From the NCBI RefSeq assembly GCF_963921235.1, contig NC_086097.1:23190001-23254000 (forward strand): DNA of 64,000 bases, read 5' to 3'. Each line of letters starts with the position of its first letter. Position 1 is the stretch's first letter. Made by a program: the position numbers and the translations under genes. The notes under the pieces were generated by a model, which was not told the DNA's origin, searched no databases, and was given only the letters and a program-made list of their open reading frames with translations. Shown in pieces: positions 1 to 64,000 of the stretch. The stretch is from Mobula hypostoma (Eukaryota).

Positions 1-97
1 CAAAGCTTGCTAGGGTTATGCAATTGTTTGTCTGTGGAATGGAACCAGTCGAGTTTAAAAATTGCAGTATTAAACTGATATCCTAAATCTTCTGCAG

Positions 98-167
98 AGT
101 TTGCAGAGGAATTTATTTTAGATACAGTTGAATTGAATTCACCTGAATCTCTGAGTTACATTTGCAG
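98..167 (+). CDS. Candidate 70-nt internal exon of an unidentified host gene, (E)FAEEFILDTVELNSPESLSYIC
   Basis: Acceptor tcttctgcag, strong donor CAG|gtgaga, open frame, non-repetitive; phase-compatible with 16662-16780. Confidence 0.35.
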
Positions 168-291
168 GTGAGATCAAATGATGTTGGACTGATTGCACAG
201 TTTTTGTTTAATTTTAAATGGTTTTTAAAGTCAAAGGAAAAATATTCATATTTTTCCATTGGAATTTCATTGTAATTTGCACCCATATTTC

Positions 292-910
292 AAAGTTCAA
301 AGTTGAAATTAATTATATTATCAAAGTATGTACTGTATATGACACCAAATACTACCCTGAGATTTGTTTCCTTGTGGGCATTCACAGTACATACAAAGAA
401 ATGCAATAGAATCAATGAAGAACTACACACAAAGATGAACAAACAATCAATGTGCAAAAGAAGACAAACTATGCAAATAAAAAAACAATAGTAATAATAA
501 ATAATATTGAGAACATGAGTTGTTGTGTCCCTGAAAATGAGTCCATAGGTTGTGGAATCAATTCAGTGTGGAGGTGAGTGAAGTTATCCATACTGGTTCA
601 GGAGCCTGATGGTTGAAGGGTAATAACTGTTCCTGAACCTGCTGGTGTGAGCTCTGAGGCTCCCGTACCTCCTACCCGCTTGCAGCAGTGGGAAGTGTAC
701 ATGGCTGGGATGGTGGGACTCCTTGATAATGGACACTGCTCTCTTGTGGCTGCGACACTTGGAGATGTGCTCAATGGTGGGGTGGGATTTTCTTGTAGTG
801 GACTTGGGCTGTATCCACTAGGCTTCGTCAGCTTTTCCATTCATGGGCATTGATGTTTTCTATCCAGGCCACGATGCAACTAGTCACGTTACTTGCCACT
901 GTGCATCTCG
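292..910 (-). mobile_element. Rex1/Babar-type LINE 3' fragment
   Basis: ttcaaagttcaaag tail, AT-rich 3' UTR and degraded T.R.RNS.YP-type C-terminal coding shared with many copies in the window. Confidence 0.75.
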
Positions 911-929
911 AGAAGAAAATCAAAAGTGA

Positions 930-3295
930 TGGGTTGCAGCTGTACTGAGGCAGCCAATATTCTCACGGGCAAGTTTGTTAGAGCTGTTGGGGAGGGTTTG
1001 AACTAATTTGGGTGGGGGATAGGAACAAAAGTGAAGGGACTTAGGATAGGACAGATGATAAAAAGGCAAAGATAGCATGCAGTCAGGCTGTCAGGAAGGG
1101 CAGGCAGATGATAGGACAAAATTGCAGCCATCAGGGTGGGTATCAGTGCATTAGGGATGCAGAATCAAAAAAGATAGCAAATACAGTACTCAAAGTGTTA
1201 TATCTCAATGTATAGAGTATAAGAAATAAGGTGGTTGATCTTGTTGCACTACTACAGAGTGTCAGGAACAATGTTGTAGCCATCAGTGAATCGTGGCTGA
1301 AGGATGGTTGTCGTTGGGAGCTGAAAGTCCAAGGTTACATATTGTATTGGAGGGATAGGAAGGTAGGCAGAGGAGGTGACATGGCTCCGCTGGTAAAGAA
1401 TGACATCAAATCAGTAGAAAGATATGACATAGGATCGGAAGACGTTGAATACTTATGTGTTGAATAAAGAAACTGCAAGGGTAGTAGGACCCTGATGGCA
1501 GTTATATACAGGCCTCCCAACAGTAGCTGGGATGTGGACCACCGATTACAACAGGAAATAGAAAAGGCGTGTCAAAAGGGAAATGTTATGATAGTCATGG
1601 GAAATTTTAATATGCAGGTCGATAGGGAAAATTAGGTTGGTAATGGACCTCAAGAGAGTGAGTTTGTTGAATATGTACGAGATGGGTTTTTGGAGCAATT
1701 TGATATTGAGCCCTATGAGGGGATCAGCTACACTGGATTGGGTGTTATGTAATGAACCAAATGTGATTAGGGAGCTTAAAGTAAAAGAACACTGAGGAGA
1801 CAGTGATCACAATGTGATTGAGTTTAACTTGAAATTTGAAAGGGAGAAAGTAAAGTCCAACTTAACAGTATTTCACTGGAGTAAAGGAAATTACAATGGT
1901 ATGAGAGAGGAGCAATGTAAATTGGAAGGAGATGCTGACAGGGATGACAGCAGAGCAGCAATGGCGTGAGTTTCTGGGAAAGTTAAGGAAAGTGCAGGAT
2001 ACATAAATTCCAAATATGAAGATATACTCAAATGGCAAAACAGTACAACCATAGCTGACAAGAGAAGTTGAAACTAATGTAAAAACAAAAAAGAGGGCAT
2101 AAAACAAAGCAAAAATTAGCTGGAAGATAGAGGATTGGGAAGCTTTTAAAAACCTACAGACAGTATCTAAAAGAATCATTAGGACAGAAAAGATGAAATA
2201 TGAAAGAAAACTAGAAAACAATATTAAAGTGGATAGGAAAAGCTTTTCAAGTATGTAAAAATTAGAAGAGAGTTAAGAGTTGATATAGGACCGCTAGAAA
2301 ATGAGGCTGGAGAAATAATAGGTGACAAGGAGATGGCAGATGAATGAAATGAGTATTTTACATCAGTTTTCATTGTGGAAGACACTAGCAGTGTGCCAGA
2401 TGTTGAAGGGTGTGAGGGAAGAGAAGTGAGTGCAGTTCCTATTACAAGGGAGGCTGCAGAAGTACTTGGACAGATCAGGAGAATGGGCAAGAAATTGGAA
2501 AATTAAATACAATGTTGGAAAATGCATTAGAAATAAATGTGCAGATTATTTTCTAAATGGAGAAAATCCAAAAATCTAAGATGCAAAGGGTTGTGGGAGT
2601 CCTCGTGCAGAGCACCCTAAAGATTAACTTGCAGACAGAGCTGGTGGTGGGGGAAGGCAAATGTATTGTTCGCATTCATTTCAAGAGGTCTAGAATCCAA
2701 GAGCAGGGATGTGATGCTGAGGTTTTACAAGGCACTGCAGAGGCCTCACCTTGAGTATTGTGAACAGTTTTAATCATTTTAGAAAAGATGTGCTGGCATT
2801 GGAGAGGATTCAGAGGAAATTCAGAAGAATGATTCTGGAAACGAAAGGGTTATCAAATGAGGAACATTTGATTGCTCTGGGCTTGTACCAGCTAGAATTT
2901 AGAAGGATAATGGGGGGATCTCACTGAACCTTTTGAATATTGAAAGGACTAGACAGAGTAGAAGTGTTTCCCATGGTGGGGGAGTCTAGGATATGAGAGC
3001 ACAGTGTCAGGATAGAGGGGTGTCCATTTAAAAGAGAGATACAGAGAAATTTCTTTAACCAGAATGTGGTGATTTTGTGGTATTCGTTATCATAGGCAGC
3101 TGCGGAGGCCAGGTGGTTGGGTATACTTAAGGCAGACATTGATAGATTCTTGATTGGACCCGGCATCAAAGGTTATGGACAGAAGACTGAGGAGAGAGCT
3201 GAGAAGGGGAGAAAAGGATAAGCCATTATTGAATAGTAGAGTAGACTCATTGGGCCAAATTGCCTAATTCTTCTCCTATGTCTTATGGTCTGAAA
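930..3295 (+). mobile_element. Degraded CR1 LINE: ORF1 end, APE endonuclease, internal deletion of the RT core, 3' end
   Basis: VAISESWLK, RDRKVGRGG, VIYRPP, MGNFN motifs; later RPHLEYC; terminal CCTAATTC..CTCCTATGTCTTATGGTCT; many stops and frameshifts. Confidence 0.9.
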
Positions 3296-3999
3296 TAATC
3301 ATAGATAATTGCATTATTCATGCCAGGGGAGCAGAATGGGAATCAATATATAGTTCAAATGAGGACAATACTAAAGAATTAAAAGCAAATGTTGACATCA
3401 TGGTACAAACCAATAGCTTGGGTTATAATACACACAGGGAAATTAGAAGGCAAAGAGTTCATCAGGCAGAAGATATAAAGGCCTCAAAACACAAACCACC
3501 AAGCTCAAGGGTCGTTTCTATCCCACGTTCTCTTGAACAGACTTCTTGTATGATAAGATGGACCCTTGGCCTCACAATCACCTTGTTACTATCTTGCACT
3601 GCACTGCTTTGGTAGATTTTCCTCAATTTTCATGTGAAACATGCTCCTTTAAACTATATTAGCATTTCAATATTCTTAGGGGGATAACCATAAGGATGCA
3701 GGATGCCCTCTACTTCTCACATTGTCATTTTGGAGCCTGTGCCGTTCCTCCAGGGCATGTACTTGTGCTAACGACAGTCATCATCTCCCTCATGTGCCTG
3801 CAAAGGTCAAGACTGAAGTAATGTCATTAGAACCCTGCAGGCATGGTGCGTTTACAGAAAGTGTTCAGGCCACATGTGAATTCCTTTTGACATTGAAGTC
3901 ACGTCAATATGAAAGGAAATGATGTAACAGAAATGGGGTTGTAAGTAGCACAACCAGTAGTAATTGTAATAGTCCAAGCTTCCATCCTTCAAAACAAAT

Positions 4000-4535
4000 T
4001 GCTTCAGTTCATTAAGCGTTTGAGGAGATTTGATATGTCACCAAAGACCCCAACAAATTTTTACAGATGTACAGTGGAGAGCATTCAGAGTGCTTGCGTC
4101 ACCACCTTGTGCGGAGGCTTCAATGCACAAGATTGAAAAAGGTTACACGGGTGTAGTCTCAACCAGCTCCATCTTAGGCACAAGCCTCCCCATCACTGAG
4201 GACATCTTCAAAATACGGAGCCTCAAATAAGCAACATTCATCATTAAGAATTCTCTAGGACATGACCTCTTCTCATTACTACCATCTTGGAAGGGGTATC
4301 GGATCCTAAAAGTGCACATTCAGTATTCTAGGAAGAGCATCTTCCCTTCTGCTATCACATATCTGAATGGTCAATAAACTCATGAACACTATCTTGCTAT
4401 TCCACTTTTGGACTATTATTTATTGTAACTTCTCATAATTTTCTATGTCTTGCACTGTACTACTGCCACAATACAACAAAGTTCAGGACATAGGTCTGTC
4501 ATCATGAATCTGGTTCTGATTTTCATTCTGATTCT
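4000..4535 (+). mobile_element. Rex1/Babar-type LINE 3' fragment
   Basis: Degraded FYRCTVESI...LGTSLPITEDIF...LFSLLPS coding; (TTCTGA)n-like tail. Confidence 0.75.
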
Positions 4536-5131
4536 GTTTTTAAGTGTATTGCATCTAATTATAATTCAAGATGGCCTTCTGACCTATCTGGGTCTTGGCC
4601 CGAAACAACAAAAATTTCTTCCCCTTCATTGATGCCGCCTGCCTGCTGAGATTCTCTTGCACTATGTGTGTGTTGGTGCGCAAAAGATTTCTCTCTAACT
4701 GCAAATGTCCTCCAATAAGACCCTTAGGTTTTGATAGGTTATAAGATGGCATGGAGAGGTTAAAGCTTGCTCCATCCCCTCACATCTCTCTCATTTTGCA
4801 CAAGAGGTCACCTTGTGAGTTGTACAGATCCCTTGACAGGCCGAAGCCTCAATGCTGTAATAAAATTCTGTTCGAGCATTTCTGCTTTCCAAATAAGTCA
4901 GCATCGGAAAGAAAAGTGCACATCTTGCTATGTGGAAATTGTGAATTTAAATGAGGCAGCACATAATAACTATCTGTTCTCTACTCACTATTATACTAAT
5001 GTTTAATCTGTTTTAATGCTCTGTCTTAATTATTCACTTTTCTTCACCGGTGTTGAAAACAATTACATTATTCTCATTAATTAATAAAATAAGCTTTATT
5101 CACTAATTATCCCTTGAGAAGAGGAACACAA

Positions 5132-5449
5132 TGTCAAGGAATCTAGAAGAGGTTTGACCCAAAAGCAGAGTGAGCAGAGACTATTTTAGCAGTAAAGTAT
5201 ACTTTATTAATAAACTGCAAAATAACAAGCCACATGGGGGCATTAAATAAGAGAGAACCGATATTTAGCATGACAAAAGAACTAAAGGCTAGAAGCAACT
5301 GGTTGAGACTAACTGGCTCAGTGGGTGAACAAAGAACTGTGACTGAGAGCTGGGATTAAATAGGCTGCAGGTGATTTTGGAAATGGGTGGCGAGTGACTC
5401 CATTTAGCTGGGTGGAGACAGAGAGGTGCCTAACTGTGCAGGCCCGACA
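5132..5449 (-). mobile_element. Probable solo LTR (Gypsy-like layout)
   Basis: TGTC...GACA termini, minus-strand polyA signal (tttatt) near the left end, TATA-like ttaaata toward the right end; TSD not clean. Confidence 0.5.
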
Positions 5450-5699
5450 CTCAGGCTACCTGCAGCTCAGTGGCTGGTTAGCTGTTTTAGGGGAATCAAC
5501 CACAGGAGGTAGATCTGGGGGCACGTTTTGGATATATAAGGTGATGATGGCAGAAACCATCACTTGTAGGTCATTTCAACAACCACTAAGTTGGATGAAG
5601 AGCTGATGAATTTTAGGCCAGATTGCTTAGCATTAAAATGCATCATTAAGTTGCAATAAAAAGCTAAAATTAAAATACATTCAGACAATGCTGAAGCAT

Positions 5700-6315
5700 T
5701 CATAACAAGGTAAACATACTAATTGTACCAATAGAGACAAGTGGGTTCAATTTAGCAGTTATATTAAAGGACTATTTACATAATGACTCTCCCCTTGAGA
5801 AATGGGAATTAAAACTTCAGGGCATTTAATGTTTAGAAAGGACAAACAAACAAGTTGGAAAAAAAAAGAAAATTTAAAAACTGGAAAAGGAGGTGAGGTT
5901 GCCCTGTTTATAATGGGCAGCAATGGTTCAGGAACATAGGAAAAGGAACTGGTATGGGTGGAGTAAAAATAACAAGGTGTAACAAGAGAGCTATGGATAC
6001 AGACTAAAGTTGAAAATTAACTCAGACTCAATCGAAATAGACAAGATGACACAAATCCAAAGGTGAAATCATAAACAGTAGTAAGAGAAATGGAACTCTT
6101 ATGACTGAGCACAGTGTGCTCAGCGTGAGGCCTTAAAGTACAGACTCTCCATGAAGGAACGTGGCGGACAATAATAGGCCATCTTAAAGTGACGGTGGCA
6201 GCTAACTATTCTCCGGAGAATGGGAGTGCCGAAACTTGGATGCCTGCTGGTGTTCAGTTGGGACCATGACAACAAGGAATAAGGAAAAATACTTGTTGGA
6301 GTGGTTTACAAGCTG
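5700..6315 (+). mobile_element. Highly degraded CR1 endonuclease fragment split by a solo LTR
   Basis: FRKD..GKGGEVAL and WVE..NNK|..K.LVGVVY remnants on either side of 5978-6271. Confidence 0.55.
5978..6271. mobile_element. Solo LTR with 6-bp TSD
   Basis: TGTAA...TGACA termini flanked by ACAAGG at 5972-5977 and 6272-6277. Confidence 0.65.
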
Positions 6316-6575
6316 CTGTCTATGAGGAGTTTGCAAGTTCTACCTATGACAGTAGATTCCAGCCTGGGTGCCCCCAGTTTCCTCCCACATTCCAAAGACG
6401 TATGGATTAGTAAATATTCATGAGTAGTAGGCATGCTATGTTGCCACCAGAAGCATGGAGGCACTTGCGGACTGCCACCAGCATATAGTTAGACTGTGTT
6501 GGTCATTGATGCAAACAATGTATTTCGCTATATGGTTCAATGCGCATGTGACAAATAATGCTTATCTAATCTTTA
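6312..6575 (+). mobile_element. V-domain SINE fragment
   Basis: GGAGTTTGCA.GTTCT...GGGTGC.CC.GTTTCCTCCCACA core. Confidence 0.7.
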
Positions 6576-7144
6576 TCATGAATTATTAAAGATTCCAGCA
6601 GTGGAAGGGTGACAACAGTCTGGTGATTTGAACTGCTCTGCTATTAGACTCAGTGAAAAGAGGGCTTGCAGTTTACTTGTTCATGAGTTTCTGGAAACTG
6701 TGACATTTATGTGTTCATTGCTAATTATTGTACTCAGTTTGGGCCAGTACTTAATACATGGAGCTAGTTAATTAGGGGATTTGTGTTTATGCTATGCTGG
6801 TCAACCTCAGAATCCCAGGAAGAGAATAACTCTCATTATTCTTGGATGATTTATTTTTTAAATAATCAACTCGCCAATCTTTTTTTTCTTTTTTTCTCTC
6901 CCTTTTAATCCAGTGTTTCTTTCCCTCTGTCTGATTTTCTGCAACCTAAGTTGTTTTGATTTTCCCAAATTTCCATTCCTGTTATTGCTGTTTCAATCTC
7001 AGGTCTAAAGTATCCCTGTTGGATCCCACCATACACCAGGTTTTAAATTGTACCACTGGATCCATTATCCATCTGCATTTCCTGTAATTCGCAGCAAAAA
7101 TACTTCTCCAGCTGAGTGGTTCAGGAAAACATTTATCAGGCTAT

Positions 7145-7700
7145 GTCATATTCTGTCTGGGTAGTCTCCAACTTGACAGCATGAACATTGATTTCTCTCA
7201 CTTGGGTAATTGCTCTCTTTTTGTATTCCCCATTCTGGCTCTGCTCCCCCTGCCTCCTTACCCCTTCTCTTCTCCTCACCTGCTTCTGGTGCCCTTCCTC
7301 CATCCATTTCACCCATGGCCCACTCTCCTGTCCTATCAGATACCTTCTTCTTTCGCCTTTTACCTTGTTCACCTACACGTCCAAGCTTCTCATTCCATTT
7401 CTCCTTACCCCACCTTCCTCCGCTCCTGGTTTCACCTATCACCTGCCAGCTTGTGCTCCTTCCTTCCTCTCCACCTTTGTATTCTGGCATCTGCCCTCTT
7501 TCCTCTCCTGTCCTGAGGAAGGGTGATGGCCTGAAACAGTGACTGTTCATTCCTATCAGGCGTTCTCAATCTTTTTTTATGCCATGATCCTGCCATTAAC
7601 CAAGGGGTCCATGGACCCCAGATTGGGAACCTTTGCCTGACCTTCTGAGTACCTCCAGCATTTTGTGTGTGTTTCCTCTGCAGAACCCCTTGTGTTTAAT
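7145..7700 (+). mobile_element. Penelope-like element 3' end with degenerate hammerhead (7510-7544)
   Basis: GSLQ.D.MNIDF endonuclease tail, pyrimidine-rich UTR, gtcCTGAGGA..GAAA, CCAGCATTTTGTGTGT terminus. Confidence 0.8.
7557..7635. mobile_element. Tiny hAT-type MITE nested in the Penelope tail
   Basis: Imperfect TIRs CAGGCGTTCTCAATCT / AGATTGGGAACCTTTG around a short palindromic core. Confidence 0.6.
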
Positions 7701-8304
7701 CTATAGAATAACTCAAGCTGGCAAATTCTGGCTTATTAGATATTGATAACCTCCTGTTGCCAACAATAGGCTCAGCACATTAATATCATCTGTTTATTCC
7801 ATTACTTTTTTGAGTTAGATGGGTAGCAAGCAAACATTTAACTACCTAAGAGGTGCCATTGGCCACCTACTGGTTAGCCTTCTGCCATCGCACTTTGGCT
7901 AATCTTAACACCAGCAAGCAGCTGTCATTATTTGACAGTTTAATGGAGTTCACATTACCCCTCTACAGGAAATGTTTCTTCAGAAGTTGACATTGAATAC
8001 TCAGAAATGTTGAATAATAGGAGCAATGAATCAAGCGCAGGGCATTAATTAAATGCCAATTAGAACTTTTTAGTGAAAAATACTAAGATAGATACTTGAT
8101 AGATCCCAATGGAAATTAATGTGTCACAGTAGCATTACAAGTGTACAGATATACAATATTTGGAAGAGAAGTAAGAAGAATAAATGAAAAACAAGTTACC
8201 TAATATGCGCTCTGCATCTGTGCTCTCTCAAAATTAATTCATAATTACTGAACAATTATTTTCTTTTGTTAATTATATTTATTTTACCAATAGACTTATA
8301 TTTG

Positions 8305-9250
8305 CTTTCAGTAAACTACACTTGGAATATTGTGTTTAGACCTGGTCCCCTCATTTTCGGCATGATGTGGAAGCTTTAGAGAGGGTGCATAGGAGACCTG
8401 CCAGGATGCTGGCTGGATTGGAGGGAACGTCTTGTAAAGAAAAGCTGAGCAAGCTCGGGCTATTTTCTTTGGAGTGAAGGAGATTACAAGATGACTTGTT
8501 AGAGATGCACAAGATAATGAGCATAATAAGCATCCTCTTTGACTTTTGACCATCAGGCAGGAGACTATGATGCATAAAAACCAGAAGGGTCAAGATGAGA
8601 AACAGTTCCTTCCCCCAGGTCATTAAGCTTCTGAACTCCCTGCCACATCATTTTCGAAGTGTCACTGGTTAATCTGCTCCATACCTTACAATATTTAATA
8701 TTAATGCACTTTAGTTTGTTATTTATGTGTGATTCATCAGTAAATTTTAACCTTACCTTCATAAGTTATTGTTTGCTATGTGTGTTATGTGTATTACTGT
8801 GCTTTGCACCCTGATTCAGAGAAATATCTTGTTTCTATATACATTACAGTATATGGTTATATATGACATATACATGGATATAGTTGGATGACAATAAACT
8901 TGACTTGACTTGAAGAGGCATGGATTGAATGGATAGCTAGAGATTTCTCCTCAGGGTGCAAATGGCTATTCCAAGGGTTTATAATTTTAAGGAGGTTGGA
9001 GGAAAGTATCGGGTAGTGGAAGAGATGAGTTTATTACACAGAGAATAGTGGGTGCATGGAGTACCCTGCCAGGTGAAGTGATCAAGAAAGATACATTATG
9101 GGCATTTAAGAGACATTTATATTGATACACGGATGATAGGAAAATGGAGGACTATGCAGGAGGGAATGTTTAGATTGATTTTAAATTAGGTTAAAAGATC
9201 AGCGCAACATCATGGGCCATTACTGTGCTATAATGCTCTATATTCTAAAG
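8305..9250 (+). mobile_element. CR1 3' fragment interrupted by a Rex1 tail
   Basis: LEYCV..W.P...DVEALERV coding at 8305-8530 resumes after 8913. Confidence 0.8.
8530..8913 (+). mobile_element. Rex1-type 3' fragment with (CTTGA)n tail
   Basis: LFD.LPSGRR..CIKTR..RMRNSSFPQ coding; ends AATAAActtgacttgacttga. Confidence 0.75.
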
Positions 9251-10309
9251 CTGATAAAAAACAGAAATGAGCTTGCAGAACCAAGAACCTGAATGAACAG
9301 AATATCAAAATGTGGTTTGGGGTGGGTGGGGAGGGGTCAGGGATATGAGACAGCATGTAGAATTAACTCAACTCAAGCTTCCTAAAGAAACATGGTCAAT
9401 CTGGAAATCGTTAGATGGAGGCTATCTCAACGACATAATAACTGTGATTTGTAATTTTAAAAATAGGTAAAAATCAATTCTATAATTTAATCTGATTTGA
9501 CTCTTAATTTGGCAATGTCCAAAATCAGTATGAAGAAGATTTATAATGAGGGAGAAACACTGGTATATATTTAACTGCACCACAATGGGTGGAAGAGATT
9601 GAGTCCTGATTGAAGCACTGGGGGAATTAAATAATTCTTTGTCAGTCAGAACGAAGCTGGGAAATAGAACAGCTTCAGTGCAGCTCGTAACCTTTTAACC
9701 CCCTCCCCTGTTGTCAGCTTGATTTTATGCTTGTTACTGGATGTTTCACCATGTCCTACTGAGGTGCAGTGACAATTGAGACCTTTCAAACATGAGATGA
9801 AAAAGATTGTCTGTCTATCTTGAATGTTCCTCGTGCAGTTAAATAGCGGTTCTCTGTACTGAGTAAGATTGTGAGCTCATATGTTGCATCCTGATGCATT
9901 TGTGATCCAAAGGTTAGAAGTCAAGAATACTTGCAATTTTATTAAGTGTTACAAGTATGAAAACAGAGAAAGACGAAGGAAAAAGCAGCCGTGGTTGGCT
10001 CATACTCTGACTAGAGATAACAAAGTTCAAGTGATAGCAAAGAAACTATAAAATAGCCAGATTCAGGTGATGTGAAACCTCCGACAGAAAACTAAGAAGC
10101 TTTAAGAGAAATACAGAAACAACTGTAGCATTATTGCTGAAAATACACTCAAAATATCGTGTATATAAGTGATTGTATACAAATGCAAGCAAGCACAGGA
10201 AAGATAAAATACAAGGAAGATAAACAAAATAAAACTATTCTGCCCCATAATCCAACATATCCTATTACAGAGATCTGAGTGCTCAAAAACTGGGGCTTAC
10301 AAGGTGGTC

Positions 10310-10695
10310 TGTGAATTGGACTCTGTAGTTCAGGTTATGATGTGTTTCTGGTTACTTTACTCCTTCCTTATTGCTATTTATGCGATTTTGATCAGGGTAG
10401 CCTGGCTCTGCGGCCTGCAGTCAACAAATGGCACCGTTAAATTGAACTGAACTGAACCGAACCAAACTGAACATTCCTAGACTGTTTCAATGACTCAGTG
10501 ATGTCTTAGTCAGTTTTTTTTTTGCTTATTTTTAGCTATTTGCATGATTTGTTCATTTTTTTTGTGCATTGAGTGTTTGATGTTTTCATTAAACGGGTTC
10601 CATGGTGTTCTTTTGTTTCATGGCTACCTGTGGGAAGACGAATCACGGAGTTGTATACTGTAAACATATGTTGATAATAAATGTACTTTGAACTT
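10310..10695 (+). mobile_element. Non-autonomous Rex1-tailed element fragment with (ACTGA)n microsatellite
   Basis: Body shared with 25480-25828; gataataaatgtactttgaacttt tail. Confidence 0.6.
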
Positions 10696-10799
10696 TATTT
10701 ATCCTACTGGACTTGAAGAGCAATTGGTTGAGACATTATACAGTAAGTGAGGGCCTTCAGGTGATTGCATTCTTACACAAGTTTGTTTACCAATGGTTA

Positions 10800-11960
10800 T
10801 CCAAGAGGGCAAAGTATGAAATGCAAGGAAGATAGAAAGGCAGCCACAGAGCCAAAGAAGCAAAATACCACAGAGAATAGGCTGAAGGAAAGATATTAGG
10901 GAGTTGGTTATCAGTCATTGGGAGATATGAGGAAGATTGAGAGGGTGCAGAAAAAAGATGGGGAGGGAAGTAAAAGTTGCGGAGAAAGAGTAAAGGCCAG
11001 AGAGGGATTAAACAATGGAGAAAGGAAATGACAGAGGGCATACAGAAAACAAGAAGGAAGCAGCCAGACACAGGATATGTGTGTGTGAGTACAAGAGAGA
11101 ACACATTAATAGATGCATGCTCACCAATATCATACTATAGAATAGAAGACGAAAGATGCCATCACAAGATGAGAGAGTGGGAAGAAATACCTGGACAAGG
11201 AGGTGAAGAGAAAAAAATAGACAAACAGAAATTCCTTGTTAGGGAGGCACAGTATTGTAGTTATTAGCATTGCATTACTACAGCTTCAATGGCATGGGTT
11301 CAGTTCTCTGAAAGGAGTTTGTACGTTCTCCCCATGACCATGTGGGTTTCCTCTAGGTGCTTTGGTTTCTGTCCACTTTCAAAAGTTGTGCAGATTACTA
11401 GGTTGCATGGTCACATGCATGCAATTCGGTGGTGCTGGCTCATTGGGCCAGTAGGGCCTGTCACCTCATTGTATCTCTAAACAAACAAAACTAAAATTCA
11501 ATAAGTGGCATGCACATCTGCACAGACAAGCACACATGCAGGAAGAGAGGGTGAGGAAGCCGGAGAGAGTGAAGCAAGGAGATTGGAGTGCAGTGAAGAG
11601 AAACACGTGGCCAGTGGTCAATTGAGAGCAAGTGTACAACGGAGAAATATAGATACAGAGAATAAAATGGGGAGTGAGAAATCAGAGGGAGAGATTAAAA
11701 GTAAGACAGGGAGAACAAGAGAATGAGGAGAAAGAAATGAAGAGAAGGGGGAAATCTAAGCGAGAAAATCCAACATAGAAGTTGAAGAGGGTGAATAAAA
11801 AGAGAAGGAGGGATGCTTAGTGTATCTCTCTGAGGTAGGTATAAATAAGTGAAAGACAAACAAAAGAAATCAACAGAACTGAGAGGTACGAAGAGAGTAA
11901 AAGAAAGGAAGAATGACAAAGGGAAAGGATTAACTCAGGGACGGGGAGGGTTCAGGAGGA
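10800..11960 (+). repeat. Purine-rich (GA) low-complexity tract containing a V-SINE at ~11245-11480
   Basis: Strong A/G strand skew; V-domain core near 11315-11380. Confidence 0.6.
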
Positions 11961-12084
11961 AAAATTCCTGTGATGGGAAAGGATATCAGAAGGTTGTTGG
12001 AATCCGGTTTATTATCACTGACACATAGCTGTACATTGATTGTTTTGTGACAGCAGTACAGTGCAATACATAACAAATGACTAC

Positions 12085-12655
12085 AAGCAACACATACACA
12101 ATGCTGGAGGAACCCAGCAGGTCAGGCAGCATCAATGTAAAGGAATAAACAGTCGACATTTCGGGCCAAGACCCCTCTTCAGGACTGTAAAGGAAGGGGG
12201 AAGACAACAGAATAAAAAGGTGGGGTAGGAGAAGGAGGCTAGCTAGAGGGTGATAGGTGAAGCCAGGTGGGTGTGAAAGGTCAAGGGCTGGAGAGGAAGG
12301 AATCTGATAGGAGACTAGAGTGGATCATAAGAGAATGGGAAGCAGGAGGGGATCCAGACGGGTGGTGATAGGCTGGTGAGAGGAAGTAAAAGGCCTGAGT
12401 GGAGAATAGAGGAAGAGGGGAAGGGGAGGGGAGAATTACTGGAAGGAGAAATTGATATAAATGCCATCAGGTTGGAGGCTACAAAAATGGTATATAAGGT
12501 GTTGCTGTTACATCCTGAGGGTGGCCTCATCTTGGCACAAGAGGAGGCCATGGACTGACATGTCACAGTGGGAATGGGAATTGGAATTAACAAGTTTGAG
12601 CACTGGAAAGTTCCACTTTTGGCGCATGGAGAGGAGGTGCTCAACGAGGCGGTTG
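12085..12655 (-). mobile_element. Penelope-like element 3' part: GIY-YIG endonuclease C-terminus, 3' UTR, hammerhead
   Basis: NRLVEHL.S.R...FPV...NS.SHSH.DMSVHGLL.CQDEATLR coding; nested in a Rex1 tail (11985-12085 and 12655-12860). Confidence 0.85.
12150..12187 (-). ncRNA. Minimal type-I hammerhead ribozyme with intact core
   Basis: Minus strand reads CAGTC-CTGAAGA-G-GGGT-CTTG-GCCC-GAAA-T-GTC-GACTG: helix I, helix II, CUGANGA/GAAA core and GUC cleavage triplet. Confidence 0.8.
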
Positions 12656-13044
12656 TAACGATAAGTTACAATAAGAAATATATAAAATTCAATAAGTAGT
12701 GCAGTAAGAGAGCAATATAGTGAGGTAGCGTTCATGGGTTCCTTGTCTGTTCAGAAATCCAATGGCGGAGGGACAAAACTGTTCCTAAAACATTGAGTGT
12801 GTGTCTTCAGGCCCCCATACCACCTCTTTGATGGTAGCAATAAGGGGGCATGTCCTGGGTGGGGTGGGGAGAATATGGAGAAACAGAAGAAGTGGAGGAA
12901 AGGAAATGAAGACAAGAATATAAAGAGAGAGGTGGAGGAGAAAGAGAGTGAAAAATAGATGACTAAACAGAGAATTCTGAAGAGTGAGAGAGTGTGAGGT
13001 ACAATGACTAAGTGTGAGGAAGGGGAAACAAACCATTAAGATAT

Positions 13045-13340
13045 TCAAAGTTCAAAGTAAATTTATAATCAAATTATATATATGTCACCATATATAGTAC
13101 AACCCTCAGATTTGTTTTCCGGTTGACATACTCAGTAAATCCATGAACCTTAATAGACTCAGTGAAAGACCGTACCCAATAGGATGAACAAACAACCAAT
13201 GGTCAAATACAGAAGAAGAAAAGAGAAACAATAACAATAAATAAATACACAATAAGTATTGAGAACGTGAGATGGCAAAGTGGGACCATTTGAATCCTAG
13301 GGGATTGCTTTGAAGAACAGAAGTTAAGCTGATGAACCTC
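13045..13340 (-). mobile_element. Rex1-type 3' tail
   Basis: ttcaaagttcaaagtaaattta tail and shared UTR. Confidence 0.7.
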
Positions 13341-13539
13341 AATTTATTCTCACAATGTAGCGTGGTCATTAAATTACTGTTCTGGTATTCAAAGGCCAGG
13401 TGTATTGATCCAGGAACGCATTTGGATCCCTGAATGGCAGCCGGGGAACTCGCACAACTGAACGCATTTAGAGTCTTAAATTGTTATTAATGATAACGAA
13501 ATGACTGAATAATTATAAAGCATTATTTGGTTGACCATA

Positions 13540-13695
13540 TCCTTCAGGGAAGGAGATCTTATACCCTTGCCCATTTAGTGAATATGTGACTCCAGACTCA
13601 TCAATATAATTTGCTCTTAACTGCCCACTGAAATTATCCAGCAAGACACTCAGTTCAAGTTGGCATTGGGCAGCGTCTACTGGCTTTGTCTCTGT
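13540..13695 (+). mobile_element. Ancient SINE relic (MetaSINE/SlmI-like central domain)
   Basis: TCCTTCAGGGAAGGA..TCT...ATGTGACTCCAGAC...CTCTTAACTGCCC.CTGAAAT..CCAGCAAG.CACTCAGTTCAAG matches my recollection of the consensus. Confidence 0.55.
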
Positions 13696-13721
13696 TGTCT
13701 AGATAACATGATCTGAAAAAT

Positions 13722-13960
13722 AGCGGTGCAGGAGTGTAGTGGTATTTGTAACGCTTAACAGCGCCAGTGACATGGGTTCAATTCCTTCCACCGTCTGTGG
13801 GAGATTGTACGTTCGCTCTTGAATGCATGGTCTTTCTCCAGGTGTTCTGGTTTCCTCCCACATTCCAAAGACATGCAGGTTGATTGGTTAATATGTCACG
13901 TGGGCATAACTGGGCAGCGATGGGCCTGTTATCAAGCTGTATCTCTAAGTAAAATAAATA
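13722..13960 (+). mobile_element. V-domain tRNA-derived SINE
   Basis: A-box GTGTAGTGG, B-box GGGTTCAATTCC, V core. Confidence 0.75.
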
Positions 13961-14009
13961 TTAATTGTAAGTCAGACATGCAAACTTGCTAGGTGTTGTC
14001 ACAGTTCTG

Positions 14010-14110
14010 ATGTTACAAAAGTAGCCACATTTTTAAGGTACTTCAAAGATAAAAAAAATCACTTAGGGATATTCTGAGGTTGTGAAAAGTGATGTATAAT
14101 GAAAAATATA
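14010..14110 (+). mobile_element. Very old Deu-domain (SacSINE1/AmnSINE1-like) SINE 3' remnant
   Basis: TTACAA.AGT..C.ACA...GTACTTCA...GGGAT.T.CTGAGGTTGTGAAA. Confidence 0.4.
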
Positions 14111-14147
14111 TCACTTTAATACAATGACAGAATGCTCTGGTATTAAA

Positions 14148-15070
14148 AGACCATAAGATATCAGTGCAGAATTAGGCCATTCAGCCCATCGAGTCTCCTC
14201 TGCCATTTCATCAAGCTGATCCATTTTGATCTCAACCAGTTCTCCTGCCTTCTCTCCGTAATCTGCCCGGACTAATCAAGAACTTATCAACCTTTGCCTT
14301 AAATATACCCAATGACTAGGCCACCACAGCCACCTGTGACAATGAATTCCACAGATTCACCATTCTCTGGCTAAAGAAATTCCTTCTGATCTCCATTCTA
14401 AATGGACATCCCTCTATTCTGAGGCTGTGCTCTCTGGTCCCAGACTCCCTCATCATAGGAAACATCCTCTCCACATCTATTCTATCTTGGATTTTCAACA
14501 TTTGATAGACTTCAATGAGATCTCCCCACATTCTTCCTAAATTCCAGCGAGTTAAGGCCCAGAGCCATCAATTGCTCCTCATATGATAAACCTTTCAATC
14601 CTGGAATCATTCTGCTCAACCTCCTCTGAACCTCTCCAATGTCGGCACACCCTGTTTTTCAAAGAGTTGCACAAAACTGCTCTCAATACTCCAAGTGAGT
14701 CGCTGCCAGTGCATTATAAAGACTAAATGTAACATGCTTGCTTCTATATTTCAGTCCTCTCGAAATAATTGCCAACATTGCATTTGCCTTCCGCTCCACC
14801 AGCTCAACCTGCAAATTAACCTTCAGGGTATTTTGCATGGGGTTGCCGAAGCTGCTTTGCACCTCAGATTTTTGAATTTTCTCCCAGTTTAGAAAATTGC
14901 TGCCCACCCCCCCCCCCCCACATTGCTTGTCCCTTTGAACAGTATCCAAAATACTATTATTGAGGGGAATGGCCATAGGGTACTCTGTACTGGCAGCTCA
15001 TCTCCCTTCCCTCTCCTGACGGTCACCTATTTACCTACCTCCTGCAGCTTAGGCATGACTACATCCCTAC
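14148..15070 (-). mobile_element. CR1 3' fragment plus a CR1 ORF1 fragment
   Basis: GDLIEVYQML..RRNFFSQR.VNLWNSL; THLEY; IPLNN.ILDT (ORF1) at 14920-15070. Confidence 0.85.
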
Positions 15071-15171
15071 AGAAACTTGAAATGATGACAGAATTGTCAA
15101 AAAGAAGTTCTGATCGGCCATTGACCTTAAAACAATATATTTCCATTGATGCAAATTGACACGCAGAGGAT

Positions 15172-15295
15172 TTCTTGATGAAGAGTCTTGGTCCAAAAAG
15201 TCTCATTTCCATAGGTGCTGCCTGACTTGCTGAGTTCCTCCAGCATTTTATGTGTTGCTCTGGATTTTCAGCATCTGCAGAATCTCTTGTGTTTA
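15172..15295 (+). mobile_element. ~125-bp Penelope terminal unit with degenerate hammerhead
   Basis: tTGATGAagagtcttggtcc...CCAGCATCTGCAGAATCTCTTGTGTTT-type unit. Confidence 0.75.
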
Positions 15296-15873
15296 AGGTT
15301 TCCTGCATCTTCTATTTTCTTGATACTTTTTCCGTTAACTGATTTAAAAAACTGACATTTAAAAAAAAATATTATTCCAAAAAATGGAACTTAAAGCCTG
15401 AACTCATGTGAGGGTGACTAGCTCCAGTGAGTGAACAGCACTATTGAGTAGTTTGGTATGTGACAACATCGTCAGCTTAACCATTGTGGGTTGATTTCTC
15501 ACCCCTGTTGGGAAGTGAATTGTTTGCTGATTGAGAGCCTAAACTTCTAATCATTCAGACCTCAACAAAAAACGAGTTTTGATATACTTCTATGATTAAA
15601 AATTGGATGTTTGTAGCTAGTAAGTGGGTGGTGTGGTGCTGTGCTGCTAAATTGTCAGGTGGATCAGAGCATAATTACTATTTTTGCCTGGGAACTTAGC
15701 AATTCCAGATTTGTTTGTTAGTTTCAGTCTATGGGTCACTAACAGTTCACACTCAACATTTTAGGAACAGCTCGTTCCCCTTCACCATCAGATTTCTGAA
15801 CGGTCCATGAACCCATGAACGCTCTTGTAGCTTGTAGCGCTATTGAATGCTATTGTATTGTTCCTTATGTCCA

Positions 15874-16482
15874 AAGTTCAAACTAAGTTTTATTATCAGA
15901 GTACATATATGTCACCATATAAAGCCCTGAGATTCTTTTTCCTGTGGGCATGCTCAACAAATATATAGAACTGTAACTATAACAGAATCAATGAAAGATC
16001 AACTAGAGTGCAGAAGACAACAAACTGTGCAAATGCAAATATAAATAAATAGCAATAAGTAACAAGAACATGAAATAACAAGATAAAGGGTGGTTAATGA
16101 GATTATTGGTTTTGGGAATCTCACAATCGATGGCAAGTGAGTATAATTATCCCCTTTTATTCAAGAGCCTGATGGTTGTGGGGTAGTAACTGACCTTGAA
16201 CCTGGTGGTGTGAGTCCTGAGGCTCTTGTACCTTCTACCTGCTGGCCGCAACGAGAAGAGATCATGACCTGGGTGGTGATGATCTCTGATGATGGATGCT
16301 ACTTTTCAACAGTAGTGTTTCATGTAGATGTGCTCAATGGTTGGAAGGCTTTTACCTATGATGAACTGGGCCGAATTCATTACCTTTTGTAGGATTTTCC
16401 ATTCAAAGGCATTGGTGTTTCCATACCAGGCCATCATGTCACCAGTCAATACACCCTCCACTACATGTGTATGGAAGTTTGT
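15874..16482 (-). mobile_element. Rex1-type LINE 3' fragment
   Basis: Same family as 292-910 and 61975-62600. Confidence 0.8.
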
Positions 16483-16661
16483 CACTGTACTGTACTGCTG
16501 CTGTTAAGCAACAAGTTTCATGATGTATATCAGTAATAATGAACCTGATTATGACCCAGTTGACAATATTTTACATCTAAAAAGTTCATCCTAGATCTTG
16601 TGATTTCAGGAGCTATCCCTGTTACATTGAATCTACAGTGTGCTAAATGTATACTGTTCAG

Positions 16662-16780
16662 TTCTGCATGGAAAATGGAAGACGTGGAAAATTGGAGGTC
16701 AATCATCTCAAGACCACAGAGCATTTCCTCAGCACGAGCATCTTCAGCTGATTCTTTACTGAACTTTGTTCCATCATTAG
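16662..16780 (+). CDS. Candidate 119-nt internal exon, SAWKMEDVENWRSIISRPQSISSARASSADSLLNFVPSL
   Basis: Branch-like tgctaaat, acceptor tactgttcag, donor TAG|gtcagg, open protein-like frame in unique sequence between repeats. Confidence 0.4.
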
Positions 16781-16791
16781 GTCAGGCCTAA

Positions 16792-17022
16792 TGGTAAATC
16801 TGTGGAATTCATTGGTATAGATGACTGTGGAGGCCAAGTGATTGGGTATACGTAAAAAAGATGTACATAAGGTTCTTGATTAATTAGAGTGCTAATAGTT
16901 ACAGGGAAAAGACAGGAGTATGGAGTTGAGAGAGATAATAAATCAGCCAAGAAAGAAGAGCAAAACAGACTTATGTGGTGAATGTCCTAATTCTGCTCCT
17001 TTGCCTTCAGGTCTTATGGACT
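16792..17022 (+). mobile_element. CR1 3' end
   Basis: VNLWNSL coding and CCTAATTCTGCTCCT terminal motif. Confidence 0.8.
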
Positions 17023-17229
17023 TGGAGATTTATTTTATTTCACAATATTCAACTCCATTCATATCTACTAGAGTAAAACAACCAATCAGTACCAATTTGC
17101 ATTGAGATCTGTACAGCATCTATGTGGCATTCTGAACTGGCCTGAAAGTGGCAAGTGGTTTAAGAGAAATTTGGAACTTCTCTACTTCAAAACTTTTCTT
17201 AAGAGCAAACAAGCTAGCATCCTGGGGCA

Positions 17230-18115
17230 ATCACAACAGCTTAGAGCTGAACGCCCTCAAAACCATGGAGATGCATATCGACTTCAGGAGAAATGTATCT
17301 CCTCTTCACCCAGTCATCATCAGCAACTCTACAGTTAGCATCATTTCAGCATTCAGATTCTTGGGCATCATTATTTCACAGGAGCTCTTGTGGGGGAACC
17401 ATATCTCCTTCATTCATAAAAATGCTCAGTAGAGGATGCAGTTCTTGTTGCAGTTGGTAAAACTCTATCGTCTTCAGCGTGTACTGGTGCAATTTTACAC
17501 TGCCATCATTGAGAGCACACTCACATCAGCTATTATGTTCTGGTTTGGTGTAACATCCTCTCACAGTACACAAAAGCTAAAGAACTATTAAGTCAGCAGG
17601 AAACGCCATTGGCTGTGATCTATCATCACTGCAGGACTTGTATCTGCTGAAGACCAAGATGCAGGCAGGTAAATTTATTGCAGACACTACCCATCTAGCA
17701 AACTGCCTTTTCCAAAAGCTACCCCTGGAAAGCATTATAAGTCTATAATTTTTTTTTAAATCACAACATCTTAGAAAGTTTCTTCCCCCAGGCAGTTAAT
17801 CTGATTAACTGTTCTAGTTCGACCCCACGCCCCTCTCTATTACTTTGAACTCTGCACTGCACTGTAAGCACTCTAAATCACATTTTAAAATGCTTCTTAC
17901 ATTGTAAAAACACACTGGTATATCTGGTATATATGTATCATGCACATTTTATTCAATATTTGTACTTTAACATCTAACTTTATTTTTATATAATTTTTAT
18001 TCATTTTAATGGTTAAATGTTGTTGTGTTTTGTTGCATGTCATACCAACACGCCACAGCAAATTCCTAGTACATGTTAATGTACTATATATGGTGAATAA
18101 AGTTGATCCTTGAGA
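17230..18115 (+). mobile_element. Rex1/Babar LINE, RT C-terminal part and 3' UTR (distinct lineage)
   Basis: LELNALKT.EM.IDFRR, FRFLGIIISQEL.W..HIS...K.AQ, FYTAIIES; tail aataaagttgatccttg. Confidence 0.85.
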
Positions 18116-18282
18116 AGCACATGGTTGGGAGTGGTGTGGAGGGTTATATTCCAGGTGCGGAATGGTAGGATTAGACAGAGTAACAGTTTGACATGGACTA
18201 GATGGGCTGAAGGACATGTTTCTATGCTGTGGTGCTCTACAGTAGCAGGCAATTACCATCTCCAACTGGAAATGTGTTTTCG

Positions 18283-19632
18283 TGCTCATCCATGCATCTA
18301 TCTTTAGTAGGCTTGGCTACTGTAATGGCATTTTCACAGGTCTCTGAAAAAATCACTCAGATTGCTACAGCTTACTCAGAATGCTGCTGCTAGTGTCCTC
18401 ACTAAGACTAAGAAAGCAAAACATATCACTCCAGTTCTCAGATCGCTTCACTGACTTCCTGGACACTAGAGATTTGACTTTAAAGTATTACTACTGGTTT
18501 ATGAAGCACTGAATAGTCTAGGGCCAAAATATATCTCCGCTCTCCTGCTGCATTATGAACCTTCCTGAGCTCTCAGGTCATCTGGGCAGGTCTGCTTCCC
18601 ATCCCCAGGGTCAAAACATAGAACATAGAATAGTACAGCACAGTACAGGCCATTCGGCCCACAATGTTGTGCCGACCCTTAAACCCTGCCTCCCATATAA
18701 CCCCCCACCTTAAATTCCTCCATATACCTGTCAAGTTGTCTCTTAAATTTCACTAGTGTATCTGCCTCCACCACTGACTCAGGTGGTGCATTCTACGCAC
18801 CAACCACTCTCTGAGTAAAAAATCTTCCTCTAATATCCCCCTTGAACTTCCCACCCCTTACCTTAAAGCCATGTGCTCTTGTATTGAGCAGTGGTGCCCT
18901 ATGGAAGAGGCGCTGGCTGTCCACTCTATCTATTTCTCTTAATATCTTGTATACCTCTATCATGTCTCCTCTCATCCTCCTTCTCTCCAAAGAGTAAAGC
19001 CCTAGCTCCCTTAATCTCTGATCATAATGCATACTCTCTAAACCAGGCAGCATCCTGGTAAATCTCTTGTGTACCCTTTCCAATGCTTCTACATCCTTCC
19101 TATAGTGAGGCGACCAGAACTGGACACAGTACTCCAAGTGTGGCCTAACCAGAGCTTTATAGAGCTGCATCATTACCTCACGACTCTTAAACTCTATCCC
19201 TCGACCAACACTCCATAAGCTTTCTTAACTACCCTATCTACCTGTGAGGCAACTTTCAGGGATCTGTGGACATGTACCCCAGATCCCTCTGCTCCTCCAC
19301 ACTGCCAAGTATCCTGCCATTTACTTTGTACTCTGCCTTGGAGTTTGTCCTTCCAAAGTGTACCACCTTTGGTGAAGCAGCTTTTAGTTACTGTGCTCGA
19401 TATATCTGGAATAACCTTCCAGAGAATCTGAAGTCTGCCGCAACCTTAAGCTCTTTTAAATTGAGACTTAAAACTTTTCTTTTAATTTTATCATATCTAT
19501 TTTTTCATGCACTTATTCTCTTATATATTTCCTGAAATTTTATGTTTGATTGTTATATCTTGTTGTATGTAAAGCACTTTGAATTGCCTTGTGTTTGAAA
19601 ATTGTGATGCAAGTAAACTTGCTTGCTTGCTT
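18283..19632 (+). mobile_element. L2 LINE 3' fragment split by a young CR1
   Basis: LIHA.IFSRL.YCNG, LQL.QNAAA.VLTKT, HITPVLRSLH, GEAAFSY.A..IWN.LP, SSFK.RLKTFL; (CTTG)n tail. Confidence 0.9.
18616..19368 (-). mobile_element. Young CR1 3' fragment
   Basis: Open 126-aa frame LYKALVRPHLEYCVQFWSPHYRKD...FFTQRVVGA; (TTCTATG)n tail. Confidence 0.95.
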
Positions 19633-19789
19633 CTAATCACATCTTTCACCATTCATTGTCAATATTCTGGGTGGCACCAATTGCCAGAAATGTATCTGGG
19701 CCAACCCCATGAAAAACTGAAGTTACAAGACCAGGTTTTAGGCAAGTGACGCATCTAGTGCTCAAAACTCTTCTACTCGTGAGAAAGGG

Positions 19790-20240
19790 TTAGAAGGCAT
19801 GTGCTATAATGAGAGATTGGACAAATTTGGGATGATTCCTCTGTAGTGCCAGAGGCTGAGGACATATCTAATAGAGGTTTATAAGATCATAAGAGGCATA
19901 GAGTAGATAAACAGTATCTTTTTCCTAGGGTTGTAATATCTTATACCTGAGGGCATGAATTTAAGGTGAGAGGGGATAATTTGAAAAGAGGTGTGAGGGA
20001 CAAGTTTTTTTTTGCATTGAGAGAGGTAAATGCCCGGAATGTGCTGCCTGGGGTGGTGGTAGATGCAGATACATTCGGGGCATTTAAGAGATGTTCAGAT
20101 AGGCACATGAATGTGAGTAAAATGGAAGGATATGGACATTGTTTAAGCATTAAGGATTAGTTTAGTTGGCCATTTGATTACTACTTTAATTGGTTCAGCA
20201 CAACATTGTGGGCTGTCGAGCCTGTTCTGTGTACTAAAGC
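19790..20240 (+). mobile_element. CR1 3' fragment
   Basis: LIEVYKII.G, VV.ADT.G.FKR..DRHM coding. Confidence 0.8.
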
Positions 20241-20244
20241 AAAA

Positions 20245-20610
20245 ACTAATAATAGTAATGACAACTTATTCATCAAGCACTTTTCATACAAACGATGTAG
20301 TTCAAAGTGTTTTACAGTGGGATAAAATATAAACATGAAAATAAAAGACAAAATGAGAGTAGTTAAAAGCAATGTTAAATAAATAGGTTTTGAGCTGGTA
20401 TTGAGAAGTGTCATCTGAGTCTGTGTCCTTAATAGTTTTAGATATTGAGTTCCACAGTTTAGGAGCATAGTTTAAAAAAAGCTGACCTGCCAATTTTCTT
20501 TTGAGGGAGGTTGTTTAAATTTAAGAGACTGGCAGAAAAAGTGCTGAGAGGCTGAGAGGATTATAAAACGAAAGCAGTCTGTGATGTACTCTAGTTCCAG
20601 ACCATTGAAA
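20245..20610 (-). mobile_element. L2 LINE 3' end
   Basis: NYAPKLWNS...LKTYLFNIAF; TGTAAAACACTTTGAA..TATGAAAAGTGCT terminal motif; (TTA)n-like tail. Confidence 0.8.
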
Positions 20611-20847
20611 TTCTTCTCTTGCCTAGAAGAGCGCACCATACAAAACAGTTAAACCAAAAGTCTGTTTGAGGAAGTGATCGACATCTTTGTGTGTGTTTCA
20701 TACGGCATGTTAAATTACCTTCTCTGATCCTTGCAGGTAAAAGCATTTTGGAGTGAAAATAGAGCAGTCCTTGGTTTTGATGACTACATACGTCAGATTG
20801 GTCATAATATAGAAGATTTCACTTGCGTTCCCCAATTCTGAAATTCA

Positions 20848-21530
20848 GTGGGGGCACAGTGGAATAGTCAGTAGAGCTGCTGCCTCACAGGCTCAGAGAT
20901 CCAAGTTCATACCTTATGAGACTAGGTTGAGTGAACTCGACCTCTTTTCCTTGGAACGACAGAGGAAGAGAGGTGACCTCATAGAGGTGTATAAGATGAT
21001 GAGAGGCATTGATCGTGTGGATAGTCAGAGGCTTTTTCCAAGGACTGAAATAGCTAGCACAAGAAGACACAGTTTTAAGGTGCTTGGAAGTAGGTACAGA
21101 GGAGATATCAGGAGTAAGTTTTTTACGCAGAGAGTGGTGAGTGCTTGGAATGGGCTGCTGGCGACGGTGGTGGAGGCGGATACGATAGGGTCTTTTAAGA
21201 GACCTCTGGACAGGTATATCGAGCTCAGGAAAATAGAGGGCTATGGGTAATCCTGGGTAATTTCTCAGGTAGGGACATGTTGGGCACAGCTTTGTGGGCT
21301 GAAGGGCCTGCATTGTGCTGTAGGTTTCCTGTGTTTCTATGTTTCAATCCTAACCCCTGGTGCTGGCTGCGTGGAGCTTTTATGTTCTTCTACTTTCCTC
21401 CCACAGCCTAAAGACATACAGGTCAGTAGGTTAATCGACTGCTGTCGATTGCCCGAAGTGAGTGGTGGAATTTGGGGTGAGTTGATGGGAATGTGGGCAA
21501 TATAAAATGAAATTGGTTTAATGTAGGTTT
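20848..21530 (+). mobile_element. V-SINE interrupted within its B-box by a CR1
   Basis: tRNA-like head 20848-20909, resumes ATCC at 21347, followed by V core. Confidence 0.75.
20910..21345 (+). mobile_element. Young CR1 3' fragment
   Basis: Open frame LFSLERQRKRGDLIEVYKMMRGIDRVD...FFTQRVVSAWNGL; TTTCTATG-like tail. Confidence 0.9.
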
Positions 21531-21946
21531 AGTCCTGCTTGAGTGTAGGATTCACTAAGATTAATTTCGACATTTGTTTCATACTTAGTGGGGTGACGGG
21601 CCAGTTTCCATGTTCGGTTACTTTAATTCCAAGTGTTCTATGATTCTCAGGTGACTTTTCTGCACTTGGATTTTGAGATCTGTAAGAATGATTAGATCAA
21701 TTGGTTTAAGAACAGGCACTGTCTAATGACAGGAAAGGAGGTGAGAAAAATTCAGCCTCTTGTGCCTGCTGCACCATTCAATAAAATCATGCTGATCGCT
21801 TTCTTCAGCACCAGCCTCCTCAACTAATCCCGAGTCCTTTGACTGCCATCATATCTATTGATGTATTGCCATCTGTTTTAAAGCTCAGTGAGAGAGCCCC
21901 CATGATCTTCTTCATTAGTGAATCTCAGGGATTCACCACCTCTCCC

Positions 21947-22412
21947 GTATGGCAATTGTCCCGTATCGGACCGCAAAGCACTCCAGCGTGTGGTGAAAAC
22001 TGCCCAGCGGATTATCGGCACCCAATTGCCCACCGTTGAGAACATCTACCATAAGTGCTGCCTGGGCAGAGTGAAAACCTTTCAAGGATGCATCTCACCC
22101 TAACCATGGACTTTTTACTCTCCTCCCATCCGGTAGGCCCTACAGGAGCCTCCGCTCCCGCACTAGCAGGCACAGGAAGAACTTCTTCCCTGAGGTTGTG
22201 ACCCTGCTGAACCTCACATCACAGAGCTAAGCAGTATTGCACCCATATTGTACTGTCTCAGTACTTTTATATTAGTGTGCTGTAGCACTTACTTTTTATT
22301 CGCAGTTATTTTGTAAATAACACTATCCTTTGCATTTCTGGTTAGATGCTAACTGCATTTCATTGGCTTTGTATCTGTGCTCGGCACATTGACAATAAAG
22401 TTGAATTTAATC
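21947..22412 (+). mobile_element. Young CpG-rich Rex1 3' fragment
   Basis: YGNCPVSDRKALQRVVKTAQRIIGTQLP; tail aataaagttgaatttaatct. Confidence 0.9.
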
Positions 22413-22499
22413 TGTGTGAAGAAATTTCTTCCCATGTGGCTGACGTCTTATTTTGAGACTGCAGCCCCAGTTCTAGGAAGATGAACTGTCTTTTTATTT

Positions 22500-22775
22500 T
22501 TTAACTTTTATTTTATTTAAAGGATACAACGTGATGATGGGTTCTTTTGGCCCAATGGTCCTGTGCTGCCCAATTGCACCCACATGTCCAGTTAACCTAC
22601 CAATCCCTCTTGTATTTGGAATGTGGGAGGACATCAGAGAACCCAGAGGAAACTCATTCAGTCATGGTGAGAACGTAACAAACTCCTTACAGACAGCCAT
22701 GGAATTGCACCCATTTTACTGGCACTGTAATAATGTTATGGTAATTGCTCTGTTACTGTGCTGTCCTAACCACTA
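22500..22775 (-). mobile_element. V-SINE
   Basis: Reverse V core TGTGGGAGGA...ACCCAGAGGAAAC.CA...GAGAACGTA. Confidence 0.7.
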
Positions 22776-22809
22776 CTATGCACCTTAAACTTTCCTTCTG
22801 CTCTGTCAT

Positions 22810-23450
22810 GTTACCATTCATTTCAAGAGGGCTAGAATCTAAAAGCAAGGATGTAATGTTGGAACTCTATCAAGCACTGATGAGGTATCACATGGAGTGT
22901 TGTGAGCAAGTTTGGGCCCCTTATTTCAGAAAGGATGTGCTGAAATTGGAGAGGGTTCAAAGGAGGTTCACAAAAATGCTTCCAGAACTGAATGGCTTGT
23001 CATAATGATGAGTGTTTGATAGCTTTGGGCCTGTATTCACTAGAATGCAGAAGAATGAGGGATGACCTCATTGAAGCCTATAGAATAGTGAAAGGCCTTA
23101 ATAGAGTGGGTGTGGAGAGGATGTTTCCTATGCAGGGAGTGTCTAAGACCAGAGGTCACAGCTTCAGAATAGAGGGCCGTCCTTTTAGAATGGAGATGAG
23201 GAGGAATTTCTTGAGCCAGAGAGTCGTGAATCTGTGGAATTCTTTGCCACAGGTAGGTGTGGAGGCCAAGTTTTTATATATATTTAAAGCAGAGGTTGAT
23301 ATAACTTTGATTGGTGTGGGCATGAAGTTATACGATGAGAAGGCAGAAGATTGGGGCTGAGAAGAAAATTGGATCAGCCATGATGAAATGGCGGAGCATA
23401 CTTGATGGGCCAGATGGCCTAATTCGGCTCCTGTGTCTTATGGTCTTATT
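22810..23450 (+). mobile_element. CR1 3' fragment
   Basis: FISRGLE.KSKDVML.LY, LERVQRRFTKM, RRNFLSQRVVNLWNSL; terminal motif. Confidence 0.9.
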
Positions 23451-23934
23451 ATCCTATGTCCCTTACTAATTTTCTTTCTTTCAAAGTAATAATCTCTCAC
23501 TCCACTGAACCCGAGAGTATAAGCCTAGTCTGCATCATTTCTCCTTGTACAATAGCCTACTATTGGACTCAATATGCATTCCCTCTATTACAACAATGTA
23601 GATCCTTGCTTTGGCATGGAGACAAGACCAATTTAAAGTATTCTGGATAGGTTCTCACTGGGCTTTATATAATTGCAGCAGGATGTCTCTATATTTGTCC
23701 TCAAATTCTCTTGAAATATGGACCAGAATACTGTTTGCCTTTCGAATTGCCAGCTGAATTGATATATTAACTTTCAGTAATCCATGTAGAAGCACTCTCA
23801 TATCCCTCTGAATATAAATACACTTAAGTCTCTAGGAATTTAAAAAAATACTCAGTCTTCCAATGTGTTTTACTCTACCAAAACGAATGAAGCCTCTTCT
23901 CACAATCCATGTTCTCAATTTCTCTAAATTTCGG

Positions 23935-24410
23935 TATGAACATTGATTTCATTAACCTCAGATCATTTCTAATCCCTTCCTCTTCTCTCCTTTTGTATTC
24001 TCCATTCTGGATCCTCTCTTACCCTTGCTCTTCTCTTCACCCGCCCATCACCTCCTTCTCTTTCTCCTATGGTTCACTGTCTTCTCCTATTAGATTCCTT
24101 CGTCTTTAGACCTTTACCTCTTCCACCTATCACCTTCCAGCTACTTACTTCATCCCCCCCCCTTCCCCACCCATCCGCCATCATCCCCTCAACTGGTTTA
24201 CCTATCACCTGCCGGCTGGTACTACTTCTCCTCTCCTCACCTTGTTCCAGCTTCTGCCCCCTTCCTTTACAGTCCTGATGAAGGATTTCAACCTGCAACA
24301 TCGACTGCTTATTCCCCTCCATTGATGATATTTGACCTGCTGAGGTCCTCTAGCATTTTCTTTTGAGTTACTGTGGATTCCCAGCATCTGGAGAATCTCT
24401 TGTGTTTATA
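23935..24410 (+). mobile_element. Penelope-like 3' end with degenerate hammerhead (24270-24307), nested in an old minus-strand CR1 (~23480-24870)
   Basis: GMNIDF, pyrimidine-rich UTR, agtcCTGATGA...GCAA. Confidence 0.8.
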
Positions 24411-24939
24411 TATTGCCATCTAGGTGTGTCTCTTGAAAAAACTTGGTTCCATTGCTCTTGATCACCTCATCCAAATTAGTGATATAGATTGTGAACATCT
24501 GGGGCCCAGCACCAATCCCTGTTCATAGCTTACAATCTCAAAGACGGTTTGTTGGAGTTTTCCCTCCATTAACCAATCCTCGGTCCCTTCGAGTATACTA
24601 CCCAATGTAATCTGCTCAAATTTTCTTTATTAACTTCTTGTGTTACAGGATATCATAGGCCATCTGGAAGTCCAAATACACTGCATCCATTAGTTTATGC
24701 TACTCTATTCTTCTGCTAATGACATCAAAAATGATTTGTCAAACATGACTTTAATAAAGCTATGTTGAGTCTCTCCAATCCCTTTATTATATCCTAAGTG
24801 CTTTGTTACCACATCTTTAATAATTGATTCCAGAATTTGCACTGCTACTAGTCTATGGTTTCCTGTTTGCTCTCCTTCTCATTTTTGAAATAGAATTCCA
24901 TATTTTAAGCAGTGAAAATGTAAACAAGTAGCTAGAACT

Positions 24940-25828
24940 GGAAGAAGATGACGCCAGTGAACAATGTGACCAAGAGCAACACCCTCCAGAAAGTTCATGA
25001 AACTACTTCTTTCACTTCTTTTATTTCTTTTTCTTTCAAATGTGTTCTTCTTTCAAATGTGTTCAAATGTGTTGGAGCTTGTGACCTACATTCTGGTGGC
25101 ACATTTTTGCATCGATTGAGCAATCTGCACTTTGCTGTCTCCGAGGATGTTCTTTGAGGAAGTATAGGGCCTCGAGGCCAAGAAGCCTGGAGACAGGACA
25201 CGAACCCATGATCACCTTTATTTCTCAACAATCAAAGTGCTGAAGAAGAGATTGAAAGCATCGAGGTGTGAGCGGAAGGCGAGTGGGTATTCAGCATCAT
25301 CTCGCTCGCTATTGCCAGAGGAAGTTGTCTGTGTGTGATAGTCTCTTTCTCCATCTCATTCACTACTCCTGCAGCTAGGTCCCTGCATTCAGAAGCTCTC
25401 ACTCTCTCTCTCCCGCGATGCTGTCAGAGGATTCTGCTGGACTTCTAGGTCTCGGGCAAGGTTTAATCAACGCAGTTTGCAGAATGGCCTTTGTAGTTCA
25501 CGTTCTGGTGTGTTTCTGGTTTCTGGCTGCTCCTTTTTTTGTTGCCTTTTTGGGTGATTTTGAATCAGGGCAGCCTGTAGATAACAAATACTGAGCTGAA
25601 CCGAATATGCCTGGACTCTTTTGATTTTGTGTTTCTCGCTCACATTTTTTTTGGTGCTGTTTGCGTGATTTGTTTTTTTTTGAGTGTGAAGGGTGGTTGT
25701 TGTTTTTCTTTGAACAGGTTCCATGATTTTCTTTGTTTTGTGGCTGTCTGTGGGGAAAGATGAAACTCAGGGTTAGATACTACATACATACTTTGATAAT
25801 AAATGTACTTTGAATCTTGAATCTTTGA
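24940..25828 (+). mobile_element. Non-autonomous bipartite element (AAGATG-headed, Rex1-type tail)
   Basis: Starts GAAGAAGATGACGCC, non-coding CpG-containing body, ends gataataaatgtactttgaatcttga. Confidence 0.6.
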
Positions 25829-26292
25829 GGTAAAATTTGTAAGTTGTTGTAACTCTTTCAGAATTGAAATTAATGAACATGCTAATGTGAACAAATTGAA
25901 GCATACCTCTTGGAGCTAATGGTACAAATGATGTGATCTGCATAAAGCTTATGAGAACAGTGTTCATTGTTCCTGGGTGATAGTGCTATGAGTATATTTA
26001 AGTGCTGCATTGGCTTCTGCTCTACTGGCTGCAGCTCCTTGGGAAATGACTTCATTAATCTTCCAGTGTATTTTATTCTGTGCCTGCAGAATGAATAATA
26101 AGGTGCCATTGGAGTGAATGTTTGGAGTGAATGTTTTCAGAAAGGTGACATTGCCTACCTGCAGTTAAACTGATGTTTAAAGCATTGAGTTTTTTGACTC
26201 ATCCTTCTGTTCTCAGCCACAACCTTTGTTCTTCATCCAGAATTCAGTAACCTCCCATAATGTGCTGCATTTATGCAATCTTCATAAAAAGG

Positions 26293-26510
26293 CCATAAGA
26301 CCATAAAATATAGGAGCAGAAGTAGGCCATTTGGCCCATCGATTCTGTTCCACCATTTCATCATGCTGATCCTTTTCCCTCTCAGTCTCAATCTCCTGCC
26401 TTCTCCCTGAAACATTTCAGGCCCTGATCAAGAATCTATCAACCTCTGCCTTAAATATACCCAAGGACTTGGCCCTCCACAGCTACCTGTGGCAGTGAGT
26501 TCCACACAAT
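26293..26510 (-). mobile_element. CR1 3' end
   Basis: ccataagaccataa..taggagcagaagtaggcc terminus. Confidence 0.8.
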
Positions 26511-26657
26511 TCCACAGGCCATCTGGGTAACTGTGGTGTTCTGGTTATTTTAAAGAACTATCAAGATAATTCCACTTTAAAGAGTCACTTAATTCTCTTT
26601 CAAAATTTACTTCTGAACCTTTTTGTGCTATGTTTTCACATAGTACTCTCCAGACCA

Positions 26658-27262
26658 GAACAACACTCACAAAATGCTGGAGGAACTCAACAGGTCAGGC
26701 AACAGCCATGGAGAGGAATAAACAGTCAACATTTCAGGCTGAGACTCTTCATCAAGACTGGAAAGAAGGAGGGAAGGAACCCCCTTCCTTTTCAGTTCTT
26801 CTTCCATCTTCTCCCTTCCTTTCCAAATCAAGAATCAAGTTTAATATCGCTGGTATAGGTTGCGAAATTTGTTGTTACGTGGCTGCGGTACATTGCAATA
26901 TATAATGTTAAAATGTAAATTACAGTAAGAAATATATATATATATTTAAAAACTTAAATTAAGTGGTGCAAAAAGAGAAAAAAATAGTATCGATGTGGTG
27001 TTCATGAACTCAATGTCCATTCAAAAATCTCTTGGCAGAGGGGAAGAAGCTATTCCTGTTCCTTCGGGCTCCTGTACCTCCTCCCTGATGGTAGCAATGA
27101 GAAGAGGGTGCGTCCTGGGTGATGGGGACACCTGATGAAGGGTCTTGGCCTGAAATGTTGACTGTTCATTCTCCTCCATGGATATTGCCTGACCTGCTCA
27201 GTTCCTCCGATGTTTTGTGTGTGTTACTCTGGATTTCCAGCATCTGTAGAATCTCTTGTGCT
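26658..27262. mobile_element. Two oppositely oriented Penelope terminal units (26658-26780 minus; 27131-27262 plus) around a Rex1 tail
   Basis: Hammerhead-like motifs at 26723-26760 (-) and 27131-27164 (+). Confidence 0.75.
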
Positions 27263-27864
27263 CAAGATCAGAAACTTGTTCAACATGAAAAGTATTCTCT
27301 TCACCTACACCTGTATTGCTGTAACCAATTATTATCAATGTATCTGCTCTGTTAATGAAACTCTGTCCATAAAAGCATTTTCTCCCTGTCTGGTTTGATC
27401 AAAGCCCTACGTAATTCTGAACAGGATCTATTCATTTTTCCTACACACTTCTTAGCTGTGAAAACAATTGCATTTTCCCCTGATGAAAGCAACCAGAAGA
27501 ACTATAGTTTCTGTCTGAGAAATTTGCTGGAGGCATTGCTTGCTCTGGAGAGACCTGACAGTGGCACTTGAATAAAATTTTTATACAAATCAGAATGATT
27601 AAAAATGGTAGTCCTGAATGTTATGCAGACATGTAGTAGCCATTTGGCAAATGAAACCGCTTTGTGTAGAAACGTTTTAATCAAGAATGACATCTACGCA
27701 TTCATGCTGGTCTCTGTGTGTTCATGCAGGCACTGAAGGATTTTTGATTGTCCTGTGAGAAAGTGATAGTAGATGGTGTCACCAGAATTGTTTTGAGCCA
27801 CATAACTTGATGTGGTAGCAAGCAAGGGCACTCCCACGTAGAGAAGAAGCAAAGACGGAGTTAC

Positions 27865-28200
27865 AGAACAGGCCCCTCTGCCCACCTCGTCTGTGCCCAG
27901 CTATTATTCTACCTTGTCCCGTTGACCTACACCTGGACCAGAGCCCTCCATCCCACTCCCGCCCATGGACTTTGCCAAACTTCTCTTAAATGTTGCATTC
28001 GAACCTGCATCCACCTCTTCCACTGACAGCTCATTCCACACTCTTATGACCATCTGAGTGAAAAAGTTCCCACTCATGTTCCCTTTAAACATTTCACCTT
28101 TCACCCTAAACCTATGAACTTTAGTTTCAGTTTCACCAGCATCAGGAGAATAAGCCTGCTTGCATTTACCCTGTATCTACTCCTCATAATTCTGTATATT
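27865..28200 (-). mobile_element. CR1 3' fragment
   Basis: GNFFTQ.V.RVWNEL coding. Confidence 0.8.
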
Positions 28201-28229
28201 TTCACAATTTTATATCCTTTCGTATATCC

Positions 28230-28603
28230 ACCCAGCCAACAGACTTTTTGTCCCTCTTCCCTCTGGAAGAAGGCTCAGGAGCTTGAAGACTCATATGGCC
28301 AGATTTGGGAACAGCTTCTTTCCAACTGTGATAAGACTGCTGAACGGATCCTGACCCGGATCTGGGCCATAACCTCCAAATATCTGGACCTGCCTCTCGG
28401 TTTTTTTGCACTACCTTACTTCCCATTTTTCTATTTTCTATTTATGATTTATAATTTAAAGTTTTAATATTTACTAATTTTAACTATTTTTAATATTTTT
28501 AATATTTAATATTTGTAATCCAGGGAGTGTGAGCGCGGATTCAAATATCGCTGTAATGATTGTACGTTCTAGTACTAATTGTTTGGCGACAATAAAGTAT
28601 AAA
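28230..28603 (+). mobile_element. Young Rex1 3' fragment with (AAGTATA)n tail and probable TSD
   Basis: HPANRLFVPLPSGRRLRSLKT..ARFGNSFFP coding; GTATATCC on both sides. Confidence 0.8.
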
Positions 28604-29104
28604 GTATATCCCCCACACAGACTATCACTCTCACCTCTAAATTGATAAGATGTCTCTCTCTCAGGAGAATTAAATGAAGAGCAACACACAAAATGCTGGA
28701 GGAACTGAGAAGGTCTGGCAGCAAAAGGAAGTCTCTACGACTCCATCAGTTCTTTCTGAGGATAGAATCCCCTTTTCTGTGTTCAGCTTTTGCTTTGTCT
28801 TTCTAACCTTGAAAGAGAGAGTTGGGAGGTAGGTGGGCAATCTGCTCCCAACCATCTGTGATATTACTGCTCTCCATCTGCATCAGTTACAGGTTTTTCC
28901 TCTTTACTTTGATCAAGGGAGCACCAACCTCTAATTGCCTGCAATGAATGAGCTACTCAGCCCTTGATCTATTGAGACAGTGTGCTTGACCGTGGTTTCT
29001 GACTGCCTTGTGCAATTTTCTTCTCAATATCTCAATGGCTTTTCAGAAAGTTGGTTTAGAAAGCTTGTAGTATAAAAAGGTTCTATTTAATCCCATCTAC
29101 AAAA

Positions 29105-30045
29105 GGTCTACACAAAAGACTGCAGAAGGTGGTAGTCCATCACAGGCAAAGTCCTCCCATCAATGAGTACACTTACATGGAGTGCTGCTACAAGAAAGCA
29201 GTATTCATCATCCAGGCCATTGGGCAGGAGGTGCAGAACCTTTTGGTCTTACACCACCTGCTTCAGGAACATTTATTGCACTACAATCATAAGGCTCCTG
29301 AACCGAAATGGAAAACTTCAATCACCACTACTCTGAACTGATTCCACAACTACAAACACACCTTCAAGGTCTCTACATCTCAAATTCTCAATATTATTTA
29401 TTTGTCTTTATTCACACTATTTGCCTTCTTTTGCACATTGGTTGTCTGTCACTCCTTGTTTGTGTATGTTTATTTTTCATAAATTCTATTGTATTTCTTC
29501 ATTTTACTGTAAACTATTGAGCACATCTACACAGAGTGTTGACCCAGGAAAACAGCATCTATTATCAGGGACCCCCACCACACAGGTCATGCTTTCCTCT
29601 CACTAGTGCTATCAGAAAGAAGGTACAGGAGCCTTATGACCTCACCACCAGGTTCAGGAACAATTACTGCCCTTCAACCAGTGGGCTCCTGAACCAAAAG
29701 GGATAACTTCACTCATTTTCACTTGCCCCACCTTTGATATGTTCCCACAACCTATGGACTCACTTTCTTGGACTCTTCAGCTCATGTTCTTGATATTTAT
29801 TACTTATTTACTAATTTTTTTTTGTTCTGTTTATTGTCTTTTGTCCAGTTGGTGCAGCCTTTCATTGATTTTGTTACAGTTATTGGATTTATTGAGCAAG
29901 AAAATGAATCTCAGGGCTGTATATGGTGACATATATGTACTTCGATAATAAAATTTACTCCGAACTTTGAAATGCCCACAAGAAAATGAATTTCAGGGTT
30001 GGATATGGTAACATATATATACTTTGATAATAAGTTTACTTTGAC
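29105..30045 (+). mobile_element. Two nested Rex1 3' fragments
   Basis: Two successive T.R.RN.Y coding remnants and two gataataa..tttact tails. Confidence 0.7.
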
Positions 30046-30375
30046 TAATTACACTTATTAAGCACTGGAACAAGATTTTAGAAGTGGGGTTCAAAACGTG
30101 TACACTTCCACATTGTGTGTAGTAGAATCTATGGTGTGTAATCCCAATGTGGCAAAGTGGCTTAAATTGGACTAGTGAGTCAGAAGTCCAGTAGCCCTAG
30201 CTGGGTCACCTACATTAGTAACATCAGAGGAAGATACTAGGCAAGCAGTGACCCAACTCTGAGACCTCTGTGGCAGGTCAGGTGAGCTCAACTTCCTGGT
30301 GAAGACTTCCCTAACCGATCAGGTACCAGGGTCAATGCCATAATAAATGAAGTAGAAAATTTCAAAGTATATATA

Positions 30376-30909
30376 CAATACTCTGTAAAAGTCTTAGGCA
30401 CATAACTAGGGTGCTGAAAACTTTTTCACAATACTGTAGTGATTTTATGTATTGCACTGTAGTGCTTCCACAAAACAACAAATTTCATGACATGAGTGAT
30501 GATAATCCTGATTCTGATATGGGTCTCTATTGTGGACTGGGTGTGAAAAGTGAGCAGGGAGAAGGGAATCATGTTTGGGGAAAAAGGGAAAGTAGAGGGG
30601 AGGGAGCGGGAAGCATCAGAGAGACATTCTATAATGATCAGTAACCAACCGTTTGGAATCAAGTGACCTTGCCTGACGTCTTAGGGTTGGGTGTGTCTGT
30701 ACCCACACCACTCCCGCCTCCCTGCTCCTGACACTCCTTCTGTGCCACCTGTCCCACACCCCTCCTGAAGTGCTCCATCCTCACCATTCTCAACATCCTT
30801 GCTCCCTCCAGATTTACACACTCACTCTCTGCTCAACATTGACTGTGCTGTGCAAAAGTCTTATGCACCCTAGCTGTTTACATGTCCTGAAGACTTCTGC
30901 ACAGGGCTG
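30376..30909. mobile_element. Composite Tc1/mariner-type MITE with palindromic ~60-bp ends
   Basis: CAGTACTGTGCAAAAGTCTTAGGCAC-like hairpins at 30376-30436 and 30843-30909; interior repeated at ~34810-35150 on minus. Confidence 0.6.
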
Positions 30910-33289
30910 GATGTCACCACGTAATACTCAGAGATTAATTTACTTGCAGGTATTTGCAGTAGATACAAAGAAACACAACAGAATCAATGAAAAACTACAC
31001 ACAACAAAGATGGACAAACAAACAATGTACAAAAGAAGACAACATGTGCAAATATATAAATAAATAAGTAAATAAATAATACTGAGAACGTGAATTGTAG
31101 AATCCTTGAAAGTGAGTCCATAGATTATGGAATTTGTTCAGTCTTTAGGTGAGTAACATTGTTTTCCAGGATTGACTTTAAACTGTGGGAAGTTGGAATT
31201 ACAGAACAGCAACCTCAAAATTAAACATGGAAAGATCTTGGAAAAAAAATCATTTTTTTGTTATAATATGGGAGGAGCATTACTGCCTGGTATGGAAACA
31301 CCAATGCCCAAGAATGGAGAAGCCTACAAAAAGCAGTGGATACTGCCCAATCCATCACAGGAAAAGCCCTTCCCATCGTTGAGCATATCTACAAGGAGAT
31401 ACCACACCACCAGGTTCAGGAACAGTTATTACTCTTCAGCCACCAGACTCCTGATCCACTTTGGTTCTGGACTTCCAATTGACCTACAGACTTCGGTCTG
31501 TATTTTTGACTCCCGGACTGGCTGATGATGGGACCCCGAACTCCAGGCTGGCACTCTAGGTGTGCCGACTCTCCAGCCCTCCGGCTTCGATTGGGGGACC
31601 CACCGACCTGGGACAGCCTGACATCCACAGATGCCCTTCGTCACCCACGCCCGTTGGCCTTCGAATGCGGAGCGTGGAGCTGAGATCTGGACTTCAGCTG
31701 TCTTTTATCACCCATCCCCCGTGCTAGATGGGGATGGTTTGAGGCAGCATACTAAAGATAGAATGCTAGAGGATTCAGACTTGCACACCCAATTCCTTTA
31801 CTGGAAGGCTTATTGCTTGAAGTCAGTGTAGTTGTCACATTCCATTGTTATTTATCTCACGTAGACGTTGTAAATATCAGCGTACATGGCATTGGAAGGT
31901 TCTTCTTGTCCCTTGCAGCAGAGCCCCAACGGCACATTGACCTGCATTCTCATTACATTGACAATCTGTCTGGTTTGAGTACCTTTGATTCTCTGATGTT
32001 CAAAAGAGAACATCAGCTAATAAGCTCAGTATCGCAAAGAATTTGTCATTGGAAAGGTGGCATTTGAGGACAGGATTGTTTAATTTTTTTCCAAAACAAA
32101 TGGCATAGTAAAATGTAAACTGACAGAATAAGTGCTTTCAAAGCCTTTGCAAACAGTTTAGAAGAAAACCTAAGCCATCAAGATAACTTTTCATTACATC
32201 ACTTTTCTCCTAGTCGGTAACCGTGCCCCTTTTTAATAATTTAGACAGCTACTCGATCGAGAATAATTTTCAGTTTTGAATTTTCACATGAATTTTCATC
32301 GTGGCTGATCCTGTTGTAAAAATTCATGGGACAAGACCTTTTAGATCGCTCCTGATTGGTATTTGAATTATGAATGAACTGCCTGAGTATCTACATGGCA
32401 GGGAGACAGAAGAGAGGCCATGATTTGTTTCACGTTATTTCTGCCAAACAGTTAATGGTAAAATGCAAGAGATGAGAAATAATGCTTAAATAGACTTTAC
32501 AAACGCAGGAAGCTGCTACGTTTGGAGCCCGTCAGTAGGACTCCAGAGATGGAGAAAATGTGTAATCCTGCTGCCAAGAGGCACTCATTGATGCCAGTAC
32601 TGATTAACTGAAGGTTGGTTTCAGAGCAGTGGTTTCAAAATTTTGCAATTATTTAAATAAAGAGACCAGGCATGTCATGGGATTTAAAATGTACATCAAA
32701 AAATATCTTGCATTTCGTGATAAGCAAATCAACCATAGAACTCTGGGCTGATTAGTCTCTTTTCTAATACAAACATTGCATTTGGGATTGGTGAGGGAAA
32801 ACATAAAGGTGAAAATCATGGAGAAAATAAATTGCAGTTCAGAGTAACACGCAAAGTGCTGGAGGAACTCAGCAGGTCAGCCAGCATCTAGGGAAAGGGA
32901 GCAAGAGTCAATGTTTTGGGCCGAGGCCCTTTATCAGGACACATCCCCGTTGAATAGCTTCAATCCTTCCCCTCCTCGTCCCTTGCCTTTCACTGCAGCA
33001 TGCACGATGGAGTCGGAGTTCTTACTTTCAGCCATGCCATTCCATGCTTTGTGGCGAGAAAAAACAATTAACGTTTCAGATCTGGAAGTTGTCATCAGAA
33101 CTGGAAAACAATTAATGCAAGTTTGTTTTTAATAATGGAGAAAGAGAGGGAGATTGACGGGGTTTAAGCCCAAGGATGTACTTTCAAGCTACTTGGTTCC
33201 CTGTAGGTCCAATCAAAATTGGAGGCTCATGCTGTACAAACAATATACTAGAGTGCATTACACTTTCTGAGTTTATATTTTATTTTTAT

Positions 33290-34110
33290 TTAGAGATACA
33301 GCACAGTAGCAGCCTTTACAGCCCAAGGCCACCCAATTATACCCATGTCACAAATTAACTACTACTACTACGTCGACTCAGGCTCAGGGGGCCGGCGTCG
33401 GGCACGATGACGGACTCTCCACTTCTCCCTCTCCCTCATCAGTGTGTTCAGTTCATCTACATTAGCTGCGCCGCTGTCTTCTAGGAGCATGTTGACCGTA
33501 GTCTTGGGAGGGCGCCCAGGGTTCATCCCCCCGTGCTTGGGCTCCCATATGATGACTAGGCTGGCAGGTAGCTCGGGGTGGCGTAGACGGTGCCCCGCTA
33601 GTTGCAGTCTTCTTCTCGCCTCGATTTTAGTGGAGAGCATCAGTAGGTTGTTACAGAGCTCGACGTTCGTCATGTGCTGTTGCCAACTCACGTCAAGAGC
33701 CATCCGGAGCATTCGTGTATAGCAACCATCTAGAGACTTTCGCATCGTCTTGGTGAGTGTCCATGTCTCGTATCCGTACGTGAGAATGGACTCTATGACT
33801 GCTATGAAAATCCTCTTTTTAAGCCCTCTGGTCAGGTTCGACTTCCAGATTTCTTTCATGTCGTTCATAGCCCTCTACGTAGCGCCTTCTGTATCTTTAT
33901 GTCCTTCTCCGAACTCATCATTCTTGACCCGAGGTACTAATTAACCTACCCATCCATATACGTGTGGAACGTGGGAGGGAACTTCAGCACCCAGAGGAAC
34001 CCCATGCGGTCACGGGGAGAATGTACATCGTCATTTACAGACTGCAGCAGGAACTCAACCCAGGTCGCTGGCACTCTAAAACATTATGCTAACTGCTACT
34101 CTACTGCACT
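33290..34110 (-). mobile_element. V-SINE split by an RTE insertion
   Basis: Tail part 33290-33360; V core and tRNA head 33939-34110. Confidence 0.75.
33360..33938 (-). mobile_element. Young 5'-truncated RTE-clade LINE
   Basis: 166-aa open frame IESILTYG.ETWTLT...LDGCYTRMLR..AGH..RH...GRP; YLGS upstream; (TAG)n tail; TSD-like AATTAAC(C)TAC. Confidence 0.9.
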
Positions 34111-34177
34111 GCCCCATTAGAACGGAACAGGCCTGCCAACTGCAGTTGTACTATGAAATACAGGCGGAGAATGAAGG

Positions 34178-34600
34178 GTCCTGATGAATGTCTCGGCCCA
34201 AAATGTCGACTGTTTATTCTTCTCCGTAGATTCTGCCTGACTTGCTGAGTTGCTCCCGGGTTTTGTGTTTGTTACTATAGAACGATTAGCCCCAGGAGTC
34301 CATGGTGTTGACTCCAAATGTGTGGCATCCATTGTCATAAGGAAAAATGTGGACAAGAAAGCTCTTCTGGACCATACCTGCACACAGATTGTCGCAAACC
34401 CGATCTTGCAGGAAAGACCAGCGCCATTGTGACTTGACACACTGACCTTTACCTGGCAGAGGGCAGAAGGCAGCTCTGAGATTCTGCAGATGATGGAAAT
34501 CTTGAGCAACACACACAAAATGCTGGAGGAACTCAGCAGGTCAAGCAGCATCTCTGGAGAAGAATAAACAAAAATCGATGTCTCGGGCCAAGATGCGCAT
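34178..34600. repeat. Inverted pair of Penelope terminal units
   Basis: 34178-34280 plus and 34478-34600 minus are reverse-complementary copies. Confidence 0.75.
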
Positions 34601-35309
34601 TAACTTTATTTTTTAACCTAGTCCTTTATTCTGTATAATTGTTGAATGTTGTTGTTTGTAGCACCAACATACCACAGCAAATTCCTAACACATGTAAATG
34701 TACATAGCAAATCAAGCTGATTCTTGATCCTTGATCAGTCCTGAATGGGTTGATGGCTGATGAAGGGTCATGAACTTTTGATATTTCCCTCCACAGATTA
34801 ATATGTACTGTGTCCCTGTACTGTGGGAACAAAGGATCTTGGGAATGGTGAGGGGTGGAGCACTGCGTGAGGGGTGTGGGGTAGGTGGCAGAGAAGGAGT
34901 GCCGGGGGCATGGGGTTGATGTGGTTGAGACACGAGGCCAGGTCATTTGATTCTCAACAATTAGCTTATTGATCATTATAGAATGCCTCTCTGGTGCTTC
35001 CTGCTCCCTTTCCTCTTCCTTCCGCTTTTCCCAACCATGATTAACCTCTCCCTGCCCCCTTCCCACTCCCAGTCCAAAATAGAGACCCATATCAAAATCA
35101 GGCTTATCATCACTCACATATGTCATGGAATTTGTGTTTTTGTTTTGTGGCAGCAGGATGATAGCCAGAGTATTGTATGATACTGTCAACAAACAATGTA
35201 GGATATTCTCAAAAGAGATCTTACAGCTCCAAAGTAGGCAGCCAAGAGCCACTGTAAACCATCAGTGACAGCAGGAATGTACACCGCAGCATGATGTGCA
35301 GTGGAACAT

Positions 35310-35635
35310 GGGGTGGCATTCTTAGCGTAGGGTTTCGCCCCATCATTTTACAACACCAGCGATCACCGATTGGGGCTTGATTCCCACCGCTGCCTGTAAA
35401 GAGTTTTCACGTTCTCCCTGTGACCACGTGGGCTTCCTCCTGATGCTGCAGTTTCCTCCCACGTTCCAAAGATGTACGGTTAGACTAAGTTGTGAGCATG
35501 CTGTGTTGGCACCAGAAGTGTGGCGGCACTTGCAGTCCACCTCCAGCACATCCTCACTAACTTGATTTGATGCAAACGACGCATTTCACTTTGTGCTTTC
35601 AGATGTGGCAGATAAAGCTGATCTTTAATCTACTT
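35310..35635 (+). mobile_element. V-SINE
   Basis: Degenerate B-box and GGAGTTT..ACGTTCTCCCTGTGACCACGTGGG-type core. Confidence 0.75.
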
Positions 35636-36816
35636 TGTGGCCGTGTGTGACCCTCACCATACAATTGCAGGAGCAGCTAGTGGTCGCCTGGGTTCCTCTG
35701 ACTTGGATGGAAGAGAATTGCGGTCGCAGCCTGGGGAACCCATAAAAATGTGGTGCCAACATCTGTCAAAGTGCAACGTGGAAACTCATGCATGTTCAAG
35801 CGCAAAAAGAACATGCAATAGACAGAGCTAGGTGATCACATAGCCAAGAGATCAGTTCAAATTTCAGTACCTCTCATAGTGAATGCTAGCAGACAATAAA
35901 TCAATTATCTGCAGGATAAAAAAACAGAGAATACAGGAAGCATTCAGCAAAGATTGTAGGACCAGGCAGAATTCCAGCCGTAGTACTGAAGTCCTGTGCT
36001 CCAGAACTGGTTGTGTCTGTAGTTAAGTGTTCCAGTCCAGTTACAACGTTGGTAATCTGTTTGACAGTAGAAAATTGCCCAGGTCCATCGTGTGGGTAGG
36101 AAGCAGGGCACATTGTCACCCTGTCATTCTACTCCTAATCACCAACAAAGTGATGGAAGTGGTTCTCAACAGCACTATTAAATGACACTTAATCTCCAAT
36201 AATCTGCTCATCGAAGCTGGCAAGCCCAGAGTCGGAGGCCCAAAGGAGTTACCGGGGTCAGAGGTCAGTGTGAGTCTGGAAATTGAGGCCTGAAGGTCAA
36301 GCCCATAATCAGCGCACTCTGGAGTTTAGGGCCGAACAGAAGTTGGGGGAGTCTGATGTTGGAGACCCAATGGTTGCAAGTCTGAGAGCCCAGAGCCAAG
36401 GACTGGAGGCCTGAAGGTGGCCTGTCCTGGTGTTTGAGGCCTGTATATGCGTGTGAGTGGGTGAGAAGGTGAGAAGCAGGCTTGCTCTGCTGTTTTTGTC
36501 TTGTTTTCTTGTTGCTGTTGTTGCTGCTGCTTGTGCTGTCCTGTTGAGAATTGTGGACATGCTGTGTCGGCGTCAGAATGTGTGGCGGCCCTTGCGGGCT
36601 GGCCCCAGCACAGGTGTGTTCATTGTTAATGCAAACAAAGTATTTCTGTGATCTTCGATTTGTTTTGAACTGTATGTTTTGGTGTACATGAGATAACTCT
36701 GAATCACTAGTGCTCATTTTGGGTTTTGCCAGAGCCTCTCAGCTAAAAATTTCATTCCTTGATTCAAACACAGGCCACCGTTAGGGAAGAAGTGAGGCAG
36801 GGCAGGTGAGGTCCAT

Positions 36817-36953
36817 CAGTCTTGAAGAAGGGTCTCGGCCTGAACCATGAACTGCTTATTCATTTCCATAGATGCTGCCTGACCTGCTGAGTTCCTCCGG
36901 CATTTTGTGTGTGTTACTTTGGAGTTTGAGCATCTGCGGAATCTCTTGAGTTT
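36817..36953 (+). mobile_element. Penelope terminal unit with degenerate hammerhead
   Basis: cagtctTGAAGAagggtctcggcctGAA...CATCTGCGGAATCTCTTG. Confidence 0.8.
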
Positions 36954-37204
36954 AAAGCAAGAAGTGAACCATTCGGAGGAGGGTAAACTAGGCAAGGAAA
37001 TACAGACTTGAGTGGTATTGGGGGAGTGTACTGGAACAGAGGGACGACAGTACACATGCACACTTGAAGGTAGCAACGAAGGTAAATTAAATCGTTCAGC
37101 AACCGAATATTTGCCAAAACAGAAGACTTAGGGGAAGAGGAAAAATATTTGTTTTTCAATCTCTTCGGTCGCTTCAGTTTATCTGATTGCAAACTCCACA
37201 CACT

Positions 37205-37545
37205 TCTGGAGATGCTGTCATGCCTTTTTCATAATAGCACTTGTGTGCTGAGCTGAGGACATAGTGAAATGATAACACTGAGGAAGTTAAGGTTGCTGAC
37301 CCTTTCCTCCTCTGAGTCCTTGATGAAGACTGGATCATGGACCTCCGCATTTCTCCTCCTGAGGTCAGTAATCGGCTCCTTGGTCCTGCTGACATTGAGT
37401 GAAGTTGTTGTGGCAGGACTCAGCCAGATTTTCAGTCTCTCTCCTGTACGCTGCTTCATCACCACCTTTGTCTCCATGACGATGTCAGTCCTGTTTGTGG
37501 ATCTTTACAGACAGAAGTGAACTGTGTGGAGCTGGTGCACCATGA
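37205..37545 (-). mobile_element. Rex1 RT fragment
   Basis: LNVSRTKE.I.D.RR and NLNFL.V.IS remnants. Confidence 0.7.
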
Positions 37546-37747
37546 GGTTTGAAGGGTGTGGAGGGGAGAACTCCTGTGTGAAGATCAGTCTGTATTGCTC
37601 TGGAAAATGGTGGCTTGGTACTTGCTTGCACAGTCCTGGGAAGTTATGAGGAAGTGCCTGAGATCCCCCTCACAACAAAATGCAGGAGGAACTCAATGGG
37701 TCGGGCAGAATCTCAAGTTCAAGTTTATTGTCATCTGACTGTACATG

Positions 37748-37822
37748 CAGTACTGTGCAAAAGTCTGAGGCATATATACAGTATATAGCTAAGGTGCCAA
37801 AGACATTTGCACAGCACAGTAC
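37748..37822. mobile_element. Tiny Tc1-type palindromic MITE
   Basis: CAGTACTGTGCAAAAGTCTGAGGCA...TGCCAAAGACATTTGCACAG. Confidence 0.65.
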
Positions 37823-39716
37823 TATAATCTTATGTGTGCCTCTTATCATCTTGTATACCTCTATCAATTCACCTCTCATCCTCATAAACAACCTGATCCC
37901 GATTCAGTTACAAGAGATTATACCAACCATTCATCTCGCACCTACCAATGTGGGAAAGCTGAACAGTTCAAAGGATAGCAAAGCACTTCAAACAGAAACA
38001 CAATGCATGGAAAACACAAGGTAAAATAAAACTGCAACACATCAAGGGAACCAGATATGAAGAACACAGTTTTAAAAACAAACAAGGTATTTCTTCCCTG
38101 TTGGTTTTCTCTTTGTTTAATTCGGGATTATGTCAAAGTGTTCACACTTCGTTAATCGGTGATAATGTGATTTAATACAAAATGTGGAGCTTTGTAACAG
38201 ACTCTCCTCAGATCAGAGGGGAGAGCCGATTTTGTTCACTCTTCGCAATCTTCACTCCATTCTCCAGCGCTTGGAGCCTTTCACTGTTCCAGTGTTTGGA
38301 CAATTTATACACCAGTCCAGATAGACTGAAAAGACAGTGTGCTGGTCAGGACGAGGGCCGATTTTGCTCGTTCTCCACGATGGTAATCTCTGTGGCATTG
38401 AGGCTACGAAGACTGTCCCGGGGCTAAGGCTAATATGATGAACTGATAAGCAAGGCTTTAGGCCTACTCTGGGTTGCCCCAGGGTCTGGATCTGAGGACT
38501 CAATTTTGGTTTGGAGTGCAGTTGTTGGCTTCATTTGTTTGTATGACTTTTACTTCATTTCCTTCTCTTGTGCATCGAGTATTGATCTTTTATTTTTATG
38601 TTTATTCTTTTTTTTTCTTTAAATTGAGTTCTTGTTTGTTGCCTTGTAGCTAGCTACTTGTGAGCAAGCAAATCTCAAGGTTGTATAGTTTCAACATATT
38701 TTGATAATAAATGTATTTGAATCTTGAGCAGGGGACACTAACAGATAAATAATGTGTAACACACACAAAATGCTAGAGGAACTCATCAGGTCAGGCAGCA
38801 TCTATGGAAATGAATTAGCAGTCGACGTTTTGGGCCGAGATTGGAAAGGAAGGGGGAAGAAGCCAGAATAACAAGGTGGGGGAGGAGCGGGTACAAGCTG
38901 GCAGGTAACAGGTGAAGCAAGACTGAGTGAGCACATGGTCGAAGAGTTGGCGACCAACAGAGATCAGAGAGGGAGAGCAGTGAAAGAGGGTCTCACTGAA
39001 CTCCTTCTCTACAGACATACTAGGAAGCAATTTTGCAGTGGAGCAGCAAACTATGAGCACAAATAACGGATAAAGAACGGTGACGTCCGGGCTCTAGAGA
39101 GTAATGGTTTGATTGAACGCGATATTTGGACGGAGACTCAAGTGTAGGGCCGTATTGGAAAGGTTCAATTGAGACTGTGGGCTTCTGGCCTCAGAGTGCA
39201 TTGAGGTGACTGAACACGATTTTTGGACATTGGTTTAGGCGCCGGGCCAGATTGAAAAGGTCAGGATGTCAGGTCCCGAGGCGAGGGCCGGGCCAGTTTG
39301 GGTTGCTGTTCCATGACTCGACACTGTGCTGAACTATGCTGAGCTATGGGATGTTCTTTGCAGACCAGAATGCTATTTGCTTGTGGTTATTGTCTGCAAG
39401 GTGTGTTTTTTTCTCTCTGCACGTTCAGTGTTCAATAGTCTTTTTTTATGGGATTTTTTTGTGGAAATGATGTGTTTTTCTCTGCATATTGGGTGCTCAC
39501 AGTCAATATGTTGATTTTGGGTTTCTTTCTTTCATGGCTTCCTCTTAGGAGATGAATCTCAAGTTTCTATAATGTATACATACTTCGATGTTAAAAGTAC
39601 TTTAAACTTTGAACAAATAATGGATTAAGGAGTTCAAAAGGGCAGTTAATTGCACACTGTAACAACTATACAACAGTTTAGATGTCAGCATTTCACATGG
39701 AAAATAAACTGGGAGA

Positions 39717-40252
39717 TACATGCAGTGGCCACTTTATTAGGTACAGCTGCTCAGTAATGCAAATATCCAATCAGCCAATCATTTGTCAGTAACTCGATGC
39801 ATACAAGCATGCAGACCTGGTAAAGAGGTTCGGTTGTTGTTCAGACCAAACATCAGAGTGGGGAAGGAATGTGATCAATATGACTTAGAGCATGGAATGA
39901 TTGTTGGTGGCAGATGGGATGATTTGAGTATCTCAGAAACTGCTGATCTCCTGGGATTTTCATGCACAACTGTCTCTAGAATTTACAGAGAAAGGCGTGA
40001 AAAACAAAAAAAAAATCCAGTGAGCTGGAAGTTTTGTGGGTGAAAACACCTTGTTAATGAATGAGGTCAGAGGAGAATGGCGAGATTAGTTCAAACTGCA
40101 GGAAGGTGACAGCAATTTAAATAACCATGCGTTACAACAGTGGTGTGCACCAGTGCATCTCTGAAGGCACAATATATCGAACCTTGAAGTGGATGGGTTA
40201 CAGCAGCAGAAGGCCACAGACATGTATTCAGTAGTTGCTTTCTTAGGTACAG
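39717..40252 (+). mobile_element. Non-autonomous Tc1 element with transposase N-terminal HTH remnant
   Basis: TIR CAGTGGCCACTTTATTAGGTAC; GMIVG.R...LSISETADLLGFS.TTVSRIYRE; RTLKWMGYSSRRP. Confidence 0.85.
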
Positions 40253-40929
40253 AAGGGCTAGCAGCAGGCATTCAAGCATTCTCAGTATAAGTTATCAACA
40301 TCAGGAAGGGAGGAGAGAAGAATGGGGGTAAAAGTCATAATGGCATTGATTTCTATCTGAAATAGTTATCTATTTGTTGATGTGAAGTGGAATTTCTGAA
40401 TGATGTCCTTCTCCTCTTCCTCTGCAGAAACGGGTACCATCTGCCTGCTCAGAGTGCAATTTGAAAATAATGTTCTATTATTACCTCTCCAGCTCTTCTA
40501 GAGAGAAAAATTACCTGACCTAGAAATATTATCATTCTTACTAAAAATCTGGCAGTTACGCTAACATTTCTAAGTTGCCCACTGAAGAAAATTCTCGAAG
40601 GAAGTTTTGTCCATTACCAGTAGGGACAGAGAGATGCGTGGCATTAATATGTGCTACTCTGTAACGATCCTTTGGAAATTAGACCAAACTGTGATCACGA
40701 CTGTTTGCAGGGAGTGGATGGCATTTCTGTCCACTGCAGCCTCAGGCCGAGATGGGTGACCTTCACGGTGCTCGAATTAATACTAACTAACTCAACTGCT
40801 CCTTCCCACTGCCGGGACCTGCTGCAAACCACCCATAAATCTGTTTGGAACCGGATGTCAGATTAATGGAAAGGAGTAAAGATAAATGATTACAATTAGT
40901 TACCCCATTTAACATCAAATTGTTTCTGT

Positions 40930-41470
40930 TCAGAATCAGAATCAGGTTTATTATTCCAGACATTTGTCGTGAAATTGTGAAATTTGCTGTTTTGCTGCAG
41001 CAATCCAGTGCAATGCATAACTAAAATATACTACGTGTTCCAGTAAGAATTATAAATATAATTAAATTAAATAAGTAGGGCAAAAAAGTGGGCAAAATAG
41101 TGAGGTAGTGTTTAAAGGGTTCATTGTCCATTCAGAAATCTGATGGAGGAGAGAAGCTGTTCCTAAAGTATTGAGTGTGTGCCTTCAGGCTCCTGTACAT
41201 CCTCTCTGATGGTAGAAAGGAGAAGAGGGCATGCCCTGAATGATGACGGTCCTTAATGATGTCATTTCGAAGCATTCTTTTAAAGATGTCTTTGATACTG
41301 GGGAGTCTACAGCCCATGAGGGAGCCGGCTGAGTTTACAATCCTCTGCTGCTTTTTTTCCGATCCTGTGCAGTGGCCCCTCCATATCAGATGGTGATGCA
41401 AACCAGATAGAATGTTCTCCATGGTACGTCTGTAGAAATTTGCTAATCTTTGGTGACGTGCCAAGTTTCC
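40930..41470 (-). mobile_element. Rex1 3' fragment
   Basis: LANFYRRTMENILSG..HALFSFLPS..YRSLKAHT..FRNSF; (TTCTGA)n tail. Confidence 0.85.
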
Positions 41471-41864
41471 CCAAACTACTGCTGTGGTTTTGATTTGTTT
41501 TATGTCAGACGGTTTGTTTGATGCCTGCTCGTACCCTTACTTCCGAGCTCGAGAGATTGGAACTGCCTCATCGTCAGACACGGTGGACAACCATCGTGTG
41601 AGGCAGTATTTTCCTGGCTTAGTTGGAAGTATCAGGAACCAGTGCTCACAGGTCTTCTCTGTGAACTTAAATTTGTGAATCAGAGCCATACAGTATAGAA
41701 ACAGGCCATTCAGCCCATCACAACCACACTGACCATTAGGCATCATCCATATTGATCCCATCTTCCTGTACTTGACCTTCTATGCCTAAGCAATTCAATG
41801 TTCATATATTCAGGTGTTCCAATTAGTAGTATAATACATTTTTCTGTGGATATTTGGAACATAT

Positions 41865-42041
41865 TGTGGCGAGCATTTGGTCCATAATGGCAGATGAGGA
41901 AGCTCTTTAACTCACCAACCGTTTTATTATGATAGACACAAAACAGACTGGGCACAATGACCCGGAGAGTGAACCCAACCAGATTCACACTGACGGGGAG
42001 GTGACCATCACACACCCCGGTTATAGATAGGGTAACCCACA
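41865..42041 (-). mobile_element. Possible short solo LTR
   Basis: TGTGG...CCACA termini, tttatt and ttatag in minus-LTR order; TSD poor. Confidence 0.3.
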
Positions 42042-42059
42042 AATACACAAGCTAATAAC

Positions 42060-44720
42060 TGATAGCCAGAGACTTTAGTTTTCTCTCAGGGCAGAAATAC
42101 TTAATACGAGGGTGCATAATTTAAAGGTGAATGTTGGAAGGTATGGGGTGTATCTAAGGTAAGTATTTGATATAGAAAGTGGTGGGTACATCGAATACTC
42201 TGCCAGGAGGGGTGCTAGAGGCAGGTGTGTTCAAGACATTTAAAATAAACTGTTAGATCAGCACATAGATGATGAAAAAAACAGAGGTTATGTAGAAAGG
42301 AAGGGTTAGATTGATGTTAGACTGGGTTAAAGGTCAGCACTGCATCATGGGCTGAAGGACCTGTGCTGTGCTGTAATGTTTTTTATTCTTTTATCAATGG
42401 CATATGTTGTGAAATTTGTTGTTTTGTGACAGAAGCACAGTGAAAGACATAAAAGTTACTATAATTTACAATTAAGTCAGTAAATAGCCTGGAAGAAGAA
42501 GAATGGGATACCATGGACTCATGGACATTTAGACACTGTATAGAGCCTTCCTGTACAGCAGCCATGAACTTGAGCTCTTTCAAATCTTGGTCCTCACTTA
42601 TACATAGTCCTGCTAAATATCCATCTTTGCGTCCATTTAATTGTGTTGGCTTTAAGTATAACAACACATTACCTTTCAAATACCCATTTGTGTCTTCAAT
42701 TTGTCATATGTCTTTTTCTGTCCACACCCCAGAAATGCCCTGCAGTCTTGCAGTTCTCTGCTCTTCAATCACCAAGGCCATTTGATCTATCAGGTCCATG
42801 CAGTGGAGTTCATCTGCTCTCTTTATCCCAAATTACTTTCTGTCCAAAGTCCATACAATTCCCTTTTGAAGACCTGATTGATTCAGTTTTAATCACTCTT
42901 CAAGTCAAATGTTTCTTATCATACATGTCACTGTTAATTTTCCCATAGCCATAGAGTCATATAAAAGTACAGAACAGAAACAGGCCCTTCGCCCATCTAG
43001 TCCATGCTGAACCATTTAAACTGCCTGTTCCCATTGACCTGCACAGGGCAATAGCCCTCTATACCCCTTCCATCCATGTACCGATGCAAACTTCTCCTAA
43101 ACATTGAAATCGAGTTTGTATGCACCACTTGCTCAGGCAGCTCATTCCACACTCTTGTGGACCACTAAGTGAAGAAGTTTCCCCTCATGTTCACCTTAAA
43201 CTTTTCATCTTTCACCCTTAAACCATGGCCTCTGGTTGAAGTCCCACTCAACCCTCAGTGGAAAAAACCTGCTTGCATTTACCCTATCTATATCCCTCAT
43301 AATTTTGTATGCCTGTATCAAATCTCCTCTCAATCATGTTACAAGGAATAAAGTCATAACCTATTCAATCTTTTCTTATAATTCAGGTCCTCCAGAGCCA
43401 GCAACATCCTTGTAAATTTTCTCTGTACTCTCTCAACCTTATTTATATCATAACTAATGTAAGAAAAAAAATGCAGACTTACCTTTTGTTATTCTTGAGG
43501 GAAAGTCCTAACTGGTGAGGCTCTGTATGATGAGGGAGCTTTTTGTGATGTTATGCCTTCACTGGGGTGTGAGCCTGAACAGGTCCTGTTCTCACAGGTT
43601 GAGAAAACAGAGGTCTGCAAAGCCACATCCCACTCTGGCAGCTGTCAGGGCTGTCAAAGTCTAATCAAAATATTCATAATCAATTAAACAATCATAAAAA
43701 TTCAAAGAGTGAGAAAATCAAATCTGTTAAAAATGCATAGCACTTATAAATAATTAAGAGCATCAAACAAATGCAATTCCTTCAAACAAAGTAGGTATAG
43801 GGAGAGGGTACTGAGTTATACTGAGTTACAGGGAAAGGTTGAATAGGTTAGGAGTGTAGGAGAATGAGGGGAGATGTGAGAGAGGTATACAAAATTATAG
43901 ATTGGGTAGATGCTAGCAAGCCCTAGAAATAGAGGTCAGAGGTTTAGTGTGAAGGTTTAAGGAGAATCTGAGGGGAAACTTCTTCACTCAGGGTGTGCAA
44001 GTTGCCAGCAGAAGTGGAAGATGCAGGTTCAATTAAGAGAAGGTTGGGTAGATACACAGATGAGAGAGGTATGGAGGGCTCTGGTCTGGGTGCACATAGA
44101 TGGGACTAGGGAGACACAGCTGGCATGGACTATATGGGGCAAAGTGCCTGTTTCTTTAATCTGCTGCTCTACAATGCTAAAGTAAATAGCATTATGTACT
44201 TCCTTCACTTTCATAGCCATTCCCCTCCATTTAAGTAATTGTGCTTGCTTTTCCTACAACTGATCTAAGATGATAAGGGTTCAGCAGGCATTGTAGCTGC
44301 CGGGAATTGGAACTACTTTGAGGAGTGCTGCATCAGGATGTAGCCGGGACATCGCCAGAAGGGCACAGCCAACTTTTCATACTTTCTAAGAAACACTTCT
44401 GCTTCTTGCTGTTACGGGGGATAAATCACAACAGCTAAATGAAGTACTTTTCCTTGATAGTTCTCGCCCTTTGGTCAGAATGGTCAATCATTTTCTACAC
44501 AGAGAGTGGAGAGTGCATGGAACACCCTGCCAGGGGTGGTGGTAGAGGCAAATATATTTGGGACATTTAAGAAACTCTTAGATAGACCCATGGATAGCAA
44601 AAATTGAGGGCTATATAGGAGAGAACAGTTAGATTGATCTTAGAGCAGGTTTAAGGTCAGTGAACAATGCAGACCAAGGGAACTCTACTGTACTGCACTG
44701 TACGGTATGTTATATGGTCT
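42060..44720. mobile_element. Cluster of CR1 3' fragments (42060-42380 +, 42950-43450 -, 43820-44170 +, 44490-44720 +)
   Basis: Each shows FFTQRVV/WN.LP-type remnants or CR1 terminal motifs. Confidence 0.75.
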
Positions 44721-44859
44721 ATCTTTGGAAATTTCTGGCATTACTTCTGCCGTATTTCAATTTTCTATTTTAAAATTTGTCTCAAGAGAACACAATAAAC
44801 CTGCTAATGAAATGTTTGTCACCATTTTGTCAACCCCATCCTCAGTCAATTATAGTTCA

Positions 44860-45740
44860 ACATTAACAAAATGCTGGAGGAACTCAGCAGGTCAGGCAGT
44901 ATCTATACAAAGGAATGAACAGTCAATGCTCCGAGCCGATACCCTTCATCAGGACTTGGGAGGAAGGCGAAAGATGCCAGATTAAGAAGGTGGGGAGGGG
45001 AAGGAGGACATACTAGAAGGTGATTGGTGAAGTCTGATTGCCGAAGAGTGGGGTTGGGGGGGGATGAAGGAAGATACTGGGAGGTGATAGGAGGAAAAAG
45101 TAAAGAGCTGGAGAAGAAGGAATCTGAAAATGGACCGGGGAGAAAAGGAAGGAAGAGGGACACCAATGGGAGGTGATAGGCACGTAAGAAAAAGAGGTAA
45201 GAGGCCAGAGTGGGGAATTGAAGAAGAGGGAAGAGGGAGGAGGGAAAAAAATTACCAGAAGTTAGAGAAATCGATGTTCATGCCATCAGGTTAGAGGCTA
45301 CCTGTCACTACGTTCAGATATGGCCCAAGTACAGAGCAAGAGACACTGAAGCGGGTCGATAGTTCACAGACTTTAATGCGAGCAGAGTTAGAAGGAAAAG
45401 AAAACAATAAACGCTTGACTAAACAGGGCCATTAACCAAAACTCTCAAATGGAAAATGAAGCCAACACTGCGGCTGAAAGGAATAACTAAATATAAAACG
45501 AATACCACTAGTCTTCAGAGTCAGTTGACTCAACAGTCCAATTTCTCAGGCATGGCCGAATGCAAGCAGGCAGCAAAACATTGCTGTGCTTTGCTCAAGT
45601 CTCAGCAAGTGCTACGACAAAAAGAATGGAGTTAAATACCTTTACGATGAAATTCATGAGCGCAATTGCCGTATCTGCAGCGCTACCGAATCCCTGGTTG
45701 TGACACTATCTATCCAGAATATGAGGCATTGCTCCTCCTA
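44860..45740 (-). mobile_element. Penelope-like 3' fragment split by a solo LTR
   Basis: Terminal unit, mutated hammerhead 44920-44956, purine-rich UTR; DGMNIDF coding continues after 45710. Confidence 0.85.
45303..45705 (-). mobile_element. Solo LTR, 403 bp, 5-bp TSD
   Basis: Perfect TGTCAC...GTGACA termini; CTACC/CTATC flanks; host element contiguous across it. Confidence 0.85.
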
Positions 45741-46402
45741 GTAATTATATTGATTTAATATTCTCCAGTCAATTATGTTTATTGAATCTCCACTATATTC
45801 TTCTGAAGAGAACAATATCATCATTATCTACAGTGTCTCCAAAATATCTCTAAGCATTCTCTTTGTACAAAACACATTATACGGAATATCAATCAGGAAC
45901 TTTGTATGAATATTTTTTCCCTTAGTCCAACATGAAACTAAACTGTAGTTTGTACATTCTGTCTATGAATGTGGGTTTCCTTTGGGTGCCCGGGTTTTCT
46001 TGCAGATTCTGATACGTATGGGTTCGGGGTAGTAAATTGTGGGCATGCAATATTGGCTCTGGAAGCATGCGGCCACTTGTGGGCTGCATTTCTTATACAG
46101 CGGATGATTAGCCGAGGGAATATCTAAGGCACTTGGACAGCAGTATTTTGATATTACTACATTTTGTATTGGCTGACTCAGCTGTACTCAGTACAGGTTC
46201 CACCAGGCAACATGCCATTTAACTACTTCAAACGTAGCTCACATAACCTTCAGAGGCCTGTCTGATAAACAGATCTACTTCAGAACTGCTAAGTTCTTCC
46301 CCTTATTGACGTTATAGGATCTGTTCTTTGTCATCAAAGTGAACAGAATTATATCTAAACTCAGGAACTCCACAATACTTTGCAATCCATATTTGCCAGC
46401 TA

Positions 46403-46910
46403 GAGTCATAAAGTCATAGAAATGTACAGCACAGAAACAGACCCTTCACCCCATCCAATCCATGCTGACCCATTTAAACCGTCTATCCCCATCAGCCTGC
46501 ACCTGTGCCATAGCGCTCCATACCCCTCTCATCCATATACCTGTCCAAACTTCTCTTAAACATTAAAATCGAGCAGACATGTACCACTTGCGCTGGCAGC
46601 TTGCTCCACACTCTCGTGACCTTCTGAGTGAAGAAATTTCCCCTTGTGTTCCCCTTAATCATTTCACCTTTCACCCTTAACCCATGACCTCTGCTTGTAG
46701 TCCCACCCAACCTCAGTTGGAAAAGCCTGCATTTACCCTATCGATATTCCTCAAAATTTTGTACACCTCTATCAAATATCCCCTCAATCTTCTATGGTCT
46801 GGGGAATAAAATCTTAACCTGTTCAATCTTTCCTTATAACTCAGAGTCTCTAGTCCTGGCAACATCCTTGTAAGTTTTTCCTGTACTTTTTCAACCTTAT
46901 TGATATATGT
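46403..46910 (-). mobile_element. CR1 3' fragment
   Basis: TRMLPGLE.LSYKERL, LIEVYKIL, GNFFTQKV.RVW. Confidence 0.85.
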
Positions 46911-47528
46911 TGACAAAACATTCAGACACTAAACCTCATCCTGAGTGAAAAAGATTAGAATAAATGAACATAGATAAAAGAGGCAGATAAAACCTATTAG
47001 CAGTTCTTGCATTCCCTTTCAGTATGAGGATTGGTTGTAGGATGATGCAACACTTACTCAGTTCTGCAAAGAAATAACACCTTAGATTTCAGAGATCATT
47101 TCTCTGGAGCAGGACTAAAATCTTCGGACTTTCTGGCAAGGGTGCTTTCCATAGAGCTGTGATATGGAGAGAACACTTATAAAATTGTGAAAGCCATTAT
47201 GTAAATATTTAAAAGTTTCTTTTTAGAACTTTTAAGGTGTTTAGTGGAAAGTATAAGAGTGATACCAGAGTATTTTTTTATATATACAGAGAGTGACAGG
47301 TGCATGGAATGTTATGTCATGGGTGATGACATGAAGGACATTTAACAAATTCTTCAAAGTTCAAAATTTCTAAGTTCATTTATTATCAAAGTATGTACAT
47401 TTCACCATATACTATCCTAAGATTTGTTTTCTTGCAGGCATGTACAGGAAACTAAACAAATAGAACTTATGAAAAACTATAAATAACAAGGATTGACAAA
47501 GGATCAATGTGCAAAATAAAATAAATTG

Positions 47529-48124
47529 ATTAGATTAGATTATGAGGACACGCAGTCCTCTTTTATTGTCATTTAGTGTCAATGATACAATATTCCTCCG
47601 GTGTGATATCACAGAAACACAGGACAGACCAAGACTGAAAAACTGTCAAAAACCACATAATTATAACATGTAGTTACAACAGTGTAACAATACCATAACT
47701 TGATGAAGAACAAGCCGTGAGTACGGCAAAAAATTCAAAGTCTCTTGAAAGTCCCACATCTCACGCAGACGGGAGAAGGAAGAAAACTCTCCCTGCCATA
47801 CCCAACCAAAGTCCAACTCTGAGTCGTCCGAAAACTTTGAGCTCCAACACCGAGCACCATCTCTGCCGAACGCTTCGACCTCAGCCCCGGTCACCAGCAG
47901 CAGGCAAAGCAGAGGATTTTGGGGCCTTCCTTCCAGAGATTCTCGATCGCACAGTAGCAGCGGCAACGAACCGGGCATTTCAGAAGTTAATCCAGATGTT
48001 CCTCCGTGCTCTCACGGCTGTCTCCATCAAATCAGAATTGTGCATGGCATCCTACTTACAAATACAATATCATTTCACTGGAGAGGCTATGCGCGCGCGT
48101 TGCGCTGTCATCTTCTCCTCCTCC
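47529..48124 (-). mobile_element. Young ~600-bp non-autonomous retroposon nested in a Rex1 tail
   Basis: Minus 5' end GGAGGAGAAGATGACAGCGCAACGCGCGC, CpG-rich body, AATAAA then (CTAAT)n tail. Confidence 0.7.
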
Positions 48125-49069
48125 CTAGGTGTAAATAATAAAAAATAAGTAATCAAATAATACTGAATTGTAGAGTCCTTGTAGAGTCTACAGGTTGTGC
48201 AGTCAGTTCAGCATTGAGGCGAGTAAAGTTATCCACCCTGGATCAGGAGTCTGATAGTTGAAGTGTAATCACAGTTCCTGAACCTGGTGGTGTGGGAACT
48301 AACACTCCTGTACCTCCTGCTCGAGAGAAGAGAGTCTGGCCTGAATGGCAGGGGTCCTTAACTATGGATGCTGCTTTCGTGTGGCAGCTCTCCATGTGAA
48401 GGCGTTCAGTTGTGGGGAGGTAGTAGAGAGAGGAGAGACACACAAATGACAGAAAGATAGAGGGCTATGTGGGAGAGAAGGGTTAGATAGATCTTGGAGT
48501 AGGTTAAAATGTCATCACAACATTGTGGGTCAGAGGAAGTGTACTGCTCTATGTCCTTTAAGCAAAATGATGTATTTCTCTCTGGGGTGACAAATCAAAC
48601 AGTTAAGATGTCGACGTTCTTTCTGCTGAAGTGCTGCAATCTGGTGCCTAATAAGTAACCGGAGCCCTTTTAGTCCTAACACTTCATGCAGGCCAGTGGA
48701 ACTCAAGAAGCCAGCTACTGAGTCTTCAGCCACCGCTCTTTAATTGACTAATTAACTACAATGAACAGCTGGTTGCACTTCAGCGAGTATCTCTCCTTGA
48801 ATATCCACTTCTGTGAGGTTGCATGGAAATGCTTTACTGAACTGCCTAAATTACCTTGGCTGGCATCCCTGAATTTCAAAGTGAGGGAGGTGGCTGCATG
48901 AACAAATTATGCCTGTAATGATGGAGGAGCCATTATCATTTTGATGCTGTCCTTTTACATATGCATTTGAAGTGAATGCTTAAAATAGTTTGAGTTAATT
49001 TGTTGGATGTCAGAAAATTTACCCTTCAGTGGGGTGAAAGTGCGAGTGAGCCTAACAAGTAAATAGTGA

Positions 49070-49150
49070 AGCTTTGCAGTTGTGCGCATCTTTTACAACC
49101 TTGGGATGTCCCCAGGTCCTTTTAGCTTATAAAATACTTATGAAATGCTC
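49070..49150 (-). mobile_element. Deu-domain SINE 3' remnant
   Basis: GCATCTTTTACAACCTTGGGATGTCCCA resembles the reverse SacSINE1/AmnSINE1-type end. Confidence 0.4.
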
Positions 49151-49267
49151 TTTCCTTTATAATTGTAAGTTATAACCTGCAAGGTTCCACAGCTGACAGT
49201 GTAACGATGGCCAGGCTGTCTTTTTGGAATTGTTTGTTGAAACAAATATGAAGATAATAATGGAGGG

Positions 49268-49592
49268 AGGTGGCATCATAGCACAGCGGCTGTCATAATG
49301 CCTTACGGTGCCTGCGATGGGGGGGGAGTTCCCGCTGTCATCTGTAAGGAGTTTATACTTTCTCTCCGTGACCACAAGGGTTTCCACTGGGTGCTCTGGG
49401 TTCCTCCACCATTCCGAAGACATACGGGTTAAGGTTAGTAAGTATGCTATGTTGGTGCCGGAAGCATAGCAACTCTTGTGATGTGCCCCCAGCATATCCT
49501 CAGACTGTGTTGGGCGTTGATGCAGATGAAACATTTTACTGTGTGTTTAGATGTTTTGGTGTACACGTGACAAATAAAGCTCATGTAACCTT
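49268..49592 (+). mobile_element. V-SINE
   Basis: tRNA-like head, V core GGGTGCTCTGGGTTCCTCC, GTGACAAATAAAGC tail. Confidence 0.75.
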
Positions 49593-52500
49593 TAACCAGA
49601 ATACTATAACTGCATTTCTTAAATTACTGCCAAAGGACTTTCTAAATCTATCAGAGGTTTATCTACTTTGAAAGAAGGTACAACAGCTTTGGAACAGGAC
49701 CTTGGACAGTTACAATTTTGTATTTCGCTCTGCTTTAGAATATTGACATTCTGTTGTTTCTCCAGAATTCGGGTTCAAGTTCAAAGTAAAATCAAGTTTA
49801 AAGTATATATGTGTCACCATATTCAACCGCGAGAACCCTGGGGGTCACAAACAGTGGCTTTTGGAGCAGCTTGCAAAACTTCTCTTGATAATGTGGGATA
49901 AACCTCTTTGGGTGCTCATAATAGAGGCATAGTCATAGAGCAGTACAGCACAGAAACAGGCAATTCAGCCCATCTAGTCAATGCTGGCCTGGTTTTCTGC
50001 CTAGTCCCATCTATCTGCACCTGGACCACAGCCTTCCATACCCTATCCAAACCTTTCTCAAATGTTACAATTGAAACCGTCTCCACTAGTTCCCCTGTAG
50101 ATCATTCCACACTTGCTTTATCCTCTGATTGAAGAAGCTTCCTCTTATAATACTCCTAAATATTTCACCTTTCACCCTAATCAGAATGAGAATCAGGTTT
50201 AATATCACTGGCATATGTTGTGAAATTTTTTGTTCTGCAGCAGCAGTACGGAACAATAAAAACAAATAAATTACAATAAGAAATATATTTGAAAACAGCA
50301 AGTCCCGTCAGGAGTGAGTCATTGTTGGAAGTAGCAAGTGAGAGCGACATATTGCAGGGCAGAAGCCATTTGAAAATTGCAAGTCTTGTCGGGAGTGAGT
50401 CTTATTTGAGCCAATGAAAATAAAGAAGGTGTAAGTGGAGCAGCTACTGTTGGAGTGGCCAGAGTTGAAGTGGGCTAGTTTTAGAGTGGTCAGGGTTTTG
50501 CGCAACAGGCTTCAGCGAGGGCAGGCAGAGGCTAAAGGTGCGTTTGGAGGCATTTAGTTGATTGTACTACCTAAGCGTAAGATGTTAGAGCTAAACGTAT
50601 AACAAGTGTAGGCAAATTGGTGGTTAAGGCAGTGGAATCCTGCTCCTGCAAAATGTGGGTTTTCAGGGTACCTTAGCGGTCTCCCTAATGACCTCATCTG
50701 CAGGAAGTGCGCCCAACCTCAGCACCTGGCTGACAAGGTCAGGGAACTGGAGCTGGATACACTCAGGATCGTTTGGGAGGCTCAATACCTCAGAGATGAA
50801 AATTTTACTGAGGTAGTCACACACAGAGTTCAGGCTTCAGATAAAAGACGGGTGGCCGCCAGAAGCAGCAAGGGGAGTAAGCAGTTAGAGCAGGGTTCCT
50901 GTGGCTGCTCCCCTTAGCAACAAATATGCCCCTTTGGATACTGCTGGGGGGATCACCTATCAGGGCACAGCAACAGCAGCCAGACCAGTGGCTCTGAGGC
51001 TCAGCAGGGAAGAATAAAGTCAGATCGTATAAAAACATTAGGAGACTCAATAGATAGCAGACAGACAGGAGATTCTGTGCCTGCAAAAGAGACACAAGGA
51101 CGCTGTGCTGCCTCCCAGGTGCTAGGGTCAAGGATGTCTCAGAACAGCTTCAGAATATTCTCAAGAGGGACAGTGAGAAGCCAAAGACAGTGGTGCACGT
51201 TGGCACCAATGACATGGGTAGAAAAGTGGAAGAGGTCCTGCACCGTGAATTTTAGGGAGATAGGGAAAGACTGAGGAGCAGAACATCCAAGCATTAATCT
51301 CTGGGTTACTCCCAGCACTACATGCTAGTCAGGGAGTAGAATGATAGTACAGTGCCTGAGAAAGTGGCGCACGAGGTCCAGTTTCAGATGTCTAAATCAT
51401 TTGGGATCTCTTCTGGGGAAGGAATGACCTGTAAAGAAAAGGACAGGTTACGTCTCAACCTGAGAGGGACCAATATCCTTGCCGGCAGGTTTGCAAGAGC
51501 TGTTGTGAAAGATTTAAACTAATTTGGCAGGGATGCGAACTGGAGTGACAGGGCGAATTGCAGTCAGTGGGGTGGGTTGAAGTGTAACATGGGGGCAAAA
51601 TTGAAAAGGGTGAGGAATGCAGGACTGAAGGTGTTACATTTGAATGCATGCAGTATACAGAATAAAGTAAATGATCTTGTGGTGTAGTTCGTGATTGGCA
51701 GGTATAATGTCGGTGGGTATCACTGAGTCAATGATTGAAAGCCATAGGATCAGAAATTTGCAAATGTCACAACTTTTTAAGAAGGGAGGGATGCAGAAGC
51801 TTGGAAATGATAGGGCAGTTATCCTGACTTCAGTGGTTGGCAAATTGTTGGAATCATTATTAAGGATGAGGTTTCGGGGTACTTGGAGGCACATGATAAA
51901 ATAGGCCAAAGTCAGTATGGTATCCTTAAGAGGAAATCTTGCCTGACAAATCTGTTGGAATTCTTTGAGGAAATAACAGGCAGAATAGACAAAGAAGAGT
52001 CAGTGGATGTTGTTTACTTGGATTTTCATAAGGCCTTTGACAAAGTGCTGCACGTGAAGCTGCTTGACAAGATAAGAGCCTGTGGTATTACAGGAAAGAT
52101 ACTAGCATGAATAGAAGATTGGCTGACAGGCGGGGAGCAAAGAGTAGGAATAAATGGGGCCCTTTCTGGTTGGCTCATGGTGACATGGTGTTCCTTAGGG
52201 GTCAGTATTGGGACCACTTCTTTTCACATTAAATGTCAATGATTTGGATGATAGAATTGATGGCTTTGTGGCCAAGTTTACAGGCGGTAAAGCAGCAGGT
52301 AGTGTTGAGGAAGCAGGGAGTCTGCAGAAGGACTTAAACAGTTTGGGAAAATAGGCAAAGAAGTGGCAGATGGAATATAATGTTGGGAAGTGTACGGTCA
52401 TGCACTTTAGTAGAAGAAATGAAGGCATAGACTATTTTCTAAATGGGGAGAAAACTGAAAAATCAGAGATGCAAAGAGAGTCTTTGTGCAGGATTCCCTA

Positions 52501-52812
52501 AAGGCTAACTTGCAGGTTAAATTGTTGAGGCAAATACAATGTTTGCTTTCATTTCAAGAGGATGAAGGTGCAACAGCAATGATGTAATGCTGAGTCTTTA
52601 TAAGGCACTGGTCTGCCTGCACTTGGAGTATTGTGAACAGTTCTGGGCCCATTGTCTGAGAAAAAATATGTCGGCATTGGAGAGTGTTTAGAGAGGGTTC
52701 ACAAGAATAATTCCAGGAATGAAAGGGTTAATGTATGAGGAGTGTTTGAATTTACTTGCTGGAGTTTAGAAGAATGGGGGATTCTCACTGAAACCTATTA
52801 AATATTGAATGG

Positions 52813-53155
52813 AACACAAAAAATGCTGGAGGAACTCAGCAGGTCAGGCAGCATCTATGGACATGTATAGATAATCGACATTTCAGGCCGAGACTCTTCT
52901 TCAGGACTGAGAAGGAAGGGGGAAGATGGCAGAATAAAAAGATGGGGGGAGAGAAAGAAGGCTAGCTGGAAGGTGACAAATGAAGCTAGGTGGGTGGGAC
53001 AGGTCAAGGGCTGGAGAAAAAGGAATCTGACAGGAGAGGATAGTCAACCATAGGAGAAAAGAAAGGAGGAGGGGATCCAGGGAGAAGTAATAGGCAGGTG
53101 ATAAGAGATTAATGGTCAGAGTGGGGAATAGAAGGGGGTGGATTTGTTTACCATT
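52813..53155 (-). mobile_element. Penelope 3' fragment; hammerhead at 52873-52909 has an intact core but weakened helix II
   Basis: Minus strand CAGTC-CTGAAGA-AGAGTCTCGGCCT-GAAA-TGTC-GATT. Confidence 0.8.
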
Positions 53156-53156
53156 A

Positions 53157-53728
53157 GGAGTTTGAAGAGATTTGGCATGTCAACAAATATGTTCAAAAAC
53201 TTCTATTGTTGTACCGTGGAGAGCATTCTGACAGGCTGCATCACTATCTGGTGTGGAGGGGCTACTGCACATGACTGAAAGAAGCTGCAGAAGGTTGTAA
53301 ATCTAGTCAGCTCCATCTTGGGCACTAGCCTACGATGTACCCAGGACATCTTTAGGAAGTGGTGTCTCAGAAAGGGAGCGTCCATTATTAAGGACCTCCA
53401 GCACACAGGGCATGCCCTTTTCTCACTGTTACCATCAGGTAGGAGATACAGAAGCCTAAAGGCACACACTCAGCGATTCAGGAACAGCTTCTTCCCCTCT
53501 GTTGAATAGACTTTGAAGCTTTGGACACTACCTCACTTTTTTTAATATACAGTATTTCTGTTTTTGCATATTTTTAATCTATTCAATATACATAATTGAT
53601 TTACTTGTTTATTTATTATTGTTTTATTTTATTTATTATTTATTATTTTTTTCTCTCTCTGCTAGATTATGTATTGTATTGAACTGCATGTCACATGCCG
53701 ATGATAATAAACCTGATTCTGATTCTGA
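53157..53728 (+). mobile_element. Rex1 3' fragment
   Basis: FYCCTVESILTGCITIW, HALFSLLPSGRRYRSLKAHTQRFRNSFFP; (TTCTGA)n tail. Confidence 0.9.
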
Positions 53729-54144
53729 AATCAAAATTCAAATATTAAGTGGCCTAGACAGCGTGAATGTGATTAAGATGTTTTCTATAATGGGTAGGAC
53801 TAGGACCAAAGGGCATAATCTTAGAATTGGGGCTTGTCCATTGAGGACAGACATGAGGAGGAATTTCTTTAACCAGAGGCTGGTGAATCTGTGGAATTCA
53901 TTGCCACAGATGGCTGTCGAGGCAAGTCATTGAGTATATTTAAAGCGGTGTTTTTTAGGTTCTTGATTAGTCTCAGATGGCGGGGAGAAGGTAGGAGAGT
54001 GGGGTTGAGAGGGTTAATAAATCAGCCATGATAGAATGGCAGAGGAGACTCAATGGGCCAAGTGGCCTAATTCTGCTCCTGTGACTCATGGTCTTATAGT
54101 CTAGTCCTAGGTGGAACATTAAGCTTATTGGTCACACAAAACAT

Positions 54145-54285
54145 ACTGCAGATGCCGCTAATCTTGAGCAATACACACAAAATAGTGGAGGAACTTAGCA
54201 AGTTAGGCAGCATCTATGGAAAGGAATAAACACTTGATGCTTCAGGTCGAGACCCTTCATCAGCATTTTGTGTGTGTTATTCTAA
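54145..54285 (-). mobile_element. Penelope terminal unit with fold-back end
   Basis: Minus unit ends at cccttcatcag and is followed directly by inverted cattttgtgtgtgtt. Confidence 0.7.
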
Positions 54286-56143
54286 ATTTATTATTGATGG
54301 CTTATGATCATGGTGTCTCAAAATTGTCTGGAGTTAAGAAGAAATAGGGAGTCAATCTCTGCCCTCAAGAAAGCACATTATTCATCTTTCCCCTTTACCT
54401 ATCTACAGATAAATATATAAAAATAAATTATTAACATCATTGAGATGGATGCTGCTATATCAGCTTGCTTTCAGTTTCCATTTTTCAATTTGACCTGCTG
54501 TGGTATTTAGATCTTAGCTCTAGTTAGCTCTGGTTACAACTTCCCATCGTTTGATAGAGTCATTAATATAGTGCAAAAAAGAGATTGACATCTGCCTTCA
54601 TTCTTTTCATCAAAAACAAAACATTTCAATAGAAAAAAAAACTCAATTATGGCAAAGCCATTAATAGCTGATTACCCACCTGACACAGTGTATAAGAAAA
54701 TGAATAAGAACAGTTCTTGAGCAGAAGCTTATCTCTGTCCTAGTCAGGCTAAAATTAGAATTGATGATAGGAATATGAGGGACCATTTGTTCTGATATAG
54801 ATTACATCTCCCTAACCTTAGGATGGTTTAAACATTTTGAATCACTCAATCCATATTTTGAACAGAGAAATTAATCAGGAGTCCTTTAATGCGTCTATTG
54901 CTGTCATATTCATGATAATGCAATCCCTCACTGACCTAACACTCGGTCTGTCAGGTCAGAAGATTTTCTCAGGACATTATTCACGGCCACTACATAAGAA
55001 GCTCGGTGAAGCACAAAAACATCATTTGATAGTGCCAAGAAAGAAAGAAGAGGAAGCAAAAAATGCCCGGTCTCTTTACACTAAATGCTCTGCTGGATGA
55101 GATGGTTGTCCTTTAAAGGCTGGAGAGACATGATCCATGGAAAATAAGTCACTTGAGATAAAAAATGGGTGAAGTAGTTATTTTGAAGTAAACCTGATGT
55201 GCCTCTAAGGGATCAAAAAGAAATTAAAAAGTGTCGTCCTTCAAAGGGTTAACATTGTAACTGCTCAGGACGAGAGTGCATTACAAAGGGTCAAGAAATA
55301 GTGGGATCGCCAAATGGTTTAATCATTTACAAATCATCAGGGGGAATAGCAACAACAACAGAAACAAAACAAAACAACAACAGCAAAACAATAGCACAAG
55401 AGACTGCAGATGCTGGAAATCCAGAGCACGACACACAAAATGCTGAGGAACCAAAAGGTCAGGCAGTACCTAGAGAAATAGACAGTCGAGACCCTTCCCT
55501 TTTATGTTTCACTTCTATTGCTCTAAAATTATTTCCAGCTGGAGGATTCTAAGGGATCCCTGTACTGTGATTCAAATTCAGATTCAGATTTATTTATCAC
55601 ATGTACCTTGAAACAGTGTGCTATTTATGTCAACAGCCCACACATCGAAGGATGTGCTGGGGATCTCTGCAAGTGGCATCATGCATTCCTGGCCAGCATA
55701 GCATGCCCATAATGGTCGGCAGATCAACACAGAACACAACAGAACTTAGCATACCGTGCAACAACAGTGACAAGCCTCCATCCTACCCACCAACCGGCAG
55801 TCTTCTAACCCTAAGATAGGCCGTCGTTGGCCTCCAGTCTCAGTGGATGGTGGATTTATAGACACTGGGCCCCGACTTCCCCAGCAGACTTGCAGAGATT
55901 CGTCATCAGGACTTGACCTTAGGACTTCAGATTAACTTTAAGGCTTCAATCCAGATGTTTGATCCACCTTCAGGCTTCAACCTGGACATCCAATCGACCT
56001 TCGGGCTGTGATTTCAGTTCCTAGCTCAATGCCAATTTTATCTGCTCTCTCATTTGTTGCTGTGCATTCATACACCTACATTCCAAGCTCAGATACCTAT
56101 TCCTTCAAATTCTCCTTCTTTATAACTTTCACCTTTTAAGCTA

Positions 56144-57398
56144 CCATGAAGGGTCTCAGCCCAAAACATTGACTCTTTATTCCCCTCCAAAGATGCTGCC
56201 TGACCTGCGGAGATCCTGAGCTCCTCCGACACTTTGTGTGTTACTCTGGACTTCCATAAGACCATCAGACATAGGAGTAGAATTAGGCCATTCAACCCCT
56301 CGAGTCCACTCCAGTATTTCATCATTGCTGATCCCGGATCTCATTCAATCCCATACACCTGCCTTCTCACCATATCCCTTGATGCCCCGACCAATCAGGA
56401 ATCTATTAACTTCCATTTTGAATCTACCCACAGAATTGGCCTCCACCGCAGTCTGTGGCAGAGCATTCCACAGATTCACCACTCGTTGGCTAAAAAAAAT
56501 TCCCTCCTTACTTCTGTTCTAAAAGGTCGTCCCTCAGTTTTGAGGCTGTGCCCTCCGGTTCTGGATACCCCCACCAGAGGGAACATCCCCTCCACATCCA
56601 CCTTATCTAGTCCTTTCAACACTTGGTAGCTTTCAATGAGATTCACCGCTCCCCAGCATTCTTCAAAATTCTAGTGAGTACAGGCCCACAGCTGCCAAAC
56701 ACTTCTCATTTGTTAAACCCTTCATTTTCAGGATTATCCTCATAAACCTCTTTTGGGCTCTCTCCAATAAAAATACATCCTTTTTGAGATAAAGGGCCCA
56801 AAATGGTTCACAATACTTCAAGTGTGGCCTGACTAGTGTCTTATAAAGCTTCAGCATTATCCCCTTGTTTTTGTATTCTGTTCCCCTTGAATTAAATGCC
56901 TTCTTTACCAGAGACGCAACCTGTGAATTAACCTTATGGGAATTTTGTACAAGGACTCCAAAGTCCCTTTGCATCTCTGATGTTTGAATTTTCTCCCCAC
57001 TTCGATAATAGTCTGCACTATTGTTACTTTTACCAATATGCATTATCATACATTTCCCAACACCATATTCCATGTCTGTTTTTTGCCCAGTCTTCTAATT
57101 TGGCTAAGTCCTGCTGCAATTGCATTGCTTCCTCAGCACTACCTACCCCTCCATCTGTCTTTGTATCATCTGCAAACTTTGCCACAAAGCCAACAATTCC
57201 ATAATACAAATCATTGACAAACAATGTGAAAAGTAACGTTCCCAACACTGACCCCAGAGGAACACCACTAGTCACTGGCAGCCTACCAGAAAAGGCCCTC
57301 TTTATTCCCACTTGCTGCCTCCTGCCTGTCAGCCATTCCTCTATCCATGCTAGTATATTTTCTGTATATTTCCAGCATCTGCAGAATCTCGTGTTTAT
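56144..57398 (+). mobile_element. Penelope terminal unit split by a CR1
   Basis: 56144-56254 continues as atttccagcatctgcagaatctc near 57367. Confidence 0.7.
56255..57365 (-). mobile_element. CR1 RT-to-3' fragment
   Basis: VTSGVP.GSVLG, AKFADDTK, LYKTLVRPHL.YC. Confidence 0.9.
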
Positions 57399-57734
57399 GT
57401 TTTTGAAAAACTTACTGCTGTGATCATCATTACCATTACGACAGGGTTCATTTTAAAATTTGGCTCAAAAACCCTCCTGTAAAGCATCATGAAATGTTTG
57501 AAGACGTTAAAGACACTTAAGGGATTATGTTTCTCCAATAAGTAAAGGAAAATGGGGTCATCATGGAAAAGTGGTTGCTGAGGTAAGTGTTGACCCATAA
57601 TATTACCAAATGGGGAGATACTTCTATTTCTTACCTTCACAACACTGCTGCAATCTTTATGTTATAAGTTCTTATGTACAAATAGCAGAGCAGCCAGATC
57701 TCATGAATCTGAACGGTTCAGATGCCTGAATTTG

Positions 57735-57992
57735 GGGTGGGACAGTAAGGTAGTGGTTAATGTAACACTATTAAAGTGCTTGTGACCTGGGTTCAATTCA
57801 GCCACTGTCTGTAAGGAGTTTGTATATTCTCTCTGTGAATGAGTGGGATTCCTCTGTGCACTCCAGAGTCTTCCCACTTTCCAAGGCTATACGGATTAGT
57901 GGGGTAATTGTTTACCTGTGTAATTAAGCTGTACGGGCTCGTTGGGCAAGAAGGGCCCGCAATCATGTTGTATCTCTAAAAGAAAAGCAAAT
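57735..57992 (+). mobile_element. V-SINE
   Basis: GTAGTGGTTA A-box, GGGTTCAATTC B-box, V core. Confidence 0.75.
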
Positions 57993-57994
57993 AA

Positions 57995-58482
57995 AATAAC
58001 CGAAGAGTTTCTGAAGATCCTGGAAATCCAGAGTAACACACAAACAACGCTGGAGGGACGCAGCATCTCTGGAAAGGAACAAACAGTCAACGTTTCAGGA
58101 CTGGAAAGGAAGGGGGAAGAAGCCAGAATAAGGAGGTGGGAGGGAGGAGTGCAAGCTGGCAGGTGACAGGTGAGACCAGGTGAGGGGGAAGGTGGGTGGG
58201 TGGGATGAAGGTAGAAGGGGCGGGATGAAGTAAGAATTTGAGATGTGATAGGTGGAAGAAGTAATGGGCTGACAAAGGAGGAGTTTGATAGAAGAGGAGC
58301 GTAGAACATAGGAGAAAGAGAAGGAAGAGGGTCACCAGAGAGCAATAACGGTCAGGTGAAGAGAAGAGGTAAGAAGGGAACCAGAATGGGGAATGGAAAA
58401 AAAGAGGGAAGGGGAGAGAGACAAATTTCTGCAAGTTAGACAGAATTAATGTTCATGCCATCAGGTTGGAGGCTACCCAGCA
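57995..58482 (-). mobile_element. Penelope 3' fragment, hammerhead internally deleted
   Basis: Terminal unit, purine-rich UTR, LGSLQPDGMNI coding. Confidence 0.8.
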
Positions 58483-58993
58483 AATAAATGAATATTTGAT
58501 CAATTTCAACTTATGCAAATCATTTACAAATATGATTTTGCACGCTTTATATCATGCAAGTTATCATTTCCAAGTTGTCTAGTGAAAATCAGGAAATTTA
58601 ATGCAGCTGATGCTTGTCTGGCATCACTCGTTCCATCAATGCCAGCACAGGTACTGCAGCAAGCATTCCCTCAATTGCTGACAGAAACAAGAGCTTCTGT
58701 GCAATACGAACATCCTTTGCTGTTCACTCCGCTGCACTGAGTCCTGGGGTTGATACCGAAGGAAGAAACCCGAGTATAAAAGACCGAACTTGAAGAGTCT
58801 GGGAATTGAGGTCGAAGGTCAAAGCCCTAGGTTGGCATATCCGTATCCTGAAGTTAGAAGACTGGTCTCTGTGAGTCTGGGAGTCTAGGCCTGAAACTGG
58901 AGGCTGGAGGCTGGAGGCCCAGAGGCAACTGCGTTGAAGATGGAAGCCTGTCAGTGTGAGTGAGTAGGGAGGAAAGGGGCCTGTTTTGCTGTT

Positions 58994-59117
58994 CCCGATG
59001 AAGGATCTCGGCCCAAAATGTCGACTGTTAATTTCTTTCCATGGATACAGTCTGACCTGCTGAGTTCCTCTAACATTGTGTGTGTGTGTGTAGCATCTGC
59101 AGAATCTCTTGTGTTTT
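58994..59117 (+). mobile_element. 124-bp Penelope terminal unit with perfect 12-bp TSD
   Basis: TGTTTTGCTGTT at 58982-58993 and 59118-59129; unit begins at the hammerhead core. Confidence 0.85.
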
Positions 59118-59344
59118 TGTTTTGCTGTTGTTCTTTTCTTTCTGTTGTTGTGTTGTTGCTTTTGCTTGTGATGCTCTGCCAAGCGTTGTGGGCATGCTAC
59201 GTTGGCACCGGAACGTGTGTGGCCACACCTGCGGGCTGACCCCCTAAAGCACATCTTTAGGTTGTGTTGCTTGTTAACACAAATAGCACAGTACAGCATA
59301 TCTTTCAATGTATATGTGATAGATGAAAAGATTAGAGATAGAGA

Positions 59345-59605
59345 TGTCATTGTTTAATGCCATGTTCATACGATGTGGGTGATCATAGTCTTCCACCTGT
59401 TTTTAATCTGAGAAGTTCTAATAAGCTCTTCAAAACTTTTGCCTGTCCATCCCTTGATGTAACTTATGAATATCATGCACTGTTGACCGCAACTTTTTCT
59501 TCCATCAATTTTTCTCATTGCTGCAAGATGTTCGAGCTTCCCTTTCCTCAGTACATGTCCCAGAAATACCAGCTGCCATTTCCTGATTGATGATATCAGC
59601 TCTCA
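59345..59605 (-). mobile_element. Older RTE-clade 3' fragment (second family)
   Basis: IRKWQLVFLGHVLRKGKLEHL...KIDG coding on minus strand. Confidence 0.7.
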
Positions 59606-60083
59606 TCAGAGTAAGCAAGGAAATAAATAAATAAATCAGATCTCTTTCATGCAGCAGTTCCCACTTTCACTCATATGTTACTTAATTCACTGCTGCTCCC
59701 TTCACTCACCACAGCCTTGTTAAGAAAGGATCAAAGTGAAAATGCATAGTGTGATCACTGGCCCATTGATCTTCCCACGGCTTGAAGACACTCACAAGTC
59801 TGGGAGTTGAACAAGTTAGTTCATTAGGCGGGAATGCCGAGACAAAGAAAAAGAGCACTATGTCCTCGCTTCAACACCTACACAGATTCTCCCACTGCTG
59901 CTCTAATACAGCTGCCACAGTGAGATTTTGTTGTGTGCACTTACCTGTCAGCCGTCAGCTGTGATGAGGCTGCACCGAGGTCCTGTTTTATCACATGAAA
60001 CTGTGTGCAGAGCACCACAGCACGACATTTCATGTATTCTGCTCAATTTCACGATTTGTTTTCGGGATATTGGAGTGAGTATT

Positions 60084-60280
60084 AGGGTGGCATAGTGGTG
60101 CAGCAGTTAGTATAATGCATTGCAGTGTTTACTTTCTGCTGGTGCCTGTAATTTTCCCCGTGACTGCATGGGTTTCCTCCTAGTGCTTCGGTTTCCTCCC
60201 ATATTCCCAAAAAGTACAGATTAGGGCTCATAAATAGTGGGCATGCTAGTTGGCGCCGGAAACAGGGCGACTCTTGCACA
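60084..60280 (+). mobile_element. V-SINE
   Basis: CCCCGTGACTGCATGGGTTTCCTCC..GTGCTTCGGTTTCCTCCCA. Confidence 0.75.
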
Positions 60281-60429
60281 GGTTTCGTGCACCAAAAGGC
60301 GTGAGTGCCAGTTTCTAGGTAACTTGGTAATGAATCGAACTTGTTGAATTTCAGAACTTAATGGACATTTAAGTGGCAAATGCTTGCATAGAATAATAAC
60401 GTATTTCTTATTGTCATGTCAGTTCAGAG

Positions 60430-60930
60430 AGTCATGAGTCATTAGGTTATTCAGTGTAGAAATAGGCCCTAAGGCCTAATGTCCTTGCCTATTGTGTTGC
60501 CCAGTGAGCTGGTCCCAACTGCTCTCTAAAGCCCACAACCCTCGAAACCTCTCCAATCTATCTACTGATCAGAATGGCTTTTAAAAGTTGCTAATGTGCG
60601 CACCACAACTTCTATTTCTGGCAGTTTATTCTAAATATGCACCGCCCTTTACATGAAGAAGCTGCCCCGGTGACTCTTTTAAATTTCTTGTCTCTGCTCT
60701 TAAATCTATGTCCTCTTGTTTTTAGCACTCAAACCCTGAGAAAAGGACTCTGGGATTTCAACCTATCTCTGCCCCTCACGATCTTATAGACCTCTGGCAG
60801 GTCACCCGCTATGATGTTATAGACCATTGTTGGGTTACCACACAAACTCTGAGTCTATACACCTTCTCTTTGTAACTCCGGCCCCCAAGTCCAGGCAACG
60901 TCCTCATGAATCTCTCCTGCATTCTTTCTA
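60430..60930 (-). mobile_element. Degraded CR1 3' fragment
   Basis: LERMQERFMRTLPGL..SYKE coding. Confidence 0.7.
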
Positions 60931-61200
60931 GATGAAAGATAAATATTAGGCAGAACAATAAGGTACTTACATACCATGCTATTCTTAGGAGTCCATTCAA
61001 AGAGCCTAAGAAAACGTGAATGTATTAAAAAAAATCGAAATTAGGCCATCATGATAAAAATCATGGCTTATAAACTTTTGGCCTGAGATCCAGTTTCCTA
61101 CCCAGTCTTTGCCTCTCCTATAGATGTGATGTCTATCTTAGCGTTACATACAGTATATTCATTATGTGGAAAAGAGAATTCCAAAGATTCCCCATCCTTT

Positions 61201-61661
61201 ACATAGAACAGTACAGCACAGTACAGGCCCTTCGGCCCACAATGCTGTGCCGACCTTTAAACCCTGCCTCCCATATAAGCCCCCACCTTAAATTCCTCCA
61301 TATACCTGTCTAGTAGTCTCTTAAACTTCACCAGTGTATCTGCCTCCACCACTGACTCAGGCAGTGCATTCCACGCACCAACCACTCTCTGAGTAAAAAA
61401 CATTCCTCTAATCACCCCCTTGAACTTCCCATCCCTTACCTTAAAGCCATGTCCTCTTGTATTGAGCAGTGGTGTCCTGGTGAAGAGGCACTGGCTATCC
61501 ACTCTATCTATTCCTCTTATTATCTTATACACCTCTATCATGTCTCCTCTCATCCTCCTTCTCTCCAAAGAGTAAAGCCCTAGCTCCCTTAATCTCTTGA
61601 TCATAATGCATACTCTCTAAACCAGGCAGCATCCTGGTAAATCTCCTCTGTACCCTTTCCA
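61201..61661 (-). mobile_element. Young CR1 3' fragment with 7-bp TSD
   Basis: Open frame LGLYSLERRRMRGDMIEVYKII..FFTQRVVGAWNALP; ATCCTTT at 61194-61200 and 61662-61668. Confidence 0.95.
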
Positions 61662-61974
61662 ATCCTTTGAGAGATGAAATTCCACTTTTACTCCTTATTA
61701 AATTGGTGACCCTTCATTCTCCAACAGAGTCCCCAGTTTGAGTTCCCTACGATGGGAAGTATTTTCTCAGGATCTCCATCAGAACATCACCTGCTACTCT
61801 TCCAAATTCCAATGAGTACAGAGCCAACCTGTAGACTATTTCATCATCAGTTCACTTGGTACACTTTCCCTTCAGTTCCTGCCATGCAGGTAGATTCTTA
61901 GTATAGTGTAACATTTGAATAACAACCTCTCTGATGCAAGACTGTGCTGGTTGGCAAGGCGGCATTTCTAACCC

Positions 61975-62600
61975 TAAAGTTCAAAGTAAATTTGTTATCA
62001 ATGTATATATGCCAACATACACAACACTGAGATTAATGTTCTTGTTGGCATTCTCAGTAAATCCATAGTAGAATAATACCATTATAGAGTCATTGAAAGA
62101 CCGCACCAACATGGGTGATCAACCAGCGTGCAAAGGGCAACAAACATGCAAATACAAAAAGAAAGAAATAATAATAATAATAATAAATAAGTAAGCAATA
62201 AAAATGGAGATTATGAGATGAAGAGGCCTTGTAAGTGAACCCATAGGTTGTAGGAACATTTCAATAATGGGGCAAGTGAAGTTAAGTGGTCCCCTTTAGT
62301 TCAAGAACCTGATGGTTGAGGGGTAATAACTGTTCCTGAACATGGTGGTGTTAGTCCTGAGGCTCCTGTACCTTGTTCCTGATGGCAGCAGTGAGAAGAG
62401 AGCATGGCCTCGATGATTGAGGTCCTTGATGATAGATGCTGCTTTTCTGCGACAGTGCACCATGTAGAGGTGGGGAAGGCTTTACCCGTGATGGACTTGG
62501 CAGCATCCATTACTTTTTGTAGGATTTTCCATTCAAGGGCATTGGTGCTTCCATAGCAGGCTGTGATGTGGACAGTCAATATGCTCTCCACCTTGCATTT
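61975..62600 (-). mobile_element. Rex1 3' fragment
   Basis: ESILT..ITA.YG..NA.E.K.LQKV coding; tail aaagttcaaagtaaattt. Confidence 0.85.
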
Positions 62601-63319
62601 ATATCACCCTAGCCCAACATATGATAATTAACCCAAAATCTGCTGGCTCAGGAATGAGGATGCTACCAATCGAACCATAACACCAAGTTCTACCATGCAG
62701 AAAAGTAGGAATTACGTGAGATATTTTTCTGTATTTTCCAGCCTTTTTGATGCCTTAGCAGCACATTTTTTATAATGTCTGACCCCATTTGGACTCTGCA
62801 CAACAAGAAAAGATCTGCAGCTACATACAATCAGAATTTAGATTGGGAAGCAATTATGTATGTGCTGGTTTCAAGCTGAAACAGCTTCTCAGTATAAATT
62901 AGCAATTTGTTGATAATGTGCTCCCTCTAAAGTATCCTGCTGATGCATGAACTGGGAATATAATGTATTAGAGTCTATTTGCACTGCAGTATTCCTCATG
63001 TTGGAGGTTAATGCTACACCCACTATCATCTACCATGGTTTGAAGCCAATATTGCCTTGTCCTGGTCTCCATATTAAGTTCATATATAAGATATATAAAA
63101 GGTGAATCCATACCCAGAAAGGCATTAAAATTAAATGTGGTATTTTTTTCTTTAGAAAAGAGAACATTTTGAAGTGATCTGAAAGACGTCTATAAGATGA
63201 TATTGAGGTTTGACAAAACTAACATGGAGAATATAGTGTACATTCAGTTGCAGCAGCCAAGACTACATGTTAGTTAATATTACTCGGGGGGAAAAAATTC
63301 CAAAATGGAAAACTATGCT

Positions 63320-64000
63320 AATGAAGAACAGCAATAACTACCTCAGGCTGCTGTTTACTGATTACAGCTCAGCATTCAACATCTTCATGCTCTCAATACT
63401 AATGAACAAGTTCAAAAACTTAGGCCTGTGTACCTCCCTCTGTAATTGCATCTTTGACTTCTTCGCCAGAAGACAACGGTCTGTGCAGATCAGAATAACA
63501 TTTTTTCCTTGCTGATAATCAACACTGCTGTACCTCAAGGATGTGTGCTCAGCCCACTGCTCTACTCTCCCTAAACCCACGACTATGTAGCTAAGCACAG
63601 CTCAAAAGTCATCTATAAATTTGCTGATGACACACCATTGTTGGCAGAAGGTGTTGCTACCAACAATAGTTATGTCATCATCAAATTTATAAATGGTGAT
63701 GAGGGGGCGTACAGGGATGCAATAGATCAACTGGTTGAGTGGTCTCATGACAAAGACTCTGCACTCAATGTCATTAAGACCAAGGAATTCATTGTGTGGA
63801 CTTTAAGAAGGGGAACATGTAACAAGGAATCAGCGGTAGAACTTGTGAGCAGTTTCAAGTGAACATCTCTGAAGATCTATCCTGGGCCCAACATATTGAT
63901 GCAGTTATGAAGGGATGACAGCAGCTATATCAGGAGTTAGAGGAGTTTTGGTAGGACTCCAACAACTCTGGCAAATTTCTACTAAGGTAATGTGAGTATT
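63320..64000 (+). mobile_element. Rex1/Babar RT fragment running off the window
   Basis: YLRLLF.DYSSAFN, VPQGCVLSPLLYS, IYKFADDT, ALNV.KTKE. Confidence 0.9.

What the first reader, a model, noticed from the sequence alone, without database searches (positions are those of the whole stretch)
4580..59035. About 18 dispersed hammerhead-ribozyme motifs carried by Penelope-like ends
Seen: the consensus AGTC-CTGATGA-A-GGGT-CTCG-GCCC-GAAA-C-GTC-GACT recurs at ~4590, 7510, 12150, 15172, 24270, 26723, 27131, 32905, 34178, 34575, 36817, 38820, 44920, 52873, 54232, 56144, 58085 and 58994, on both strands. Established: Penelope-like elements carry minimal type-I hammerheads with a vestigial palindromic helix III that are proposed to cleave as dimers. 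Most copies here are disabled, often at CpG sites (cGAAA>cAAAA). Inference: a very large reservoir of ribozyme relics, which would lie inside host pre-mRNA if the region is intronic.
Basis: partly seen in the sequence, partly recalled or inferred. Interest (0 to 1): 0.7.

Follow-up and report, generated by a model that had tools for sequence, protein, structure and literature searches.

The report
Dead Penelope ends carrying minimal hammerheads
These are about twenty short, decayed end-pieces of a Penelope-type jumping gene in what is likely a ray or shark genome, carrying a small self-cutting RNA motif already known from such elements; nearly all are broken and probably inert, and the one oddity is that about half begin at the motif's front edge, likely where the element's RNA starts.

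Summary
All 18 places carry the repeat; a profile search finds 21 arms, 7% of the window. They are 3' ends of a Penelope-like element: the longest starts in a GIY-YIG C-terminus whose best relatives are ray sequences, then a pyrimidine-rich UTR, the hammerhead and an optional ~35-nt tail. The majority motif fits the published minimal type I hammerhead, but Rfam finds none, 1 of 19 arms passes a descriptor, decay is CpG-driven (35% vs 13%) and the core shows no constraint. No host exon was found, so 'intronic' is untested. Likely run-off copying of uncut RNA to its 5' end; a splice acceptor there is the main rival. This scan already reported the family and the pile-up many times in this genome and others. 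Known kind; low interest.

The parts
12086..12669 (-). Longest arm: end of the PLE ORF, 3' UTR, hammerhead, short 3' end (no tail)
12439..12663 (-). Broken C-terminal 75 codons of the GIY-YIG endonuclease region (one in-frame stop)
   Evidence: 52% identity to P0006, E 3e-19 pairwise
12150..12187 (-). The only hammerhead that passes the descriptor (C3 at 12182; helix III palindrome weakened to AUGU; predicted cut between 12155 and 12154)
7125..7699 (+). Long arm with ORF end; interrupted at 7560-7633; U16.1 lost; tail partly kept
23932..24409 (+). Long arm with ORF end and tail; A13 lost
44852..45323 (-). Long arm with ORF end, no tail; two core changes
57997..58511 (-). Long arm with ORF end and tail; 18-nt deletion through the core
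52814..53139 (-). Medium arm; core letters intact, helix I 4 of 5 and helix II 3 of 4 pairs
38753..38923 (-). Medium arm; deletion through the CUGANGA box
26655..27266 (.). Head-to-head fold-back cassette: minus arm 26655-26780, plus arm from about 26781 to 27266 with tail, split by an unrelated ~305-nt repeat at about 26829-27130; flanks match at 10 of 12 letters
58992..59117 (+). Short arm starting at helix I, with tail, flanked by an exact 12-bp target-site duplication
   Evidence: 12 of 12; 1 of 506 mismatched flank pairs did as well
15173..15299 (+). Short arm starting at -2, with tail
32836..32941 (-). Short arm starting at about -3
34177..34281 (+). Short arm starting at about -3
36816..36957 (+). 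Short arm starting at about -5, with tail
54131..54267 (-). Short arm starting at about C3, with tail; an inverted piece of the element's own 3' end abuts its 5' junction (weak score)
4590..4678 (+). Short arm starting at +8 (no CUGANGA box)
34474..34594 (-). Short arm starting at +10, with tail
55391..55497 (-).
56146..56256 (+). Short arm starting at +3
28678..28723 (-). Fragment 3' of the hammerhead only (starts +54)
37669..37713 (-). Fragment 3' of the hammerhead only (starts +51)
57363..57394 (+). Tail-only scrap
   Evidence: E 2.4e-4

Best explanation
The motifs are the hammerheads in 21 dispersed, 5'-truncated and decayed ends of an endonuclease-bearing Penelope-like retroelement, likely inert where they now sit, and the many short copies that begin at helix I were likely made by the element's reverse transcriptase starting inside an uncut RNA and running off its 5' end. 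Shown here: the order ORF end - pyrimidine-rich UTR - hammerhead - about 70 nt - optional ~35-nt tail; two 3' end points (about +100 and +135 from core C3); a fold-back cassette; a 12-bp target duplication; neutral, CpG-led decay; 5' ends piled at helix I. From established work: PLE pseudo-LTRs carry such motifs, which cut weakly and only as dimers or with the element's protein, and PLE reverse transcription starts at two internal sites that define the tail (PMC4209133, PMC11167929). Inferred (about 50%): transcription starts at the A of helix I's 5' strand (-4); priming at the tail sites near the RNA's 5' end gives 105-140-nt run-off copies, while priming at the downstream repeat gives the long copies with variable truncation. 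Every arm that spans the cut site must come from uncut or re-joined RNA.
For: Homology of the ORF end to GIY-YIG/RT-bearing ray and shark sequences. Tail present in 10, absent in 10, unclear in 1 of 21 arms (hand-scored, tallied). Core letters decay like flanking DNA: 16 of 164 against 218 of 1,665 non-CpG letters, p=0.27; no covariation above shuffles in 13 arms. 10 of 21 5' ends fall in a 17-nt window; simulated p 1e-4 under an exponential null fitted to the data, 0.013 under a steeper one. In contigs of two organisms the only loose ends with unrelated flanks among the rows shown (12 of 346) are at -4 and -5, 198-249 contigs each, agreement 0.34-0.38. The majority first letter outside the -4 junction is G in element sense in both runs, as a copied cap would give (cap-G known for full-length L1, one passage of PMC11702581). 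None of the 21 arms starts at the cut site (+28).
Against: No RNA 5' end was measured; the runs held are contigs. The -5 row is partly an artefact, because the reference copy has a private change at -6 and that row's consensus resembles the element's continuation. The cap-G is only a majority letter without counts. Exact starts in this window are -2, -3, -3, -5, 0 and -2, not mostly -4. The initiator-like word at -4 is weak evidence (13 such words in 717 nt), whereas the AG at -4/-3 is one of only 2 strong acceptor-like sites, and in D. virilis Penelope the intron ends at helix I while transcription starts about 120 nt further upstream (PMC4209133, PMC2377424). One apparent helix-I start (27130) proved to be an interruption and was removed. 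could not test starts at the cut site, and other scan notes report some.
Confidence: 0.8

Rival explanations
1. Same element, but the 5' boundary is a splice acceptor: short copies come from spliced RNA (the element's own short first exon or host exons joined to the AG at -4/-3), so flanks ending in AG make junctions appear at -2 to -5.
For: The AG at -4/-3 follows a long pyrimidine tract and is one of 2 such sites in the 717-nt majority sequence. The D. virilis Penelope intron ends at the 5' end of helix I (PMC4209133). An RNA-labelled run shows a loose end at -3 (14 contigs; the RNA label is a guess).
Against: No shared upstream exon in the short arms here and low agreement of the loose letters genome-wide. 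At 58992 the target duplication abuts the arm, leaving no room for an exon. PLE copies are known for keeping their introns (PMC8557442 passages).
Confidence: 0.25
2. Same element, but copying of long RNA stalls or is cut short at this spot, because the new DNA folds back on helix I or because the pyrimidine tract upstream yields purine-rich DNA that ends synthesis or favours 5' joining.
For: The boundary coincides with both the end of helix I and the start of the tract. Helices I and II are predicted at 0.9 or more pairing probability. Small deletions also hit this spot in two arms.
Against: The enzyme meets the RNA structure from its 3' side, so a stall should leave ends near +30, where none lie. 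The fold is not unusually stable (z -1.65 for the majority, -0.57 for the best copy). Nine arms read through the spot.
Confidence: 0.15
3. The short copies are a separate non-autonomous family (SINE-like or retrozyme-like) descended from one short master that starts at the hammerhead.
For: Shared start, own target duplication at 58992; animal retrozymes are reported to derive from PLE pseudo-LTRs (bioRxiv 10.64898/2026.07.22.740005).
Against: Short and long arms are no closer within class than between (0.238 and 0.246 against 0.242; permutation p=0.42, 10 vs 8 arms; low power). Both 3' end types occur in both classes. No head-to-tail arrays.
Confidence: 0.07
4. The copies form a working reservoir of ribozymes that cut host pre-mRNA as dimers and are under selection.
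For: High density (one arm per 3 kb); one arm keeps core and helices.
Against: 1 of 19 arms passes, with a weakened helix III and no intact partner; no constraint or covariation; the double-hammerhead fold of the majority motif scores -19.9 against -33.7 kcal/mol for the best dimer fold (tertiary contacts not modelled); published minimal hammerheads cut poorly even as dimers (PMC4209133); no exon or strand bias seen.
Confidence: 0.04

Closest known systems
Minimal type I hammerheads (min-HHR) in pseudo-LTRs of metazoan PLEs (Cervera and De la Pena 2014, PMC4209133; Xena, Poseidon, Neptune of fishes; thousands of single motifs in coelacanth and Xenopus)
   Same: Core boxes, 5-bp helix I, extra base between 9 and 10.1, G10.1-C11.1, palindromic 15.2-16.2, place 3' of the ORF, mostly single dispersed copies.
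   Different: Helix II is 4 bp rather than the 6-8 bp of the schistosome and fly examples; no shark or ray entry in the paper's text read or in the 2 supplement files searched (file 1 not searchable); the paper does not describe a pile-up of 5' ends at helix I in the parts read.
EN+ Penelope-like elements, Neptune/Nematis type (C-terminal GIY-YIG, CX2-5CxxC linker; PMC8557442, PMC3846280)
   Same: ORF end then pseudo-LTR, optional 30-40-bp tail, adjacent inverted truncated copy, short target duplications.
   Different: No RT or linker survives in this window; the clade rests on relatives P0004 and P0006.
Poseidon of Anolis carolinensis, PAc (Frangieh et al. 2024, PMC11167929)
   Same: Two 3' end points that bracket a tail downstream of the hammerhead; copies made from uncut RNA.
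   Different: Other clade; its start sites lie in an AC-rich loop, while the ends here are GU-rich in element sense; the in vivo run-off to the RNA 5' end is my inference.
Non-LTR retrozymes (bioRxiv 10.64898/2026.07.22.740005)
   Same: PLE-derived type I hammerheads in vertebrate repeats, reported for one cartilaginous fish.
   Different: Retrozymes are head-to-tail arrays with a hammerhead in each unit; these copies are dispersed and some retain the ORF end.

Membership tests
PLE minimal type I hammerhead | Core CUGANGA, GAAA, UH in type I order | tested here: met
   Met by the majority of copies; all 11 fixed core letters survive in 3 of 19 arms; 1 passes core plus helices, 0 in 10 shuffles
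PLE minimal type I hammerhead | Helix I of 4-5 bp and helix II closed by G10.1-C11.1 | tested here: met
   5 bp and 4 bp, pairing probability 0.9 or more in the majority motif; 83% of cells paired, 21-51% when slid
PLE minimal type I hammerhead | Extra base between positions 9 and 10.1; palindromic vestigial helix III | tested here: met
   Extra A in 14 of 15 arms and about 95% of contig depth; ACGU in the majority, intact in 2 arms only
PLE minimal type I hammerhead | Compensatory changes across families | tested here: inconclusive
   None above shuffles among 13 decayed arms, as expected for dead copies; N7 is the one core-box position listed with two common alternative letters in contigs (seed-biased)
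PLE minimal type I hammerhead | Self-cleavage as a dimer or with protein | not testable with these tools
   Needs an in vitro assay
Rfam hammerhead families | Match to a curated covariance model | tested here: not met
   0 hammerhead hits in the window at E up to 1 and 0 hits for the best copy at E up to 10
EN+ Penelope-like element | ORF ending in a GIY-YIG endonuclease region just 5' of the repeat | tested here: met
   55 hits at E up to 0.001; 5 of 13 scanned hits have a GIY-YIG match, 1 above Pfam's cut-off; 5 arms carry the last codons
EN+ Penelope-like element | Telomerase-like RT in the same ORF | tested here: inconclusive
   Absent from the window; relative P0004 has a YIDD motif upstream of its GIY-YIG motifs
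EN+ Penelope-like element | Optional 30-40-bp tail, inverted truncated partner, target duplication | tested here: met
   Tail in 10 of 21 arms; one fold-back cassette; one exact 12-bp duplication
Neptune/Nematis clades | CX2-5CxxC linker between RT and EN | tested here: inconclusive
   Present in relatives P0004, P0006, P0034; the window does not reach it; no RT tree made
Non-LTR retrozyme | Head-to-tail units each with a hammerhead | tested here: not met
   All arms dispersed or inverted

The most novel reading that the evidence does not exclude
The piled 5' junctions are a fossil 5' RACE: this element's capped RNA starts on the first base pairs of hammerhead helix I, and internal priming near the 5' end is the main in vivo route, giving tens of thousands of ~105-140-nt insertions from uncut RNA. 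The ribozyme would then sit about 30 nt from the cap, so cutting would decap the RNA and act as an off switch, not as a step needed for transposition.
Probability: 0.3. Interest if true: 0.55.

Novelty: new member of a known kind. Interest (0 to 1): 0.25.

Why it matters
As a ribozyme finding it is ordinary: dispersed dead minimal hammerheads from truncated Penelope-like elements have been known since 2014. What could matter is the geometry of the ends. The role of the PLE hammerhead and the in vivo template are open questions, and sharp 5' and 3' boundaries in a very abundant family would let one test, from genome sequence plus one CAGE library, where the RNA starts and whether cut RNA is ever copied. 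This window adds 21 arms to a pattern that this scan has already noted repeatedly.

Tried and rejected
No whole genome was held, so no genome-wide count or intron test. Rfam: no hammerhead hit. Word-index protein search with the ORF end among longer proteins: nothing; Pfam on the ORF end itself: nothing meaningful. Motif scans of metagenome and viral contigs: 0 hits; a 20-mer gave 12 metagenome loci, all matching only the 20-30 letters and rejected as chance. Run search: no RNA holder listed; contigs of two RNA-labelled runs carry the repeat but the label is a guess, so nothing is claimed on expression. Depth profiles of laid contigs follow seed matches to the reference copy and were not used for counts. 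Host exon search: 149 of 172 stop-to-stop ORFs of 75 codons or more, only two LINE RT relics and one sub-threshold hit; short exons would be missed. 27130 as a helix-I start: rejected, it is an interrupted arm. Target duplications: 1 of 23 hits clearly above the null. An ORF start within the repeat: both ATG frames close within 27 codons in the majority sequence, uninformative. Own-lineage test for short copies: negative, low power.
Full report
Positions written -n or +n count from core C3 in element sense; the predicted cut lies between +27 and +28.

Observation. Iterated nhmmer gave 22 hits and a longer model 23 hits, with none in the reversed window. These are 21 arms (9 plus, 12 minus; p=0.66), one continuation and one tail scrap, covering 4,604 of 64,000 nt. 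Thirteen of the 18 places keep a recognisable CUGANGA box. The window is 41.7% G+C with CpG at 0.28 of expectation and 39% self-repeated, as in a methylated vertebrate genome.

What the repeat is. Five arms reach upstream into the same peptide end. The longest gives 75 codons with one stop; phmmer returned 55 relatives. The 8 looked up come from rays, a skate and the whale shark. Five of 13 scanned have a GIY-YIG match, one above the cut-off; P0004 holds a YIDD motif, a CX4CxxC linker and the GIY-YIG motifs, and P0006 is 52% identical to the window peptide. This is the C-terminus of an endonuclease-bearing Penelope-like element, probably Neptune type; the host is likely a ray or shark. The ORF end is followed by a pyrimidine-rich UTR of about 300-370 nt, the hammerhead, about 70 nt, and an optional tail: 3' ends fall near +100 or +135, tail present in 10, absent in 10, unclear in 1 (hand-scored). 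26655-27266 is a head-to-head cassette with flanks matching at 10 of 12, and 58992-59117 has an exact 12-bp target duplication. All of these are described PLE features (PMC8557442 and PMC3846280, passages). The family is very abundant in two organisms (89,441 and 79,756 contigs laid; not copy numbers).

The hammerhead. The majority motif has a 5-bp helix I, the CUGAUGA box, an extra A, a 4-bp helix II closed by G-C, GAAA, a palindromic ACGU and C17, which fits the minimal hammerhead of PMC4209133 (parts 1-2 of 4 read). Both helices are predicted at 0.9 or more, but the fold is not unusual (z -1.65), the exact open-core fold has probability 0.02, and the double-hammerhead fold scores -19.9 against -33.7 kcal/mol for the best dimer (no tertiary terms). 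Rfam finds no hammerhead. Three of 19 arms that cover any of the motif keep all 11 fixed core letters; only 12182 (minus) passes my descriptor, against 0 in 10 shuffles. CpG letters differ from the majority at 35%, others at 13%; non-CpG core letters (9.8%) do not differ from downstream DNA (13.1%, p=0.27); 13 arms show no covariation above shuffles. The copies are decaying neutrally and likely inert. No host exon was found in 149 of 172 ORFs, so the intronic idea is untested.

The 5' pile-up. 5' ends of the 21 arms: ten in -6..+10, nine between -18 and -586, two at +51 and +54, none at +28 (with 27130 corrected to -18; before that the count was 11). Simulated chance is 0 of 20,000 under a uniform null, 1e-4 under a fitted exponential and 0.013 under a steeper one. 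Contigs of two DNA runs laid on 12138-12262 gave, among 12 rows shown of 346, loose ends with unrelated flanks only at -4 (227 and 198 contigs) and -5 (249 and 220); the other rows continue as element. The -5 row is contaminated by a private change in the reference at -6. The majority first letter outside -4 is G in element sense in both runs, as a copied cap gives in full-length L1 insertions (one passage of PMC11702581), but no counts are available. That call could not test starts at +28, and one search showed only 24 of 2,912 rows.

Mechanism. For the Anolis Poseidon protein, reverse transcription starts at two internal sites that define the tail, uncut RNA is the main substrate, and the hammerhead cuts only with protein (PMC11167929, parts 1-2 of 4 read; its supplementary figures were not readable as text, and Fig. 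S2 may bear on 5' ends). I infer that here the RNA starts at helix I, so priming at the 5' copy of the tail gives short run-off insertions, and priming at the 3' copy gives long truncated ones (about 50%). The main rival is a splice acceptor: the AG at -4/-3 is one of 2 strong acceptor-like sites, the initiator-like word is common (13 hits), and in D. virilis the intron ends at helix I with the start 46 nt upstream of a 75-nt intron (PMC4209133; PMC2377424, passages). Against it, no shared exon is seen and the duplication at 58992 abuts the arm. A stall at the fold and a separate short master are less likely.

Novelty. The motif class, its place in PLEs and its mass dispersal are published. 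I saw no paper on this ray or shark family or on the 5' pile-up in searches (listings, and the passages named above); the library lacks most subscription papers, Repbase and Dfam could not be searched, one supplement of PMC4209133 was not searchable, and supplements of the retrozyme preprint (part 1 of 5 and passages read) are closed. This scan has already reported the same family and the same pile-up, with the same transcript-start reading, in many windows of this and other genomes; my reading was noted before those look-ups, but repeats by other agents are not independent evidence. Verdict: real, correctly named, a new member of a known kind; interest 0.25.

Noticed in passing
window 51.8-52.5 kb (+) and 57.0-57.45 kb (-): Broken LINE-type reverse transcriptase relics (RVT_1), not Penelope by their motifs (CR1/L2-like, label recalled).
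   Followed up: no
window 63614-63691: Imperfect hairpin with a weak mir-15 match, 33.6 bits against a gathering score of 57.3; probably a chance or repeat-derived hairpin.
   Followed up: partly
P0002, P0005, P0012, P0028: Ray gene models (ATP synthase subunit C3, RECQL5, neuromedin-U receptor 1, NYAP1-like) include pieces of this element's endonuclease C-terminus: exonised copies or annotation artefacts.
   Followed up: no
window 55345-55731 and 59021-59327: Two short arms share the TG-rich sequence beyond their tails, and a neighbouring ~150-nt block in permuted order: insertions into the same host repeat, or a second permuted element.
   Followed up: no
window 26781-26828: The plus arm of the cassette carries a tandem duplication of the ~22 nt just before C3, ahead of the inserted repeat; another boundary at the helix I edge.
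   Followed up: partly
window 12178 (N7 of the core): In contigs N7 is U (36-39% of depth) or C (42-43%) in both organisms, while none of 14 window copies has C: a better-conserved subfamily with C at N7 probably exists elsewhere.
   Followed up: no
window 12086-12669 and 52814-53139: These two arms share a ~69-nt gap in the UTR and are 80% alike over 320 nt, marking a subfamily.
   Followed up: no
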